Shown piece by piece: positions 1 to 64,000 of a DNA stretch of 64,000 nucleotides. The position numbers were made by a program, and so were the translations under genes. Numbering within the stretch: the first letter of the stretch is position 1; each line of letters starts with the position of its first letter. The notes under the pieces were generated by a model. It saw nothing but the letters and a program-made list of their open reading frames with translations. It had not been told where the DNA came from and made no database searches. The stretch is from Phallusia mammillata (lineage: Eukaryota): NCBI GenBank assembly GCA_965637545.1, contig OZ281496.1, positions 25,978,001 through 26,042,000 of the forward strand, given 5' to 3'.

Positions 1-159
1 TCCTCTCTCACCCTGATGCAAACCTGCGCACACAAGTCTCCCTCCCACGCCTGTAAAATGTCTCCCTCACCCTGATGCAAACCCGCCCCTGTCACCGCGC
101 TGAAACTTCTCCCCTTCTCAAATAAGCAACAAAATGCACAAATCATATTTTACGAAAAC

Positions 160-2010
160 GCCGACGACAACATGGACAAACTACGCAACAACATAGAAAA
201 ACACGCAACAAAGAAGACAAACCACGCAACATCACAGAAAAACACGCAACAACATCGACAACGAATACAAACCACGCAACATCACAGAAAAACAAGCAAC
301 AACATCGACAAACCAAGCAACATCAAGCAACAACATCGACAAACTAAGCAACATCACAGAAAAAAACGCAACAACATCGACAACGAAGACAAACCAAGCA
401 ACATCACAGAAAAACACTCAACAACATCGACAAACCAAGCAACATCATAGAAAAACACGCAACAACATCGACAAACCAAGCAACATCATAGAAAAACACG
501 CAACAACATAGACAAACCAAGCAACATCACAGAAAAACACTGAACAACATGGACAACATAGACAAACCAAGCAACATCACAGAAAAACACTGAACAACAT
601 GGACAACGAAGACAAACCAAGCAACATCATAGAAAAACACGCAACAACATCGACAACATAGACACACCAAGCAACATCATAGAAAAACAAGCAACAACAT
701 AGACAAACCACGCAACATCATAAAAAAAACACGCAACAACATAGACAAACCAAAGAAAAACACTCATCGACAACGAAGACAAACCAAGCAACATCATAGA
801 AAAACACGCAACAACATAGACAAACCAAGCAACATCACAGAAAAACACTGAACAACATGGACAACGAAGACAAACCAAGCAACATCATAGAAAAACACGC
901 AACACCATCGACAACATAGACACACCACGCAACATCATAAAAAAACACGCAACAACATAGACAAACCAAGCAACATCATAGAAAAACACTCATCGACAAC
1001 GAAGACAAATCAAGCAACATCATAGAAAAAACACGCAACAACATAGACAAACCAAGCAACATCGCAGAAAAACACGCAACAACATCGACAAATAGACACA
1101 CCAAGCAACATCATAGAAAAACAAGCAACATCATAGAAAAACAAGCAACAACATAGACATACCACGCAACATCACAGAAAAACACTCAACAACATCGTCA
1201 ACGAAGACAAACCAAGCAACAGTATAGACAAACCAAGCATCATCATATCAAAACAAGCAACAACATCGACAACATAGACAAACCACGCAACATCATCGAC
1301 AACATCGACAAACACTCAACAAGCAACATCATAGAAAAACACGCAACAACTAAGACAAACCAAGCAACATCATAGAAAAACACGCAACAACATCGACTAC
1401 ATAGACAAACCACGCAACATCATAGAAAAACACGCAACAACATCGACAACGAAGACAAACCAAGCAACATTATAGACAAACCACGCAACATCATAGAAAA
1501 ACACCCAACAACATCGACAACGAAGACAAACCAAGCAACATCATAGAAAAACAAGCAACAACATTGACAAACCACGCAACATAATCGACAAACCACGCAA
1601 CATAATCGACAACATAGACACACCACGCAACAACATAGACAAACACGCAACAACATCGACAACGAAGACAAACCACGCAACATCATAGAAAAACAAGCGA
1701 GAACATCGACAAACCACGCAACAACATCGACAACATTATAGACAAACACGCAACAACATAGATAACATAAAAAACACGCAACAACATAGATGTAACAAGA
1801 CAGACAACATAGAAAAACACGCAACAACATCGACAAACATGCATCCAACATCTACAACAGAGAAAGTCACGCAACATAAAAACAAGCAACAATATAGACA
1901 ACATAGGAAAACACGCAACGTAGACCAAATAGAAAACATTCATGGAGAGCACACAACATACACAGCATTGAAAAACACGAAACATAAACAACATAAAACA
2001 CAACAACACG
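160..2010. repeat. A/C-rich modular minisatellite / low-complexity repeat
   Basis: Permuted modules such as aaaaacacgcaacaacat, cgacaacgaagac and aaaccaagcaacatcatag. Strong A+C skew on the + strand; degenerates towards 2010. The ORFs here are repeat artefacts. Confidence 0.95.
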
Positions 2011-4886
2011 GAAACTTGGGTCCCAACTCTCCGTTTCAGTGGTCTCCAATTCAGTAGTTTCCAATCTGCAACAACAACAATAAAACTTTATTTCGTAGAA
2101 GATGCAGAAATGCGCATTTAGTGTAACATCATAGAGAAAACAATATTTTTGTGACATACAAAAAAACTAAATATTTAGCACTCCAATGCTTATTTGATTC
2201 ATAAATTGAAGATGTACTAACCTGTGAATGATTGGAATGTTGGTCAGGCTGTCCCCATCTTGACTCTAAGATTTAACTGTTGGATCCATACGGGTCTGCA
2301 AGACAGCATTGGTCGAATTAAGGATCTGAATCAAAAACATAAAAAATAACAATGTTTTTTTAAACAAATCCTCTTAGGCTTGTTAATACTTACATTTAAA
2401 ATGTTCGCATATGAACCGGATTCCTCCACTTCTCTTTGCTGGCTTCGGAACAGGATTGAGAAGCGTAGATGGACAAACATCTGCAACAAAACTTACAGCA
2501 ACATTTGATGTAGTTACTATTGTTATCTTATTATTAAAAGTTCTATTGTTAACATTTTTACCCATACTGTCAAATGAAAGAACACACGTGACATGCACAA
2601 TTTTAAGTGTAACGTGCAAAATTTGATTACTTGCTAAGCTACACCTTAATTATTGGATCTTCACTGAACTTGAGGTCGCAGATTATGCGGTAAACTATTT
2701 AATGATGTTTCCCAAATCCAATAATACAGGTGGCAACGTAAGAAAATGCCAGAAAACCTGAAGCAAAACGACCCAACGTCATGAAATATAAGAACGTATT
2801 GCAGTTAACCGGATGCCTTTTTAGTAAAAAAATCACCTGGAACATTTCGGTTGTGAAGTCGTCTTTGGTAGTCTCTCATCGGCCAAACTTTCCTCGCCAC
2901 GAGTTACTGCAACAAGATTGACATATAACAAACCTGGTACACAAAGGAACTTCAAATATACAATAAAAAATATCCAACATTTATAATAAACGAAAAGACA
3001 AAACTTACAGGCGAGGGCGAATTTGAAGTGTAATTCAAAAAAGAGTGGTCTGGTAAATGGATGCCTCCTTCATCCGGTCCCAAATTTTGTTCCACGAAAA
3101 CAAACCGGTCTAGTTAACGTTTCGTATTTGTTTTTGGCACGTATGTATTAAGGCCCACATTAGACCAGCTAGTTCAAAAATAAACAAGTTACCTGTATCT
3201 TTCCTCTGTATTTATGTTCGGTTGCTTATCATCGCCAACTCTTCGGTCGCCACGAATTACTGAAGAAAGACTTATCCACGTCTTGTTGTGTTTCTGCAAA
3301 ATAGAAAGCAAACGCAGTACCAAGAAACGCAGCACAAAATGCTAAGTTCAGTTTAGTTCTAATAATCAGAAAACGCGTGACATGCAACGTGCCAAACTCC
3401 CATGCAATGTTGGTGTGTTGGAATCCTCACTACATTACAACTTAACAACTGTATATGAGGCCAAGTAATTAGCCGTGTTAAAAAGATAACTTAACTTCAA
3501 TCGGTTTGGTCATAACTTCCATCTTGGCTCAACGCGACTCTTTCCTGAAAGAAAACAAACTAAGGCAGCAACAGAAAACGTAACAAAGTATTTAATTATC
3601 TTCACACATTATACGTTTTAAATAACACAATACAGTGTCTTCACATCGTCGTAACTAAATCTAGGCGATTCATTGTACGGAATGTGCCGTGCCTCTCAGG
3701 TTGTTTACGTACATGTAACATACATAAAAGCTGCTTATGAACCGGATTTCTCCGCTGCTTTACTGTTTTGGGTCAGAAAGTAGCAGTGTGACGGACAATA
3801 ATCTGCAACGAAACTTACGGCAGAATTTGACATGCAAAACCGAATGGTAATTTACTGTTATCCATGATGAAATAATGGTAATTTACTGTTATCCATGCTG
3901 CCAAACGAAAGAACACACGTTACAAGCAAAAAATGAAGTGTAACATGCCAATTAACCATGCAAAATTTAAATATGCCAATTCACCATGCAAAATAATAAT
4001 ACTAGCTATACTACAACTTAACTTAACTATTGTTTCTTTCCCCAATTTCGAATCGACGGCAACGGAGAAGATACCAGTAGTCCTGAAATACGAAAGCAAA
4101 AAGTCCACCAGATCGCACCTAAACTTGTTACTATGAAGACGTTTTACCGTCGACACTTTTAGTTTACCACCACTAAAGGAAACGTGCCTCTCATCGCTCA
4201 AGTCTTCGCCGTGTAAAAAAAAACTGCACTCCAATGGTATTTGAAGTTGTACTAACCTGTGAAAGAGCTGCTTCGCCGTCTTGGCTCGACAATTTAACTG
4301 TTGAAGGATCCTTACGGTCCAGCAAGACAGCACAAATAAGGATCTGAATGAAAAAATACATAACTTATGAAAAAACAGAGTATGAAAAAAACAGTCAATT
4401 TGCTACAAAACGACAATAAAGTTTATCGATTACGACTGTATTCTTACATTTGGGATGATTGTGATGTAGAATATAAACTGAATTCTTTCAGGTTTATTTT
4501 TTCAGTTAATTTTGATGCTTCTCTGGTGCCGGTTTGACGAAGGTCTGAAACAAAACTAAAGTTTATTGAAATGTTACAAGCGTAACATAAACTTACATTC
4601 GATAAGTAATGTTTCATGTGTCGTTTAAAAAAACGACATTGTCCATGGCTTTCCCATTAAGTCGTTTGATGCCTGTCTAATGCTCTGACAAACATCTGCA
4701 ACAAAACTTACAGCAGCATTCGAGTTCACGATAAATATAGTTTCACAAAAGGTTATACTTCAACCGTTGCTGACAACTGAATAGTCAACCAAGCACAAAG
4801 TGACATGCAAAGCCATAAGTGCGACATACCAAACAACATCCGAGAATTGCAGCTACGGGAAAATGCCTACATAGGCACCAAACAAG

Positions 4887-7800
4887 TTCGCCTGTAAACA
4901 AGACAATTACCTGTTTTCTACTTTTTCGCTGCAAGTCATTGTTGACGAATCCTGTCGCTGACTATTCTTTTGAAAGAGTTACTATAAAAACAACAAACGG
5001 AACAATCAGCAAAGAAACATAGCGTAAAACACATTAAAACAAATTCAAACAAAACTCGCTGGCGTAGTAAGACGTGATTTGGGTTTGTAGCTTTGAAATG
5101 GTCTTCTCTCACTGCCAACTCTTTTCACCGGGAGTCACTAAGAAAGGACAACAGAAGAAACTTAACTATTACATAAAAGACCGAGTAGCAAAGGCATAAA
5201 TTGCAACAACTTACAAGCACAAGTGAAAAGATGCCTCGTCAGGATCCATTCTCCAAGAAACCTGTTGCAAAACAAGATTACAGATAAAATGGAGAAATAA
5301 TATCTTTTTCTCACATACATCAAAAAAACTGTACTCCATTGCTTATTTGACTCATACACATTCCGTTGTACTAACCTGTGAAATAACTGTTGGTCAGGGA
5401 TTCACCGTCTTGGCTCCAGGATTCAACTGTTGGCAGAGGATCTCTACGGTCCTGCAAAACAGCACAGGTCGAAGGATCTAAATGACAAAATACATAACAT
5501 AACAATGTTATCAAATATCTGTAACAATTATCCTACATATGCGGCAAGTGTCGTGCCTCTAAAGTTGTTTACTTACATCCAACATGGTCGCCTCTGACCC
5601 AGATTTCCTGCTTTACTGGCTTCGGAACAGCAAGTAGAAGGGCGACGGACAATAATCTGCAAAAAAAATTACAGCCGAATTTGATGTGCAAAACGGAATT
5701 AAGACGAAATTATAGTAATTTACTGTTACCCATGCTGCCAACTGCAAAATCACACGTAAAATGCAAAAATTAAAGTGTAACATGCCAATTCACCATGCAA
5801 AATAGGAATACTAGCTATACTACGACTTAACTTAACTATTATTTATTTATCAAACTTCGAATCGGTGGTAACGTAAGAAGATACCAGGAGACCTGAAATA
5901 TAAAAGCAGTAAGTCAACCAGTTTAAAAGTTTGCCTGTAAACAAGACAATTACCGTTTTTTTCTACATTTTCGTTGCAAGTCATTGTTGCCGAATCCCGT
6001 CGCTGACTATTCTTTTGAAAGAGTTACTATAAAAAAAAATCAGCAAAGAAACATAGCGTAAGACACTTAAAAACAAATTCAAACAAAACTCGCTGGCGTA
6101 GTAAAACGTGATTTGGGTTTGTAGCTTTGAAATGGTCTTCTCTCACTGCCAACTCTTTTCACCGGGAGTCACTAAGAAAGGACAACAGAAGAAACTTAAC
6201 TGTTACACAAAAGACCGAGTAGCAAAGGCATAAATTACAACAACTTACAGACACGGTCCAAATGCGGTTTACAAGTGAAAAGATGCCTCGTCAGGATCCA
6301 TTCTACAAGACACCTGTTACAAAACAAGATTACAGATAAAATGCAGAAACAATATCTTTATCTCACATACACATTGCTTATTTGACTCATACACATTCCG
6401 TTGCACTAACCTGTGAAAGAACTGTTGGTCAGGGATTCACCGTCTTGGCTCCAGGATTCAACTGTTGGCAGAGGATCTCTACGGTCCTGCAAAACAGCAC
6501 AGGTCGAAGGATCTATATGACAAAATACATAAAATAACAATGTTATCAAATATCTGTAACAATTATCCTACATATGCGGCAAAGTGTCGTGCCTCTAAAG
6601 TTGTCTACTTACATCCATCATGGTCGCCTCTGACCCAGATTTCCTGCTTCATTGGCTTCAGCAAGTAGAGGGGTGACGGTCAAACATCTGCAACAAAACA
6701 TCTGCTGCAGAATTTGATGCACTAACCGAATTAAGACAAAATTATGGTGATTTACTGTTATCCATGCTGCCAACTCAAAGAGCACACGTGACATGCAAAA
6801 TATGAAGTGACATGCCAATTCGTCATGCAAAACTAGAATACTAGCTATACTACAACTTAACTTAACTATTGTATCTTTCTCGAACTTCGAATCGGTGGTA
6901 ACGTAAGAATACCAGGAGTCCTGAAATATAAAAGCAGAAAGTCAACCAGTTCGCACCCACATTATGGTGTTCTGTTTTCAACATACAAAATCACCTGGAC
7001 TTTTTGGTTGTAAAGTGATCTTTGGTCGTCTCTCATCACAAGTTACTGCAAAAAGAATAACATTCATCAAACCTTTGGACCCATAAAGAAACACAGCGTA
7101 AGCACACTTCAAAACAAATAAAGCGTCATGGACTTTTGTCATGAATTATTTCAAACAAAACTCACTGGCGTAGTAAGACGTGATTTGGGTTTGCAGTTTT
7201 TAAATGGCCTTCCCTTATCGCCAGATCTTCTTCACTGCGTGTTACTAATAATGGACAACAGAAGAAACTTTACTAATAAACAAAAATACCGAGTGGCAAA
7301 AGCATAAATTTCAAGAACTTACAGGCAAGATCCAAATGTGATTCATAAGTGACAAGATGCGTCGTCAGGATCCATTCTCCAAGACGTCTGTTACAAAACA
7401 AGACTGCACATAAAATGCAGAAACAATATCTTTTCTCACATACAGGCCCTAGGATTTAACTGTTGGATCCCTACGGTCCTGCATGACAGCACAGGTCGAA
7501 GATTCCAAATGAAAAAAAACTACATAAAAAAACAAAGTTAAAAAATATCAACAATAATTATCCTTCGCATACGGCAGAGTTTCGTGCCTCTAAAGTTGTT
7601 TACTTACATCGAACATGGTCGCCTCTGACCAAGATTTCCTGCGACGGACAATAATCTGCAAAAAAAATTACAGCCGAATTTGATGTGCAAACCGGAATTA
7701 AGACGAAATTATAGTAATTTACTGTTACCCATGCTGACAACTGAAAGATCACACGTAAAATGCAAAAATTAAAGTGTAACATGCCAATTCACCATGCAAA

Positions 7801-10800
7801 ATAGGAATACTAGCTATACTACGACTTAACTTAACTATTATTTATTTATCAAACTTCGAATCGGTGGTAACGTAAGAAGATACCAGGAGACCTGAAATAT
7901 AAAAGCAGTAAGTCAACCAGTTTAAAAGTTTGCCTGTAAACAAGACAATTACCGTTTTTTTCTACATTTTCGTTGCAAGTCATTGTTGCCGAATCCCGTC
8001 GCTGACTATTCTTTTGAAAGAGTTACTATAAAAAAAAATCAGCAAAGAAACATAGCGTAAGACACTTAAAAACAAATTCAAACAAAACTCGCTGGCGTAG
8101 TAAAACGTGATTTGGGTTTGTAGCTTTGAAATGGTCTTCTCTCACTGCCAACTCTTTTCACCGGGAGTCACTAAGAAAGGACAACAGAAGAAACTTAACT
8201 GTTACACAAAAGACCGAGTAGCAAAGGCATAAATTACAACAACTTACAGACACGGTCCAAATGCGGTTTACAAGTGAAAAGATGCCTCGTCAGGATCCAT
8301 TCTACAAGACACCTGTTACAAAACAAGATTACAGATAAAATGCAGAAACAATATCTTTATCTCACATACACATTGCTTATTTGACTCATACACATTCCGT
8401 TGCACTAACCTGTGAAAGAACTGTTGGTCAGGGATTCACCGTCTTGGCTCCAGGATTCAACTGTTGGCAGAGGATCTCTACGGTCCTGCAAAACAGCACA
8501 GGTCGAAGGATCTATATGACAAAATACATAAAATAACAATGTTATCAAATATCTGTAACAATTATCCTACATATGCGGCAAAGTGTCGTGCCTCTAAAGT
8601 TGTCTACTTACATCCATCATGGTCGCCTCTGACCCAGATTTCCTGCTTCATTGGCTTCAGCAAGTAGAGGGGTGACGGTCAAACATCTGCAACAAAACAT
8701 CTGCTGCAGAATTTGATGCACTAACCGAATTAAGACAAAATTATGGTGATTTACTGTTATCCATGCTGCCAACTCAAAGAGCACACGTGACATGCAAAAT
8801 ATGAAGTGACATGCCAATTCGTCATGCAAAACTAGAATACTAGCTATACTACAACTTAACTTAACTATTGTATCTTTCTCGAACTTCGAATCGGTGGTAA
8901 CGTAAGAATACCAGGAGTCCTGAAATATAAAAGCAGAAAGTCAACCAGTTCGCACCCACATTATGGTGTTCTGTTTTCAACATACAAAATCACCTGGACT
9001 TTTTGGTTGTAAAGTGATCTTTGGTCGTCTCTCATCACAAGTTACTGCAAAAAGAATAACATTCATCAAACCTTTGGACCCATAAAGAAACACAGCGTAA
9101 GCACACTTCAAAACAAATAAAGCGTCATGGACTTTTGTCATGAATTATTTCAAACAAAACTCACTGGCGTAGTAAGACGTGATTTGGGTTTGCAGTTTTT
9201 AAATGGCCTTCCCTTATCGCCAGATCTTCTTCACTGCGTGTTACTAATAATGGACAACAGAAGAAACTTTACTAATAAACAAAAATACCGAGTGGCAAAA
9301 GCATAAATTTCAAGAACTTACAGGCAAGATCCAAATGTGATTCATAAGTGACAAGATGCGTCGTCAGGATCCATTCTCCAAGACGTCTGTTACAAAACAA
9401 GACTGCACATAAAATGCAGAAACAATATCTTTTCTCACATACAGGCCCTAGGATTTAACTGTTGGATCCCTACGGTCCTGCATGACAGCACAGGTCGAAG
9501 ATTCCAAATGAAAAAAAACTACATAAAAAAACAAAGTTAAAAAATATCAACAATAATTATCCTTCGCATACGGCAGAGTTTCGTGCCTCTAAAGTTGTTT
9601 ACTTACATCGAACATGGTCGCCTCTGACCAAGATTTCCTGCGACGGACAATAATCTGCAAAAAAAATTACAGCCGAATTTGATGTGCAAACCGGAATTAA
9701 GACGAAATTATAGTAATTTACTGTTACCCATGCTGACAACTGAAAGATCACACGTAAAATGCAAAAATTAAAGTGTAACATGCCAATTCACCATGCAAAA
9801 TAGGAATACTAGCTATACTACGACTTAACTTAACTATTATTTATTTATCAAACTTCGAATCGGTGGTAACGTAAGAAGATACCAGGAGACCTGAAATATA
9901 AAAGCAGTAAGTCAACCAGTTTAAAAGTTTGCCTGTAAACAAGACAATTACCGTTTTTTTCTACATTTTCGTTGCAAGTCATTGTTGCCGAATCCCGTCG
10001 CTGACTATTCTTTTGAAAGAGTTACTATAAAAAAAAATCAGCAAAGAAACATAGCGTAAGACACTTAAAAACAAATTCAAACAAAACTCGCTGGCGTAGT
10101 AAAACGTGATTTGGGTTTGTAGCTTTGAAATGGTCTTCTCTCACTGCCAACTCTTTTCACCGGGAGTCACTAAGAAAGGACAACAGAAGAAACTTAACTG
10201 TTACACAAAAGACCGAGTAGCAAAGGCATAAATTACAACAACTTACAGACACGATCCAAATGCGGTTTACAAGTGAAAAGATGCCTCGTCAGGATCCATT
10301 CTCCAAGACACCTGTTACAAAACAAGATTACAGATAAAATGCAGAAACAATATCTTTATCTCACATACACATTGCTTATTTGACTCATACACATTCCGTT
10401 GCACTAACCTGTGAAAGAACTGTTGGTCAGGGATTCACCGTCTTGGCTCCAGGATTCAACTGTTGGCAGAGGATCTCTACGGTCCTGCAAAACAGCACAG
10501 GTCGAAGGATCTATATGACAAAATACATAAAATAACAATGTTATCAAATATCTGTAACAATTATCCTACATATGCGGCAAAGTGTCGTGCCTCTAAAGTT
10601 GTCTACTTACATCCATCATGGTCGCCTCTGACCCAGATTTCCTGCTTCATTGGCTTCAGCAAGTAGAGGGGTGACGGTCAAACATCTGCAACAAAACATC
10701 TGCTGCAGAATTTGATGCACTAACCGAATTAAGACAAAATTATGGTGATTTACTGTTATCCATGCTGCCAACTCAAAGAGCACACGTGACATGTAAAATA

Positions 10801-13800
10801 TGAAGTGACATGCCAATTCGTCATGCAAAACTAGAATACTAGCTATACTACAACTGAACTTAACTTAACTTAACTATTGTATCTTTCTCGAACTTCGAAT
10901 CGGTGGTAACGTAAGAATACCAGGAGTCCTGAAATATAAAAGCAGAAAGTCAACCAGTTCGCACCCACATTATGGTGTTCTGTTTTCAACATACAAAATC
11001 ACCTGGACTTTTTGGTTGTAAAGTGATCTTTGGTCGTCTCTCATCACAAGTTACTGCAAAAAGAATAACATTCATCAAACTTTTGGACCCATAAAGAAAC
11101 ACAGCGTAAGCACACTTCAAAACAAATAAAGCGTCATGAACTTTTGTCATGAATTATTTCAAACAAAACTCACTGGCGTAGTAAGACGTGATTTGGGTTT
11201 GCAGTTTTTAAATGGCCTTCCCTTATCGCCAGCTCTTCTTCACTGCGTGTTACTAATAATGGACAACAGAAGAAACTTTACTAATAAACAAAAATACCGA
11301 GTAGCAAAAGCATAAATTTCAAGAACTTACAGGCAAGATCCAAATGTGATTCATAAGTGACAAGATCCGTCGTCAGGATCCATTCTCCAAGACGTCTGTT
11401 ACAAAACAAGACTGCAGATAAAATGCAGAAACAATATCTTTTCTCACATACAGGCCCTAGGATTTAACTGTTGGATCCCTACGGTCCTGCATGACAGCAC
11501 AGGTCGAAGGATCTAAATGGAAAAAAAAAACTACATAATATAACAAAGTTAACAAATATAAGCAATAATTATCCTTCGCATACGGCAGAGTTTCGTGCCT
11601 CTAAAGTTGTTTACTTACATCGAACATGGTCGCCTCTGACCAAGATTTCTTACTTTACTGGCTTCGGATCAGCAAGTAGAAGGGTGACGGACAATAATCT
11701 GCAAAAAAAATTACAGCCGAATTTGATGTGCAAAACAGAATTAAGACGAAATTATAGTAATTTACTGTTACCCATGCTGCCAACTGTAAAATCACACGTA
11801 AAATGCAAAACAAAGTGTAACATGCCAATTCACCATGCAAAATAATAATACTAGCTATACTACGACTTAACTTAACTATTATTTATTTCTCAAACTTCGA
11901 ATCGGTGGTAACGTAAGAGGATACCAGGAGTCCTGAAATATAAAAGCAGAAAGTCAACCAGTTTAAAAGTTTGCCTGTAAACAAGACAATTACCGTTATT
12001 TCTACATTTTCGTTGCAAGTCATTGTTGCCGAATCCCGTCGCTGACTATTCTTTTGAAAGAGTTACTATAAAAAAACGCAACAACTCTTTTCACCGGGAG
12101 TCACTAAGAAAGGACAACAGAAGAAACTTAACTGTTACACAAAAGACCGAGTAGCAAAGGCATAAATTACAACAACTTACAAGCACAAGTGAAAAGATGC
12201 CTCGTCAAGATCCATTCTCCAAGACACCTGTTACAAAACAAGATTACAGATAAAATGCAGAAACAATATCTTTATCTCACATACACATTGCTTATTTGAT
12301 TCATACACATTCCGTTGCACTAACCTGTGAAATAACTGTTGGTCAGGGATTCACCGTCTTGGCTCCAGGATTCAACTGTTGGCAGAAGGATCTCTACGGT
12401 CCTGCAAAACAGCACAGGTCGAAGGATCTAAATGACAAAATACACAAAATAACAATGTTATCAAATATCTGTAACAATTATCCTACATATGCGGCAAAGT
12501 GTCGTGCCTCTAAAGTTGTTTACTTACATCCAACATGGTCGCCTCTGAGGCTCTGACCCAGATTTCCTGCTTTATTGGCTTCAGCAAGTAGAGGGGTGAC
12601 GGACAAACATTTGGAACAAAACATCTGCTGCAGAATTTGATGCACTAACCGAATTAAGACAAAATTATGGTGATTTACTGTTATCCATGCTGCCAACTGA
12701 AAGAACACACGTGACATGCAAAATATGAAGTGACATGCCAATTCGCCATACAAAACTAGAATACTAGCTATACTACAACTGAACTTAACTTAACTTAACT
12801 ATTGTGTCTTTCCCGAACTTCGAATCGGTGGTAACGTAAGAATACCAGGAGTCCTGAAATATAAAAGCAGAAAGTCAACCAGTTCGCACCCACATTAAGG
12901 TGTTCTGTTTTCAACATACAAAATCACCTGGACTTTTTGGTTGTAAAGTGATCTTTGGTCGTCTCTCATCACAAGTTACTGCAAAAAGAATAACATTCAT
13001 CAAACCTTTGGACCCATAAAGAAACACAGCGTAAGCACACTTCAAAACAAATAAAGCGTCACGAACTTTTGTCATGAATTATTTCAAACAAAACTCACTG
13101 GCGTAGTAAGACGTGATTTGGGTTTGCAGTTTTTAAATGGCCTTCCCTTATCGCCAGCTCTTCTTCACTGCGTGTTACTAATAATGGACAACAGAAGAAA
13201 CTTTACTAATAAACAAAAATACCGAGTAGCAAAAGCATAAATTTCAAGAACTTACAGGCAAGATCCGAATGTGATTCAAAAGTGACAAGATGCGTCGTCA
13301 GGATCCATTCTCCAAGACGTCTGTTACAAAACAAGACTGCAGATAAAATGCAGAAACAATATGTTTTATCACATACAGGCCCTAGGATTTAACTGTTGGA
13401 TCCCTACGGTCCTGCAAGACAGCACAGGTCGAAGGATCTAAATGAAAAAAAACTACATAATATAACAAAGTTAACAAATATAAGCAATAATTATCCTTCG
13501 CATACTGCAGAGTTTCGTGCCTCTAAAGTTGTTTACTTACATCCAACATGGTCGCCTCTGACCTTGATTTCCTGCTTCACTGGCTTCGGAACAGCAAGTA
13601 GAAGGGCGACGGACAATAATCTGCAAAAAAAATTACAGCCGAATTTGATGTGCAAAACGGAATTAAGACGAAATTATAGTAATTTATTGTTACCCATGCT
13701 GCCAACTGTAAAATCACACGTAAAATGCAAAACAAAGTGTAACATGCCAATTCACCATGCAAAATAGGAATACTAGCTATACTACGACTTAACTTAACTA

Positions 13801-15760
13801 TTGTTTCTTTCTCAAACTTCGAATCGGTGGTAACGTAAGAAGATACCAGGAGACCTGAAATATAAAAGCAGAAAGTCAACCAGTTTAAAAGTTCGCCTGT
13901 AAACAAGACAATTACCGTTATTTCTATATTTTCGTTGCAAGTCATTGTTGCCGAATCCCGTCGCTGACTATTCTTTTGAAAGAGTTACTATAAAAAAACG
14001 CAACAACTCTTTTCACTGGGAGTCACTAAGAAAGGACAACAGAAGAAACTTAACTATTACACAAAAGACCGAGTAGCAAAGGCATAAATTACAACAACTT
14101 ACAGACACGATCCAAATGCGATTTACAAGTGAAAAGATGCCTCGTCAGGATCCATTCTCCAAGACACCTGTTACAAAACAAGATTACAGATAAAATGCAG
14201 AAACAATATCTTTATCTCACATACACATTGCTTATTTGACTCATACACATTCCGTTGCACTAACCTGTGAAATAACTGTTGGTCAGGGATTCACCGTCTT
14301 GGCTCCAGAATTCAACTGTTGGCAGAGGATCTCTACGGTCCTGCAAAACAGCACAGGTCGAAGCATCTAAATGACAAAATACATAAAATAACAACGTTAT
14401 CAAATATCGGTAACAATTATCCTACATATGCGGCAAAGTGTCGTGCCTCTAAAGTTGTTTACTTACATCCAACATGGTCGCCTCTGAGGCTCTGACCCAG
14501 ATTTCCTGCTTTATTGGCTTCAGCAAGTAGATGGGTGACTGACAAACATCTGCAACAAAACATCTGCTGCAGAATTTGATGCACTAACCGAATTAAGACA
14601 AAATTATGGTGATTTACTGTTATCCATGCTGCCAACTCAAAGAGCACACGTGACATGCAAAATATGAAGTGACATGCCAATTCGCCATGCAAAACTAGAA
14701 TACTAGCTATACTACAACTGAACTTAACTTAACTATTGTGTCTTTCTCGAACTTCGAATCGGTGGTAACGTAAGAATGCCAGGAGTCCTGAAATATAAAA
14801 GCAGAAAGTCAACCAGTTCGCACCCACATTATCGTGTTCTGTTTTCAACATACAAAATCACCTGGACTTTGTGGTTGTAAAGTGATCTTTGGTCGTCTCT
14901 CATCACAAGTTACTGCAAAAAGAATAACATTCATCAAACCTTTGGACCTATAAAGAAACACAGCGTAAGCACACTTCAAAACAAATCAAGGTCATTAACT
15001 TTTGTCATGAATTATTTCAAGCAAAACTCACTGGCGTAGTAGGAGGTGATTTGGGTTTGCAGTTTTTAAATGGTCTTCCCTTATCGCCAGATCTTCTTCA
15101 CTGCGTGTTACTAATAATGGACAGCAGAAGAAACCTAACTAATAAACAAAAATACCGAGTAGCAAAAGCATAAATTTCAAGAACTTACAGGCAAGATCCA
15201 AATGTGATTCAAAAGTGACAAGATGCGTCGTCAGGATCCATTCTCCAAGACGTCTGTTACAAAACAAGACTGCAGATAAAATGCAGAAACAATATCTTTT
15301 CTCACATACAGGCCCTAGGATTTAACTGTTGGATCCCTACGGTCCTGCAAGACAGCACAGGTCGAAGATTCTAAATGAAAAAAAAAACTACATAAAATAA
15401 CAAAGTTAACAAATATAAGCAATAATTATCCTTCGCATACGGCAGAGTTTCGTGCCTCTAAAGTTGTTTACTTACATCCAACATGGTCGCCTCTGACCTT
15501 GATTTCCTGCTTTACTGGCTTCGGAACAGCAAGTAGAAGGGTGACGGACAATAATCTGCAAAAAAAATTACAGCCGAATTTGATGTGCAAAACGGAATTA
15601 AGACGAAATTATAGTAATTTACTGTTACCCATGCTGCCAACTGAAAAAACACACGTGACATGCAAAATATGAAAGGTAACATGCCAATTCACCATGCAAA
15701 ATTAGAATACTAGCTATACTACAACTTAACTTAACTATGGTGTCTTTCCCGAATTTCGGT
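4887..15760. repeat. Tandem array of ~2 kb units, each a dimer of two diverged ~1 kb subunits
   Basis: Identical ORFs recur at 6465, 8464 and 10463 (period 1999 bp). Unit landmark ttYgcctgtaaacaagacaattacc occurs near 4887, 5931, 7930, 9929, 11970 and 13892. Confidence 0.95.
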
Positions 15761-18700
15761 AGCAACGTAAGAAAATACGAGGAGTTCTGAATTATGAAAA
15801 GTATAAATATCAGCCAGTTTGCATCCACATTTGCGTTTTCCGTTTTCGACAAACAAAATCACCTGGACTTTTTCAGTTGTAAAGTCGTTTTTGGTCGTCT
15901 CTCATCTTCAGAAGTGTGAAGTCGTTATCATCACAAATTGCTGCAACAAGAATGACATTCAGCAAACCCTTGGGCTCACATATAACCTCCACTGCTTTTG
16001 CAGGCTTTGATGCTTCGCTGAAAAGGTCATGAAAAAAGAATGAGACTACAATACATTTACTGTTGTTAATATTCTCAGTTTAAACGCGCTTACTAATATT
16101 TGGAACACACGTGACATGCAAAACACTAAGTGCAGCACGCCAAGTCACCATGCAAACTAAAATGCTTACTATGCAACAACCTTACAATTCGGTATGTCGT
16201 TAAAAATGCATTGCTATAATGCGGTAAACCATTTAAGACACAAAACTTTAAATCAGATTCACTTAACTTTAATCCGAAAAGTCAAAGATATTGCCGATTG
16301 TCTTGAGTACACGATCCATGTCTTGTTGGCTTCCTGTAAAAAGAAAAGCAAAAGCAGTAACAAGAGACTTACCACACAGTACTAAATCTAATTTAACTCT
16401 AATGTTTATGTGTGTACTCACACTCATGGCATCCGCATAGTCGGTGTGACATGCCAAACCTCCATGTAAAAGTGGTATGTGACGTGCAACATGCCAAACC
16501 ACCATGTATAGTTGGAATCCTTAATATAACAACACCTTTTATACTTGCCAATAATATGGCCAAATAATTAGGTCGTGAAAAAAAGCAACTTGACTCCAAT
16601 CGGTTTGGCTAAAAGTTTAATCTTGGTTCAACGCGACCTTTCCTGTAAAAAAACAAATAAAGCAGCAACAAGAAACCAAACGTAGTATTTAATTAAGTTT
16701 ACACTATACGTTTTAAGTAACATGCGCCGATAGGATAAGTGCACGATATGCTATCTTCACATGTTTGTCAATAAAATCTAGGCGTTACATTACAGGCAAT
16801 GAATTTAAATATGTACATGCCTGCAGGATTGTTGTAAAACAGAAAATTCCACGTTTTACGCATTCAACTGTTCAGTCGGCGGTTTAACCATCATTGGAAA
16901 TCCAAACGAAGACTGAAACAAAACAATCCACCATGTATCTACATAGCAACAATGCCATGTGTTTACAAAAGCTACTAAAATCTATTGAACAAATTGTTTT
17001 TCGGTATCGTTGTAGAAGCAAACAAGTGTGTAACTTTGTTTACTCTACATCGACTTTATAAAAGAAAAAATTACCTGCAGATCTCATTCGCCCATCCACC
17101 TCCGACACGAGCAGGAGAAGAATAACAGCCAGCACGCGCTCAAGATATGTCGGTTTCCTCTTTTCTGTTTCGTCCACCAATCAGCACGCTTGCCATTTGG
17201 AACGTCACACGGATGTTTATTACCCGTCCAGTGGAAAGCCTTATTGCAACAACTAGTAAACCTTGAATTGTTTTCTCTGTACAATAAAAATAAAACAGCA
17301 TCAGGACGTAACAATTTGTAACATATTTTACAATTTGCATTATAATACGTTTGAAAATTACAACATGTAAAGACAGGATTAAGTGCACGTTAAACGGCCC
17401 TTCCATGTTGGCATTATTAAAACACGATTTTGTGTAGTTAACAAACACTTGCCTTTAGTTTCAGTTTGACGGAATTCAGCAGAGTCCGCGGTGTTCACGA
17501 GAGAAAATCCTTGGCGTATAAAGGTTTTTTTCTCGCAAGCGGTAAAGGATAACCAGCGTGCAATACGATAAAAGTTATTATTACGAAGTACATGTAAAAA
17601 AGTAAATTACCTATTTCTTAATGAACTTGATGAGGTCTTCTATGCAGCTATGGTTTCTCGTGAGCAGCTCCGGTGCAGAATTTCTAGGAAACAAGTAGAG
17701 TATCAAATATAACATTCAGGTGTGTGATAGGGTATGAAGAAACAGTGGCATATTGTATAAGAAACACAGTTTGAAATATAGTAAACGGAAAACAAAAATG
17801 CAGTTTAGCGAATAAGACTGAGAGGAGGTTAACTTAAATTTGGGAAGGTGTTGTTACTGTTTTACAAAATAATTGGATTCCTTCAGGTTTTGTTTTCGCA
17901 CTTGGTTTAAGCATCAACTTTGTAAAGTTAAATAGAAGCGTAATCTAAACTTACAATGTTTCATGCGTCGTTGAAATAAACTGGATTTTTCAACTGGCTT
18001 TCTGATGCTCCGACAAACATCTGTAACAAAACTGACACCAGCATTCGAGTTGTTTTACAAAGGGTAATATATTTTTCCCGTTGCTGATAACCGAATACTC
18101 CACTAAACACAAGTGACATATAAAACCGCAAGTGCAACACGCCAAGGCAACATGCTAAGAACAACAAGAAGTTTGCCATTCATTGCAGCAACGGGAAAAT
18201 GCCTGCTTAAAATCATAGGTTTGCTTGTAAACAACTAAATTACCTGCGACATTATCGCCGTAAGTTATTGTTGACGTCTCCCATTGCTGACGCCTAAAAA
18301 TACAAATGTACCAATGGGCAATAAACTTACTATAACGACATTTGTTGTCACAAAACAGAATATTCAAATAAAACTTACTGCAAAGTAAGACGTGACATGG
18401 TTTTTCAGCTTTTGTATAGTCGTCCCTCATCGCCAACTCTTCTTCGCTATGTGTTACGTAAGAAAAAACGACAGAATTCATAAATTGAAGTTGTAATAAC
18501 CTGTGAAAGATTGGAATGTTGGTCAGGCTGTCTCCATCCTGGCTCTAAGATTTAACTGCTGGATCCTTACGGGCCTGCAAGACACCATAGGTCAAAGGAT
18601 CTGAATCAAAAACACAAAATAGCAATGTTTTTTTAACAAAACCTCTTAAAATTGTTTATACTTTACTTGCACAACAGGTTTGCACATAAACCGGATTTCT

Positions 18701-21700
18701 CCACTTCTTTTCTGGCTTCAGAACAAAAAGTAGAAGCATAGATTGACAAACATCTGCAACAAAACTTACAGCAACATTTGGTGTACGTAGTTACCATTTA
18801 AAAGTTTTATTACATTTTTACATGCTGCCAACTAAAAGAACACACGTGACATGCAAAATGTGAAGTGTTATTTGCCATATTACCATGCAACATTAGAATA
18901 CTTGCTATACTACAACTTAACTATTGGGTCTTTCCTGAACTTGAGGTCGCGGATTTTGCGGCAAACTATTCGGTGATGTTTCACAAGTTTAATCTTTCAG
19001 GTGGCACCGTAAGAAAATGCCAGAAAACCTGTAAGAAAACGACCCAATATCATGAAATATAAAAAAGTATCAAAGTCAACCTAATGTTTACGTTTCTAGC
19101 AAAAAAAGTGACCTAGGACATTTCGGTTGTGAAGTCATCTTTGGTAGTCTATCATCGCCCAAGCTTTCCTCACAACGAGTTACTGCCACAAGATTGACCT
19201 ATAACAAACCTGGTACAGGAAAAGGAACCAAGCACCACAAACTTCCAATAAATTACCAAGACTTGTAAAAAAACAAATATAACAAAACTTACTGGCGAGG
19301 ACAATTTTGATGTGTAATGCAGAAGAGAGGGAGATAGAGAGAAGTCTGGTAAATAGATGCCTCATCCCGTCCCAATCTATCTGTTCCACCTAAACGAACA
19401 CGTACATCAGCTAACCTTTTGTATTTGTTTTAGCACGTAGCATTCATATTTAAGTTCACTTAAGACCAGCGATTTGTAGACATATTGAACAGAATAGTTA
19501 ACTGCTATTGCACTAACGTTTTGAGGATTTAACTGTTGGTCAAAAATCTCTGTGGTCAGAGCAGGATCAACGCTCCCAAAGGGAAGTATTAGCGACAACA
19601 ATCCCAGGCCTTTTGACTATTGTAATTCCAAGTTTGTTTACTTACATGTAACATCTCCGAATATAAACCAGATTCCTTTGCTGCTTTAGCAGGTTTTCAT
19701 GCTGTGTAGAAACTTTGAAGAAAAGTAGCCTGCAAGACGCACAACAAACCTAATAAGACTAAATTACACTTGGTTTAATATTGTTATCTTCAAAGGTAGT
19801 GCTTACTTACTCAGAACACACGTTAAATACAAAACATGAAGTGCAACATGCCAAACCGCCATGTAAAGCTTAAATTCTCGCTACACTGCAACTTAACGAC
19901 CGATGTGAATCACCAATTGTGCGCCATGCCAATTACCCCACGGAAAACTAAAAAATCAATTGAACTTAACTTTAATCGTTTGAAGACAATATTTTATTCA
20001 TGTCTTGTTGTCTTCCTGTAAAAGAAAGGCAGAAGCAGAACCAGGAAGCGCAAGACACAGTCATAAACCTAGCCACATCTAATCTTTCACCGATGCTGAC
20101 AACTTAGTAGTCGGAACACACGTGACATGCCAAACGCCAAGTGCGACATGCCAAACCAGAATGCAAAACTGAAAACTAAACAATGCTACAGCTTAGTAAC
20201 TATAACTGATCATTAACCTAGCAAATATTAAAAGCATAAATCTCCTATTATGTGACCAACCAATTAGGACATGTAAAATCGAAAAACAAGGTAACTTCAC
20301 TTCAAACGGTTCGGCAATTTCCATCTTGGCTCTTCGTAACTGTTGTTGTCTTCCTGTAAAAACAAAGCAAAAGCAGTGCCAAGAAACACAACACAGGGAT
20401 ATATTTTGTTGACAATATACGTTTCAAGTAACGTGCAAAGATGGAATATGTGCACTTTATACCACCTTTGCATTGTATTGGCTAAATTTAGGCGCTATAT
20501 TACGTCAAATTAATGAAAACATTTACGTGCCTGTTGTTCTCTAGTTCCCATTTCTAAGCATCATTGGATGCACAAAAGTCTAAACTCTAAAAAACAATCC
20601 ATTAGCAGTACCAGGGAACCTAAACAAACTTTGAACGCATTTAACCCCGGAATTTTTCAATAAGTAAACTGGTGTGCACCAACGTTTACTTCTGTATGGA
20701 CACCTATTAATTACTTTATAATAACAGAATTACCTACATAAACCCCAGATGACCATCCACCTTCAACGCGAGCAGCAAAAGCGGAAGGACCGATCGCACA
20801 AGCCCAAAAATGTGATCCAATCTTTGTTTATTTTGCCTTCGGTCAATCACAAGGCTTGTTTTTGACACGTCACATGGAGGTACGGTCAGTAGGTCTTTAT
20901 CACCTCCGCGGGAACTAAAGAAAAGCACACATTAGGTTTGATTTCCTCAAAAAGGTATTACTGAGGTCGGTTCAGCCTATGCTCACAATATAGTGGCCAG
21001 AGCGCACGTGACATGCCCAACATCAGTGCAACATGCCAATTCCGCAAGCAAAACCGAAAACCATACACTACAAGAGGTTGGCAAATAGGTGACAGGACAT
21101 TAAAACCCAAAAAACGAGGTAACTCAACTTCAGTCGATTTGGCTTCAATCTCCATTGTGGCTCTACGCGACTGTTGTTACCTGCGAAAGACAAGGCAATA
21201 GGAAGATAAGATATGTGCACTCTATATTATCATATTTACGTACCTGTTTTCTCGTTGCATGTATCTTTTCACTATTCGCTATAATCCTCAATCGATGCAC
21301 AAAAGTACAAAATGAACCTAAAACAACGCAATACATTTGCATTGTCATGCAGTTAGGGAATCTAAACACATTAAATCCGGTATTATTGCAGAATAAAACT
21401 ATTTTGCACCCAGGTTTGCTTATGCAATTACTTATAGTCAGAACACATGTGACATGCAAAACACGAAGTGCAACATGCCAAATCACCATGCCACTACAAC
21501 TTATTGAAATTTTCCAGCAAAACATTGACGCCATGGATAACTTAACTATCAACTTAACTTTATTCGGTTTAAAGTCAATCTTGGTTCTCCGAGTACTCTC
21601 TGTCTTGTTGCCTTCCTAAAATAGAAAAACAGAAGCAGAACCAAGAAACGCAAAACACAGTAACAAACTGGTTTATATGTTATCTTTGGTTAACATCTAA

Positions 21701-24700
21701 AAATCTAACAGTCGCAACACACGTGAGATGCCAAACGCCAAGTGCAACATGCCAAACCAGAATGCAAAACTGAAAACTAGAATATACTACAGCTTAATAA
21801 CTAGCCTATAACTAATAATTAACCTAACAAATATTAAAAGCATAAACCTCCAATTATGTGACCAACTAATTAGGACATGTAAAATCGAAAAACACAGTAA
21901 CTTAACTTCAATCGGTTTGGCTTCAATTTCCACCTTGACTCTTCGATGTTGTTGTCTTCCAGTAAAAACAAAGCAAAAGCAGTGCCAAGAAACAGAAGAC
22001 AGTGATATATTTCATTGACTATATACGATTTAAGTAACATGCAAAGATGGGATACGTGCACTCTATATACCCCCTTACAGTGTGTTGGCTAAATTTAGGC
22101 GCTATATTACGTCAAATTAATGAAATCATTTACGTGACTGTTGTTCTCTTGTTTTCATTTCTAACCATCATTGGAAGTCTAAAAACCAATCCACTAGCAG
22201 TACCACGCATTTAGGGAACCTAAGCAAACTTTGAACGCTTGCACCAGCGTTTACTTCTGTGTGGATACCAATTAATTTACTTTGTAACAACGATACTACC
22301 TGCATAGACCCCAGATGACCATCCACCTTTAACGCGAGCAGCAAAAGCAGAACGACCGATCGCACAAGCCCAAAACTTCGACCTATCACACGGCTTGTTT
22401 TTTTCGGAAACTAACCAAAAACACACATTTAAGTTCCTAGAGATTTCCTGAAAAAGGTATTACTCGGACGGACGCTATTTTGCACTTATCTGCAAAGTAA
22501 TTAATGTTGGTCAAGTCAAGGATCACTGCAGTCCTGCAAGACAACACAGGTCGACAGCTCTGAAAATACAAAATACAGCACTAAACCTAGTTCATATCTA
22601 ATCGTTTATTCAGGCCTATGCACACACGTGACATGCCCAACATAAGTGCAACATGCCAAGTCCGCATGCGAATATGAAAACTATACAACAGCTTAACAAC
22701 TAGGTGGCCAACTATACAGAACATTAAAACCAAAAAAAAACGAGTTAACTCAACTTCAATCTCCATCTTGGCTCTTAGCGATTGTTGTTGCCTCTAATCC
22801 TCAATCGATGCACAAAACGACAAATAGAACCTAAAACAAAACAATGAATTAGCAGTGCCATGCATTTAGGAAAGCTAAGCAAACTAATAGAACACTTACC
22901 GGTAGTATTGCAGAAAAAAAGTAGTGCGCATACAAGTTTGCTTATACGCTCAGAACACATGTGGCATGCAAAACACAAAGTGCAACATGCCAAATCACCA
23001 TGCCACTACAACATACTGGAATTTCGCGGCAAAACATTGACGCCATCGATAACTTAACTATCAACTTAACTTTGTTCGGTTTAAAGTCAATCTTGGTTCT
23101 TCCAGTACTCTGTCTTGTTGCCTTCCTAAAATAGAAAAAAAGAAGCAGAACCAAGAAACGCAAAACACAGTAACGAACTAACTTATATGCTATCTTGGGT
23201 TTACACCGATCTAAAAATCTAATAGTCGCAACACACGAGACATGCCAAACGCCAAGTGCAACATGCCAAACCAGAATGCAAAACTGAAAACTGAACTATA
23301 CTACAGCTGAACGGTAACTCAACTTTAATCAATTTGGATTTGGTTCCCTTCTACCGTCCCATGGAGCTTTTTTTCTACAATTAGTCAATTCCACTTCGAG
23401 CTGATTGATTAGTTGCTTTAGGCATAAACCTTAGGAAGACTTCGTTCAAGTAAGCTTGCGGGGGCGTGACTCGATTGGCGCTTGTGACACTGCAGTGCTT
23501 GCCGGAAGCTAAAAACGGATTTTACCGTAGAAACGAACCTGTGGTGTTAACACAGACAAAATCCAACAAAAACTAACTAAATTTACCTGCTGCCAGCCGC
23601 TACATGCTGCAAAATGTCGGTGCACATTAATAACCGTTATCCATAAAACACAAATGAAAACACAAAAATAGAGACTCTTTATAACGATGTACTCCAGTAC
23701 AGAAACATTTGTTTTTAACTCGATTTCTGTCTCATACTAAGAAACGTAACATTGCGAACTAAACCTAGTTTACTTGTATTCTGCCTTACACAAACAGCAA
23801 CATACCCCCAATCAGCATGCAGACGATTTTGCCGTTGCCGAAACGTATGTGCGGTTTGTAACCGAAATCTCAACATAGTTCAACACAGTTCAGTTGGTAC
23901 AAGCTAAAATTCGACCAAAGAGTAAATAGCTTACCCCAGAACCTGTACTTTTTTATTGTAGGATATTGACCTTGATTATTTTTTTGATCAAGAAAAGAGG
24001 TATAGCATCGTTTAGTTCCTCTTCTCGGCACAGAAAACGAACACCGAGTTTCCATTTTTCCTGTACGAAAGTAAACACCGGAAGAGCAAAAATATATTGA
24101 AAAATTAAAGCTACTTTATCAGTGCACGCTGCACTGTCTTTTTTGGACCAAGATTGTACTAATTTAATCGGGAACAAAAATCTTATGTTTGACTATTACC
24201 GACAATGATTAAGTTGCAAGAATTACAGACTTTAGTAATCTTTTAGAGCATTTTTTCAAAGCCAAATGAAATTTACCGTCAAATAATTTCCGAAACTTTT
24301 TTTTATGCTATTTTATTTCGGAAATTCGGCAAGCGGTGCACTTCTACCAATGACGACAAGCGAATAGGTACCCAAAACACATGACGTGCAAAGAAGTGCA
24401 ACATGCTCAAGCACCGGGCTAGCTATTCGCATCAACATGGTAGAAATGTTGGTTTAATTCGTTGTTTATGTCACACTGTTTGCATGCCGCCGCTATTAAA
24501 AAGCTTCATAACAAACTTATGGGGCGTTACATTATGCTTTCTTTGTGCGTTGTGGGACAAAGAGACTTTAATGCGGAAATCAATTATGTTTAACCATACA
24601 TTCTAACAAATTACTGGTTTAAAATTAAATTTTCTGACAACTAAATTTACTTACATTGCTGCCTCACGTATCCGTGTCGAAACGTAGGGGTGGTAGGTAA

Positions 24701-25750
24701 CCGAAATCTGAAACAACAAACAACAGTGTGATGTGTAGAAAACTAGGCCGAAAGAACAAAAAATACAAAAATAAATCTAGCAAATGGTCCCACCGCATAT
24801 TTACGTGTATTGCATTTTATTAAAAAGTATTTAGCTCTTGATTAGTCTTTATCAATTGTCCAACCATATATTCTGTAAAATATGCTGGACTAACATGCTG
24901 TATATTTTGTAAGCCATGTAAGGTAAGGTATATTACGTATATTTTTAGGTTTTATACGATAGGCATGTAAGTGATCTTTCCTAAATGCAATTTTCAAAAG
25001 TTAAAAACTCGTCTAAAAATTAGTCACCTGTAACTCGAAGGCCTTGTTTGTTTTTTAACATCTCCTTCCTTCTCGAAAAAAGGACGGTCGCGTTTCCACG
25101 TTTACTGCATGAAAAAAAAAGCAGAGGCAGAAACGTATGGAAAAATAAAAGCTAACTTACTTGTCATGCGCTAAAATATGTCAACATGTGAAGACAGGAT
25201 AAGTTCACGGTAAACTGTCTTCCCAATAGAAATGTGATAATTTTATTGGGCATAGTATACATTACGACAACATCTCAGTCCAACGTTATCCATGTGATTT
25301 ACGTCGCAATAACGTTTAGATAAGTTTGAATAATAACAATATGCTTAAGTCACAAAACATAGGTTATCAATTTGTTTTTGAGCCAATTGAAAATTTGTAG
25401 CGTGACGAGTGACCACATTAGTAAACTCAAATTTATCTATTTGTTTCAAAATTTGCAGCACACTTCTACCAATGCCGACAAACGAATAGTTACCCGAAAC
25501 ACATTTCATGCAAACAATAAAGTGCAACATGCTCACGCACGGGCTAGCTATTCGCAACAACATGATAGAAGTGTTAGCTTTAGTTTGCTGTTTATGTCAC
25601 ACTATGAGTATGTACGGTAAGTTTATCAAGATTTTATTTTAAAATAATTCTTCAAAAGGGCTTTTGTTAAACGGGTTCACTCACATTGCTGCCTTCCATT
25701 ACTGTGTCGAAACTTAGGTGCGCCTTGTGACCAAATTCTGAATCTAAACA
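15760..25750. repeat. Older diverged duplicates of the same repeat family
   Basis: 18480-19330 resembles 2205-3050. 20030-20870 resembles 21620-22390. 21430-21790 resembles 22945-23310. Related blocks occur at 23780, 24650 and 25680. The cacacgtgacatgc motif recurs throughout. Confidence 0.85.
17071..17215 (-). promoter_or_regulatory. Putative promoter and first exon of a non-coding unit
   Basis: CCAAT at 17177-17181, ACGTCAC at ~17202, a CpG-rich stretch ending in minus-strand donor cag|gtaatt at ~17074. Related copies at ~20729-20880 and ~22296-22395. Confidence 0.5.
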
Positions 25751-26055
25751 AAAATAAACACGGCTCAATGCATTTTAACCGCCACATGTTTTAATCATAA
25801 ATGGCAAGTTATCATAGTAAGCCAGGCCTGTTGTTTCTTATTTTCTTGAAATAATGTTTCTTTACCCTGAATTTGAATAGGATAAGGGAATCATATATAA
25901 TTTAAATGAAACAAAAAGATCTATCTTGTATTAAACAAATTTTGAAAACCTAAATGCATTTTAAACATTACACATCGGTTACAATGCAGAATTAAACCTA
26001 TGCACTAAAGTTTATTGCTACACCTACACCAGCAAGTAAGTTTAGAAACAATAGC

Positions 26056-26345
26056 ATTACCCGCACACTCTCCGTTCAGCACAACATCCTTCAGCAAGAA
26101 ACATCAGAAAAGAATGAGCCAACACACGCACACTAGCAAGAAGTGTGACATCCCCTTTTTTCTCTTCGTCCTCATGACCAATCAGAGTCCTTGTTTTAAA
26201 AAACGTCTCAGGGGCGGTCTGAAACCAACCAATGACAAGCGTTATTGCACCAATTAGTGAGTTGCGTTTGGGAAGAGGGTAATTGAATGCTAGAGGCCAA
26301 GCGTTAGAACGCTCATTGGTCAAAGAGGCATCACGTGACACCACT
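26056..26345. promoter_or_regulatory. CCAAT-rich promoter, possibly bidirectional
   Basis: CCAAT at 26178, 26229 and 26250; ATTGG at 26315; GGGGCGG at ~26210; TCACGTGA at 26331; minus-strand donor gg|gtaatg near 26059. Confidence 0.6.
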
Positions 26346-29300
26346 TTTTTAACGTGGCAAATAAGCACAGCCTAAACGTTAAACAAAAAAACGCATATCA
26401 GGGCCATGAAGAGGAGAAACATGTGCTGGTGCAAGACATTTTCTGCGCTCCTACTTGAACACCTTTTAGAACTACATTAGCGACAGCAAAATGGATCACC
26501 TAAACCCACGGTACGCTCATCCACCAGAACGTACTCAACCACCGTACTGGTTTGCAAAATCGTGTAAGGATCGTGTCTATTTGCAAAAGATGTTAAAATT
26601 GTCCGAAACTTACATTTAAAGCTGTTTATCACATTAACTTATTGTGGTGCCTTTGTACTAAACCAGAAGTCAAAACGTTGATGACGTCACTGCTATATAG
26701 TTTGTGGTTGCGTGCGTGATTGTTGTGTAAAAAGAGGGTTACACAGACCCTTTGGCTGCAGTTACACTGTCCTTAGCGATGTAATAAAACTGCCGCTAAA
26801 CCTGACTAAAAAGCATAATCTAATAAGGGCCAACTACATTAAATCTTTTCAGCTTCATGGAAACGGTAAAAGTTTATTTGTCCACTTTAGTTTCGATATT
26901 TATGGGCCCCTTAGACTGTTGTGGGTCCTGGTACAGCGCACTGGCTGCACTCCCTTTTCTCATACCAGCATTGGTTTCTGCTCTAATAGACAAAATCTGT
27001 GCTTAGTAGCAAATGTAAATTAGCATGGTAAAATATCTAAACATGCCCCAAAGAAAATAGACAACAAATGTGCTATTGTACTAAAATTTTTCGTGTTTTT
27101 CTCCCTTTCGGCGCTTGAAACTCTCGGTAGAGTTGAATTCGATGCGTTGTTTTTCTATTGAGTCAGTGTTTACCCAATTATGCCCCATCCACATAACGCT
27201 TTATATTGGCGATGTAATATAAATCCCGGCATCGGTGGTAGCATTATCGCATCCAAGCTTATTTTATCACATATTACAAGATCGACGCTATTTCAATGGA
27301 CATAAATATACTTAAATATGCAAAATTATGACTTTGCGCACTATTAAGGGTGCTGACGGTTTGTAGCGAATAAAAATGGCGTTTTGAGACTTTTATCATA
27401 CGGTATACCAAGCTGCTGTTAGAACGACGGCATCAAAGACTATTAAACCTAGATGCACCACAAAAATACATCATTAAAGTAACAATAAGTTTTACAATTC
27501 TCTTTTAAGAGAGTAAGGTATTTTCATCTTCACAAGCCAGCTTAATGCAGTGGTTAAATTTATTGACAAATAACAATACACGAAAAGAAACAAAATGGTA
27601 GTCGAGAAAAGGATGAACGAGCAAGCAGTTGCATTCAAAGTAACATTAATGGAGTCTCCATTTTCAGTTTGCACGACAAGTGTTCCAGTAAATTAACCAA
27701 TGCTCGTTGGTTTGAACATGATAGGGAGATTGGCATAGGGTATCGATCTGCAAAGCAAGAAAAAATTAGTCAAAAAGGCACCTTTTACACAGGATCACTT
27801 TGTTGTCTTTTAAATCTATGTCGAAATGTACGTATGGTTTGTGATTACAATTTAAAACAAAATCAACCAATACAATGTAGTAAATATAACCGCCGCATAT
27901 TTTTAACCTTAAACGGTAAGTTATCAAAGTAAGCTAGACCTGTTCGGTATTATATTGATTTAAGCTGATTTGTTGATTGCTAAATACTTTAAATTCAACT
28001 TATTGAGCCATATTATCTTCACAATTAACCATCCTACTATGTTGTTTATATACCACGTGTTGTCCAACATACGAACAATAGTCACTGGAGTTACCCCAAT
28101 TTGGATGTTATGTATCACCAAAAATATAATAGGAAAAACTTAACTTTGCTTATTACTGGTTTCCAATCATCCCAAATCTTTCTTCAGGTGGAAATTAAAC
28201 TGAACTGAATAGAGGAAGCATCATTAAATTATCTAAAATCAAAAGATCAAGCATCAGTATCATGTGTTTAAAATGTTGCGGAAACTTGAATGCTACACAT
28301 TTCACAAACTACACTTTTCTGTCTCGAGAAATTAAAATATCAAAGCAAATTTTAATTTTTGGCGTTAAATTTCAAATTAGCATAAGTGCTTTACGTCCAT
28401 GGCCTCCTACCGATCCCCCAAGTTTTAGAAACTTGGCATTTTAAAAATTACACCTCGGATTAAATGCAGAACAAAACCCCAGTCTACTCCTGCATAGCTG
28501 TCAATAAGTTAACGTGGAACAATAGCATTACATACATACACTTATCTTGTTCTCCGTTTAACACCGCATCATTCGACAAAAGTCACCAAATACTAATGTC
28601 AGTAGTGGTTTAAACTAGTGTCAAAACATATTGAAAAATAATTATTAACTAATTCAACTATAAACGATAGGATTATAGACTTACAGCCCGTTTTTGCTTC
28701 GCAAAATCAAAACATGTTAGAAAAGATCAATTTTGGTTGGGTTACTGTGGGGAAATTTCAACTTTTTTCGGTTCTAAACGGCTACTAACGACCCCTCAAT
28801 GGGTTAAAATTGCGTTTGAAAAAATGACATTCAAACTGAATTTTGCGTGGGTTACTTTCTGATCATCCGAATTTTAAAGAGAATGGCCTCGTACTGACCC
28901 CCAACCGGTTGAAATTGCGTTTTTGAAAAATAAAATACGAGGGGAAAACGGGAACTAATAGAAATCGGCAATTTCTTGCTAGTAAGATGTAACATACATT
29001 AACATATTTTAAAAATAAGGTTGAAAGAGTAAATGCAAATAACGCTGCCTTTCAATGCCGTATTAAACATTATTTCAACTTGAAAATGTATCTTTAATTC
29101 AAAACTTTATTTCAGTAAAATTCAGTAAAATTAATTCAGTAAAATTACTGCATTGAAATGTCATTTAAAAGCTTTATAACAACTTGCCTGTATTCCGTAA
29201 GCTTTTCAATTACAATGCTTTGTCATCAAATGTCTTTGGTCACCACGTGGACCTGCAACAAACAAATCAAAAAGCAGAATCGTTCGAACTTATTAGCCCA

Positions 29301-29504
29301 ACAAACCTAATAAACCATGTTTTAGGATCAAGACAGATGTAAATTAGTGTGCACTGCAGTTTACCAGTGTATCGACAGAAAAGGTCCACCGACATTTATT
29401 GACACTGATGTAATACACAGTTTAACCACCTGTAAACATTAATCTTCATTAGGAACCTCGCTAAGTACTTCGTGACAACAACCTTCACCGAGCGCCTTAA
29501 GAAA

Positions 29505-29600
29505 AGAATGACACCTCGCACCTGCCAGCACAAGGTGCGTTGCCTTTTTTCTTTTCTGTTCGACCAATCAGAACGCTAGCTGTCAAAACGTGACCTCAAG
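29505..29600 (-). promoter_or_regulatory. Another copy of the CCAAT promoter module
   Basis: ttttctgttcgaCCAATcagaacgct...aacgtgac aligns with 17161-17210. Candidate minus-strand exons follow at ~29365-29429 and ~29252. Confidence 0.45.
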
Positions 29601-29999
29601 TATTGCGCAAACGTTTAACCACCCATGTGTGAAGTGAATTATGCTTGCAACACCCTTACGCTTGACCGGTTTAGCTTAAGCTGTGTTTAACCGATTAAAA
29701 ATCTCTCATGAAAATTAACGTTGATATTGCCGAAAAAGAAATAAACTATGATATGAAATACTGCATTTATAGGTAAATTTGTACTGTTGCCTATTGTCGC
29801 TTTGAAAAATCAACAATAACTTTGCCTGTGGATTTTATTTGATGTTATGTGATTAGATGCAAGTTTTTTTTCTGCCTTTATAACAAGAATGACCGTGACG
29901 AAATTATGCGTTTGGTATAAATAATTCCTAAACTTTAGCTTCGAAACTAATTAAGCGATATTTAAACAATTTAGTACCAGTGAAACTTATCACTTTATG

Positions 30000-30181
30000 C
30001 AGTGGTGGGATTTAAATTTTTGATCAGCAGGTTTACTGATCTCATAAAACTAGTGGTGGTATTCTAATTTCCATTGGTGGGATTCAACTTTTTTTTTTCA
30101 CGCTGACCGGTTCGCTGATCTCATAAAATTTCGTGAGACGGTTCTATAGAACAGGTGCGAACCGACTGAATCCCACCACTG
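30000..30181. mobile_element. hAT-type MITE
   Basis: TIR CAGTGGTGGGATT / AATCCCACCACTG with 8-bp TSD ACTTTATG on both sides. Confidence 0.9.
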
Positions 30182-31060
30182 ACTTTATGCCTTTGCCACA
30201 GATACAAATAAAATGAATTAATGACAGGCTATGCTATATGCTTAAAATGTTTCAAAAATATTTTTTAGGCTTTTGTAGTGTGAAATGTGATGCAATATGT
30301 GTAATGGTAAAACAAAATTTTGTAAATTCCGGGTCGGTATCGGTTCAGGTTTATGGTGCAACGATGCAGTACGTTCCGTTGCCAGAATATCCGGCGTTGC
30401 AGGTGCAAGTAAACCCACCATCTGTGTTTTCGCACAACGAGTTTGAATGACAGTTGTGGACTCCACGGGCACACTCGTCAATGTTTGTAACATACATCAA
30501 GTTGTACCACATCTTCAGTGCAATTTAATGTAAACTTCAGTCTTTTTTCTCTCTCATTTATTGTACTTAGTGTGTATTGAATATCAAATTAAAAGATTTA
30601 TTTTTGCCTAGTTGTATGATTACCGTATTCACAGCATTTTCCAGTCCATCCGTTCGAACACTGACCGAGAAGTCGTGTCGTCATACCAACCGTCGTTACG
30701 ACAAAAAGTATTGCATCCTCGATCTTGTGACAATTCAAAAGGACATTCCTGTCCTCCGTAGATATAGTATAATGTCACATTCCTTATACGAGTCGACGTC
30801 TCGGTTTTATTGCAGCCAAGTTTACATGCACTCCATTCTCCCCAATCAGAGACATCGCAAACGGCTGAAACAAACAAATTTACAACTGTAAGTAGTCAAC
30901 ACGCTATCGGTAAATAATTGTGTTCCATCATGGTCAATAGTTTAGTGGTGTTTTTGAACCACCGTCTCGCTACGAATTAGCATGTCCTTGGGAATTTAAA
31001 ATTTTATGTCGTGTTTTGAAGCTCGTTATGTGAGGAAGTGCATATAAGCACGCTATATCA

Positions 31061-31882
31061 CAGTGGTGCTCAAACTTTTTTTACCGCGACCCAAATCTGA
31101 GTTTAATGAACATCTCACGACCCAAGCCCCAAACATCAAAAAATGTATTTTTTTCTAAAATGCATGGAATAGAAAAAGACACAAACAACTACAAAACAAA
31201 TGATTTATTTGTTTAATGTTATTGATGAAACTGAATTTTTTCCTTCATAATATCTTCAATGCACGGCTCTATTTTTTATTTGGGAGACCACTTGATATTG
31301 TATATTCAGTTAAAGGTCTGTGATTTGACTTTTAACTGTGCTGTTCGATAACGAGACGGACTGCAATTTCGAGGCTACATCGTCGCCGCATAGGAGTCTG
31401 ACCATGTCAAAATGGCTGCACGCTGAACGAGCTCTTCACACGAGCTCGATTCGTTTGACAATTATTCGGCATAACACAGCACACATTGTGGCTTTGCAGC
31501 ACCGTGATCAATGATAGAAGTGAATCCCCAATCTAAAAAAGTTACCTTGTACGAATATTTACTCATCAACGCTAACTATTCCATCTCCACGTTCAGTTTC
31601 GCATGATTAACTTGTCCTATTATTTCCCGTGCTAGGACGTTACAATCGCCGTGTGAGTAACAGTAAAAGGCTATTGTCTGTATGTGGTAATGATTGGTAT
31701 ATTTTCCTGTACAGCGTGGTCGAGTGAGGTGACTTTATTACTGCGTTAAGTAAATTCGTTTGTGTTCACTTAATGCAGCAATAGAATTGAATTTGGGCAG
31801 AATTGGATCACCATAGCGCGACCCATTTTTTTACCCTGCGCGACCCATGTTTGGGTCGCGACCCATACTTTGAGAACCACTG
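31061..31882. mobile_element. Non-autonomous hAT-type element
   Basis: TIR CAGTGGTGCTCAAA / TTTGAGAACCACTG, 8-bp TSD CTATATCA, subterminal GCGACCC repeats. Confidence 0.9.
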
Positions 31883-34613
31883 CTATATCATAAGATCTGC
31901 ATCAGAACTATTGGCGTTAAAACCAATGCCTAGATATCACGAGCTGCCATTTTTAATGTCTTAAAATAAATTTTTCGAAAACTCTTGGTTTGAAACGGGT
32001 TAAAAAAGCAAAACCAAAAAACTCTTTCAGAAAGCTTGGATAGACCCACAAATTTTGAGTGAAAAAAATGGGTAAACAATATACGGTTAAAAACATTCTC
32101 GGCAAAAAATACAAGCGAATGTCTGTGTGTAAAGAATCACAAGGTTTCGACAATTACTGTTGTCTTTGACAAGTAAAATGTAAATATCTGTTTACCTGGA
32201 CAACATCCCTCGTCACATGTTTGAGTTTGATCATAAGGAGCTGTGCAATCCGTACGACCACAACCACTTGCTGAAACGACAAATCTGGTCCTGTTTTGAA
32301 ATCCATATGTACATTCCGCACTGCAACTGTATGGCACTTTAAGATTATTTCAAGGAAAATTAAAGCTTGCTTAATTCTGTCAACTCGTTATCCACATCCG
32401 CGGAAGTCGGAATTAAAAAAATCATTAACTTCAGGTGAAAATGTTCCAGAATTTCTGCTTAATGGAAAATCGCTATTAATATTCTTCATTTTTGGTTATT
32501 AAATTGTCAAAGTTAGCGATTTAAAGAACACATCACTATTTTCATATTCTTAACGTAACGCCTTTGTATGGTAAGGTTGTGGCAACAGTTCGTTAATGTA
32601 AGCTATTTAAGCTTATTTTTAAAGCAATATTTATAGTCCGGTCGCTTTCTCGTTCTGGCCCGCTCGCAGCTCTGTATGAAATGAGAACGCTTTTGGAGAC
32701 TTACTAATCCCATTCCGTACAATGGGATTCCAATACACAGGTGACAGGGCAGCATTGCGTATTGCATTCCTTTGATTCTTCACTTAATCCATCGCACTCA
32801 TAACCACCACAATATGCAGGTGAGTAATCTCTTGTCCTGACCTTCAAAATGAAACCTTGGTCAGTGATAGAAATAAGATATGATCCTATGACACGAAACA
32901 AAGTCAACCAGACATAAAAAAACGTAAAAGTAACATTTTTACATAAATCAAAAAAACGGACGAACAGGATGAAGCCTTGCACACGACTTCGGTGTTGCAA
33001 ACGAAACTATCAAAAAAAAGTTTCAACATTGGATGGGTTACTGCCGGAGCATTCTAATTTAAAGTACATTCTTCCTTTAGCCTCCCACAGATCTCTAATG
33101 TGTTAAACTGCAATAGGAAAATTGACATTCAACTTGAAACCCTGTTTTCGTTTTTGTTCTTAAAATATTAAGATATTGAAAAAAAAATCTGTTTTGTAAG
33201 TTGCTGCAAGATCTTTTTAACTTTAAATAAGTTCTAAAAGCCAATGGTTTAACACATGTAAAAGTCGGAATTTGAAAACCTGATTGGGTTTGGGTCGCCT
33301 TCAGCTACATTTATGCATTTGTTGGAAATAAAAGTCTGGCATTTAAACTCTTGTTGAATAAAGTTCACCTGTGTTCCTCCACCACATAAGGCGCTACATT
33401 CCCCGTATGGTGACCAGCTACCCCAAACACAATCTTCAGGGCAACATTCTTCATTGCAAGGTTGATAATCCTCCAAATCGTCAAAACTTCCTCCACACTG
33501 AGCAGTTGATAGGAGCTCCCTGGTCCTTCGCTTATTCCCCCCTCCACATGTTAGAGAACAGGGCCACCAGTCTCTCCACTCTCCGTACTGGCAATCAACT
33601 GGACAGCACCCTCTGTTACACCCACGAGATCTAATTGATGGACCACGGCAGAGTCTGCCTCCGTTCTCAGCTTCTACTGCAATGTCACGTGATCGACTTT
33701 TGATACCTCCTCCGCATGATTTCGAACAGTCACCCCATTCAGTCCATCGGTCCCATTTACAGTGTACTGAAAGTAGTGTAAGGTATCTGGTATTAAAGTC
33801 GACTTTCGACAACTGAAAACTTACATACAGAACCAACAGGTGCCGAACTTTGTGCACAAGAACTTTTAACTTACAATAATAAACAATATATTTTGTGGGC
33901 CTTAAAACCTCTAGGTACATTACCAGCAAACAACAATGAATTATATATTACAAAAGTGAGGAAGTTTTAAATCGTAGTACGCCAGGTCCACTAGAAATAA
34001 TCAATCTAAAGATCATTTTTTCTGTCTTTGGAGCAGGGCTGCCGCTGAGAATTTAAGGATATCCCAAGGTTCCCTCGCCAAAAATCCCAAGGTTTGTGCG
34101 AAAATCCCGAATAAAAAAAGCTTGGGTAGATCCACAACTTTAAAAACTCTTATACTTGGAAGAGTAAAAGAGTTCTTGGCTATACACGGTTCGAAAAGGC
34201 AACAAAAAACTTTAAATATCGCTGGAGAAAGCAAGACTTCGCGGAAACCGTTGAATATCGGGTTAAATTGCTTAAAGAAAGTGCTATTTGTTTCGACAAT
34301 TACTGTTTTCATCGACAAGTAAAATAAATGCAACAGAAGGAAAGTCCCTGTTCAAGAAGTTTACCTGGACAGGATCCCTGGTTACATGTTTGAGTTTGGT
34401 CGTCTGGGCCTGTGCAGTCCGCACCACCACAACCACTTGCTGAAACGACGAACCTGGTCCTCCTCTGCGTTCCATCTCCACAAGTTGCACTGCAACTGTA
34501 TGACACATTAAGATTAACATAGGAAGAATAAAAACTTGCTTAATCCTGTCAACCAGTTTTTTTATATGCTCAGGAGCCAGAAATAATAAAATTCAACAAA
34601 GATTAGGTTAAAA

Positions 34614-35428
34614 CAGTGGTTCTTAACCGGGGTTCGATCGAACCCCAGGGGTTCGGCAACGCCGAATCAGGGGTTCGACGAAGGACTTTTTGAAGTGCAA
34701 TACAAATACTCGTTTTCGTCAAATTTTAATTTTTAAACTGCTCTAAACCGTTTTTGTGGTACTAAAAAGATGACCAGCGTAATAACCATATGCTTCCGAC
34801 TTTTTGTACGCCTATTGTGTGCAAACAATCAGAACAAAACAGGTACCGCAAGCATCACAACATAGATTATGACTTCATAAACACTTTACTGATCTCCACG
34901 CTATGTGCAGCTCAATCTGTTCACCAAGCTGGAAATTAATCTGGGCTTTTTGGGCGTTATTAGATGGTATAACTTATATATGATATGAACTAAGTATTTT
35001 AAAACAAAAATCAGCAGGTAATTGGGGGCCGTCGGTGAAATAAGAATCTGCGATGCGGTCGTCCTAGCAAAAAGGTTGTGCACCCCTGTACTAGATTTTA
35101 TTTTATTTTTTTACGTAACAAAGAGCATTGTGGGCGTTGTTCTTAAGCGGAAAAACTACGAAATACTGTTGGCAGCAAAATTTGTTTCTTCAGTATTTTC
35201 ATGTTTGTGCACAGATGCTAAAAATACCATGCTTCATTTTGGAAAAAAGTTGCTTGTACTAGTCAGAATTTAACAAAATGAAAAACAGTAACACTATGTT
35301 TGAACAAAAACTAATTTTGACCCACCAAGCAAAATAGGTTAAAAACCTAGGATGTAACTTTGGGGTTCGACCAAAAGCTGAAGAATATCGTAGGGGTTCG
35401 GCCGTTATAAAAAGGTTAAGAACCACTG
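34614..35428. mobile_element. Non-autonomous hAT-type element
   Basis: TIR CAGTGGTTCTTAACC / GGTTAAGAACCACTG, 8-bp TSD GGTTAAAA, subterminal GGGGTTCG repeats. Absent from the paralogous introns of A and B. Confidence 0.92.
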
Positions 35429-37418
35429 GGTTAAAATGTTCTTGAATTTCGGCTTAATGCAAAAATGTTCCTCATTTTCGGTTGTCAGAGGGTCAAACTT
35501 AGCGATTTGACAATTGTATCATTATCTGATGTAGCACATATACATTGTTAATGTAACACAATGCCGTATGGTAAAATCTTTATCGTATTAAAAAGAGCTC
35601 CCTGGTCCTTTGCTTGTAACCCCCGCCACATGTTTGAGAACAGGGCCACCAGTCGCTCCACTCCCCGTACTGGCAATCAACTGGACAGCATGGCGGTACG
35701 CAAGGCTGGGTGTCCGTTGCTGATCCAGAGCAGTCAGATCCACCGCAAAAAGCTGCTGGTGATTTACTTCTTGTTCGTTCCTAGATTGGAAAATATAAAA
35801 AAGGATATAGAGGATAGTCACAATTTCTTTATTTTGTTTACCTCTAAAAATGCTATATAAACAAAGTTTACACCTCTTATTTGAAACAACAACCAAAATT
35901 GTTAAAATCTTATGCTGGTACGGAATAGACACTTTATGTTGACAATAAAAATAAAACTCTTCGTTTAAATATGTAGCCTATGCCCGATACCATTTGTCCC
36001 TGACACTAACTGTAAAATTACACAACTTTGCAGAGCAACTTGGCCAGTTACGAAATTAAAGCACATATAGTATAAACAACAAACATCAAACTCTTCTGAT
36101 CTGTATTCCATTTCTGCAAGCCGTTGAGCAACCATCCGATCCCAAACCGAAATGTGTTCCTGAGTCGGAGCAAATTGACTCACAGGTTCCGAAAGGGCCC
36201 CAATCTCCCCAGACGCAGTCTACTGGACAGCACCCTCTGTTACACCCACGAGATCTGGTTGATGGACCACGGCAGGGTCTGCCTCCGTTCTGAGCTTTTA
36301 CTGCAATGTCACGAGATCGACTTTTGGTTCCTTCTCCGCATGATTTCGAACAGTCACCCATTCAGTCCATCGGTCCCATTTACAGTGTACTGAAAGTAGT
36401 GTAAGGTATCTGGTATTAAAGTCGCCGACCCCTGATTTGGACATATACCATGGACATGGCGACCTGGATGGTTTCATTTGTTTGTGTTCAAGTGTTTAAC
36501 AAACCTCGTTAAAAAATGTCCCCTGGCAACCGATAACAGTGGATTACGGACTTTAATGTAACGTTTTTTTGCATATTCATAATAAAAACAACAATTCAAA
36601 TTAATACATTTTTTTCACGAATTTGAATTTAACAATACATTATTGCTTTAACACTTACATTATTGCTAAAACTTTCCTGAGGAGTTCCTCATATTCAGGC
36701 ATTTCTACTGATGTATTGAACGCATATTAACTTTATAAAGGCTTAAACGCCATACCCACTACTTTGATTCTAATGGTATATGTTTGAATCCTGTTGTCTT
36801 CAAGCATATATAAGTTACACAATTAAACGGGATATCAATCAAAACGTTAGCTGTCAAAACGTCACGCCAAGACTGGAGCAAAGTTAAATCGCCTATACGT
36901 GTGACGTGAAATATACTTGCATCACTCTAATGCTTAACCGGTTTAGGTTACGCTCAAGTTATTTTTCACCAATTTAACATACACAATTAAAGTGACCCTG
37001 GGCATTGTCGAAAACAAGTACCATATAAATTACTGCATTATAAGTAAAATTCATTCTGTTGCCTATTGCGTACGCTTGGATAAATTAGCCATACACTTTG
37101 CATGTGTATTTTATTTAGTGCTATATGATGTGAAGAATTTTTTTTCGTTGTGAACAAATCAGAATGATCATGATGTTTTATAGAAATAATCCGAAAAACT
37201 ATTTGGAAAACTGTTTTATCGGTGGGTACACAATTATAGATTAGGGAACCCATAAGTTAGAACTTATTATAGCCACAAATACAAATACAATGAAATGATG
37301 ACAGCTGTATGATATATGACAGTTTTGATTTTTTTAAAGTTTTTGTGGTGTGAAATGTGATGCAATATGTGTAATGGTAAACAAATTTGGTAAATTCAGG
37401 GTCGGTATCGGTTCAGGT

Positions 37419-40400
37419 TTATGGTGCAACGATGCAATGCGTTCCGTTGTCAGAATATCCGGTGTTGCAGGTGCAAGTAAACCCACCAATTGTGTTTTCA
37501 CACAACGAGTTTGAATGACAGTTGTGAACTCCCCGTGCACACTCGTCAATGTCTGCAACACACATTAAGTTGTGCCACCTCTTCCAAAATTACATAAGTT
37601 TTGCCGTAAACTTTGTGTTATGCGGCTTTCCTGTCATACTCTTGATATATTAATTGACTTATGACCTTAACTTTTATCTCCTTCTGTTTCTTTTGTAAGA
37701 AACGTTTTTTTACGGATTAGGTAGAGTGATAAAATAACTTTGCATTTAAGGCTTAAAAATATGTCGTTTAAACTCCAAAAAATACCTTGGCAGTTTGAAC
37801 TAGAACCTTCAAATCCGTCTTCACAGACGCAAGAATATTCGCCGATGTGATCAACACACTTGGTGTTTTCTGGACAGTTGTGATTTTCATCACATTCATG
37901 TACATCTGAATACAAGTTTTATTAACATATAACTTAGTGCAATCCATAAGCTAAGTCATAACTTGGAACAGTACACAGATTCCTCGCAACATAAGCCGTT
38001 TTTCTGATTTTCTAACCTGCCGCTCGGTTAGCAACTGCCGCTAGACCTAACGACGCAGTTACAATCAAGGCAAAGCAAATATAGCATGTGTTTCTGAGAC
38101 CTTTCTCGGGTCTAAAACTATTCACAGAAACATTTTATGCATTTATTTAGAATGGCGGGCTTGGAATAAGAAAACCATAACATGGTGTCACATAGCAGGG
38201 GCAGGGAAAGACTTTTGCAGTCACAACAAGAATGCTTCATTTCGAGAACAACTAACTATAATAAACCCAGGAAAGACAAGGCTAATACAATGCTATACGA
38301 TATAAATACAAAATATCCATATCTTACTAATGGGAGACGGTAAAATAAAGGTGTTCATTACGCGCAAGACTTGACACCAAATATGCTAACACACGATACC
38401 ATTTCTATTTTTCATGGTTCCCCCACGCTAATTGGAAAGATTAATTTATCGCTCTTTTAAAGTCAACCTTGCTGAACCCACTTACCAGTACATTCGAAAC
38501 CGTCGCCAGTGTATCCCGAAATACAAATGCATCTGTAGCTTCCTGCTGTGTTTTCGCAATATGCTAGTCTGTTACATTCCGCCGTTCTCTCAAGGCATTC
38601 ATCCACATCTAAATAGCAACTACGTTAATCATCTTGCATTGAAAAATATAAGTATGACGTATTATGATCCTTAAAGTTTATGTTGCCCATAAACCATTAA
38701 CAACCCACAATAGAATTCAATATTTGATGCAGCCGACGTTGCCACCCCTAAAATTGTTTAAATGTGCATTTAGGGAACAAGATAAACCCACTTTTTGGGA
38801 ACGACTTTCAGGGCTATAAACGGGCTTTTTAAAAACGATTGGCGTTCGGGCCGGGTTCGGGCACTATAATTTCAGGCCCCTTTTAGAAATCTAATCTCAG
38901 AACATCTAGATTACTACCTAAAATGTTCACAATTGATAAAACATGTCTAAAATATTTTTCCCGTTTTGTAACTATTACCTTCTTCACAACATTCTCCAGT
39001 CCATCCTTCCGAGCATTGGCAAGTCATATCGCCATATACACCGCCGTTGAGACAGAAAGTATTGCATCCGCGGTTTTCTGACAGTTCGACAGGGCATTCC
39101 TGACCTCCGCATTCATCCTTTGATATTATAATTCTCATACGAGTCGAGGTCTCGGTTTCATTGCAGCCAAGTTTACATGCACTCCATTCTCCCCAATCAG
39201 AAACAACGCAATCAACTGAAAAAATGTTACCACTGTTAGTGATCAACAAGTTATCGTTAAAATCACTCTTGAAACTGTTCAGGAGTGTTTTGAAACCACC
39301 TTTCCAAGGCGCAGAACTGTGTGGGAGTTTTCAGATATGTCGCAAAATATTTGTGTTTAAACTATCCTATCGTTTTCGAGAGCTTGATGGCGAAATGGGG
39401 AACTAAATTTCACAAGCCACCATTCGAGACATCTTGACATGAAATAACCGTTTCTGTAAGAATCCCAAGCCACGTTTCCTGTATAATATTTTGTGTCATT
39501 CGGGTTTACTTATTGTTAAAGATGTTTTTGAGTGTTATAAGTCAGTTTACTTGCATTATTACGACACTTTTCGAAACAATACGTATTGTACACAGGCCTA
39601 TGATCGTTTTCGAAAACTCTTGGTTTGAAACCGGTTAAAAAAGCAACACAGAAAAATATTTAGAAAGCTTCTTGGGCCCGCGCAAATTTAGAGTAAAAGA
39701 GATATTGGGTACACAATGTAGATATTCTCTCTCGGCAAAAATACAAGAAAAGTGAAATAAAATTTTTATCGTGAGGTGAAATAAAAGAAGGGACGTCCCT
39801 GTTTAGGAAGATATGTTTACCTGGACAACAGCCCTCGTTGCATATTCGAGTTTCGTCGTCAGAACCTGTGCAATCCGTACCACCACAATCACTTGCTGAA
39901 ATGATAAATCTGGTCCTGCTTTGCGTGCCATCTCCGCATGTCGTACTGCAACTGTATGACACATAATTAATTAGGAAGAATAAAAACTTGCTTAATCTTG
40001 TCAACCAATTTTTTATGCTCAGGAGTCAGAATTAATAAACATCAACAAACATTAGGTTAAAATGTTCTTAAATTTCTGTTTAATGCAAATCATTTTCGGT
40101 CGTCAGAGGGTCAAACCTATAGCGATTTGACAATTGTATCATTATCTGATGTAACACATATACATTGTTAATTTAACGTCTCTGTATGGTAAATCCTTCA
40201 TCGTATTAAATAGTTTATTTTTAAGCACTATTTATAATCAGGTCGGGCTTTATGATTATAATGTGATTGGGAAGTAATGGACTTGAGCACTGATTTCACT
40301 TTCGACCGCGTTGGTGTCGTTATTTATTTATGTATTGGCAAATTTCTCTTACAGGTTTCATTGGAAAAAAATTCGGGCCCGCTTGCAGCTATGTATCAAA

Positions 40401-43400
40401 TGAGAATGCTTTGGGAAACTTACTCATCCCATTCTGTCCAATCACTCCATACACAGTCGATGGGACAGCATTCTGTGTTACAACTTTGGCTTTCAACAGA
40501 CGATGAACATTCTCCGCCGCATATTGCTTCAGACACAATCTCTCTTAATCTGTCTTGTGTTCCACCACCACAGGCCAATGTACATTCAGACCAGGGGTTC
40601 CAGTCTCCGTATTGGCAATCCACAGGACAGCATTGGGTATTGCATTCCTTTGACTCTTCACTGTCGGAACCACCACAAGATGGAGGTATGTAACCTCTGG
40701 TTCTCATCTACAAAATAAAAAATGGTTATTGAAATATTTGGTAATTTGTTTATATTAGTCGGCCGATTTTTTTAAATATTCATTGCGTTCTTGACGTCTG
40801 TGGCCTTCTACCGTAAGTATTTTTAGTTTACTTCTAAATCAAAAATTGACATTTAAACTCAAATCGAAAATTCGATGGAAAGGCTTGCTGGCGTTATCGG
40901 TTATGCAACACCAAAAAAATCGGTTTAATGGGTTGATGCAAAATATATACAAGAGTCTGGCATTTAAACACGAGGTAGAAAAAAGTTCACCTGAGTTCCT
41001 CCACCGCATGTTTCGCTACATTCCCCGTATGCTGACCAGTCATCCCACACACAATTTATAGGGCAACATTCTATATTGCAAGGTCGACTTTCCACAGAAG
41101 ATTCACAGCTTCCTCCGCACTGAGCACTAGATATAAGCTCCTTGATCCTTTCCTGTGTACCCCCGCCACATACGTGAGAACAGATCGACCAGTCACTCCA
41201 CTCTCCGTACTTGCAATCAACTGGACAGCATGGTCCATCGCATGACCTGGTGTCCTTCTCAGATCCAGAGCAGTCAGATCCACCGCAAGAAGCTGCAGAT
41301 TTACTTCTTGTTCTTTCCTATCGGGCAAAGTTAAAGGTTGAAAATAGGGGTCCTTAATTAGTCTGTTTTTCTCTTTGAAAGATAAATTTATATTATTTTA
41401 TCGATAGTTTATATTTAAGTTTCCAATAAAAGGAATGGATATATAAAAAATTGTTTGCCTAATAAATTTACATCCCAAGCATATATAATTCGCTGCCGAT
41501 GCACGTCAAGACATTCATACAGAGCAAGCTTGTCAATTGCATGAAGAGTCACAAGAGTAGTCCCTGCAACCTTACAGCAGCCGATCAGCGTGCAATAAAG
41601 AGCCTCAAAGCTAACGAAGATATTACCATTCTACTGGCGGATAAAGGTAACAGTACTGTTATTCTAGACCGCAAGGAGTATGACGACAAGATTTATAAGC
41701 TTTTGCGCGATTCTGATACTTACAGGAAATTGCCACGTGACCCGACCCGAAAAACGGAGCCAGTTCTCAACAAGTTTGTCGCTATCTTGCATAAAGAACG
41801 AAAATGCATTTCGGATACAATGTTTCATCAGTTGCACAGCACCGATGGTTCTGCCCCACTGCTGTACGGACTGCCAATAGTCCATAAAACAGAACATATG
41901 TTAATCGATTTTGGGGTCTCGGTAGGGATAAAGCCACTCAACACCCTACGTCAGATGCTGTCGCACCCCAAAGACCCCATTGATACAAACGCGGCAAGGG
42001 ATGTGGTGTACGCGATCCCATGTGAACAGTGCAACGAGATTTACATTGGCGAAACGGGAAGGTCTTTCAATACGCGCCGTAAAGAACATGAAAGGGATGA
42101 AGCCAAGAAAGATGCCAAAAAGTCGGCATTAGCACAACATGCTACTGTCCTCAATCACACCATACACTTTTCTGCCGCCCAAGTGTTAGCGAGAGAAACC
42201 GACTTTCACAAGCGAGGTTTCCTGGAGTCGTGGAACATACATTCCCACACCAACACGATGACCGTTAAAACGGACGTTCTAATGCCGATAACTTATCGGT
42301 CGCTTTTGCACCATTGAGCTATATAGCTCACCTATAGGTGTTATCACTCGATCATTGGTGCGCACTGCGTTTTTGAGGGGCTCCTCTAAAATACGCAATC
42401 TACTTATAAAACGTATACAACTTTGAAAAATGTTGACGGTTAGGGCTTTTAGGGTCTGGGTGAGGGTTTATAATAAAATTAACACTATAATTTAGTTTTA
42501 GATGTCCGGTTCGGCTTAATATTCTCATATGTGTTGAGAGTGGTACTAAACACTGTATGGTACCGCATGTTAACACTTGCAGAGAAAATGAGACCTGAAA
42601 GGCATCTGAAATTAAATTATAAAGTTAATTGTATCACAAACCCTCACCCTGACCCTAATAGCACTAACCGTCAACATCTTAGTTAGTTTTTGTTAGTAGA
42701 TTGCGTATAGCTTGCGTAGATTGCGTAGATTGCGTATTTTAGAGTGGCCCTTTTTTACCACCGCCCCTTTTTTGTGTGTGTGTTTAGCCGCTCTTTTCGC
42801 TTTATAAATATTTGTGTTTGCAATTTATGTCATTACCCTGATGAAGGTGTTTTGTATGGGACATCGAAGCGTTGGCATATTAGAATAACAAAAACTGCCG
42901 GAAGAGCTGAAATTTTGTTGATACATTTTGCCTGGCAGCAACAGTATATTCATATATAATTTATCCTTATTCGACGCCGCAGAGTATACACTGTTTTTCC
43001 GAGTTGAGAAGTTTGGTTTGTGGTTACTTTAAATTCTTTGCTTAATTACAACATAACAAATACCAGAAACGATTTAATTACCAAAATTGTTCATAAAAAT
43101 ATTTTTTTAATTGACAAGCGTAAGAAGTAAAACACGCGATAAGTTTTTCTGTCATTGTTTCATCCTTTCGCTTTGTAAATGATGTATAAGGAAACATATA
43201 ATGCTGAAAAAAAATTTGTTTGTCTATCGTGACGTTGTTTTTACTTTTCTCTTTACTTTCTTCTTACATTTATTTGTAGTAAAAATTCCCAACTTTACAA
43301 AGTAGTTGTAGCATAGCATTTGTGAAACAAAAGGCTCCTATGGCACAATCGAAAAACATCTGACCTGAATTCCACTACCGCAAGTCACGGAGCAATCACC

Positions 43401-44367
43401 ATAATCACTCCAGCTTCCCCACGTGCAATCAACAGGGCAACATTGCGCATTGCAAGACTGCGAATCTGTTGCTGAGCCGCGGCAGGGTGAACCGCCGCAC
43501 GAGGGCGTGCGCTGTTGACTTCGGGATCTAGTTTGGGTTCCGCCGTTGCAAGTTGCCGAGCATGATCCAAAAGGACTCCAAGCTCTCCAGACGCAGCTTA
43601 CTGGACAGCATCCGATGTTACATCTACGTGATTCAGTCGAAGGGCCAACACAGTTGCTGCCTCCGTCCCTAGCATGTACTGCAATGCTACGAGATCGAAC
43701 TTGACTGCCGCCTCCGCAAGATCTGGAACATCGGCCGTATGGACCCCAAGCACCCCATCGACAGTTTGCTAAATATAGAATAAGGTAACTGGCATAAAGG
43801 TTCACCTATAAATGATACACCTATAAAGTAAACTACAATGAATTATATGCCAGGGCAGGATAACTGGCCATTTATAAATCGCAATACGCCAGGCTTAGTG
43901 TTCAAGCTGACCAACATTTTTTGTTTCTCTGGAATCAAAACAAAAGCAATCTAAGTATTTTTGATCCGTTTTAACGTAACAAACTTGAGTCCTATTCTAA
44001 ACGTTACCGAAATCTTTTCATTTATAGTGCTGTAAAACTGTTAAAAGTTAGACCAAACAAACAGTCTATATTCGTACTGTAATATATATTTTAATTTATC
44101 ACGAAACAACATAAAATGAAAAAAGTATTAAATAATCTTACTGGGTGCACGTCTTCTTCTGCGCCTCCGCCTGAAAAATACGTAAGTTCGTGAGAAAATA
44201 TGATAACCAATAGATCATGCAAAATTATGGGTTGAATAAAACAAAAAAAAACATGTCAAATAGCTAAACAAATTAGTTTACAAAGCTTATTCGTACCAGA
44301 ACCAGGCCCCACCGTCGGCCAGGAACAAAGTTAAAACGACCAATGTCGCTAGAAAATATACTTTCAT
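37419..44367 (-). CDS. Secreted protein, 8 TSR + EGF + 3 calcium-binding EGF (paralogue A, ~619 aa)
   Basis: Ten GT-AG exons with consistent phases: 44367-44297 ([23 protein letters not shown], signal peptide), 44170-44142, 43768-43365, 41317-40991, 40707-40424, 39951-39821, 39215-38979, 38608-38486, 37905-37786, 37552-37419 (...THCIVAP*). WxxW, CSxxCG and D(V/I)xEC motifs present. Confidence 0.88.
41499..42317 (+). CDS. Penelope-like ORF remnant: N-terminal region fused to GIY-YIG endonuclease, RT core missing
   Basis: [20 protein letters not shown]...LYGLPIVHK runs directly into ...[11 protein letters not shown]...[29 protein letters not shown]...SALAQH. No RT catalytic YxDD motif. Confidence 0.8.
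   Translation: MHVKTFIQSKLVNCMKSHKSSPCNLTAADQRAIKSLKANEDITILLADKGNSTVILDRKEYDDKIYKLLRDSDTYRKLPRDPTRKTEPVLNKFVAILHKERKCISDTMFHQLHSTDGSAPLLYGLPIVHKTEHMLIDFGVSVGIKPLNTLRQMLSHPKDPIDTNAARDVVYAIPCEQCNEIYIGETGRSFNTRRKEHERDEAKKDAKKSALAQHATVLNHTIHFSAAQVLARETDFHKRGFLESWNIHSHTNTMTVKTDVLMPITYRSLLHH
42378..42750. mobile_element. MITE with long imperfect TIRs nested in the Penelope-like element
   Basis: GGGCTCCTCTAAAATACGCAATCTAC / GTAGATTGCGTATTTTAGAGTGGCCC plus an inner inverted pair (atgttgacggttag...gggtgagggttt / aaaccctcaccc...ctaaccgtcaacat). No clear TSD. Confidence 0.8.
42826..42879 (+). ncRNA. Minimal type I hammerhead ribozyme motif, core degenerate
   Basis: CTGATGA (42838-42844), stem II GGTGTT/GACATC, then GAAGCGTT where GAAACGTY is canonical, with possible stem I pairing atgtca/tggcat. 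Located at the 3' end of the Penelope-like element. Confidence 0.7.
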
Positions 44368-44431
44368 GACGATTTCTAATCGAACTTCCTCGAAATTGTA
44401 AAACGTTTGTTTTCTTGGTGGCGAGCTTCGC

Positions 44432-44439
44432 TTTTTATA
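44432..44439 (-). promoter_or_regulatory. TATA box of paralogue A
   Basis: TATAAAAA on the minus strand ~65 nt upstream of the ATG with an adjacent CCAAT; conserved in paralogue B. Confidence 0.6.
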
Positions 44440-46364
44440 CTGCACCAATAGTGTTTTTTTTGCGTTTCCTTATTACGCATTGGAACTTGTCAAATTATTA
44501 TCATACCAAAATAGAAGTTTGTTGACAAACGTTGGCAAAAAATACTGTAAACTTGAAATAGTGGCAGAAAGTTGTTTGCTTTGACATTAAATTAATTTGA
44601 GAGCCAACACTTTCGCTTCCTTGTTTTATGCAACTGGCATAGTATTTGTGCCCCAAAAAATTAATTAGATTCGTGACCAAATGCATTTTCGGTTGGACTT
44701 ACACCAAAATGGATTAGATTCCTGCTTTGTTTTAAGTTACCATCAGTTTCTATAACGTAACTATTACCATAAAGCAGCGACTTAGATAGTGTCGTTAATG
44801 AGGTAACAAAGTTTATAAATGGCAATTTGCCACTTTTTTCCTGTTTTACAACATTTTATTACATGTACAACTGGAAAAAATATAGAATTTTAAAGATTGA
44901 CTGAAAACATGTCACCAGTAAATGTGAAACAAATCAAGCAGTCAAATTTTTTTTCTTTTGAGCATAGTTAATTGGTGTATGAATTTCCTTCTTCCCTATT
45001 AAAGTAATTTTATAACCTCGTCATTGTTAGGTGAACCTTGCGTGCCACAGCGCTAGTCAAGCTATAACTGGGTACAATAGCTATTAAAATTTTAACAAGC
45101 AAAGTTCTCCTAAAGTGAGTTTATGTGCATAAATTTGTTGGCAGGATTTATAAAACACAGATCGCAGATTTAAAATATTAACAATGCACGCAAGAACAAA
45201 AACGAAAGTCGAATGCAAATCATCGATTTGAACAAGAATTCTCTGACTTATTATATTTTCCGACACAGCGTCATATGAGTTTAAAGACAGTTGTAAAGAT
45301 AAACAAGTTTCCTACACAACAAAAATTCTGTGCAAAGCTTCAGATGCAACACACAAAGAACTGGATGGAGCACAAGTTTCAGAATAGAAATTGACTCAGC
45401 TTAAAGATTAAAATCAAGTTCAAGAATGTCCAAAGCTTTCAGACACCAGTCAATGAGTCATGTTACAACAAACAGACGCACGCCAACATTTACAGTGTCA
45501 ACAAGCTGTTAATTAATCTGTTTGCTTTCGTAAGACAACTTATACCATAAGCTCAATGTGCTGTCTTTTTTTGCAATCTTAAAGTTAAAAACAAAATTAA
45601 AAGCAGAACAAAAACAGTACCATTTAAAAATCCATGCAATTGACTCGTGTTCTTTATCATTTACAGTTTATTTGTAAACTTAATGTAGAGACGAATTTGA
45701 TAATATTGTAAATAGTAAAAGCATATGAGCCAATAAATGATAAGCTGCATGCAGATTGTAAATAGTCTTCTGTAAATGAAATAGTGGAAGAAAATTCCGA
45801 ACATAAAAGCTCTCATCGAAGTACAACCATTTTCTCAACTATTAAACAGGATATCAATCAAAACGTTAGCTGTCAAAAAGTCATTGCAAGTATGACGCCA
45901 AAGTTAAATGCAAGTATGACGCCAAAGTTAAATCATTTAGGTGCGATGTGAACTACACTTGCATCACCCTAACTCTTTACCGGTTTAGGTTACGCCTACG
46001 CTATATTTCACCAATTTAACATACTCAATTAAAATTACCCTAGACATTGTCGAAAACATAAAATACTGCATTGTGAGTAAAATTCATTCTGTTGTCTATT
46101 GTGTACGCTTGGAAAAAAATTAGTCATAAACTTTGCATGTGTACTTTATTCAGTGCTATATGATGTGAATAATTTTTTTCGTTGTGAACAAATTAGAATG
46201 ATCATGATGTTTTATAGAAATAATCAGAAAATTTTTGGAAACTGTGACTACTTGGAAAACTGATTTATCGTTAGGTCAACAATTATAGATTAGGGTACCT
46301 ATAGTACTTATACTTATATCTATTGCCACAAATACAAACACAATGACTGGATGACAGCTATATG

Positions 46365-46745
46365 CAGGGTTGCCATCGACTTAAAACCAAAAATAAGGAC
46401 AACCAAAAAATTAACTTTTTATACGAAACGAAACAAACGTTTTTGAACAAATCTTTGCATTTATACGAGCCATGACATATCGTATGCAATATTTTGGCCA
46501 GAAACAATTTCGTTCCAGCAACTCCTTGTTTATATAAAATACTTCGTGCATCTCACGACAGCTCAGGTCTAGGTTTACTTTTACTTATAGCAGGGATTTG
46601 ACTTGTAATTGTTGAAAATAAGACAAAAGAAGGCGTAAGTCAAAAATAAGGACATTTCTTAGAAATAAGGACAACATACTTTTTTACGACAAAAACCGTC
46701 AAAATAAGAACAAATCTTAGAAATAAGGACGGTATGGCAACCCTG
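46365..46745. mobile_element. hAT-type MITE in the probable 3' UTR of paralogue B
   Basis: TIR CAGGGTTGCCAT / ATGGCAACCCTG, 8-bp TSD GCTATATG. Lies between the stop codon (46862) and a conserved AATAAA (46145-46150, minus strand). Confidence 0.9.
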
Positions 46746-46861
46746 GCTATATGATATATAAATGATATGATTTTTTAAGGTTTTTGTGGTGTGAAATGTT
46801 ATGCAATATGTGTAATGGTAAAACAATTTTTTGTAATTTCAGGGTCGGTATCGGATCAGGT

Positions 46862-49800
46862 TTATGGTGCAACGATGCAATGCGTTCCGTTGCCAGAATA
46901 TCCTGCGTTGCAGGTGCAAGTAAACCCACCATCTGTGTTTTCGCACAACGAGTTTGAATGACAGTTGTGAACTCCCCGGGCACACTCGTCAATGTCTGCA
47001 ACACACATTAAGTTGTGCCACCTCCACAACAATTACATAAGTTTTGTCGTAAACTTTATATCACGCGCCTTTGTTGTCATACTCTTGATATATTAATTGA
47101 CTTATGACCTTAACTTTTATCTCCTTCTGTTTCGTTTATAAGAAACGTTTTTTGCGGATTAGGTAGAGTGATAAAATAACTTTGCATTTAAGGCATAACA
47201 ATCTGTCGTTTAAAGCTCAAAAAAATACCTTGACAGTTTGCATTAGAACCTTCAAACCCGTCTTCACAGACGCAAGAATATTCGCCGATGTGATCAACAC
47301 ACTTGGTGTTTTCTGGACAGTTGTGATTTTCATCACATTCATTTACATCTGAAAACAAGTTTAATTGACATAACTGCGTGCAACCTTTGAGATAAGTCAT
47401 ATCTTGGAAGAGTACACAGATTCATCGCAACATAAGTCATTTTTCTGATTTTTTAACGTGCGGTTAGCAACAGGCTAGACCTTACGCAGTTACAATCAAG
47501 TCAAACCATACAAAGCATGTGTTTCGAGACCTTTTCGGGTATAGGACTATTAACTAAAATATTTTACGAAAAACCCTAAAAAGAAAACCCTAACATAATG
47601 TCACATAGCGGGGACAGGAAAAGATTTTTGCAGTCACAACAAAAATGCTTCACTTCGAGAACAACTAACTATAATAAACCCAGGAAAGACAAGGCTAATA
47701 CAATGCTATACGATGTAAATTCTAAATATCCATGTCTTACTGATGAGTGACACTAAAATCAAGGTATTCATTACGCGCAAGACTCTACACCAAGTGTGCC
47801 AACACACGATGCCATTTGTATTTTCCAAGGGTTCCCCAAGGCGATTTTACAAATTTTAGTATATCGTTCATTTAAAGAAGTCTCAAAGCCTTGCAGAACC
47901 CACTTACCTGTGCAATCAAAACCGTCACCAGTGTATCCCGAAATACAGATGCAACTGTAACTTCCTACAGTGTTTTCACAATATGCAAGTCTGTTACATT
48001 CCGCCGTTCTCTCAAGGCATTCATCCACATCTAAATAGCAACTTCGTTAATCATCTTGCATTGAAAATACAAGTATGACGTATTATGAACCTTAAAAGTT
48101 TTGTTGCCCATAAACCATTACAACAAAACAACCTACAACAGAATTCGTTATTAGATGCAGACCGACGTGGCTACCCCTAAAATTGTTAAATTGTGCTTTT
48201 AGGGAAGTTTTACATGAAGGGTGTGTTTTAAATCAACAACTCCAGTACTTTGGTTATCTCAGACAGAATTCTGAGAATTGTAAGTCGGGTTTAGGTTTCT
48301 TTCAAAAATAAGACTTCACACTATGTGTCAGTATTTTTTTTCAAAAAAATATACTAGCTGAGTAGCTGGTTGTTGGACTTTTTTTGATTATTGTCTACTG
48401 TGTTTGTTGTCTTTGTCTTTCCTGAGACACCTTAGCATAGACATGTCAATGAAACTTTCGGACCTAAACGGGTTTCTCAAAATCGATTCGTGTTTGGGCC
48501 GGGTTTGGGCTTGTACTGTCAGGTTCAGTCCGGGTTCGCCACCTATTTTAGGCCCGTTTCCAACTCTGATCTCAGGACATTTACATTATAAATTAAAATG
48601 TTCACAATTGATAAAGATGTCTAAAAGATTTTTCACTTTTTGTAATTATTACCTTCTTCACAGCACTCTCCAGTCCATCCTTCTGGACATTGGCAAGTCA
48701 TATCGTCATATAAACCGCCGTTGAGACAAACAGTATTGCATCCACGATTTTCTGACAGTTCGACAGGACATTCCTGTCCTCCGCATTCATCTGCTGATAT
48801 TATACTTCTCATACGAGTCGAGGTCTCAGCTTCATTGCAGCCAAGTTCGCATGCACTCCATTCTCCCCAATCAGAAACAACGCAATCGACTGAAACAATT
48901 TATTTATCACTGTTAGTATATCACTGTTGGTGACATCAGTGTTATGGCTATTTTTTGGTATTTAAATGAAACACTTGCGGTCTCTTAAAACTACTTAGCG
49001 GTCACCCAAACCAAACCTTAAAAAAACCCTGGGTGACATTATGTTAAATCATTGTGTTTTTTTCTTAAAGATCTATTTAGTAGTGTTTTAGAACTACGGC
49101 ATCGTATTATTATGTCGTTAGGTATTTTTATATTTGTCGTATATTTTAAAAATTATATCGTGTTATAGAGCTTGATGACGAAAGGGGGTACACAAGCACT
49201 TTTGATTATAAGAGCAACACCAGAACTTTTGTCCATGTGTGAACATATATCCCGTTTCCATAACCGTTGGTACGATCGGACGTTCAAAAGTCCGATCGGA
49301 CCTCCTCGCGAGGAGGTCCGCGAAACCGCTGAAAAAAATGCTGAGTCATTCCTTATTGCGGACTGAAATAGCGGAAAAGTCCGATCGGACCAACGGCCAT
49401 GGAAACGGGATAATAGTGTCTAGATTTCACAAGCCGACATTTAAAACGTCTTAACATCAACTAAACGTTTTTATATAAACCTACAGCCACGTTTCCTGCA
49501 TAATATTCTGTGCCATTCGAGTTGACTTAAGGTGTTTTTGAGTGTTAGAATTTAGTATACTAGCATTACGACTCTTTTTCAACACATATGATTGTTATTA
49601 AAACCCCTAAAACGGTGAAAACGCAACATAAAATTCTCTCATTCAGAAAGCTTTGGTAGAACCACAACTTTAAAAACTCTTATACTTGGAAGTTCAAAAG
49701 AGACCTTGGCTATACTATACACGGTTCTAAGGGGCAACACTAAAACGCTGAATATCGCGGGAGACGACAAGACTTGAATATCGGGTAAATTGCTGACGGT

Positions 49801-52800
49801 TAGTGTTATTTTGTTTCGACAGTTACTGTTTTCATCGTCAAGTAAAATAAAAGCAACAAAAGGAAAGTCCCTGTTTAAGACGTTTACCTGGGCAGCATCC
49901 ATCGTTACATGTTTGAGTTTGTTCGTCAGGACCTGTGCAATCCGTACCACCACAATCACTTGCTGAAACGACAAATCTGGTCCTGCTCTGCGTACCATCT
50001 CCACATGTCGCACTGCAACTGTATGACACATTAAGATAAAATTAGGGAAAAACGAAAACTTGCTTAATCCTGTCAAACCATTTTTTTGTTCTTAGGAAGT
50101 CAGAATTATTAAAAATCAACAAACATTAAGTTAAAAGTTCTTAAATTTCGGCCTAATGCAAATCATTTTCGGTCGCCAGAGGGTCAAACTTAGCGATTTG
50201 ACAATTGTATCATTATCTGATGTAGCACATATACATTGGTAATGTTACACCTCCGTATGGTAAATTCGTTATCGTATTAAATAGTTTATTTTTGAGCACT
50301 ATTTTTAATCAGGTCGGGCTTTATGATTATAATGTGGTTGGGAAGTAATGGACTTGAGCACTGATTTCACTTTCGACCGCGTTGGTGTCGTTATTTTTTT
50401 ATGTATTGGCAAATTTCTCTTACAGGCTTCATTGGAAAAAAATTCGGGCCCGCTTGCAGCTATGTATCAAATAAGAATGCTTTGGGAAACTTACTCATCC
50501 CATTCTGTCCAATCACTCCATACACAGTCGACAGGGCAGCATTCTGGGTTACAACTTTGGCTTTCAACAGACGATGAACATTCTCCGCCGCATATTGCTT
50601 CAGACACAATCTCTCTGAATCTGTCTTGTGTTCCACCACCACAGGCCAATGTGCATTCAGACCATGGGTTCCAGTCTCCGTATTGGCAATCCACAGGACA
50701 GCATTGGGTATTGCATTCCTTTGACTCTTCACTTAAACCAGAACAGTCAGAACCACCACAAGATGCAGGTGTGTTACCTCTAGTTCTGACCTTTAAAGCA
50801 GAAAAATGGTTGTTGATAGAAGTAAGATACGATCCTATGACACGAATCAAAATTAAACAAACATTATAAAAAGTAACCACAAAAAAACAAAATGCGCCCA
50901 CCCCACCCTACCGATTTCAATGGGTTAAAATGCAATCGAAAAACTGACATTTAAACTAGAATAAAATCGACGAAAAGGCAATTCCTTGCATGCTATTCCG
51001 GTCAACGAAAAAAAGGTTTTGTCGACAGCTGCAAAAAATTCTATGGTTTTATACATGTATATGTTGTTAATGAAAACTTGAATGAGTTTTATACATGTAT
51101 TTGTTCGTCTTTGGCCTTATTTACGTATTAGTCTGGATTGAAAGTCTGGAATTTAAACTCTCACCTGTGTTCCTCCACCGCATGTTTCGCTGCATTCCCC
51201 GTATGCTGACCAGTCATCCCACAAGCAATTCACAGGGCAACACCCTATATTGCAAGGTCGACTTTCCACCGAAGATTCACAGTTTCCTCCGCACTCTGCA
51301 CTAAATATGAGCTCCCTGACCCTTTCCTGTGTGCCCCCGCCACATACGTGAGAACAGATGGACCAATCATTCCAATCTCTGTACTGGCAATCAACTGGAC
51401 AACATGGCCCATCGCAAGACCTGGTGTCCTTTTCTGATCCAGAGCATTCAGATCCACCGCAAGAAGCTGCAGATTTACTTCTTGTTCTTTCCTATGGGGC
51501 AAAGTTAAATGTTTAAAGTAGGGGGTCCGTAATAAGTCTGTTTTCTTTTGTTACCTCCCTTTGAAAGAGAAATTTACACTATTTTAACCATAGTTTATAT
51601 TAAAGTTTCCAACAAAGGGAATGGATATCTGAAAAATTGTTTGCTTACTAAATTTACATTATAAGCATATATATATATATATATGAATTACCCTTAGTGG
51701 ACGCTGCAGAGCATAAACTTTTTTTTTCAAATTGAGAAGTTTGGTGTGTAGCTCGTTCAAATTTTTTTCTTAATGTAGCATAACAAACGCCAAAATACGT
51801 TTTAATTACCTAAATTATTCAGAAAAGATTTTTTTTAGTTTACAAGCGTAAGAAGTAAAAACACACGAAACCTTTTTCTGTCATTGTTTTATCTTTTCAA
51901 ATGGTAAAAGATGTATAAAAAACATATAATGCCGACAATAAAAAAAATGCCTATGTTTGTCCATTGTGACGTTGTTTTTTACATTTCTCTTTACTTTCTG
52001 CATACATTTATTTGTAGTTAAAACTAAAAAAATTCCCAACTTTACGAAGTAGTTGTAGCATAGCAATTGTGAAACAAAAAGCTCCTATAGCTCAATCGAA
52101 AAACATCAAGCACATCTGACCTGCATTCCACTACCGCAAGTCACGGAGCAATCACCGAAATCACCCCAGTTTCCCCACGTGCAATCAACAGGGCAACATT
52201 GCGCATTGCAAGACTGCGAATCCGTTGCTGGGCCGCGGCAGGGTGAACCGCCGCAAGAGGGCGTGCGCTGTTGACTTCGGGATCTAGTTTGGGTTCCGCC
52301 GTTGCAAGGTGCCGAGCATGATCCGAAAGGACTCCAAGCTCCCCAGACGCAGCTTACTGGACAGCATCCTATGTTACAGCTGCGTGATTGAGTCGAAGGG
52401 CCAACACAGCCACTGCCTCCGTTTGCTGCATGTTGTGCAATGCTACGGGATCGAACTTGACTGCCGCCCCCGCAAGACCTGGAACATGGGCCGTACGGAC
52501 CCCAAGCACCCCATCGACAGTGTGCTAAATATAGAATAAGGTAACTGGCATAAAGGTTCACCTATAAATAATACACCTATAAAATAAACTACAATGAATT
52601 ATATGCCAGGGCAGGATAACTGGCCATTTATAAATCGCAATACGCCAGGCTTAGTGTTCAAGCTGACCAACATTTTTTGTTTCTCTGGAATCAAAACAAA
52701 AGCAATCTAAGTATTTTTGATCCGTTTTAACGTAACAAACTTGAGTCCTATTCTAATCGTTACCGAAATCTTTTCATTTATAGTGCTGTAAAACTGTTAA

Positions 52801-53124
52801 AAGTTAGAAAAAGGAAACAGTCTATATTCGTACTGTAATATATTTTTTAATGTATCACGAAACAATATAAAATGAAAAAAGTATTAAATAATCTTACTGG
52901 GTGCACGTCTTCTTCTGCGCCTCCGCCTGAAAAATACGTAGTTCGTGAGAAAATATGATAACAAATAGATCATGCAAAATTATGGGTTGAATAAAACACA
53001 AAAAAAACATTTTCAAAGAGCTAAACAAATTAGTTTACAAAACTTATTCGTACCAGAACCAGGCCCCACCGTCGGCCAGGAACAAAATTAAAACGAGCAA
53101 CGTCGCTAGAAAATATACTTTCAT
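46862..53124 (-). CDS. Secreted protein, 8 TSR + EGF + 3 calcium-binding EGF (paralogue B, 623 aa)
   Basis: Exons 53124-53054, 52926-52898, 52524-52121, 51491-51165, 50790-50495, 50018-49888, 48889-48653, 48030-47908, 47348-47229, 46995-46862. Total 1872 nt, all GT-AG, open frame: [38 protein letters not shown]...THCIVAP*. Confidence 0.9.
49248..49412. mobile_element. Small TIR element (MITE)
   Basis: TATCCCGTTTCCATaaCCGTTGGTaCGATCGGAC is inverted against GTCCGATCGgACCAACGGccATGGAAACGGGATA. Absent from the matching intron of A. Confidence 0.8.
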
Positions 53125-53188
53125 GACGATTTCTAATTGAACTCCGTCAAAATTGTAAAACGTTTGTTTTCTTGGTGGCGAGCTTCGC

Positions 53189-53196
53189 TTTTTATA
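53189..53196 (-). promoter_or_regulatory. TATA box of paralogue B
   Basis: TATAAAAA on the minus strand ~65 nt upstream of the ATG, same context as in A. Confidence 0.6.
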
Positions 53197-53452
53197 CTGC
53201 ACCAATAGTGTGTTTTTTTTCGTTTCCTTATATTACGCATTGGCAGGTACATGTCATGACTCTTCCAACGGATCAAAAAATTTAGGACATGACTTTCGGT
53301 TGTTTGCAAAAATTTCGAAATGGTGCAACCCGTTTCGCCTGTTACAACATTTTGGTAACGTGCATAGAAGGAATATACCAAAGTCAACATATGTATATGA
53401 CTGGTATCTGTTATGACTGATTATTTGATTATTTACTTGCTATAGGCTAATA

Positions 53453-53645
53453 CAGTGCTACCCAACCGGGGGGGATTTTAAATTAAGAAAAAACATATTT
53501 GTCCATGTGGTTAACCTGTGAAGGTGATATAAGACCCAATTTGAAATGGTCTTTGTATGGTTTAGCCTCTACTATATAGTATATTAAGGAGTAATGAAAA
53601 TGTTTATTCAGGGAGGAATTCGTCGAAAAAAGTTGGGAACCACTG
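53453..53645. mobile_element. hAT-type MITE upstream of paralogue B
   Basis: TIR CAGTGCTACCCAAC / GTTGGGAACCACTG, 8-bp TSD GGCTAATA. Confidence 0.85.
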
Positions 53646-54875
53646 GGCTAATACAACTGATTAAACCCTAAACGTTGGCAAAAAATACTGTAAACTTAAA
53701 AAAATGGCAGAAAGTTGTTTGCTTTGACATTAAATTAATTTGAGAGCCAACACTTTCGCTTCCTTGTTTTATGCAACTGGCATAGTATTTGTGCCCCAAA
53801 AAATTAATTAGATTCGTGACCAAATGCATTTTCGGTTGGACTTACACCAAAATGGATTAGATTCCTGCTTTGTTTTAAGTTACCATCAGTTTCTATAATG
53901 TAACTATTACCATAAAGCAGCGACTTAGATAGTGTCGTTAATGAGGTAAAAACAAAGTTTATAAATGGCAATTTGCCACTTTGGTCCTGTTTTACAACAT
54001 TTTATTACATGTACAACTGGAAAAAATATAGAATTTTAATGATTGACTGAAAACATGTCATCGGTAAAGATGAAACGAATCAAGTTATTCGAGCAAGTTC
54101 ACAGTTAATGTGGTGTATCAATTCCCTTATTCCCTATTAAAGTAATTTTATAACCTCGTCATTGTTAGGTGAACCTTGCGTGCCACAGCGCTAGTCAAGC
54201 TATAACTGGGTACAATAGCTATTAAATTTTACCAAGCAAAGTTCTCCTAAAGTGAGTTTATGTGCATAAATTTGTTGGCAGGATTTATAAAACACAGATT
54301 GCAGATTTAAAATATTAACAATGCATGCAAGAATAAAAACGAAAGCACGAATGCAAATCATCGATTTGAACAAGATATCTTTAACTTATTATATTTTCCG
54401 ACACAGCGCCAAATGAGTTTAACAACATTTGAAAAGATAAGTTAAAAGATAAGAACTGGAAGCGACACAAGTTTTAGAAAGGAAATTAAATCAGCTTTAA
54501 GATTAAATCCAGTTCAAGAATGACCAAACTTTCAGACACCAGTCAATGAGTCATGTCACAACAAACAGGCGCACGCCAACACTTAAACTGTCAACAAGTA
54601 GTTAATTAATTTGTTTACTTTCGCAAGGCAACTCATAGCATGCGCATAATGTGCTGTAACATCTTTTTCTCGGCATTATAAAAAAAGTAAGACAAAAAAA
54701 GCAGAACAAAAACAGAACTTTTCGAAAATTTACGCAATCGACCCGTGTTTATTATAATTTACATTTTATTGGTAAACTCAAAGCACAGATGAATTTTGTG
54801 ATATTTTGAACAGTCTTCTGTTAAGTGGAACAAAATTCTGAAATAGTGGAACAAAAATTCCGAACATGTAATCTC

Positions 54876-57755
54876 TCATCGAAATGCAACCATTTCTTCA
54901 TTATTTTCATTGTAAGTCACCAGATTTTGCGTCATTTCCATAAGTTTGTTTTTACGACTTCTTCTATAAATCTGAAAACAAACACAAGAATAAAATTATT
55001 TCATTCACTTTTTTGTGGAGGATAACCTGTCATCAGTATCTTGCTGAGGTCACGCTTAATTATAACTCAGCAATGTTTATGGAGAAAACCGGGCGGCCAA
55101 CGGCATAAAACGGTCAACGACAAAGCTTAGCAACAGCCGTGGACTTGCTTTTTGGCCTGTGTACTGCTATCTCTTAGCTATTTAACCTTGTGTTGCTTTC
55201 GGGTTTGTTAGCTACAAACCTATACAGGTTTCGCCTGCAAGTAACTGATTAATAACACACTGCTTCAACCGTCCTAAAACGTCGCAAAGCACATACAGGG
55301 GCACCTTTTAACGGAATCAACAACGCCAATGGCTGACAAACTATTATGAAACAAATGAGTAAAATGTCCGGCACATAAGATTAGGCATAAGCGCGGGGTA
55401 TTTGTCACTGTTTGTAGAGATACAAAATAATACAAAAACAAAGTGGCCTTCGCTGGTCACTTACATTCATACGTAAATAGACTAACAATAACACAGAACC
55501 CTTACCAGAACTGCCAACAAGGCAAAAGCCACTACAGCAATGACAACAACAGGTACAATGACGGCTACAGTCTTGTTGGGTTTGCCACTTGATTTGAGTA
55601 GCTCGGGATTAGCTTTGCGGTCTGAAAAAGACAAAATACGTTAGAAACTAAACAATCAAAGAAGGGCACATTGTAGAATATCCTGGGATGACATTCAAAC
55701 TACGCAACTATTTTTGTTTTAACGTAGTGTAACCTTTATAACGATACTTTTAGACAAGCAATTAAATCTAAGCAACATAAATAGCAAACACAACGTTTGT
55801 ACAGTGCTGGATTAACCATTAGGCAAAGTAGGCACGTGCCTACAGGCCAGTCAAAAATCCAGGCAACTTTAAATGATTTGGCAACACTGATGATTCTCAT
55901 TTTTTAGTTGGCAACCCTGATTTTCGGGCCACTTATAAAATGTGCCTACAGGCCAGCAGGCCCTTAATCCGGCACTGCGTTCGTACCAAAACAACAAACT
56001 GAAGTAATATCATATGCCTTGCCAAAGATAATTCCATTTTTCATGTGCAAGACAAGCGATACAACCAAACTTCGACAACAACTATTTTCGTACGCTTTCT
56101 ACACACAGTAGCCCCAAGTGGGTAGACACATTGGACGCAGTTACCTCTGCACAGGTTAGAATTGCAAGTACGATTTTCCCAGCTTTCTCCATGGCAACTT
56201 GACCCATTGCACGAAGCTATCGCAGTTATGTTTCGACGGCGCAGTTGGTATCCACCGCCACAAGTCGTACTGCACCTAAAAACAAAAAACAAAATTATAA
56301 CAGTGACTATTTTTATTTTATTGCACAAATGGTGCATATGTAAGGGTTTTGCAGTGCTAAAAAAGAAGTGTTTGTTTAACAGTTGTTTTTAGCTTTAATA
56401 AGAAGTGAACCAAGCATTTTCGACAAAAAAAATTGCTTATGCAATTGGCTTGTCTTTTTTTGGAGTTAGTTGTATCCATAAACTTATAATGTTGTAAACT
56501 TACTTGCTCCATTTAGACCAAGAATCCCACTGACAGTCGATTGGGCAACAGGAAGTGAAACAAGCTTTGTTTTCTGTTGCCTTTTCCGCTTTTGTGCAGT
56601 TACTCGGGTACGAGCTTTGTTTTCTTGTCTGTGTTCCATTGCCACAAGTGACACTACATTTGCTCCAATTGCTCCATAAACATTTCTGCAGACAGTCCTG
56701 AGTGGCACAGGCCTGGTATTTCTCTGGCAAGCAATCCCCACCGCATTTTGCCTTCACAGTTACGCTCCGGTTTCTGCTTTGATATCCCCCACCGCATGTT
56801 TGAGTACACGGGCCAAATTCACCCCAACTGCCAGTTTGGCAATCTACAGGGCAACAGCCGTGGTTGCATGTGTCAGTTTCAATTTCTGGGCCGGTGCAGT
56901 TTGTCCCACCACACACCGCCTCATTGCGCCTAAACCTGGTTCGACGCATGGTACCGTTGCCGCAAGAAACCGAGCACAAACTATAATGGGTCCACGAGGA
57001 CCACTTGCAATCCTTAGGACAACAGGCGCTTTTGTTATTACACACCGAAAATTGCTCACTAGGGCCTATACACCTCCCTCCGCATGATTCAAGCACAAGC
57101 TTTTGTCTTGATCTGTGAGATCTCCCAACACCGCAAGTAACTGAGCAAGAGTAAGGACTCCACGGTGCCCAAACACAGTTTTGTAGACAGCATCGTTTGT
57201 TGCAAGTAACAGTTCTTGAGCTCGGTCCGGAACAATGCTCTCCTCCGCATTGTGCAAAAACTTTGTGTCTTCTAGTTTCCAGAAGAGTCCCGTTCCCACA
57301 GGTTGCTGAACAACTGAACCCAGATAACGGCGCCCATTCACTCCAAGAGCAGTTAACTTTGATCGTGCACGGAATCTCAGAACTGAAATGTAGGAAATGA
57401 TTAAGTAATATTTATCGCACTTTATTAAGCTATTGATTAGTAGCATGAATTGATAATAGGTTTGGGAAAGAAAATATACACTAAATGGTTGAAAATCAGT
57501 GTTCGATGGCAACCGCCCATATTAAAACACAACGGTTTTTGGCCATTGCGATAAATTTACGGCAGCATTTACTTTTAAGTTTGGAAAGATGTTTCTATTT
57601 TTGTGTAGCACATTGAATGCAATAGGACACGTAAAATTTTGCATTATTTAATTCTACATCATAAAAACACACCTTGTTCCTGTTCCCCATTGACCAAAGC
57701 AGTGGTTGACTCCAAACACCAATAGTAGAGCGAAAACAGTTAACATTGGATCCAT
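54876..57755 (-). CDS. Type I membrane protein with 6 TSRs and a short cytoplasmic tail (gene D, 434 aa)
   Basis: Exons 57755-57673 (MDPMLTVFALLLVFGVNHCFG signal peptide), 57382-56504, 56275-56145, 55621-55506 (TM: TVAVIVPVVVIAVVAFALLAVL), 54971-54876 (IYRRSRKNKLMEMTQNLVTYNENNEEMVAFR*). Total 1305 nt, phases consistent. Confidence 0.87.
55802..55977. mobile_element. hAT-type MITE in an intron of gene D
   Basis: TIR CAGTGCTGGATTAA / TTAATCCGGCACTG, near-perfect 8-bp TSD CGTTTGTA / CGTTCGTA. Confidence 0.85.
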
Positions 57756-60529
57756 CGATAGAAACGGTAAGTTTACAACAACGAACTACTTCGTGCAGAC
57801 TGTTCCATAGTAAACAAAGCATGTTCTACAACTCGGGCGCAAATCTTTCCATTTCTGTCACATCACGTAGAGACATTCGTGATGTCACGCAGCCTAAAAG
57901 TTGTCGTTCGAAAGTCGTAGGCTAACGCGCCTTAATTAATTATAGAAACTTGAAGAGCGTTACGCGCGTAAGCTGTTGCGTTCTTGTGATGAGCAACAAG
58001 CATATTTTCGCAAACGCCCCAAACATAATAACATCACGACACAACAAAAAATGCATGACCAAAATCCGAATGGTTGTTGGCCTAGAATGCATTAGGCCAT
58101 TTTTACCAATACACTGACATATCGTAGGTACTAATACAGGTTAAAAATGTAGTGATGTTAGTCAACCAAATCGTTTCAAGTGTTCTCGTCGCAGTTTAGT
58201 CTAGTTATGCATGCACTTCAGTGTAAGAACAACCATAAATGTTATCGTTAAATCGAATGTTATACATAGGATATTACTATCCTTTAAATGGGCTTTGCGA
58301 TGAAGTTTAACTTCAGTTGCTTCACAAGTTAGTCCTATACATTATATAGTTTGTATGACTAGACATAAGTGTTTGTACGGTCACGTTTACAGTTTTTGCT
58401 ATACCCAGTCAACGTTTTTAGGCCCATATTATTTATCCTTGCCCAATCATAAAACAATCAACATGTAACACTTTGGGTGACAAAAAATAACTTAGTGTAG
58501 GCTATTATAAAACAATTTCACTGAATTACCTCAAAAGCAACAATCATAAAAAGCTAAAAACAGAAACGTACCGGTTGTTGATGCAATCTTTTTCGCAGAC
58601 TAATAGGTCCAAGCAGAGGAGAAATTGTAGAAAGAAACACGAGTTTGACACAATGAATATCACTTGGAAACACTCTTTTTGACAATAACGAACAGTTTTC
58701 CAGACAAGCTAAAAAGTACATTTTACTTGAAATGGTTTGAATTGCTATTTGTTGAATTGAATTGCCCACTATAAGATTCAGACCTATCCAAGCTTTAAAA
58801 AGCCACCTCATACCTTATTTTGCGGCAACTTGTGTTTTTAATTAAAACTAATTGTAAGATCGGAAACTATTTCAATTTATGCACAACATTAAAGCACTTG
58901 CTCTGCAGTTTCAACGCATTAAGTCTACATACTGTAAAAATTACCTTCTGTAAGATTACACTGTGTGCTGCTACTATAAGCAAGCTCTACCTTGTAACAC
59001 CTGCTAGCCAACCTTTGCCTGTTTTTCCACGCTTTCTCGCCTGCATTGCCTAAAGCAGGCGCGTGTTCGAAGGGGCGCGTTTTGCCTCAGGGAGCCGACC
59101 TCTTGGTGTTTACACATTCTTTGGATGTAACTAAGCACCAATTATGCTTTATGTATTATGTTTAGCAATTGAATCCCCAAAATAATAAATATCAATAGCA
59201 TTTAAGAATGAAGTGAAAATTATTTATTAAAAATGAAAATGTCAAACTGCTAAAACGAGTCAAAATGCTTCAATATACAATTAAATCAAAGATATGTTGT
59301 TGTGGGGAGTTGCTTCGTTGTGTAACTAATATCATTTTGGAGGAAGTTCTGCAAACGTATTGAATTAATTAGTTTTTCTTGTGGTGGTACAAAATCAAAC
59401 AAACTAAAAGGCCTGTTTTGACTGTGCCTTTTAAATATAAAATAATATTTCTGTTCCGACAATTAAAGATCACAAGCTCTGATCGTTTGTCGCTCTATAA
59501 AATATTTTTTGTAGGTGACATCAATATACATTTTAGTTCCATATCATTAAAAACTTCAGCAACAATGCTATGTTGCTTATATGGACGCTTGTGTCTGCTG
59601 GAATATTGCACAAATCTTGGAAGGAATACTAAGGCAACACTTTTTTCCAACGTTTTGACAAGCGCTCATATCTTCACCCTTAAGATGTATTTGCCAAATG
59701 TTTTCCAAACCACAAATCACAGTACGCCAGGCCGATTGGAGGCGCCATACCGAATCAGCCGGTCACCAAGCATTCACCACCATATGACAAGGCGTATAGG
59801 CTATAAAAAATTTATGTTTATCTTGCCAAATGTTGTGTCATAAAGCTTGTCGTTTCTTGCATCTTTTAGGACCATTATATTCCTCATAAAGTGCGCTATT
59901 ATTACTTACAAGGAAAAAAATGTATATTAACAGATCCGTTAAGATGAACATAAATTCACAACTGAGATCAGCCCTGAAGCGTCTATGCGGACCAGTTCAA
60001 TGGGCCTGGCGCACTATGATTTAACAGATCAGTGTATGCAGTTTTCCAAATTTACTAACATTTATATAGCAGTTGCATTATTTATATGTTAAAAGTTTTC
60101 TAGCTGTAAAAGATTCTTTCGCTCGAAGTTTCTAGAAAGTGTTTGCAGATAAAGATTCAGTTTAAATGTGCCCGTGCTCTTCGTTAACTGAAACTGGCGT
60201 GCGATCTTCTACACCCAGGTTGGGCATTTCTGGTCGGGTGTATATTAACTGGAATAAACGAGGTATGACCTTACTTCACACTAGGCCACATCTGTGTCTT
60301 ATTTTTACTTTGGTAAATCTATTTTTCTAATTCTAATACACTTGGACATTTATTTAAAAGACATTCGGATTTAGGTCTTGTTACTCGTTTCAGGTCTACT
60401 AACAAATATGAGTTACATTGTGGCACAAACTTTGCTTTTACATGATAGACACGTTGCCAAAAACTGTACCAGTATGTTTCCTATGTAAGACTAAAGACAC
60501 ATCTTATAGCAACGAAGGAGTATCCATAC

Positions 60530-63500
60530 CAGGGCAAGAGTTGGAATTGCACACTCGATTTTCGACACTCAGTCCTTGACAATCAGCTCCTCCGCACGTA
60601 CTCTCTTCTGATATTGTTCTAGATCTTTCTTGCGTTCCGTTTCCGCAAGTCAAGTCGCAACTGAATTAATACAAGGATTTAATTCGTTAATTACTGATTT
60701 TTTTTTCGTAGGTTTCACTTTTTAACGGAAAACAAAGTAATAGAAAATGAAAAAAAGAAATGCCACAGGCCTGAACTTGACTTCAAATCTGTTTTACATT
60801 TAATCTGGTTTACATTCTGTTCAGCTGATGCAAACTTCTTAGATTGAGGTATGGCGAAATTTATCCATTTACAGGTAAGGGCTCTAGACCAAACAAGCAT
60901 CGAAGTATTACTGCCTTGCAGTCCATTGGCTTCCGGAAAGATACCCTTGCGATTATTTTTTCAAACCATAATTAAATAATCCATGAGTCAGCAGCCTTTG
61001 CAGGAAATAGCAGTAAAAAAAGTTATGAAATGACCCTGCGATGACCGAAATCAATATATGTTTCTTAATAAAAACTGCCTCGGTTCGATTGCTAATTATA
61101 CAGCTATACGTCCTCCACATTGCGCCAATGAACGAAAGTCAGTCCCGTCCCCAAACGCAATCAATCGTTTACTTTGTATTTTTTCCAAAAAAATTAATTA
61201 ATTACCTAAATTGCATACTGTTTGTTCCAATATTTCTATATCGTTAGTATTTAAGCCAGAAGCGGACGACAATCTAAGCAATCCAAACAAAACTTTACTC
61301 TGTCTTGAGCGAAAGATTGTTTCGGTTTTAAAATAACTTTGATGCACTTATTCATTTCTACTTACTTTCCCCAAGCAGTCCACGGTGTCCAAGCGCAATC
61401 AGTCGTACAGCAGAAATCGTTGCAAACTCTTTCCTCTGTCGCTTCACCTGAACATACTGCACCACCGCATGATTCAAATCGCTCAAAACTCCTCTCTCTT
61501 AACTGAGTGCCTAAATATAAAGGATGATTGAGGTTTTAAACTATGCAACCCAAAACCTTAGAACTGTATTTCACACAACTCTTAAAATTCTCATAGAAGC
61601 AAGACACAGTCAAGGTTTTGAAACCATAAGCCATTTAGGCACACCGCTGCCTTGCAATGAGATCCCTTTTAACAATTAGCTTATAGCTAACAGTTCATAC
61701 GCAAGCAAAGGCACTATCGATAGTGGACTTTTAGATATTGCACACTGTCTGTTTTGTACCACTACGCGTCGTTTTTGTGCATGCGATATCATTAAAAATA
61801 CTGAACAGGCTTTTCGTCCACCAGGTTGCATATTTAACAAATTTTTCGTTCAACTTGTGTAATGCTAAACAAAATACTAGTTGATGTTTCAAAAACTTGT
61901 ATTTTTGCTAATGTTTCGCCCACCAGAACGGTAGGGCTTCATCACAGCATTGAATAATATAGCAAAAATACAAGTTCTCGAAACAGCAACTAGTATTTTG
62001 TTTAGCATTACACCAGTTGAACAAAAAATTTGTTAAATATGCAACCTGGTGGACGAAAAGCCTGTTCAGTATTTTTAATGATATCGCATGCACAAAAACG
62101 ACGCGTAGTGGTACAAAACAGACAGTGTGCAATATCTAAAAGTCCACTATCGATAGTGCCTTTGCTTGCGTATGAACTGTTATCGATAGTGCCTTTGCTT
62201 GCGTATGAACTGTTAGCTATAAGCTAACGCAGGCCGGTTAAGAATGTTAAACACCAATTCTTTAGATTTCAAAGACATAAATAAAATTGTAACAGAGTTA
62301 CCTCCACCGCATGTCTTCGTGCACTCTGACCAATTCCCGAATTCCCTCCACTTACAATCCACAGGACAACATATATCGTTGCAACTCCTTCAAAAACAGA
62401 AACTGATTATTCTGGTTTCTGGATAGAAATTTCAGAATAATAAAATCGAAACTGTTTATCAGATTAATGAGGTAAATACTGACAATAACAGGCGTAAAAA
62501 CAACACGCGTCATTTTCTTGTGATTCAGCAAATTGCTCCAATAGTTAGATTAAAACAACAAATAAAATAGATTGATGGTAATTGGTTTTACAACATTTCC
62601 AAACTAATACGTTTGCTCGCTTGAAGTACAGCGTGTTAAATCAACAAGGACAAGTATTACTATAAAACGCACTACTTGCCAATTCGAAATATGCACTCAC
62701 TGAGTTTCATTGGCAGAACCTTGGCACATCGCTCCTTTAAACATGTTTTTAACCTCTATATCTCGGCGTCGGGTTTTAATGCCCCCACCACAGGTTACGT
62801 CACATTGGTCCCAGGGGCTCCAATGACTCCATACGCAATCTATGGGGCATCGCTTTACGAGGCATCTTTTCCAAGCAACGCTATAACCGTAACAAGCTGA
62901 ACCTCCACAGCTTGAAGTACGATTGTATCCTCTGGTCCTCTTTTGAAGTCCTACACTACAGAAAGCAGAGCAAGTACCCCAAGGCTCCCAAGATCCCCAA
63001 GTGCAATCAACTGAAAAAAACATTCTCGGTTTTTTTATTGTCTGTGGCACTACATTAATTTACATGCTGGTGAAACGTTGGACAATGCTCATTTCGTTTT
63101 GGTTGACGTTTAAAAAACTATGATTTATACAACTTTGAATAGTTAGGAAGTTTCAAGGTGCTGTGTGTAACTAACAAAATATGGTATGTACCAAAAAACA
63201 GAAGATATAAGTCAACCGATTAGTGCAAACAGAATGTGTCAAGTCCGTAAACAAACTGCTTTAACTTTAGTACCTAAAAACAAGAAAATCGATTTGTCTA
63301 TTTTTAGTGTTTCGTATTTATGTAGCAGTAAATATTAAAACTTTTAGAAAGAAAAATAGTTAATCCTTTTAAGAAGTAGGGAAGCAAAACCTGTTGTTTA
63401 TAGGCCTATCTACATTTAACGATTTTTACCTGCACAACACTTTTAACGTGTATCTGACTTCTAAAAAAAGCATTGTGGTCGAATAATGACCGTTATGCAT

Positions 63501-63694
63501 TTTTTTTCCTGTAACGCTCGTGCCTTTTATTTTAGTTACCTGGGCAACATCGTTGATTACAAGTTTGTTCTTCTGGTAATTTGCAACTTCCACAAGGCCC
63601 TTCTGGCACAGTGACGTAGGGATACTGAACCCCTTCACCACAAGCCTGAGAGCATTCGCCCCACTCCCATTGACAGGGTGAAGAGTCGCATGGT
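60530..63694 (-). CDS. TSR-repeat protein, partial (gene E; 5 TSRs visible, 5' end not found in the window, last exon uncertain)
   Basis: Phase-compatible exons 63694-63540, 63010-62701, 62387-62302, 61510-61366, 60660-60530. Candidate terminal acceptors at ~60187 (VNEEHGHI*) or ~60103 (ARKLLTYK*) cannot be distinguished. Confidence 0.8.
61676..62227. mobile_element. Foldback / long-TIR element
   Basis: Arms of ~235 bp (61676-61910 and ~61960-62227) are near-perfect reverse complements around a ~50 bp spacer. The right arm has a 33-bp tandem duplication. Confidence 0.88.
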
Positions 63695-64000
63695 CTGCAA
63701 GGTTGCAAAAATGTTTTTTAAAGTAAGAGTATGGAACAATATGTTCTAACAGCTTAATTAGTTTAGGTTACGTAGCCATTGGTTGCCATACAGTCATAGT
63801 TGCCATCATGCACCTCAAATCCAGATTTTGGTCTGATAATAAATGAAAAAGATAAAAACAAACATATTTGGATTTACATCAAAACGGTTTTGAAGCTTTA
63901 CCAAAAAATAACTTACTATAATACAACAGAACATTTAATTTCGTAATATAAATTAATCATTGATTACACAGTCATACAGGCAGAAATCAAAGCATAAGTA

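What the first reader, a model, noticed from the sequence alone, without database searches (positions are those of the whole stretch)
2210..26150. A 24 kb 'satellite' that looks like a tandem family of densely spliced non-coding genes
Seen: each ~1 kb subunit holds about 5-6 minus-strand exon-like blocks of 35-85 nt bounded by good acceptors (ttttgcag, tttcag, gtaacag) and donors (gtaagt, gtgagt, gttagt, gtaatt). Splice signals persist in strongly diverged copies, while exon interiors take frameshifting indels (a 7-nt insertion at ~12547 and ~14486, a ~29-nt deletion at ~7640). Some exons are paralogues of each other. Inference: selection acts on splicing or RNA processing rather than on a protein, as in small-RNA host genes or piRNA precursors. 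I recognise no known family here, so this is the best candidate for an undescribed system in the window.
Basis: partly seen in the sequence, partly recalled or inferred. Interest (0 to 1): 0.8.

Follow-up and report, generated by a model that had tools for sequence, protein, structure and literature searches.

The report
Spliced non-coding gene of repeated mini-exons
The 24 kb "satellite" is one long non-coding sea-squirt gene built from tandem copies of a mini-exon cassette; evolution has kept its splice sites and a three-GCAUG intron motif but not its exon sequences, so the RNA or its processing probably matters, not a protein.

Summary
Window 2166-26150 (minus strand) is a tandem array. Its core (4884-16008) is a ~2 kb higher-order repeat of two ~1 kb subunits, each with six GT-AG-bounded mini-exons of 48-102 nt.

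- **Splice sites are conserved.** Across 63 non-redundant diverged copies, exons are no better conserved than introns (0.74 vs 0.75). The 11 splice dinucleotides are kept in 89% of cells, against 54-59% for other AG/GT (0 of 100,000 permutations).
- **No coding signal.** No reading frame survives, and exon length changes are multiples of three no more often than in introns.
- **Splicing is shown.** RNA-run contigs carry introns removed at the predicted sites. One junction (2222|2065) is unique to this locus.
- **It is one gene.** There is a single conserved promoter with exon 1 (about 26345-26061). The cassettes are spliced to each other, and the transcript runs into the GU-rich minisatellite at 167-1877.
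- **It belongs to a family.** At least 8 other arrays on the same chromosome share the promoter module.
- **The best-conserved element** is an intronic triple-GCAUG module, with 24 clusters in this locus. It fits an Rbfox-type binding platform and is not a small-RNA gene.

This scan had already found the family at other loci of this genome. The host-gene or piRNA idea is not supported. The function is inferred, not shown.

The parts
26176..26345 (-). Promoter module: E-box CACGTG (26337-26332), CCAAT (26319-26315) and inverted CCAAT boxes ATTGG (26233-26229, 26182-26178)
   Evidence: Found once in the window. It lies upstream of, and on the same strand as, at least 8 arrays on chromosome C3. 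The boxes are invariant or nearly so in an 8-locus alignment.
26061..26155 (-). Exon 1, with the 5' end approximate; donor GT at 26060-26059 (cgg|GTAATG)
   Evidence: The GTAATGCTATTG donor context is conserved in all 8 paralogous loci, and homology decays after it. No RNA evidence was obtained for this exon.
16009..26060 (-). 5' zone of strongly diverged mini-exon cassettes, including ~1.5-1.6 kb repeats at 20-24 kb, with 10 GCAUG clusters
   Evidence: Repeat families D17, D18 and D20. GCAUG clusters lie at 16115, 16450, 18821, 20126, 21012, 21453, 22632, 22965, 23241 and 25507. The zone is colinear with the paralogous locus at C3:27.55-27.565 Mb.
4884..16008 (-). Core array: about 5.5 copies of a ~2 kb higher-order repeat (A + B subunits), six mini-exons per subunit
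   Evidence: Depth in the DNA-like runs is about 3.5-4 times that of the single-copy flanks, which fits the assembled copy number (table 8: 344-406 against 98-103 in X2).
6995..7045 (-). B-unit exon 1 (51 nt)
   Evidence: AG and GT bounded. Acceptor kept in 16 of 16 and donor in 14 of 15 diverged copies. The exon 6 to exon 1 junction is seen in an RNA contig from the paralogous array (X4 record 26).
6867..6920 (-). B-unit exon 2 (54 nt), predicted only
   Evidence: Acceptor kept in 18 of 19 copies and donor in 17 of 24, the weakest site. No spliced RNA evidence. X1 contigs cover introns 1 and 2 unspliced (6894-7015 and 6671-6920).
6763..6846 (-). Triple-GCAUG module in intron 2, starting about 39 nt after exon 2: UUUUGCAUG..UUGGCAUGUCAC..UUUUGCAUGUCACGUGUG, plus a fourth, weaker GCAUG
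   Evidence: This is the most retained and best conserved block of the family. The three sites are intact in 66-75% of diverged copies, against 31% for an average 5-mer. There are 24 clusters, all between 3381 and 25532 and none in the rest of the window. No covariation.
6613..6687 (-). B-unit exon 3 (75 nt)
   Evidence: Acceptor kept in 42 of 44 and donor in 34 of 40 copies. The exon 3 to exon 4 junction is seen in X1 and X4 contigs from the paralogous array. The joined 32-mer is absent from the genome.
6411..6512 (-). B-unit exon 4 (102 nt); acceptor catatag| at 6513
   Evidence: RNA contig pieces begin exactly at 6512. Acceptor kept in 29 of 33 and donor in 21 of 24 copies.
6249..6313 (-). 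B-unit exon 5 (65 nt), the only exon of nearly fixed length
   Evidence: It is 65 nt in 28 of 34 copies. The exon 4 to exon 5 junction has depth 22 in X1 (table 5c).
6094..6171 (-). B-unit exon 6 (78 nt); the donor here is GC (cca|GCGAGT), while A units have GT
   Evidence: The exon 5 to exon 6 and exon 6 to exon 1 junctions appear in X4 record 26.
5376..5477 (-). Exon 4 of the A-type unit at 6101-5068, with RNA support at this locus
   Evidence: X1 record 6 matches 5373-5477 exactly with 0 mismatches. The match starts right after catttag| and ends at cacag|GTT, and non-colinear sequence flanks it on both sides. X1 depth in the next bin equals the 44 further nt of exon 5 (table 2).
2166..5067 (-). 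3' zone of diverged cassettes, including additional exon types also present in the paralog
   Evidence: X1 contigs match exactly at 2835-2969, 3278-3451, 3698-3831 and 4696-4818.
2394..2480 (-). Exon-3-like exon of the last cassette, with RNA support
   Evidence: X1 record 1 ends exactly at the donor aaat|gtaagt at 2394. The record length adds up as 122 + 104 + 160 = 386, which fits removal of the intron at 2393-2326.
2222..2325 (-). Exon-4-like exon of the last cassette, with RNA support
   Evidence: The loose end of an X1 contig at 2222 continues with a 30-mer whose only genomic match is 2065-2036 on the minus strand.
2066..2221 (-). Intron (GT at 2221-2220, ttgttgttgcag| ending at 2066) removed in RNA of this locus
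1906..2065 (-). Start of the last detected exon; at least 160 nt are present in the X1 contig
   Evidence: There is no AATAAA or ATTAAA on the minus strand from 2065 to 1, so the 3' end was not located.
167..1877 (-). 20-nt minisatellite, GU-rich on the transcribed strand (U 53%, G 28%), directly downstream of the last detected exon and probably part of it
   Evidence: Only the stretch 2065-1906 is shown to be in RNA. Inclusion of the repeat itself is inferred from the missing polyadenylation signal and missing donor.

Best explanation
**Shown.**
- Window ~26345 to below 1906 (minus strand) is one transcription unit.
- It has a conserved CCAAT/E-box promoter and first exon, then ~24 kb of tandemly amplified cassettes of 48-102-nt mini-exons separated by 70-180-nt introns.
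- RNA contigs show the introns removed and the cassettes spliced to each other.
- The transcript carries no conserved reading frame.
- Across paralogous arrays that differ at 25-35% of positions, selection has kept the GT/AG splice sites and one intronic module per cassette. That module has three GCAUG sites and a UCACGUGUG tail. The exon sequences were not kept.
- The locus is one of at least 8-10 paralogous genes on a ~4.5 Mb stretch of one chromosome.

**Inferred.**
- The gene makes a long non-coding RNA whose working part is the primary or partly spliced transcript.
- With 87 GCAUG sites in 24 clusters, it offers a highly multivalent platform for a GCAUG-binding splicing factor of the Rbfox type.
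- Bound just downstream of the tiny exon 2, such a factor would promote that exon's definition.
- In bulk, the nascent or intron-retaining RNA would hold the factor at the locus, acting as a sink or scaffold.
- The GU-rich minisatellite in or after the last exon may add a second protein-binding tract.
- Splicing is kept because correct processing of the many mini-introns decides how much module-bearing RNA persists.
For: **Structure.** The array and higher-order repeat are.

**Selection.**
- Exon identity is 0.738 and intron identity 0.753.
- Splice dinucleotides score 0.89, against 0.54 and 0.59 for other AG and GT. No permutation of 100,000 reached this.
- In this window 138 of 146 splice dinucleotides are intact.

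**Non-coding.**
- Spliced A and B units have stops in all frames.
- No frame is stop-free across copies; the best is exon 5 at 74%.
- Indels are not biased to multiples of 3.
- Substitution periodicity is no stronger than in introns.
- pN/pS is not frame-specific.
- The longest unspliced ORFs have no Pfam family.

**Splicing.**
- X4 record 26 carries exons 3-4-5-6-1 joined.
- The X1 exon 4 to exon 5 joint has depth 22.
- X1 records 1 and 6 are from this locus.
- The source array of the paralogous contigs was identified.
- The joined exon 3 to exon 4 form is absent from genomic DNA.
- Junction 2222|2065 is unique in the genome, with canonical GT..AG.

**One gene, many loci.**
- The locus is colinear with the one at C3:27.53-27.565 Mb.
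- The promoter module is single in the window and precedes at least 8 arrays.

**GCAUG module.**
- The density is 3.63 per kb on the minus strand, against 0.42 per kb on the plus strand.
- There are 24 clusters, confined to the unit.
- The core sites are conserved while the spacers vary.
- There is no fold or covariation and no Rfam family.
- Introns 1 and 2, the second of which carries the module, are the ones seen unspliced in X1.
Against: - No binding data exist, and no Rbfox gene was confirmed in this genome. The Fox-1_C search was blank, but so were its controls.
- The module contains the palindromic E-box CACGTG, so a DNA-level role cannot be excluded.
- The strand asymmetry of GCAUG follows trivially from the fixed orientation of the repeat.
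- After splicing, the intronic modules would normally be degraded. The intron-retention hint rests on two low-depth contigs (depth 7-8), which could be nascent RNA or DNA carry-over.
- The RNA nature of runs X1 and X4 is the tool's guess. It is supported only by the intron-less contigs themselves.
- Ten other runs of the same kind (also RNA only by the tool's guess) held almost none of the array's words, so expression is low or restricted.
- Exon 2, the exon the module should control, has no RNA support.
- Two near-identical units of the paralogous array carry a 139-codon open frame.
Confidence: 0.55

Rival explanations
1. It is a spliced non-coding gene as described, but the GCAUG modules are only ordinary intronic splicing enhancers that let the tiny exons be recognised. 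The product that matters is something else made from the transcript, for instance small RNAs (a piRNA or siRNA precursor), circular RNAs, or simply the act of transcription through the region.
For: Splice sites and modules are conserved while exons are not. Established splicing maps show that Rbfox sites downstream of an exon enhance its inclusion (my own knowledge).
Against: No structured or known small-RNA family was found. Nothing in the sequence points to a particular processed product. The exons, which make up the mature RNA, evolve as freely as the introns.
Confidence: 0.2
2. It is a decaying array of cassettes that once coded for a repetitive protein. The splice sites persist because decay is recent or because a few copies elsewhere still code.
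For: Exons 5 and 6 share an open 48-codon frame in many copies. Two near-identical units of the array at 27.53 Mb have a 139-codon open frame starting at an ATG in exon 3. A decayed terminal coding exon with AATAAA lies upstream of the promoter at several loci.
Against: The 139-codon frame is broken in the third sister unit and in all other units. pN/pS in the open frame is 0.66, and a closed frame gives 0.46. Exon lengths vary freely. 11-50% of distinct copies of a single exon have stops in all three frames. Splice sites are kept at 25-35% divergence, which is too old for mere recency.
Confidence: 0.1
3. It is a DNA-level regulatory array. The conserved module (E-box CACGTG with octamer-like TTTGCAT) is a transcription-factor site amplified into an enhancer cluster, and the transcripts and their splicing are by-products.
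For: CACGTG sits in the module and also in the promoter. The module is the piece kept in every array, including the short 600-700-nt repeats.
Against: This does not explain the conservation of 11 splice sites per cassette. The three GCAUG cores are conserved independently of CACGVTG variants, for instance CACATG copies at 21453 and 22965.
Confidence: 0.08
4. It is a neutral satellite or segmental duplication whose GT/AG-bounded blocks are cryptic sites used by chance in read-through transcripts.
For: It has tandem higher-order structure with 100% identical neighbouring copies. The family is confined to one chromosome region. Expression is low.
Against: Splice dinucleotides are conserved far above identical dinucleotides elsewhere. 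It has its own conserved promoter and first exon. Junctions are consistent in two runs.
Confidence: 0.05

Closest known systems
SNHG14 (SNURF-SNRPN) host-gene arrays of SNORD116 and SNORD115 in mammals (PMC11608373)
   Same: Both are one long non-coding transcript made of tandemly repeated units, each with short non-coding exons and introns. In both, the exons are unconstrained while splicing and intron content are what is kept.
   Different: In SNHG14 every repeated intron releases a C/D box snoRNA. Here no snoRNA or other structured RNA is detectable, and the conserved intron element is a cluster of GCAUG sites. The two have no sequence relationship.
Prader-Willi-region sno-lncRNAs proposed as sponges for Fox-family splicing regulators (PMC4234469, which cites the original 2012 work)
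   Same: Both are non-coding RNA from a tandem host-gene array that carries many Fox motifs. UGCAUG, GCAUGU and UGGUGA all occur in the module here. The sponge model is the same as the inferred one.
   Different: Sno-lncRNAs are stabilised by snoRNA ends, and no such ends exist here. Binding and sponging are untested here.
Repeat-bearing nuclear lncRNAs that hold RNA-binding proteins, such as Drosophila hsr-omega and human NORAD
   Same: Both have a Pol II non-coding gene whose body or 3' part is a tandem repeat offering many copies of a protein-binding motif.
   Different: In those genes the repeats sit in exonic RNA. Here the motif sits in introns of a densely spliced array, and splice sites themselves are under selection.
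C19MC-type microRNA clusters in repeated introns
   Same: Both have repeated non-coding exon-intron units with a conserved intronic element.
   Different: No hairpin precursor is present. The only predicted helix is the self-complementarity of two GCAUG sites, with no compensatory change.
Related arrays of this same genome noted earlier by this scan (s1-375444, s1-410980, s1-375403, s1-392425)
   Same: They are the same repeat family, with the same triple-GCAUG module and the same non-coding mini-exon architecture, on the same chromosome.
   Different: This locus adds locus-specific spliced RNA junctions, the single promoter and first exon shared by at least 8 loci, the quantified splice-site selection, and the link to the GU-rich minisatellite. 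One earlier locus is reported to repeat the promoter inside the unit, which this one does not.

Membership tests
snoRNA host gene | Introns encode C/D or H/ACA box snoRNAs | tested here: not met
   Rfam gives no match at gathering threshold over the whole window and none at E<=1 over one full repeat. No box and terminal-stem arrangement was seen in the conserved intron.
snoRNA host gene | Non-coding, poorly conserved exons with conserved splicing | tested here: met
microRNA cluster host (C19MC-like) | Conserved ~60-80-nt hairpin precursors in the repeated introns | tested here: not met
   The intron 2 fold has z = -0.98. The alignment fold of 13 modules gives 8 pairs, 0 compensatory changes and a covariation term of +0.17.
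Protein-coding gene with repeated domains | A reading frame kept open across copies, with indels in multiples of three and dN/dS below 1 | tested here: not met
   The longest ORFs have no Pfam family.
Rbfox-regulated or Rbfox-binding RNA | Conserved (U)GCAUG clusters within a few hundred nt of the regulated exon, on the transcribed strand | tested here: met
   Three sites lie 39-75 nt after exon 2. They are intact in 66-75% of diverged copies, against 31% background. There are 24 clusters in the unit.
Rbfox-regulated or Rbfox-binding RNA | An Rbfox protein is present and binds the sites | tested here: inconclusive
   The Fox-1_C (PF12414) search of the genome was blank, but its controls were blank too. 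Binding cannot be tested with these tools.
Satellite DNA (non-genic) | Head-to-tail tandem repeat with higher-order structure | tested here: met
Satellite DNA (non-genic) | No gene-like features (promoter, processed transcript, site-specific constraint) | tested here: not met
   There is a conserved promoter and exon 1, spliced RNA and splice-site constraint.
piRNA cluster precursor | Abundant 24-31-nt RNAs with 1U bias from the locus | not testable with these tools
   No small-RNA runs could be laid.

The most novel reading that the evidence does not exclude
A lineage-specific, chromosomally clustered family of chordate lncRNA genes has evolved by amplifying a mini-exon cassette. Its purpose would be to present hundreds of intronic GCAUG sites, plus a GU-rich tail, to splicing regulators. 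Each gene would then act as a tunable nuclear sink or assembly site for Rbfox-type proteins, with splice-site selection setting the dwell time of the module-bearing RNA. This would be an independent invention of the role proposed for the mammalian Prader-Willi sno-lncRNAs, achieved without snoRNA ends.
Probability: 0.3. Interest if true: 0.75.

Novelty: new variant of a known kind. Interest (0 to 1): 0.6.

Why it matters
Cases where selection can be shown to act on splice sites and an intronic protein-binding motif, while exon sequence drifts freely, are rare and mostly mammalian (snoRNA and microRNA host genes). This family has dozens of paralogous cassettes at graded divergence. That gives a natural mutagenesis series for asking what a "splicing-only" non-coding gene is selected for. 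If the GCAUG modules do bind an Rbfox-type factor, it also gives a tractable invertebrate-chordate model of RNA-based sequestration of a splicing regulator. For annotation, ~24 kb that looks like satellite DNA should be recorded as a gene.

Tried and rejected
- **Tandem Repeats Finder.** It cannot see the array, because the period exceeds 500 nt. It found only the 20-nt minisatellite.
- **Rfam.** No hit at gathering threshold for the window. None at E<=1 for one repeat. None for the paralog flank or the downstream region.
- **Folding.** Single-sequence and alignment folding of the conserved intron or module gave no signal.
- **Coding tests.** Three-frame translation of spliced units, stop-free-frame counts, indel phase, substitution periodicity and pN/pS by frame were all negative.
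- **Pfam.** The four longest unspliced ORFs in the array gave nothing.
- **TSP1 link.** Mapping TSP1 repeats to see whether every array follows a thrombospondin-repeat gene gave no hits near the other arrays among the 150 scored. The link was dropped.
- **Fox-1_C search of the genome.** It was uninformative, because the controls were also blank.
- **Literature.** Searches found no description of such arrays in tunicates.
- **Joined spliced models.** They exist only inside local scripts. The single exons (16-34 codons) are too short for the protein searches, so that step was left out.
- **Protein database searches.** The large searches were not used, because the claim rests on lack of frame conservation, not on absence of relatives.

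Full report
**What is there.**
The window is part of chromosome C3 (25,978,001-26,042,000) of a 240 Mb genome. Earlier notes of this scan call the organism a sea squirt.
- From 2166 to about 26150 the minus strand carries a tandem structure.
- The core (4884-15906) is a ~2 kb higher-order repeat of two ~1 kb subunits, A (~927 nt) and B (~1072 nt), about 80% alike.
- Two neighbouring 1999-nt copies (6035-8033 and 8034-10032) are identical. The others are 93-96% alike.
- More diverged copies flank the core at 2166-4367 and 16-25.5 kb.
- Tandem Repeats Finder missed the array because its period exceeds 500 nt.
- The window has no N.

**Exon-like blocks and their conservation.**
Each subunit has six blocks bounded by AG and GT on the minus strand (coordinates are in the parts list). 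They measure 48-102 nt once the acceptor of the fourth block is moved 26 nt upstream, as the RNA contigs require.

To test whether the signals are more than chance, I collected 101 copies of the unit with nhmmer. They came from this window and from eleven other arrays of the same chromosome. I reduced them to 63 rows less than 93% alike.
- Identity to the reference is 0.738 in exons and 0.753 in introns.
- The eleven splice dinucleotides are intact in 237 of 267 cells (0.89). Other AG dinucleotides score 0.54 and other GT 0.59.
- No set of 11 random dinucleotides in 100,000 draws reached the observed mean.
- Within this window 138 of 146 sites are intact. In its strongly diverged copies the count is 33 of 36.
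- The copies are related, so the counts are not independent. The same relatedness applies to the background sites.

**Coding potential.**
- Spliced A and B units (382 and 425 nt, neither a multiple of three) have stops in all frames.
- No exon has a frame free of stops across copies. The best is exon 5 at 74%. Between 11% and 50% of distinct copies of a single exon are closed in all three frames.
- Exon length differences are multiples of three in 20 of 60 distinct cases. Introns give 22 of 82.
- Substitution periodicity is no stronger in exons than in introns.
- Exons 5 and 6 share an open 48-codon frame in many copies. Its pN/pS is 0.66, while a closed frame gives 0.46.
- Two near-identical units of the paralogous array hold a 139-codon open frame. 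It is broken in their sister unit and everywhere else.
- The longest unspliced ORFs have no Pfam family.

I read the locus as non-coding, with a small residual chance of an ancient coding origin. Joined spliced models were analysed only in local scripts and were not sent to any search tool. The single exons are too short to search.

**RNA evidence.**
One run search and one laying of contigs were allowed.
- Runs X2 and X3 behave as genomic DNA. They cover everything, at about 100 and 300 per single copy and 3.5-4 times that in the core.
- Runs X1 and X4 are small contig sets that the tool guesses to be RNA.
- X4 record 26 (621 nt) carries, in order and without introns, pieces matching exon 3, exon 4, exon 5, exon 6 and exon 1 of the next cassette. 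Similarity is about 90%, so it comes from a paralog.
- A 30-mer from the matching X1 contig places the source in the array at C3:27.533-27.550 Mb, with 9 hits.
- The joined exon 3 to exon 4 32-mer is absent from the genome at up to 3 mismatches. The joint was therefore made by splicing and not copied from DNA.

This locus itself is also transcribed and spliced.
- X1 record 6 matches exon 4 of the unit at 6101-5068 exactly. The match runs from the base after catttag| to cacag|, with foreign sequence on both sides.
- X1 record 1 (386 nt) decomposes exactly into 122 nt ending at the donor at 2394, the 104-nt exon 2325-2222, and 160 further nt.
- The first 30 of those 160 nt occur once in the genome, at 2065-2036 on the minus strand. 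They lie directly after ttgttgttgcag|.
- Introns 1 and 2 of B-type units appear unspliced in X1 at low depth.
- Ten other runs that the tool likewise guesses to be RNA hold almost none of the array, so expression is low or restricted.

**One gene, a family of loci.**
The whole stretch 2000-29800 is colinear with C3:27.532-27.565 Mb.

A ~330-450-nt module at 26400-25940 occurs once in the window. It lies upstream of, and on the same strand as, at least eight arrays between 26.6 and 30.4 Mb.

Its alignment shows an E-box, one CCAAT box and inverted CCAAT boxes. These are followed by about 95 nt ending in a GTAATG donor conserved in all eight loci. After that donor the paralogs diverge. I read this as promoter plus exon 1.

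The cassettes are therefore internal repeats of one gene, consistent with the exon 6 to exon 1 junction, and not separate genes.

The last detected exon starts at 2065 and heads into the 20-nt minisatellite at 1877-167. That repeat is GU-rich on the transcribed strand. No AATAAA or ATTAAA occurs on that strand down to the window start, so the 3' end was not found.

**The conserved intron element.**
The block most often retained and best conserved in the family is the first ~90 nt of intron 2.
- It holds three GCAUG sites in the pattern UUUUGCAUG, UUGGCAUGUCAC, UUUUGCAUGUCACGUGUG. The spacers between them vary.
- The three sites are intact in 66-75% of diverged copies, against 31% for an average 5-mer.
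- The unit has 87 GCAUG sites on the transcribed strand in 24 clusters, all between 3381 and 25532. The other 38 kb of the window has none clustered on that strand.
- The element has no unusual folding energy. Its only alignment helix is the self-complementarity of two GCAUG sites, with no compensatory change.
- Rfam finds nothing.
- Earlier notes of this scan reached the same reading for sister arrays at 27.78, 28.21 and 28.38 Mb. I used them as a lead and repeated the conservation and folding tests on this locus.

**Mechanism.**
Shown:
- a spliced, non-coding, internally repeated Pol II-type gene;
- purifying selection on its splice sites and on the GCAUG cores;
- no detectable purifying selection on the exon sequences.

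Inferred:
- The GCAUG clusters bind an Rbfox-type factor. UGCAUG, GCAUGU and UGGUGA are the Fox motifs used in PMC4234469.
- Placed just downstream of the 54-nt exon 2, they should promote its inclusion. This follows from the established position rule for Rbfox, which is my own knowledge.
- Multiplied 24-fold in one transcript and over at least 8 loci, they could hold the factor on nascent or intron-retaining RNA.
- The closest analogies are the SNORD116/115 host-gene arrays (PMC11608373) and the Fox-binding sno-lncRNAs derived from them (PMC4234469). This locus has no snoRNAs.

Rivals:
- the modules are plain enhancers and the product is something untested, such as small RNAs;
- a decayed coding array;
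- a DNA-level E-box array;
- a neutral satellite.

The last two do not explain the splice-site conservation.

**Limits.**
- Only contigs could be laid, and only once. The start, the 3' end, exon 2 usage, strand and expression level are not measured.
- The RNA nature of X1 and X4 rests on the intron-less contigs.
- No other species could be compared.
- Presence of an Rbfox gene was not established.

**Verdict.**
The core of the interpretation, selection on splicing and not on a protein, is supported. The "family of genes" and "small-RNA host" parts are corrected or unsupported. The kind of system is known (repeat-built lncRNA or host gene), but this variant is not described in the literature I could search. 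It has intronic GCAUG platforms, no small RNA, and splice-site-only constraint across an amplified family. The scan had already met the family on other DNA of this genome.

Noticed in passing
window 167-1877: A 20-nt minisatellite (ACAACATAGACAAACACGCA on the plus strand). It is GU-rich on the minus strand, with UGUUG 108 times and UGCGUG 32 times. It lies directly downstream of the last RNA-supported exon of the non-coding gene and is probably part of its terminal exon.
   Followed up: partly
L034 (C3:25970001-25978000), just beyond the window start, minus strand: A CA-rich microsatellite followed by at least 7.4 kb of a 108-nt satellite (~70 copies). Each unit contains UGGAUGGAUGGAUGAUGAAUUCUGAAAC and AATAAA/ATTAAA. 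It is 79% alike to a 95-nt satellite downstream of the paralogous array at C3 ~27.526-27.529 Mb, so the duplicated segment includes it. No Rfam hit was found for the paralogous copy (L025); L034 itself was not scanned.
   Followed up: partly
window ~27395-27865 (minus strand): A module with an acceptor, a decayed terminal coding exon and a conserved AATAAA. It is present 0.3-1.3 kb upstream of the promoter module at five other loci. A 42-codon frame ending ...GSFTGTLVVQTENGDSINVTLKATAC* is open in two loci (L029, L031). It is stopped in the window copy and in the copy at 27.56 Mb.
   Followed up: partly
window 41499-42317 (+): A 272-aa ORF with a weak GIY-YIG match (PF01541, 21.5 bits, just under the cut-off). 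It is probably a fragment of a Penelope-like retroelement lying among the thrombospondin-repeat exons.
   Followed up: partly
window 33249-63050 (minus strand): A series of ORFs encoding thrombospondin type 1 repeats (WxxWxxCSxxCGxG...), from one or more large genes upstream of the non-coding gene on the same strand. The other arrays of the family did not show TSP1 hits nearby among the 150 scored.
   Followed up: no
C3:27,533,000-27,537,300 (the three 1886-nt units at par_rc 30946-35985 of the 50-kb stitched minus-strand copy of C3:27518001-27568000): The two full 1886-nt units of the paralogous array (L001, L006, L007, L019) carry a 139-codon open frame across exons 3 to 8, starting MFDILRPVLSCRTV.... 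The third sister unit and all other units break it.
   Followed up: yes
window 6035-10032: Two adjacent 1999-nt repeat copies are 100% identical. This reflects either very recent duplication or conversion, or an assembly effect. Depth in the DNA-like runs fits roughly the assembled copy number.
   Followed up: partly

What the first reader, a model, noticed from the sequence alone, without database searches (positions are those of the whole stretch)
2581..25535. About 29 copies of a conserved ~50 nt intronic element: triple GCAUG cluster and minus-strand hairpin
Seen: minus-strand consensus TTGCATGgtgawtTGGCATGTTGCACTT-n-GTTTTGCATGTCACGTGTGTT. Copies lie near 2583, 3374, 3913, 4793, 5751, 6783, 7750, 8782, 9749, 10781, 11793, 12706, 13714, 14645, 15650, 16106, 16444, 18108, 18841, 19816, 20117, 21003, 21444, 21718, 22621, 22955, 23232, 24378 and 25500, and survive where the flanks barely align. 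UGGCAUGU pairs with GCAUGUCA using G-U pairs that work only on the minus strand, and variants at 16106, 18108, 20117 and 22955 keep the stem. Established: (U)GCAUG is the RBFOX motif; GCACG, GCUUG and GUAUG, seen at ~2610, 3388, 3920, 4823, 21045 and 24385, are secondary RBFOX motifs. Hypotheses: an RBFOX-regulated or RBFOX-sequestering RNA array, a structured small-RNA cassette, or a DNA element (CACGTG E-box plus weak p53-like CATG half-sites). Evidence is mixed because some variants break the stem and others break the motif.
Basis: partly seen in the sequence, partly recalled or inferred. Interest (0 to 1): 0.8.

Follow-up and report, generated by a model that had tools for sequence, protein, structure and literature searches.

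The report
Repeated triple-GCAUG intron module array
A sea-squirt chromosome carries a family of apparently non-coding genes built from repeated mini-introns, each keeping the same ~55-base sequence with three GCAUG sites. It most likely binds Rbfox-type splicing proteins, but neither binding nor splicing has been shown.

Summary
All 29 copies are present, all lie on the minus strand, and they are far more frequent than chance.

The scan met this element before, in two other arrays 1.7 and 2.3 Mb further along the same chromosome (s1-375444, s1-410980). A census now gives at least 218 copies in at least 12 arrays on contig C3 (25.98–30.43 Mb). A further set sits inside a dispersed 5.6-kb repeat on C5.

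- **Conservation:** between loci the 60-nt core stays 70% identical, while the flanks fall to 49–54%, which is the random level.
it shows no covariation. It is a by-product of the self-complementary CAUG.
- **Setting:** the module sits in a fixed frame. AAGTTAAGT lies 20–100 nt upstream and TTTTGTTRCAG about 95 nt downstream, so it looks like a short intron.
- **Gene family:** the arrays are paralogous genes. They share a conserved CCAAT/E-box promoter and a first exon, and conservation stops at a 5' splice site.
- **Foldback:** in two unit subtypes, about a sixth of the non-redundant copies, the flanks form a long foldback with the module at its tip.
- **Trans factor:** the genome encodes an Rbfox RRM.

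Best reading (about 0.45): a multipart Rbfox-type RNA platform, made of GCAUG sites plus a GU-rich tail. A DNA-level binding site and a stable intronic RNA are not excluded. Public reads did not show splicing.

The parts
2500..25600 (-). Tandem array of 29 units of 0.27-1.7 kb. It includes a near-identical 1,999-bp higher-order repeat at about 5,700-11,800.
   Evidence: Splice-like words are strongly biased to the minus strand: GTAAGT 37 vs 5, and pyrimidine tract plus AG 41 vs 1.
2579..2631 (-). Element copy 1, the 3'-most in the sense direction. Its first GCAUG block is degraded.
3369..3408 (-). Element copy 2, lacking the spacer and one block (weak match).
3910..4000 (-). Element copy 3, with a 28-nt partial duplication of blocks 1-2.
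4798..4847 (-). Element copy 4, an S2-type unit. The foldback spans 4,760-4,862.
5747..15708 (-). Eleven M-type element copies: 5747-5809, 6779-6839, 7746-7808, 8778-8838, 9745-9807, 10777-10837, 11789-11849, 12702-12762, 13711-13771, 14641-14701 and 15646-15708.
16103..16162 (-). Element copy 16.
16444..16518 (-). Element copy 17, a rearranged or partial double copy.
18074..18198 (-). S2-type foldback enclosing element copy 18 (18,105-18,163). The arm CCCGTTGCTG pairs with CAGCAACGGG.
18837..23290 (-). Nine diverged element copies: 18837-18899, 19812-19875, 20113-20175, 20999-21060, 21439-21496, 21715-21776, 22622-22680, 22951-23012 and 23229-23290.
24337..24450 (-). S1-type foldback enclosing element copy 28 (24,373-24,426). 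A 155-nt contig of run X3 matches 24,332-24,486 exactly.
25459..25575 (-). S1-type foldback enclosing element copy 29 (25,496-25,550). This is the first unit of the array in the sense direction.
24655..24707 (-). Predicted exon, a paralogue of exon 2, followed by GTAAGT. It lies upstream of the second S1 unit.
   Evidence: Read from the sequence; prediction only.
25685..25743 (-). Predicted exon 2, followed by GTGAGT. It is conserved at 73-79% in other arrays.
26047..26401 (-). Conserved promoter-like region and first exon. It holds GTCACGTGAT, four CCAAT/ATTGG boxes and a GC box. The exon ends at 26,061, followed by GTAATG.
   Evidence: 76-85% identical to the 5' ends of three other arrays. 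Conservation collapses right after the 5' splice site.

Best explanation
The element is a multipart RNA-level protein-binding platform inside a repeated short intron. Read on the minus strand it has three blocks:
- UUGCAUGgUG
- UUGGCAUGUUGCACUU
- UUUUGCAUGUCACgUGUGUU

That gives three Rbfox-type (U/G)GCAUG sites, plus further conserved bases and a GU-rich tail.

Each copy lies between a conserved, atypical 5' splice-site-like word (AA|GUUAAGU) and a strong 3' splice site (UUUUGUUGCAG|). In S1 and S2 units the 5' site is instead a canonical GUAAGU or GUAAUU. The copies belong to a lineage-specific family of apparently non-coding, multi-exon genes. Each gene is driven by a conserved CCAAT/E-box promoter.

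Inferred mechanism: Rbfox, probably with GU-binding partners, binds the module on the nascent RNA. This either promotes use of the weak upstream 5' splice site or mini-exon, or makes the transcripts or their introns a high-capacity sink for Rbfox. One array offers about 80 GCAUG sites and the sampled arrays several hundred.

What is shown:
- the sequence conservation;
- the strand bias;
- the fixed position relative to splice-like signals;
- the gene-family architecture;
- the presence of an Rbfox gene.

What is inferred:
- transcription of the arrays;
- splicing at the predicted sites;
- Rbfox binding;
- any effect of that binding.
For: - **Conservation:** three blocks are conserved in 104 non-redundant copies (<90% identical). 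GCAUG positions carry 1.1-1.8 bits, and the base before each GCAUG about 1.0 bit. The core is 70% identical between loci, the flanks 49-54%.
- **Site retention:** every detected copy keeps at least one intact GCAUG: 17 keep one, 61 keep two and 26 keep three.
- **Strand bias:** GCATG counts on the element strand versus the opposite strand are 87 vs 10 in the window and 598 vs 138 in the other arrays.
- **Fixed frame:** 116 of 136 AAGTTAAGT sites are followed by an element, against 0.20 expected by chance. 81 of 94 TTTTGTTRCAG sites are preceded by one. A 3' splice-site-like signal peaks 80-120 nt downstream.
- **Splice words:** they are biased to the sense strand.
- **Promoter and first exon:** both are conserved between arrays, and conservation ends exactly at CAG|GTAATG. 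This argues that transcription and splicing in this direction matter.
- **GU-rich tail:** GUGUGUU begins 6 nt after the third GCAUG. GU-rich hnRNP M motifs within 1-10 nt of GCAUG are described for Rbfox1/LASR modules, and a GCAUG-GU module is described in C. elegans (PMC11874969).
- **Trans factor:** an exon on C2 encodes [22 protein letters not shown]. Its only matches among solved structures are Rbfox and ASD-1 RRMs, with E-values down to 1e-11.
Against: - No RNA evidence for splicing. Four RNA-guessed runs hold almost nothing of the array, show no real splice joints and have nothing on exon 1.
- Conservation outside the GCAUG cores (UUGCACUU, UCACGUG) is as strong as inside them. Rbfox alone does not explain this.
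- The middle site is GGCAUG, not UGCAUG.
- Secondary Rbfox motifs are not clearly enriched among variants (26 of 61).
- The proposed 5' site GUUAAGU is atypical, with U at +3. A canonical 5' splice-site matrix finds a strong site upstream in only 26 of 98 copies.
- The promoter carries the same TGTCACGTG word as block 3, which fits a DNA-level reading.
- The X3 contigs centred on the element could come from a DNA library such as an open-chromatin library. The library type is unknown.
Confidence: 0.45

Rival explanations
1. DNA-level cis-regulatory module. The element would be a composite transcription-factor site, made of a TCACGTG E-box for a USF/TFE/MITF-type bHLH-ZIP factor, CATG half-sites and TTGGCA. 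It would be repeated through the arrays as an enhancer or chromatin element.
For: - GTCACGTG is conserved, and the same TGTCACGTG word sits in the conserved promoter of the arrays.
- The variants CATGTG and CACATG are still E-box or M-box-like.
- In run X3, of unknown library type, the only contigs on the 6-kb stretch are pieces of about 155 nt centred on elements. Nothing lies on the promoter or exon 1. This would fit open chromatin as well as RNA.
Against: - The central CpG guanine is the least conserved base of block 3 (74 of 104). The whole S2 subtype carries CACTTG.
- Conservation around CACGTG is asymmetric: T, not A, follows it.
- The G before each CATG is conserved, but its mirror position is not.
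- All 218 copies share the orientation of the splice signals and promoter. The element keeps a fixed distance to a 3' splice-site signal.
Confidence: 0.2
2. Stable intron-derived RNA. The intron, or a piece of about 120-150 nt around the module, would be the product, as with snoRNA or miRNA host genes. The S1/S2 foldbacks would protect or process it, and the conserved blocks would be its functional core.
For: - Promoter, splice signals and intron core are conserved while the exons are not. This is the pattern of small-RNA host genes.
- S1 and S2 units fold into a long hairpin with the module at the tip. For S1 the consensus fold is -23.4 kcal/mol, 95.4% of cells pair, and 3 pairs change on both sides against 0.6 in shuffles (3 of 500 shuffles reach this). 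One-sided changes mostly give G-U pairs.
- 155-nt contigs centred on the element occur at two loci in run X3.
Against: - Rfam gives no match at gathering thresholds.
- The core has no conserved structure.
- About three quarters of the copies show no excess folding. Mean z is -0.39, against -0.21 for control windows, and subtypes M, S3 and S4 are near 0.
- The S1 foldback folds about equally well on both strands (z -2.75 and -2.63), as any inverted repeat would.
- No C/D or H/ACA boxes were noticed by eye, and the arm-loop-arm conservation of a miRNA is absent.
Confidence: 0.15
3. No host function. The element would be the best-kept part of a selfish or recently homogenised repeat, such as a foldback or MITE-like element or a satellite, spread by duplication and gene conversion.
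For: - Flanking inverted repeats occur in S1 and S2 units.
- At least 15 near-identical copies lie on C5 inside a 5.6-kb dispersed repeat without long ORFs.
- Part of the window array is a very young higher-order repeat.
Against: - Flanks between loci are at random identity while the core is at 70%. This needs selection on the core, not recent spread.
- The element is retained in about 85% of independently anchored introns.
- In the C5 repeat the element is internal, more than 2 kb from either edge, not at a terminus.
- The arrays keep an ordered architecture, with promoter first, then S1 units, then the other types.
Confidence: 0.1

Closest known systems
Rbfox/LASR multipart intronic splicing modules (GCAUG plus adjacent GU-rich hnRNP M motifs; Peyda et al. 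2025, PMC11874969) and the C. elegans ASD-1/FOX-1 + SUP-12 element UGCAUGGUGUGC
   Same: Tandem GCAUG sites sit on the transcribed strand, inside a predicted intron near exons. A GU-rich run follows within 10 nt. Block 1 begins UGCAUGGUG, like the worm element.
   Different: Here the module has a fixed ~55-nt arrangement copied more than 200 times in non-coding arrays. The known modules are single, loosely organised clusters next to protein-coding alternative exons. Additional invariant bases (UUGCACUU, UCACG) have no known reader. Binding is untested.
Rbfox-sequestering sno-lncRNAs of the human 15q11-q13 (Prader-Willi) region and other repeated non-coding host-gene arrays (SNORD116, C19MC). 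This comparison rests on my own knowledge, not on a paper read here.
   Same: These are also tandemly repeated non-coding exon-intron units in one chromosomal domain, with conserved intron content and unconserved exons. Many UGCAUG sites could titrate Rbfox.
   Different: No snoRNA or miRNA was found in these introns. Accumulation of the RNA is unknown. The system is tunicate-specific and unrelated in sequence.
Downstream intronic enhancers of micro-exons with weak splice sites
   Same: A tiny predicted exon or weak 5' splice-site-like word is followed within 20-100 nt by a strongly conserved GCAUG cluster.
   Different: The exons here appear non-coding, and the 5' site (GUUAAGU) is non-canonical and unverified.

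Membership tests
Rbfox-type intronic splicing regulatory module | (U)GCAUG on the transcribed strand, conserved above background | tested here: met
   There are three sites per element. GCAUG positions carry 1.1-1.8 bits in 104 non-redundant copies. Sense versus antisense GCATG counts are 87 vs 10 and 598 vs 138. Core identity is 70% against 49-54% for the flanks.
Rbfox-type intronic splicing regulatory module | Located in an intron within a few hundred nt of a regulated exon | tested here: inconclusive
   Splice-like signals flank the element at fixed distances. No splice junction was seen in public reads. The upstream 5' site is atypical.
Rbfox-type intronic splicing regulatory module | Cofactor motifs (GU-rich) adjacent to GCAUG | tested here: met
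   GUGUGUU starts 6 nt after the third GCAUG and is conserved at 1.3-1.6 bits. The criterion comes from PMC11874969.
Rbfox-type intronic splicing regulatory module | Organism encodes an Rbfox protein | tested here: met
   An exon at C2:585496-585525 (-) translates to [22 protein letters not shown]. Its only PDB matches are Rbfox1, Rbfox2 and ASD-1 RRMs, with E-values down to 1e-11. The Fox-1_C Pfam domain was not found, but that search was uninformative.
Rbfox-type intronic splicing regulatory module | Direct binding and Rbfox-dependent splicing change | not testable with these tools
   This needs CLIP, EMSA and minigene or knock-down experiments.
Structured small RNA (miRNA, snoRNA or other Rfam family) | Match to a curated family | tested here: not met
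   No Rfam match at gathering thresholds in the 64-kb window.
Structured small RNA (miRNA, snoRNA or other Rfam family) | Conserved secondary structure with covariation | tested here: not met
The alifold energy is -1.95 kcal/mol. Family-wide folding z-scores match controls. Only the S1 and S2 subtypes have an enclosing foldback, with weak covariation.
Transposon terminus / MITE | Element at the end of a dispersed mobile unit | tested here: not met
   Copies lie in ordered tandem arrays with one orientation per array. In the dispersed C5 repeat the element is internal. No transposase-like ORF is present.
E-box / bHLH-ZIP DNA site cluster | Invariant CACGTG core, symmetric flanks | tested here: inconclusive
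   CACGTG is present in 74 of 104 copies. The central G is the weakest base of the block and the flanks are asymmetric. CpG decay could explain part of this.

The most novel reading that the evidence does not exclude
A 4.5-Mb domain of one sea-squirt chromosome holds a dozen or more paralogous non-coding genes whose selected product is the intron rather than the exons. More than 200 copies of a fixed Rbfox-plus-cofactor platform would together act as a tissue-specific sink or scaffold for Rbfox. A subset of these copies is presented on long foldbacks. This would be an independent tunicate invention, analogous to the Rbfox-sequestering sno-lncRNAs of the human Prader-Willi region.
Probability: 0.15. 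Interest if true: 0.8.

Novelty: new variant of a known kind. Interest (0 to 1): 0.5.

Why it matters
If the reading is right, this is one of the densest natural concentrations of Rbfox-type sites known. It is organised as a gene family with its own conserved promoter, in an invertebrate chordate that can be electroporated and imaged. That would make two questions directly testable:
- how multi-site Rbfox modules and their cofactor motifs work;
- whether non-coding RNAs are used to buffer a splicing regulator outside mammals.

If the DNA-level reading is right instead, the arrays are an unusual repeated enhancer or chromatin element. Either way, the conserved intron with unconserved exons shows that the sequence is under selection.

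Tried and rejected
tested and rejected. Any two GCAUGU words pair because CAUG is self-complementary.
- **Known RNA family:** Rfam at gathering thresholds gave none.
- **Coding potential:** the exon-like pieces carry stops and indels and are not conserved. They were taken as non-coding.
- **Family-wide hidden structure:** folding z-scores of 190-nt windows equal those of control windows. Two earlier runs of this test timed out.
- **Flank-to-flank duplex energies:** only 17 of 98 copies had z < -2.
- **Public RNA runs:** the run search found no confirmed RNA holder. Laying four RNA-guessed runs on 20,301-26,300 gave only four short contigs, and the only joint is a mapping artefact: a contig of a paralogous copy (L013) aligned across two element copies. 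Splicing could therefore not be tested.
- **Fox-1_C Pfam search of the genome:** it gave nothing even in the control genomes, so it was uninformative.
- **Literature:** no paper holds both Phallusia mammillata and GCATG.
- **3' minisatellite:** no comparable minisatellite was found at the 3' ends of two other arrays.
- **Secondary Rbfox motifs:** no clear enrichment among variants.
Full report
**What is there**

The window is G000:C3:25,978,001-26,042,000 of a sea-squirt assembly. Earlier notes of the scan name the species as Phallusia mammillata. I did not test that.

Positions 2,500-25,600 are a tandem array of units of 0.27-1.7 kb. The array includes a near-identical 1,999-bp higher-order repeat at about 5.7-11.8 kb. 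The central 16-mer, with up to 3 mismatches, occurs 23 times against 1.4 expected. GCATG occurs 87 times on the minus strand and 10 on the plus strand in the array.

**Is it more conserved than its surroundings?**

Yes.

- Among 17 non-redundant units of the window, the element columns are 70-90% conserved and most flank columns 20-50%.
- I built a sequence-only covariance model from 23 copies and searched the whole assembly. All 150 scored candidates matched.
- After I fetched 31 loci, the model found 241 matches and nhmmer found 218. Each locus had matches on one strand only.
- In 104 copies less than 90% identical to each other, conservation falls into three blocks: UUGCAUGgUG, UUGGCAUGUUGCACUU and UUUUGCAUGUCACgUGUGUU. 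A variable spacer of about 4 nt separates blocks 2 and 3.
- Between copies from different loci, the 60-nt core is 70% identical. The four neighbouring 60-nt bins are 49-54% identical, which is what shuffled sequence gives.
- Finding copies through the core biases this figure, so I used independent anchors. 116 of 136 sense-strand AAGTTAAGT words in the arrays are followed by an element within 20-230 nt, where chance gives 0.20. 81 of 94 TTTTGTTRCAG words are preceded by one within 40-200 nt.

The stem UGGCAUGU/GCAUGUCA pairs in 89.7% of cells, but shuffling the partners among sequences gives 89.8%. No pair changes on both sides. RNAalifold gives -1.95 kcal/mol for the core. The pairing follows from the self-complementary CAUG inside two copies of the same motif. 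Rfam has no match in the window at gathering thresholds.

**A wider context that earlier work on this element had not described**

*1. The copies form at least 12 arrays on C3 between 25.98 and 30.43 Mb.* Each array lies on one strand.

*2. The arrays are paralogous genes.*
- Window 26,047-26,401 (minus strand) is 76-85% identical to the 5' ends of three other arrays.
- It holds a GTCACGTGAT E-box, four CCAAT/ATTGG boxes, a GC box and a first exon.
- Conservation stops exactly after CAG|GTAATG.
- A second predicted exon (25,685-25,743) is also shared.

*3. Unit subtypes keep an order.* A subtype I call S1 is always first after the promoter, at the start of seven arrays.

*4. Splice-like words are strongly biased to the element strand.*
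- In the window, GTAAGT is 37 vs 5 and pyrimidine tract plus AG is 41 vs 1.
- In the other arrays, GTAAGT is 269 vs 61.

*5. The element sits in a fixed frame.*
- The word RAA|GTTAAGT lies 20-100 nt upstream in 65 of 98 copies. It is found anywhere on the antisense strand in only 2.
- A strong 3' splice-site signal peaks 80-120 nt downstream.
- In S1 and S2 units the upstream site is a canonical GTAAGT, GTGAGT or GTAATT.

The exon-like pieces carry stops and indels and are poorly conserved between diverged units. The picture is a short intron conserved as a unit, inside non-coding genes.

**A real foldback, but only in some units**

In S1 units (11 distinct) and S2 units (about 20), the flanks are inverted repeats. 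They enclose the module in a hairpin of about 115-125 nt.

- For S1 the consensus fold is -23.4 kcal/mol, with 95.4% of cells paired. Three pairs change on both sides, against 0.6 in shuffles (3 of 500 shuffles reach this). One-sided changes mostly give G-U pairs.
- Folding z-scores are -2.75 for S1 and -1.45 for S2. They are about 0 for the M, S3, S4 and unclassified units. For the whole family the mean is -0.39, against -0.21 for control windows 330 nt away.
- S1 folds about equally well on both strands (z -2.75 sense, -2.63 antisense), as any inverted repeat would.

The foldback is therefore a subtype feature, not the reason for the family-wide conservation.

**Expression**

The run search found two likely DNA holders and only RNA-guessed runs with next to none of the words. 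I laid four of them on 20,301-26,300 (6,000 letters, within the operators' limit). This gave four short contigs and no real splice joint. Nothing lay on the promoter or exon 1.

- Two 155-nt contigs of run X3 are centred on elements. One matches window 24,332-24,486 exactly and covers the second S1 foldback.
- The other comes from array F (L013 about 5,417-5,571), wholly inside a predicted intron.
- The one joint listed for X3 (22,654 to 23,261) is this L013 contig aligned across two element copies of the window. It is a mapping artefact, not a splice.
- The library type of X3 is unknown. These contigs could therefore be intron RNA or open-chromatin DNA, and I give them little weight.
- A 428-nt contig of run X8 belongs to the C5 repeat.

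**Mechanism**

The best-supported reading is an RNA-level platform for Rbfox with partners.

- The GCAUG cores are among the most conserved bases, and the preceding base is less conserved. From my own knowledge of the Rbfox RRM-RNA structure, the first U contributes less to binding, so this fits.
- Every detected copy keeps at least one intact site, and most keep two.
- The GU-rich tail lies within the 1-10 nt window in which GU-rich hnRNP M motifs accompany protected GCAUGs in Rbfox1/LASR complexes. Block 1 starts like the worm UGCAUGGUGUGC element (PMC11874969).
- The genome encodes an Rbfox RRM exon.

Placed downstream of a weak 5' splice site, the module would act as an intronic enhancer. 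Repeated hundreds of times in nuclear transcripts, it could also titrate Rbfox.

Several points count against a simple Rbfox story:
- UUGCACUU and UCACGUG are as conserved as the cores.
- The middle site is GGCAUG.
- Known secondary Rbfox motifs make up only 26 of 61 single-base variants.
- The putative 5' site GUUAAGU is non-canonical.
- No RNA evidence exists.

**Rivals**

*DNA-level site cluster (0.2).* The promoter shares the TGTCACGTG word, and the X3 contigs may be DNA. Against it, the central CpG guanine is the weakest base of its block, the S2 subtype has CACTTG, and the conservation is asymmetric.

*Stable intron-derived RNA (0.15).* This fits the host-gene-like pattern and the S1/S2 foldbacks. 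Against it, most copies have no conserved structure.

*Selfish or neutral repeat (0.1).* This is contradicted by flanks at random identity, about 85% retention in independently anchored introns, and the ordered array architecture. In the C5 dispersed repeat (at least 5.6 kb, 95-97% identical, no long ORF) the element is internal, not terminal.

**Comparison and novelty**

The motif grammar matches described Rbfox/LASR modules. The repeated non-coding host-gene layout recalls mammalian imprinted snoRNA and miRNA arrays and the Rbfox-binding sno-lncRNAs; that comparison rests on my own knowledge.

What differs is a fixed 55-nt arrangement copied more than 200 times, a dedicated conserved promoter, and the foldback presentation in two subtypes.

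The scan had already met the element in two other arrays of this chromosome and read it the same way (s1-375444, s1-410980, s1-375403). My tests on independent copies agree on both points: the module is conserved, and it is not a hairpin. They add the census, the gene-family architecture, the anchor tests, the subtype foldback and the Rbfox gene.

I rate it a new variant of a known kind, with interest 0.5.

Noticed in passing
window 167-1877: A 1.7-kb minisatellite with periods of 20, 41 and 50 nt lies at the 3' end of the array. On the minus strand its unit reads TGCGTGTTTGTCTATGTTGT, which is GU-rich and holds GCGUG and GCUUG words. Two other arrays have no such repeat at their 3' ends.
   Followed up: partly
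L025-L030 (C5:24.9-27.2 Mb and C70); e.g. L026:1036-6678: At least 15 dispersed copies of a repeat of at least 5.6 kb, 95-97% identical, without long ORFs. Each carries a 63-nt piece of the array promoter and one S2-type unit, like a one-unit mini-gene. A 428-nt contig of run X8 matches it.
   Followed up: partly
L032 (C2:585496-585525, minus strand): An exon encodes the start of an Rbfox-type RRM ([22 protein letters not shown]) and ends at a GT. The rest of the gene was not traced.
   Followed up: partly
window 33249-63050, minus strand: Several thrombospondin type-1 repeat ORFs (CSxxCGGG, WxxW) lie on the same strand, upstream of the array. The array lies 3' of this gene cluster but has its own conserved promoter.
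   Followed up: no
window 41499-42317, plus strand: A 272-aa ORF that looks like a fragment of a mobile element, with an endonuclease-like C-terminal part. It was not searched against any library.
   Followed up: no
arrays in general; e.g. window 6858-6866 and L013:5631-5639: The word RAAGTTAAGT recurs upstream of most elements. It could be a 5' splice site that pairs with U1 through a bulged U (GU-U-AAGU). If used, it would be an unusual, family-wide non-canonical donor.
   Followed up: partly
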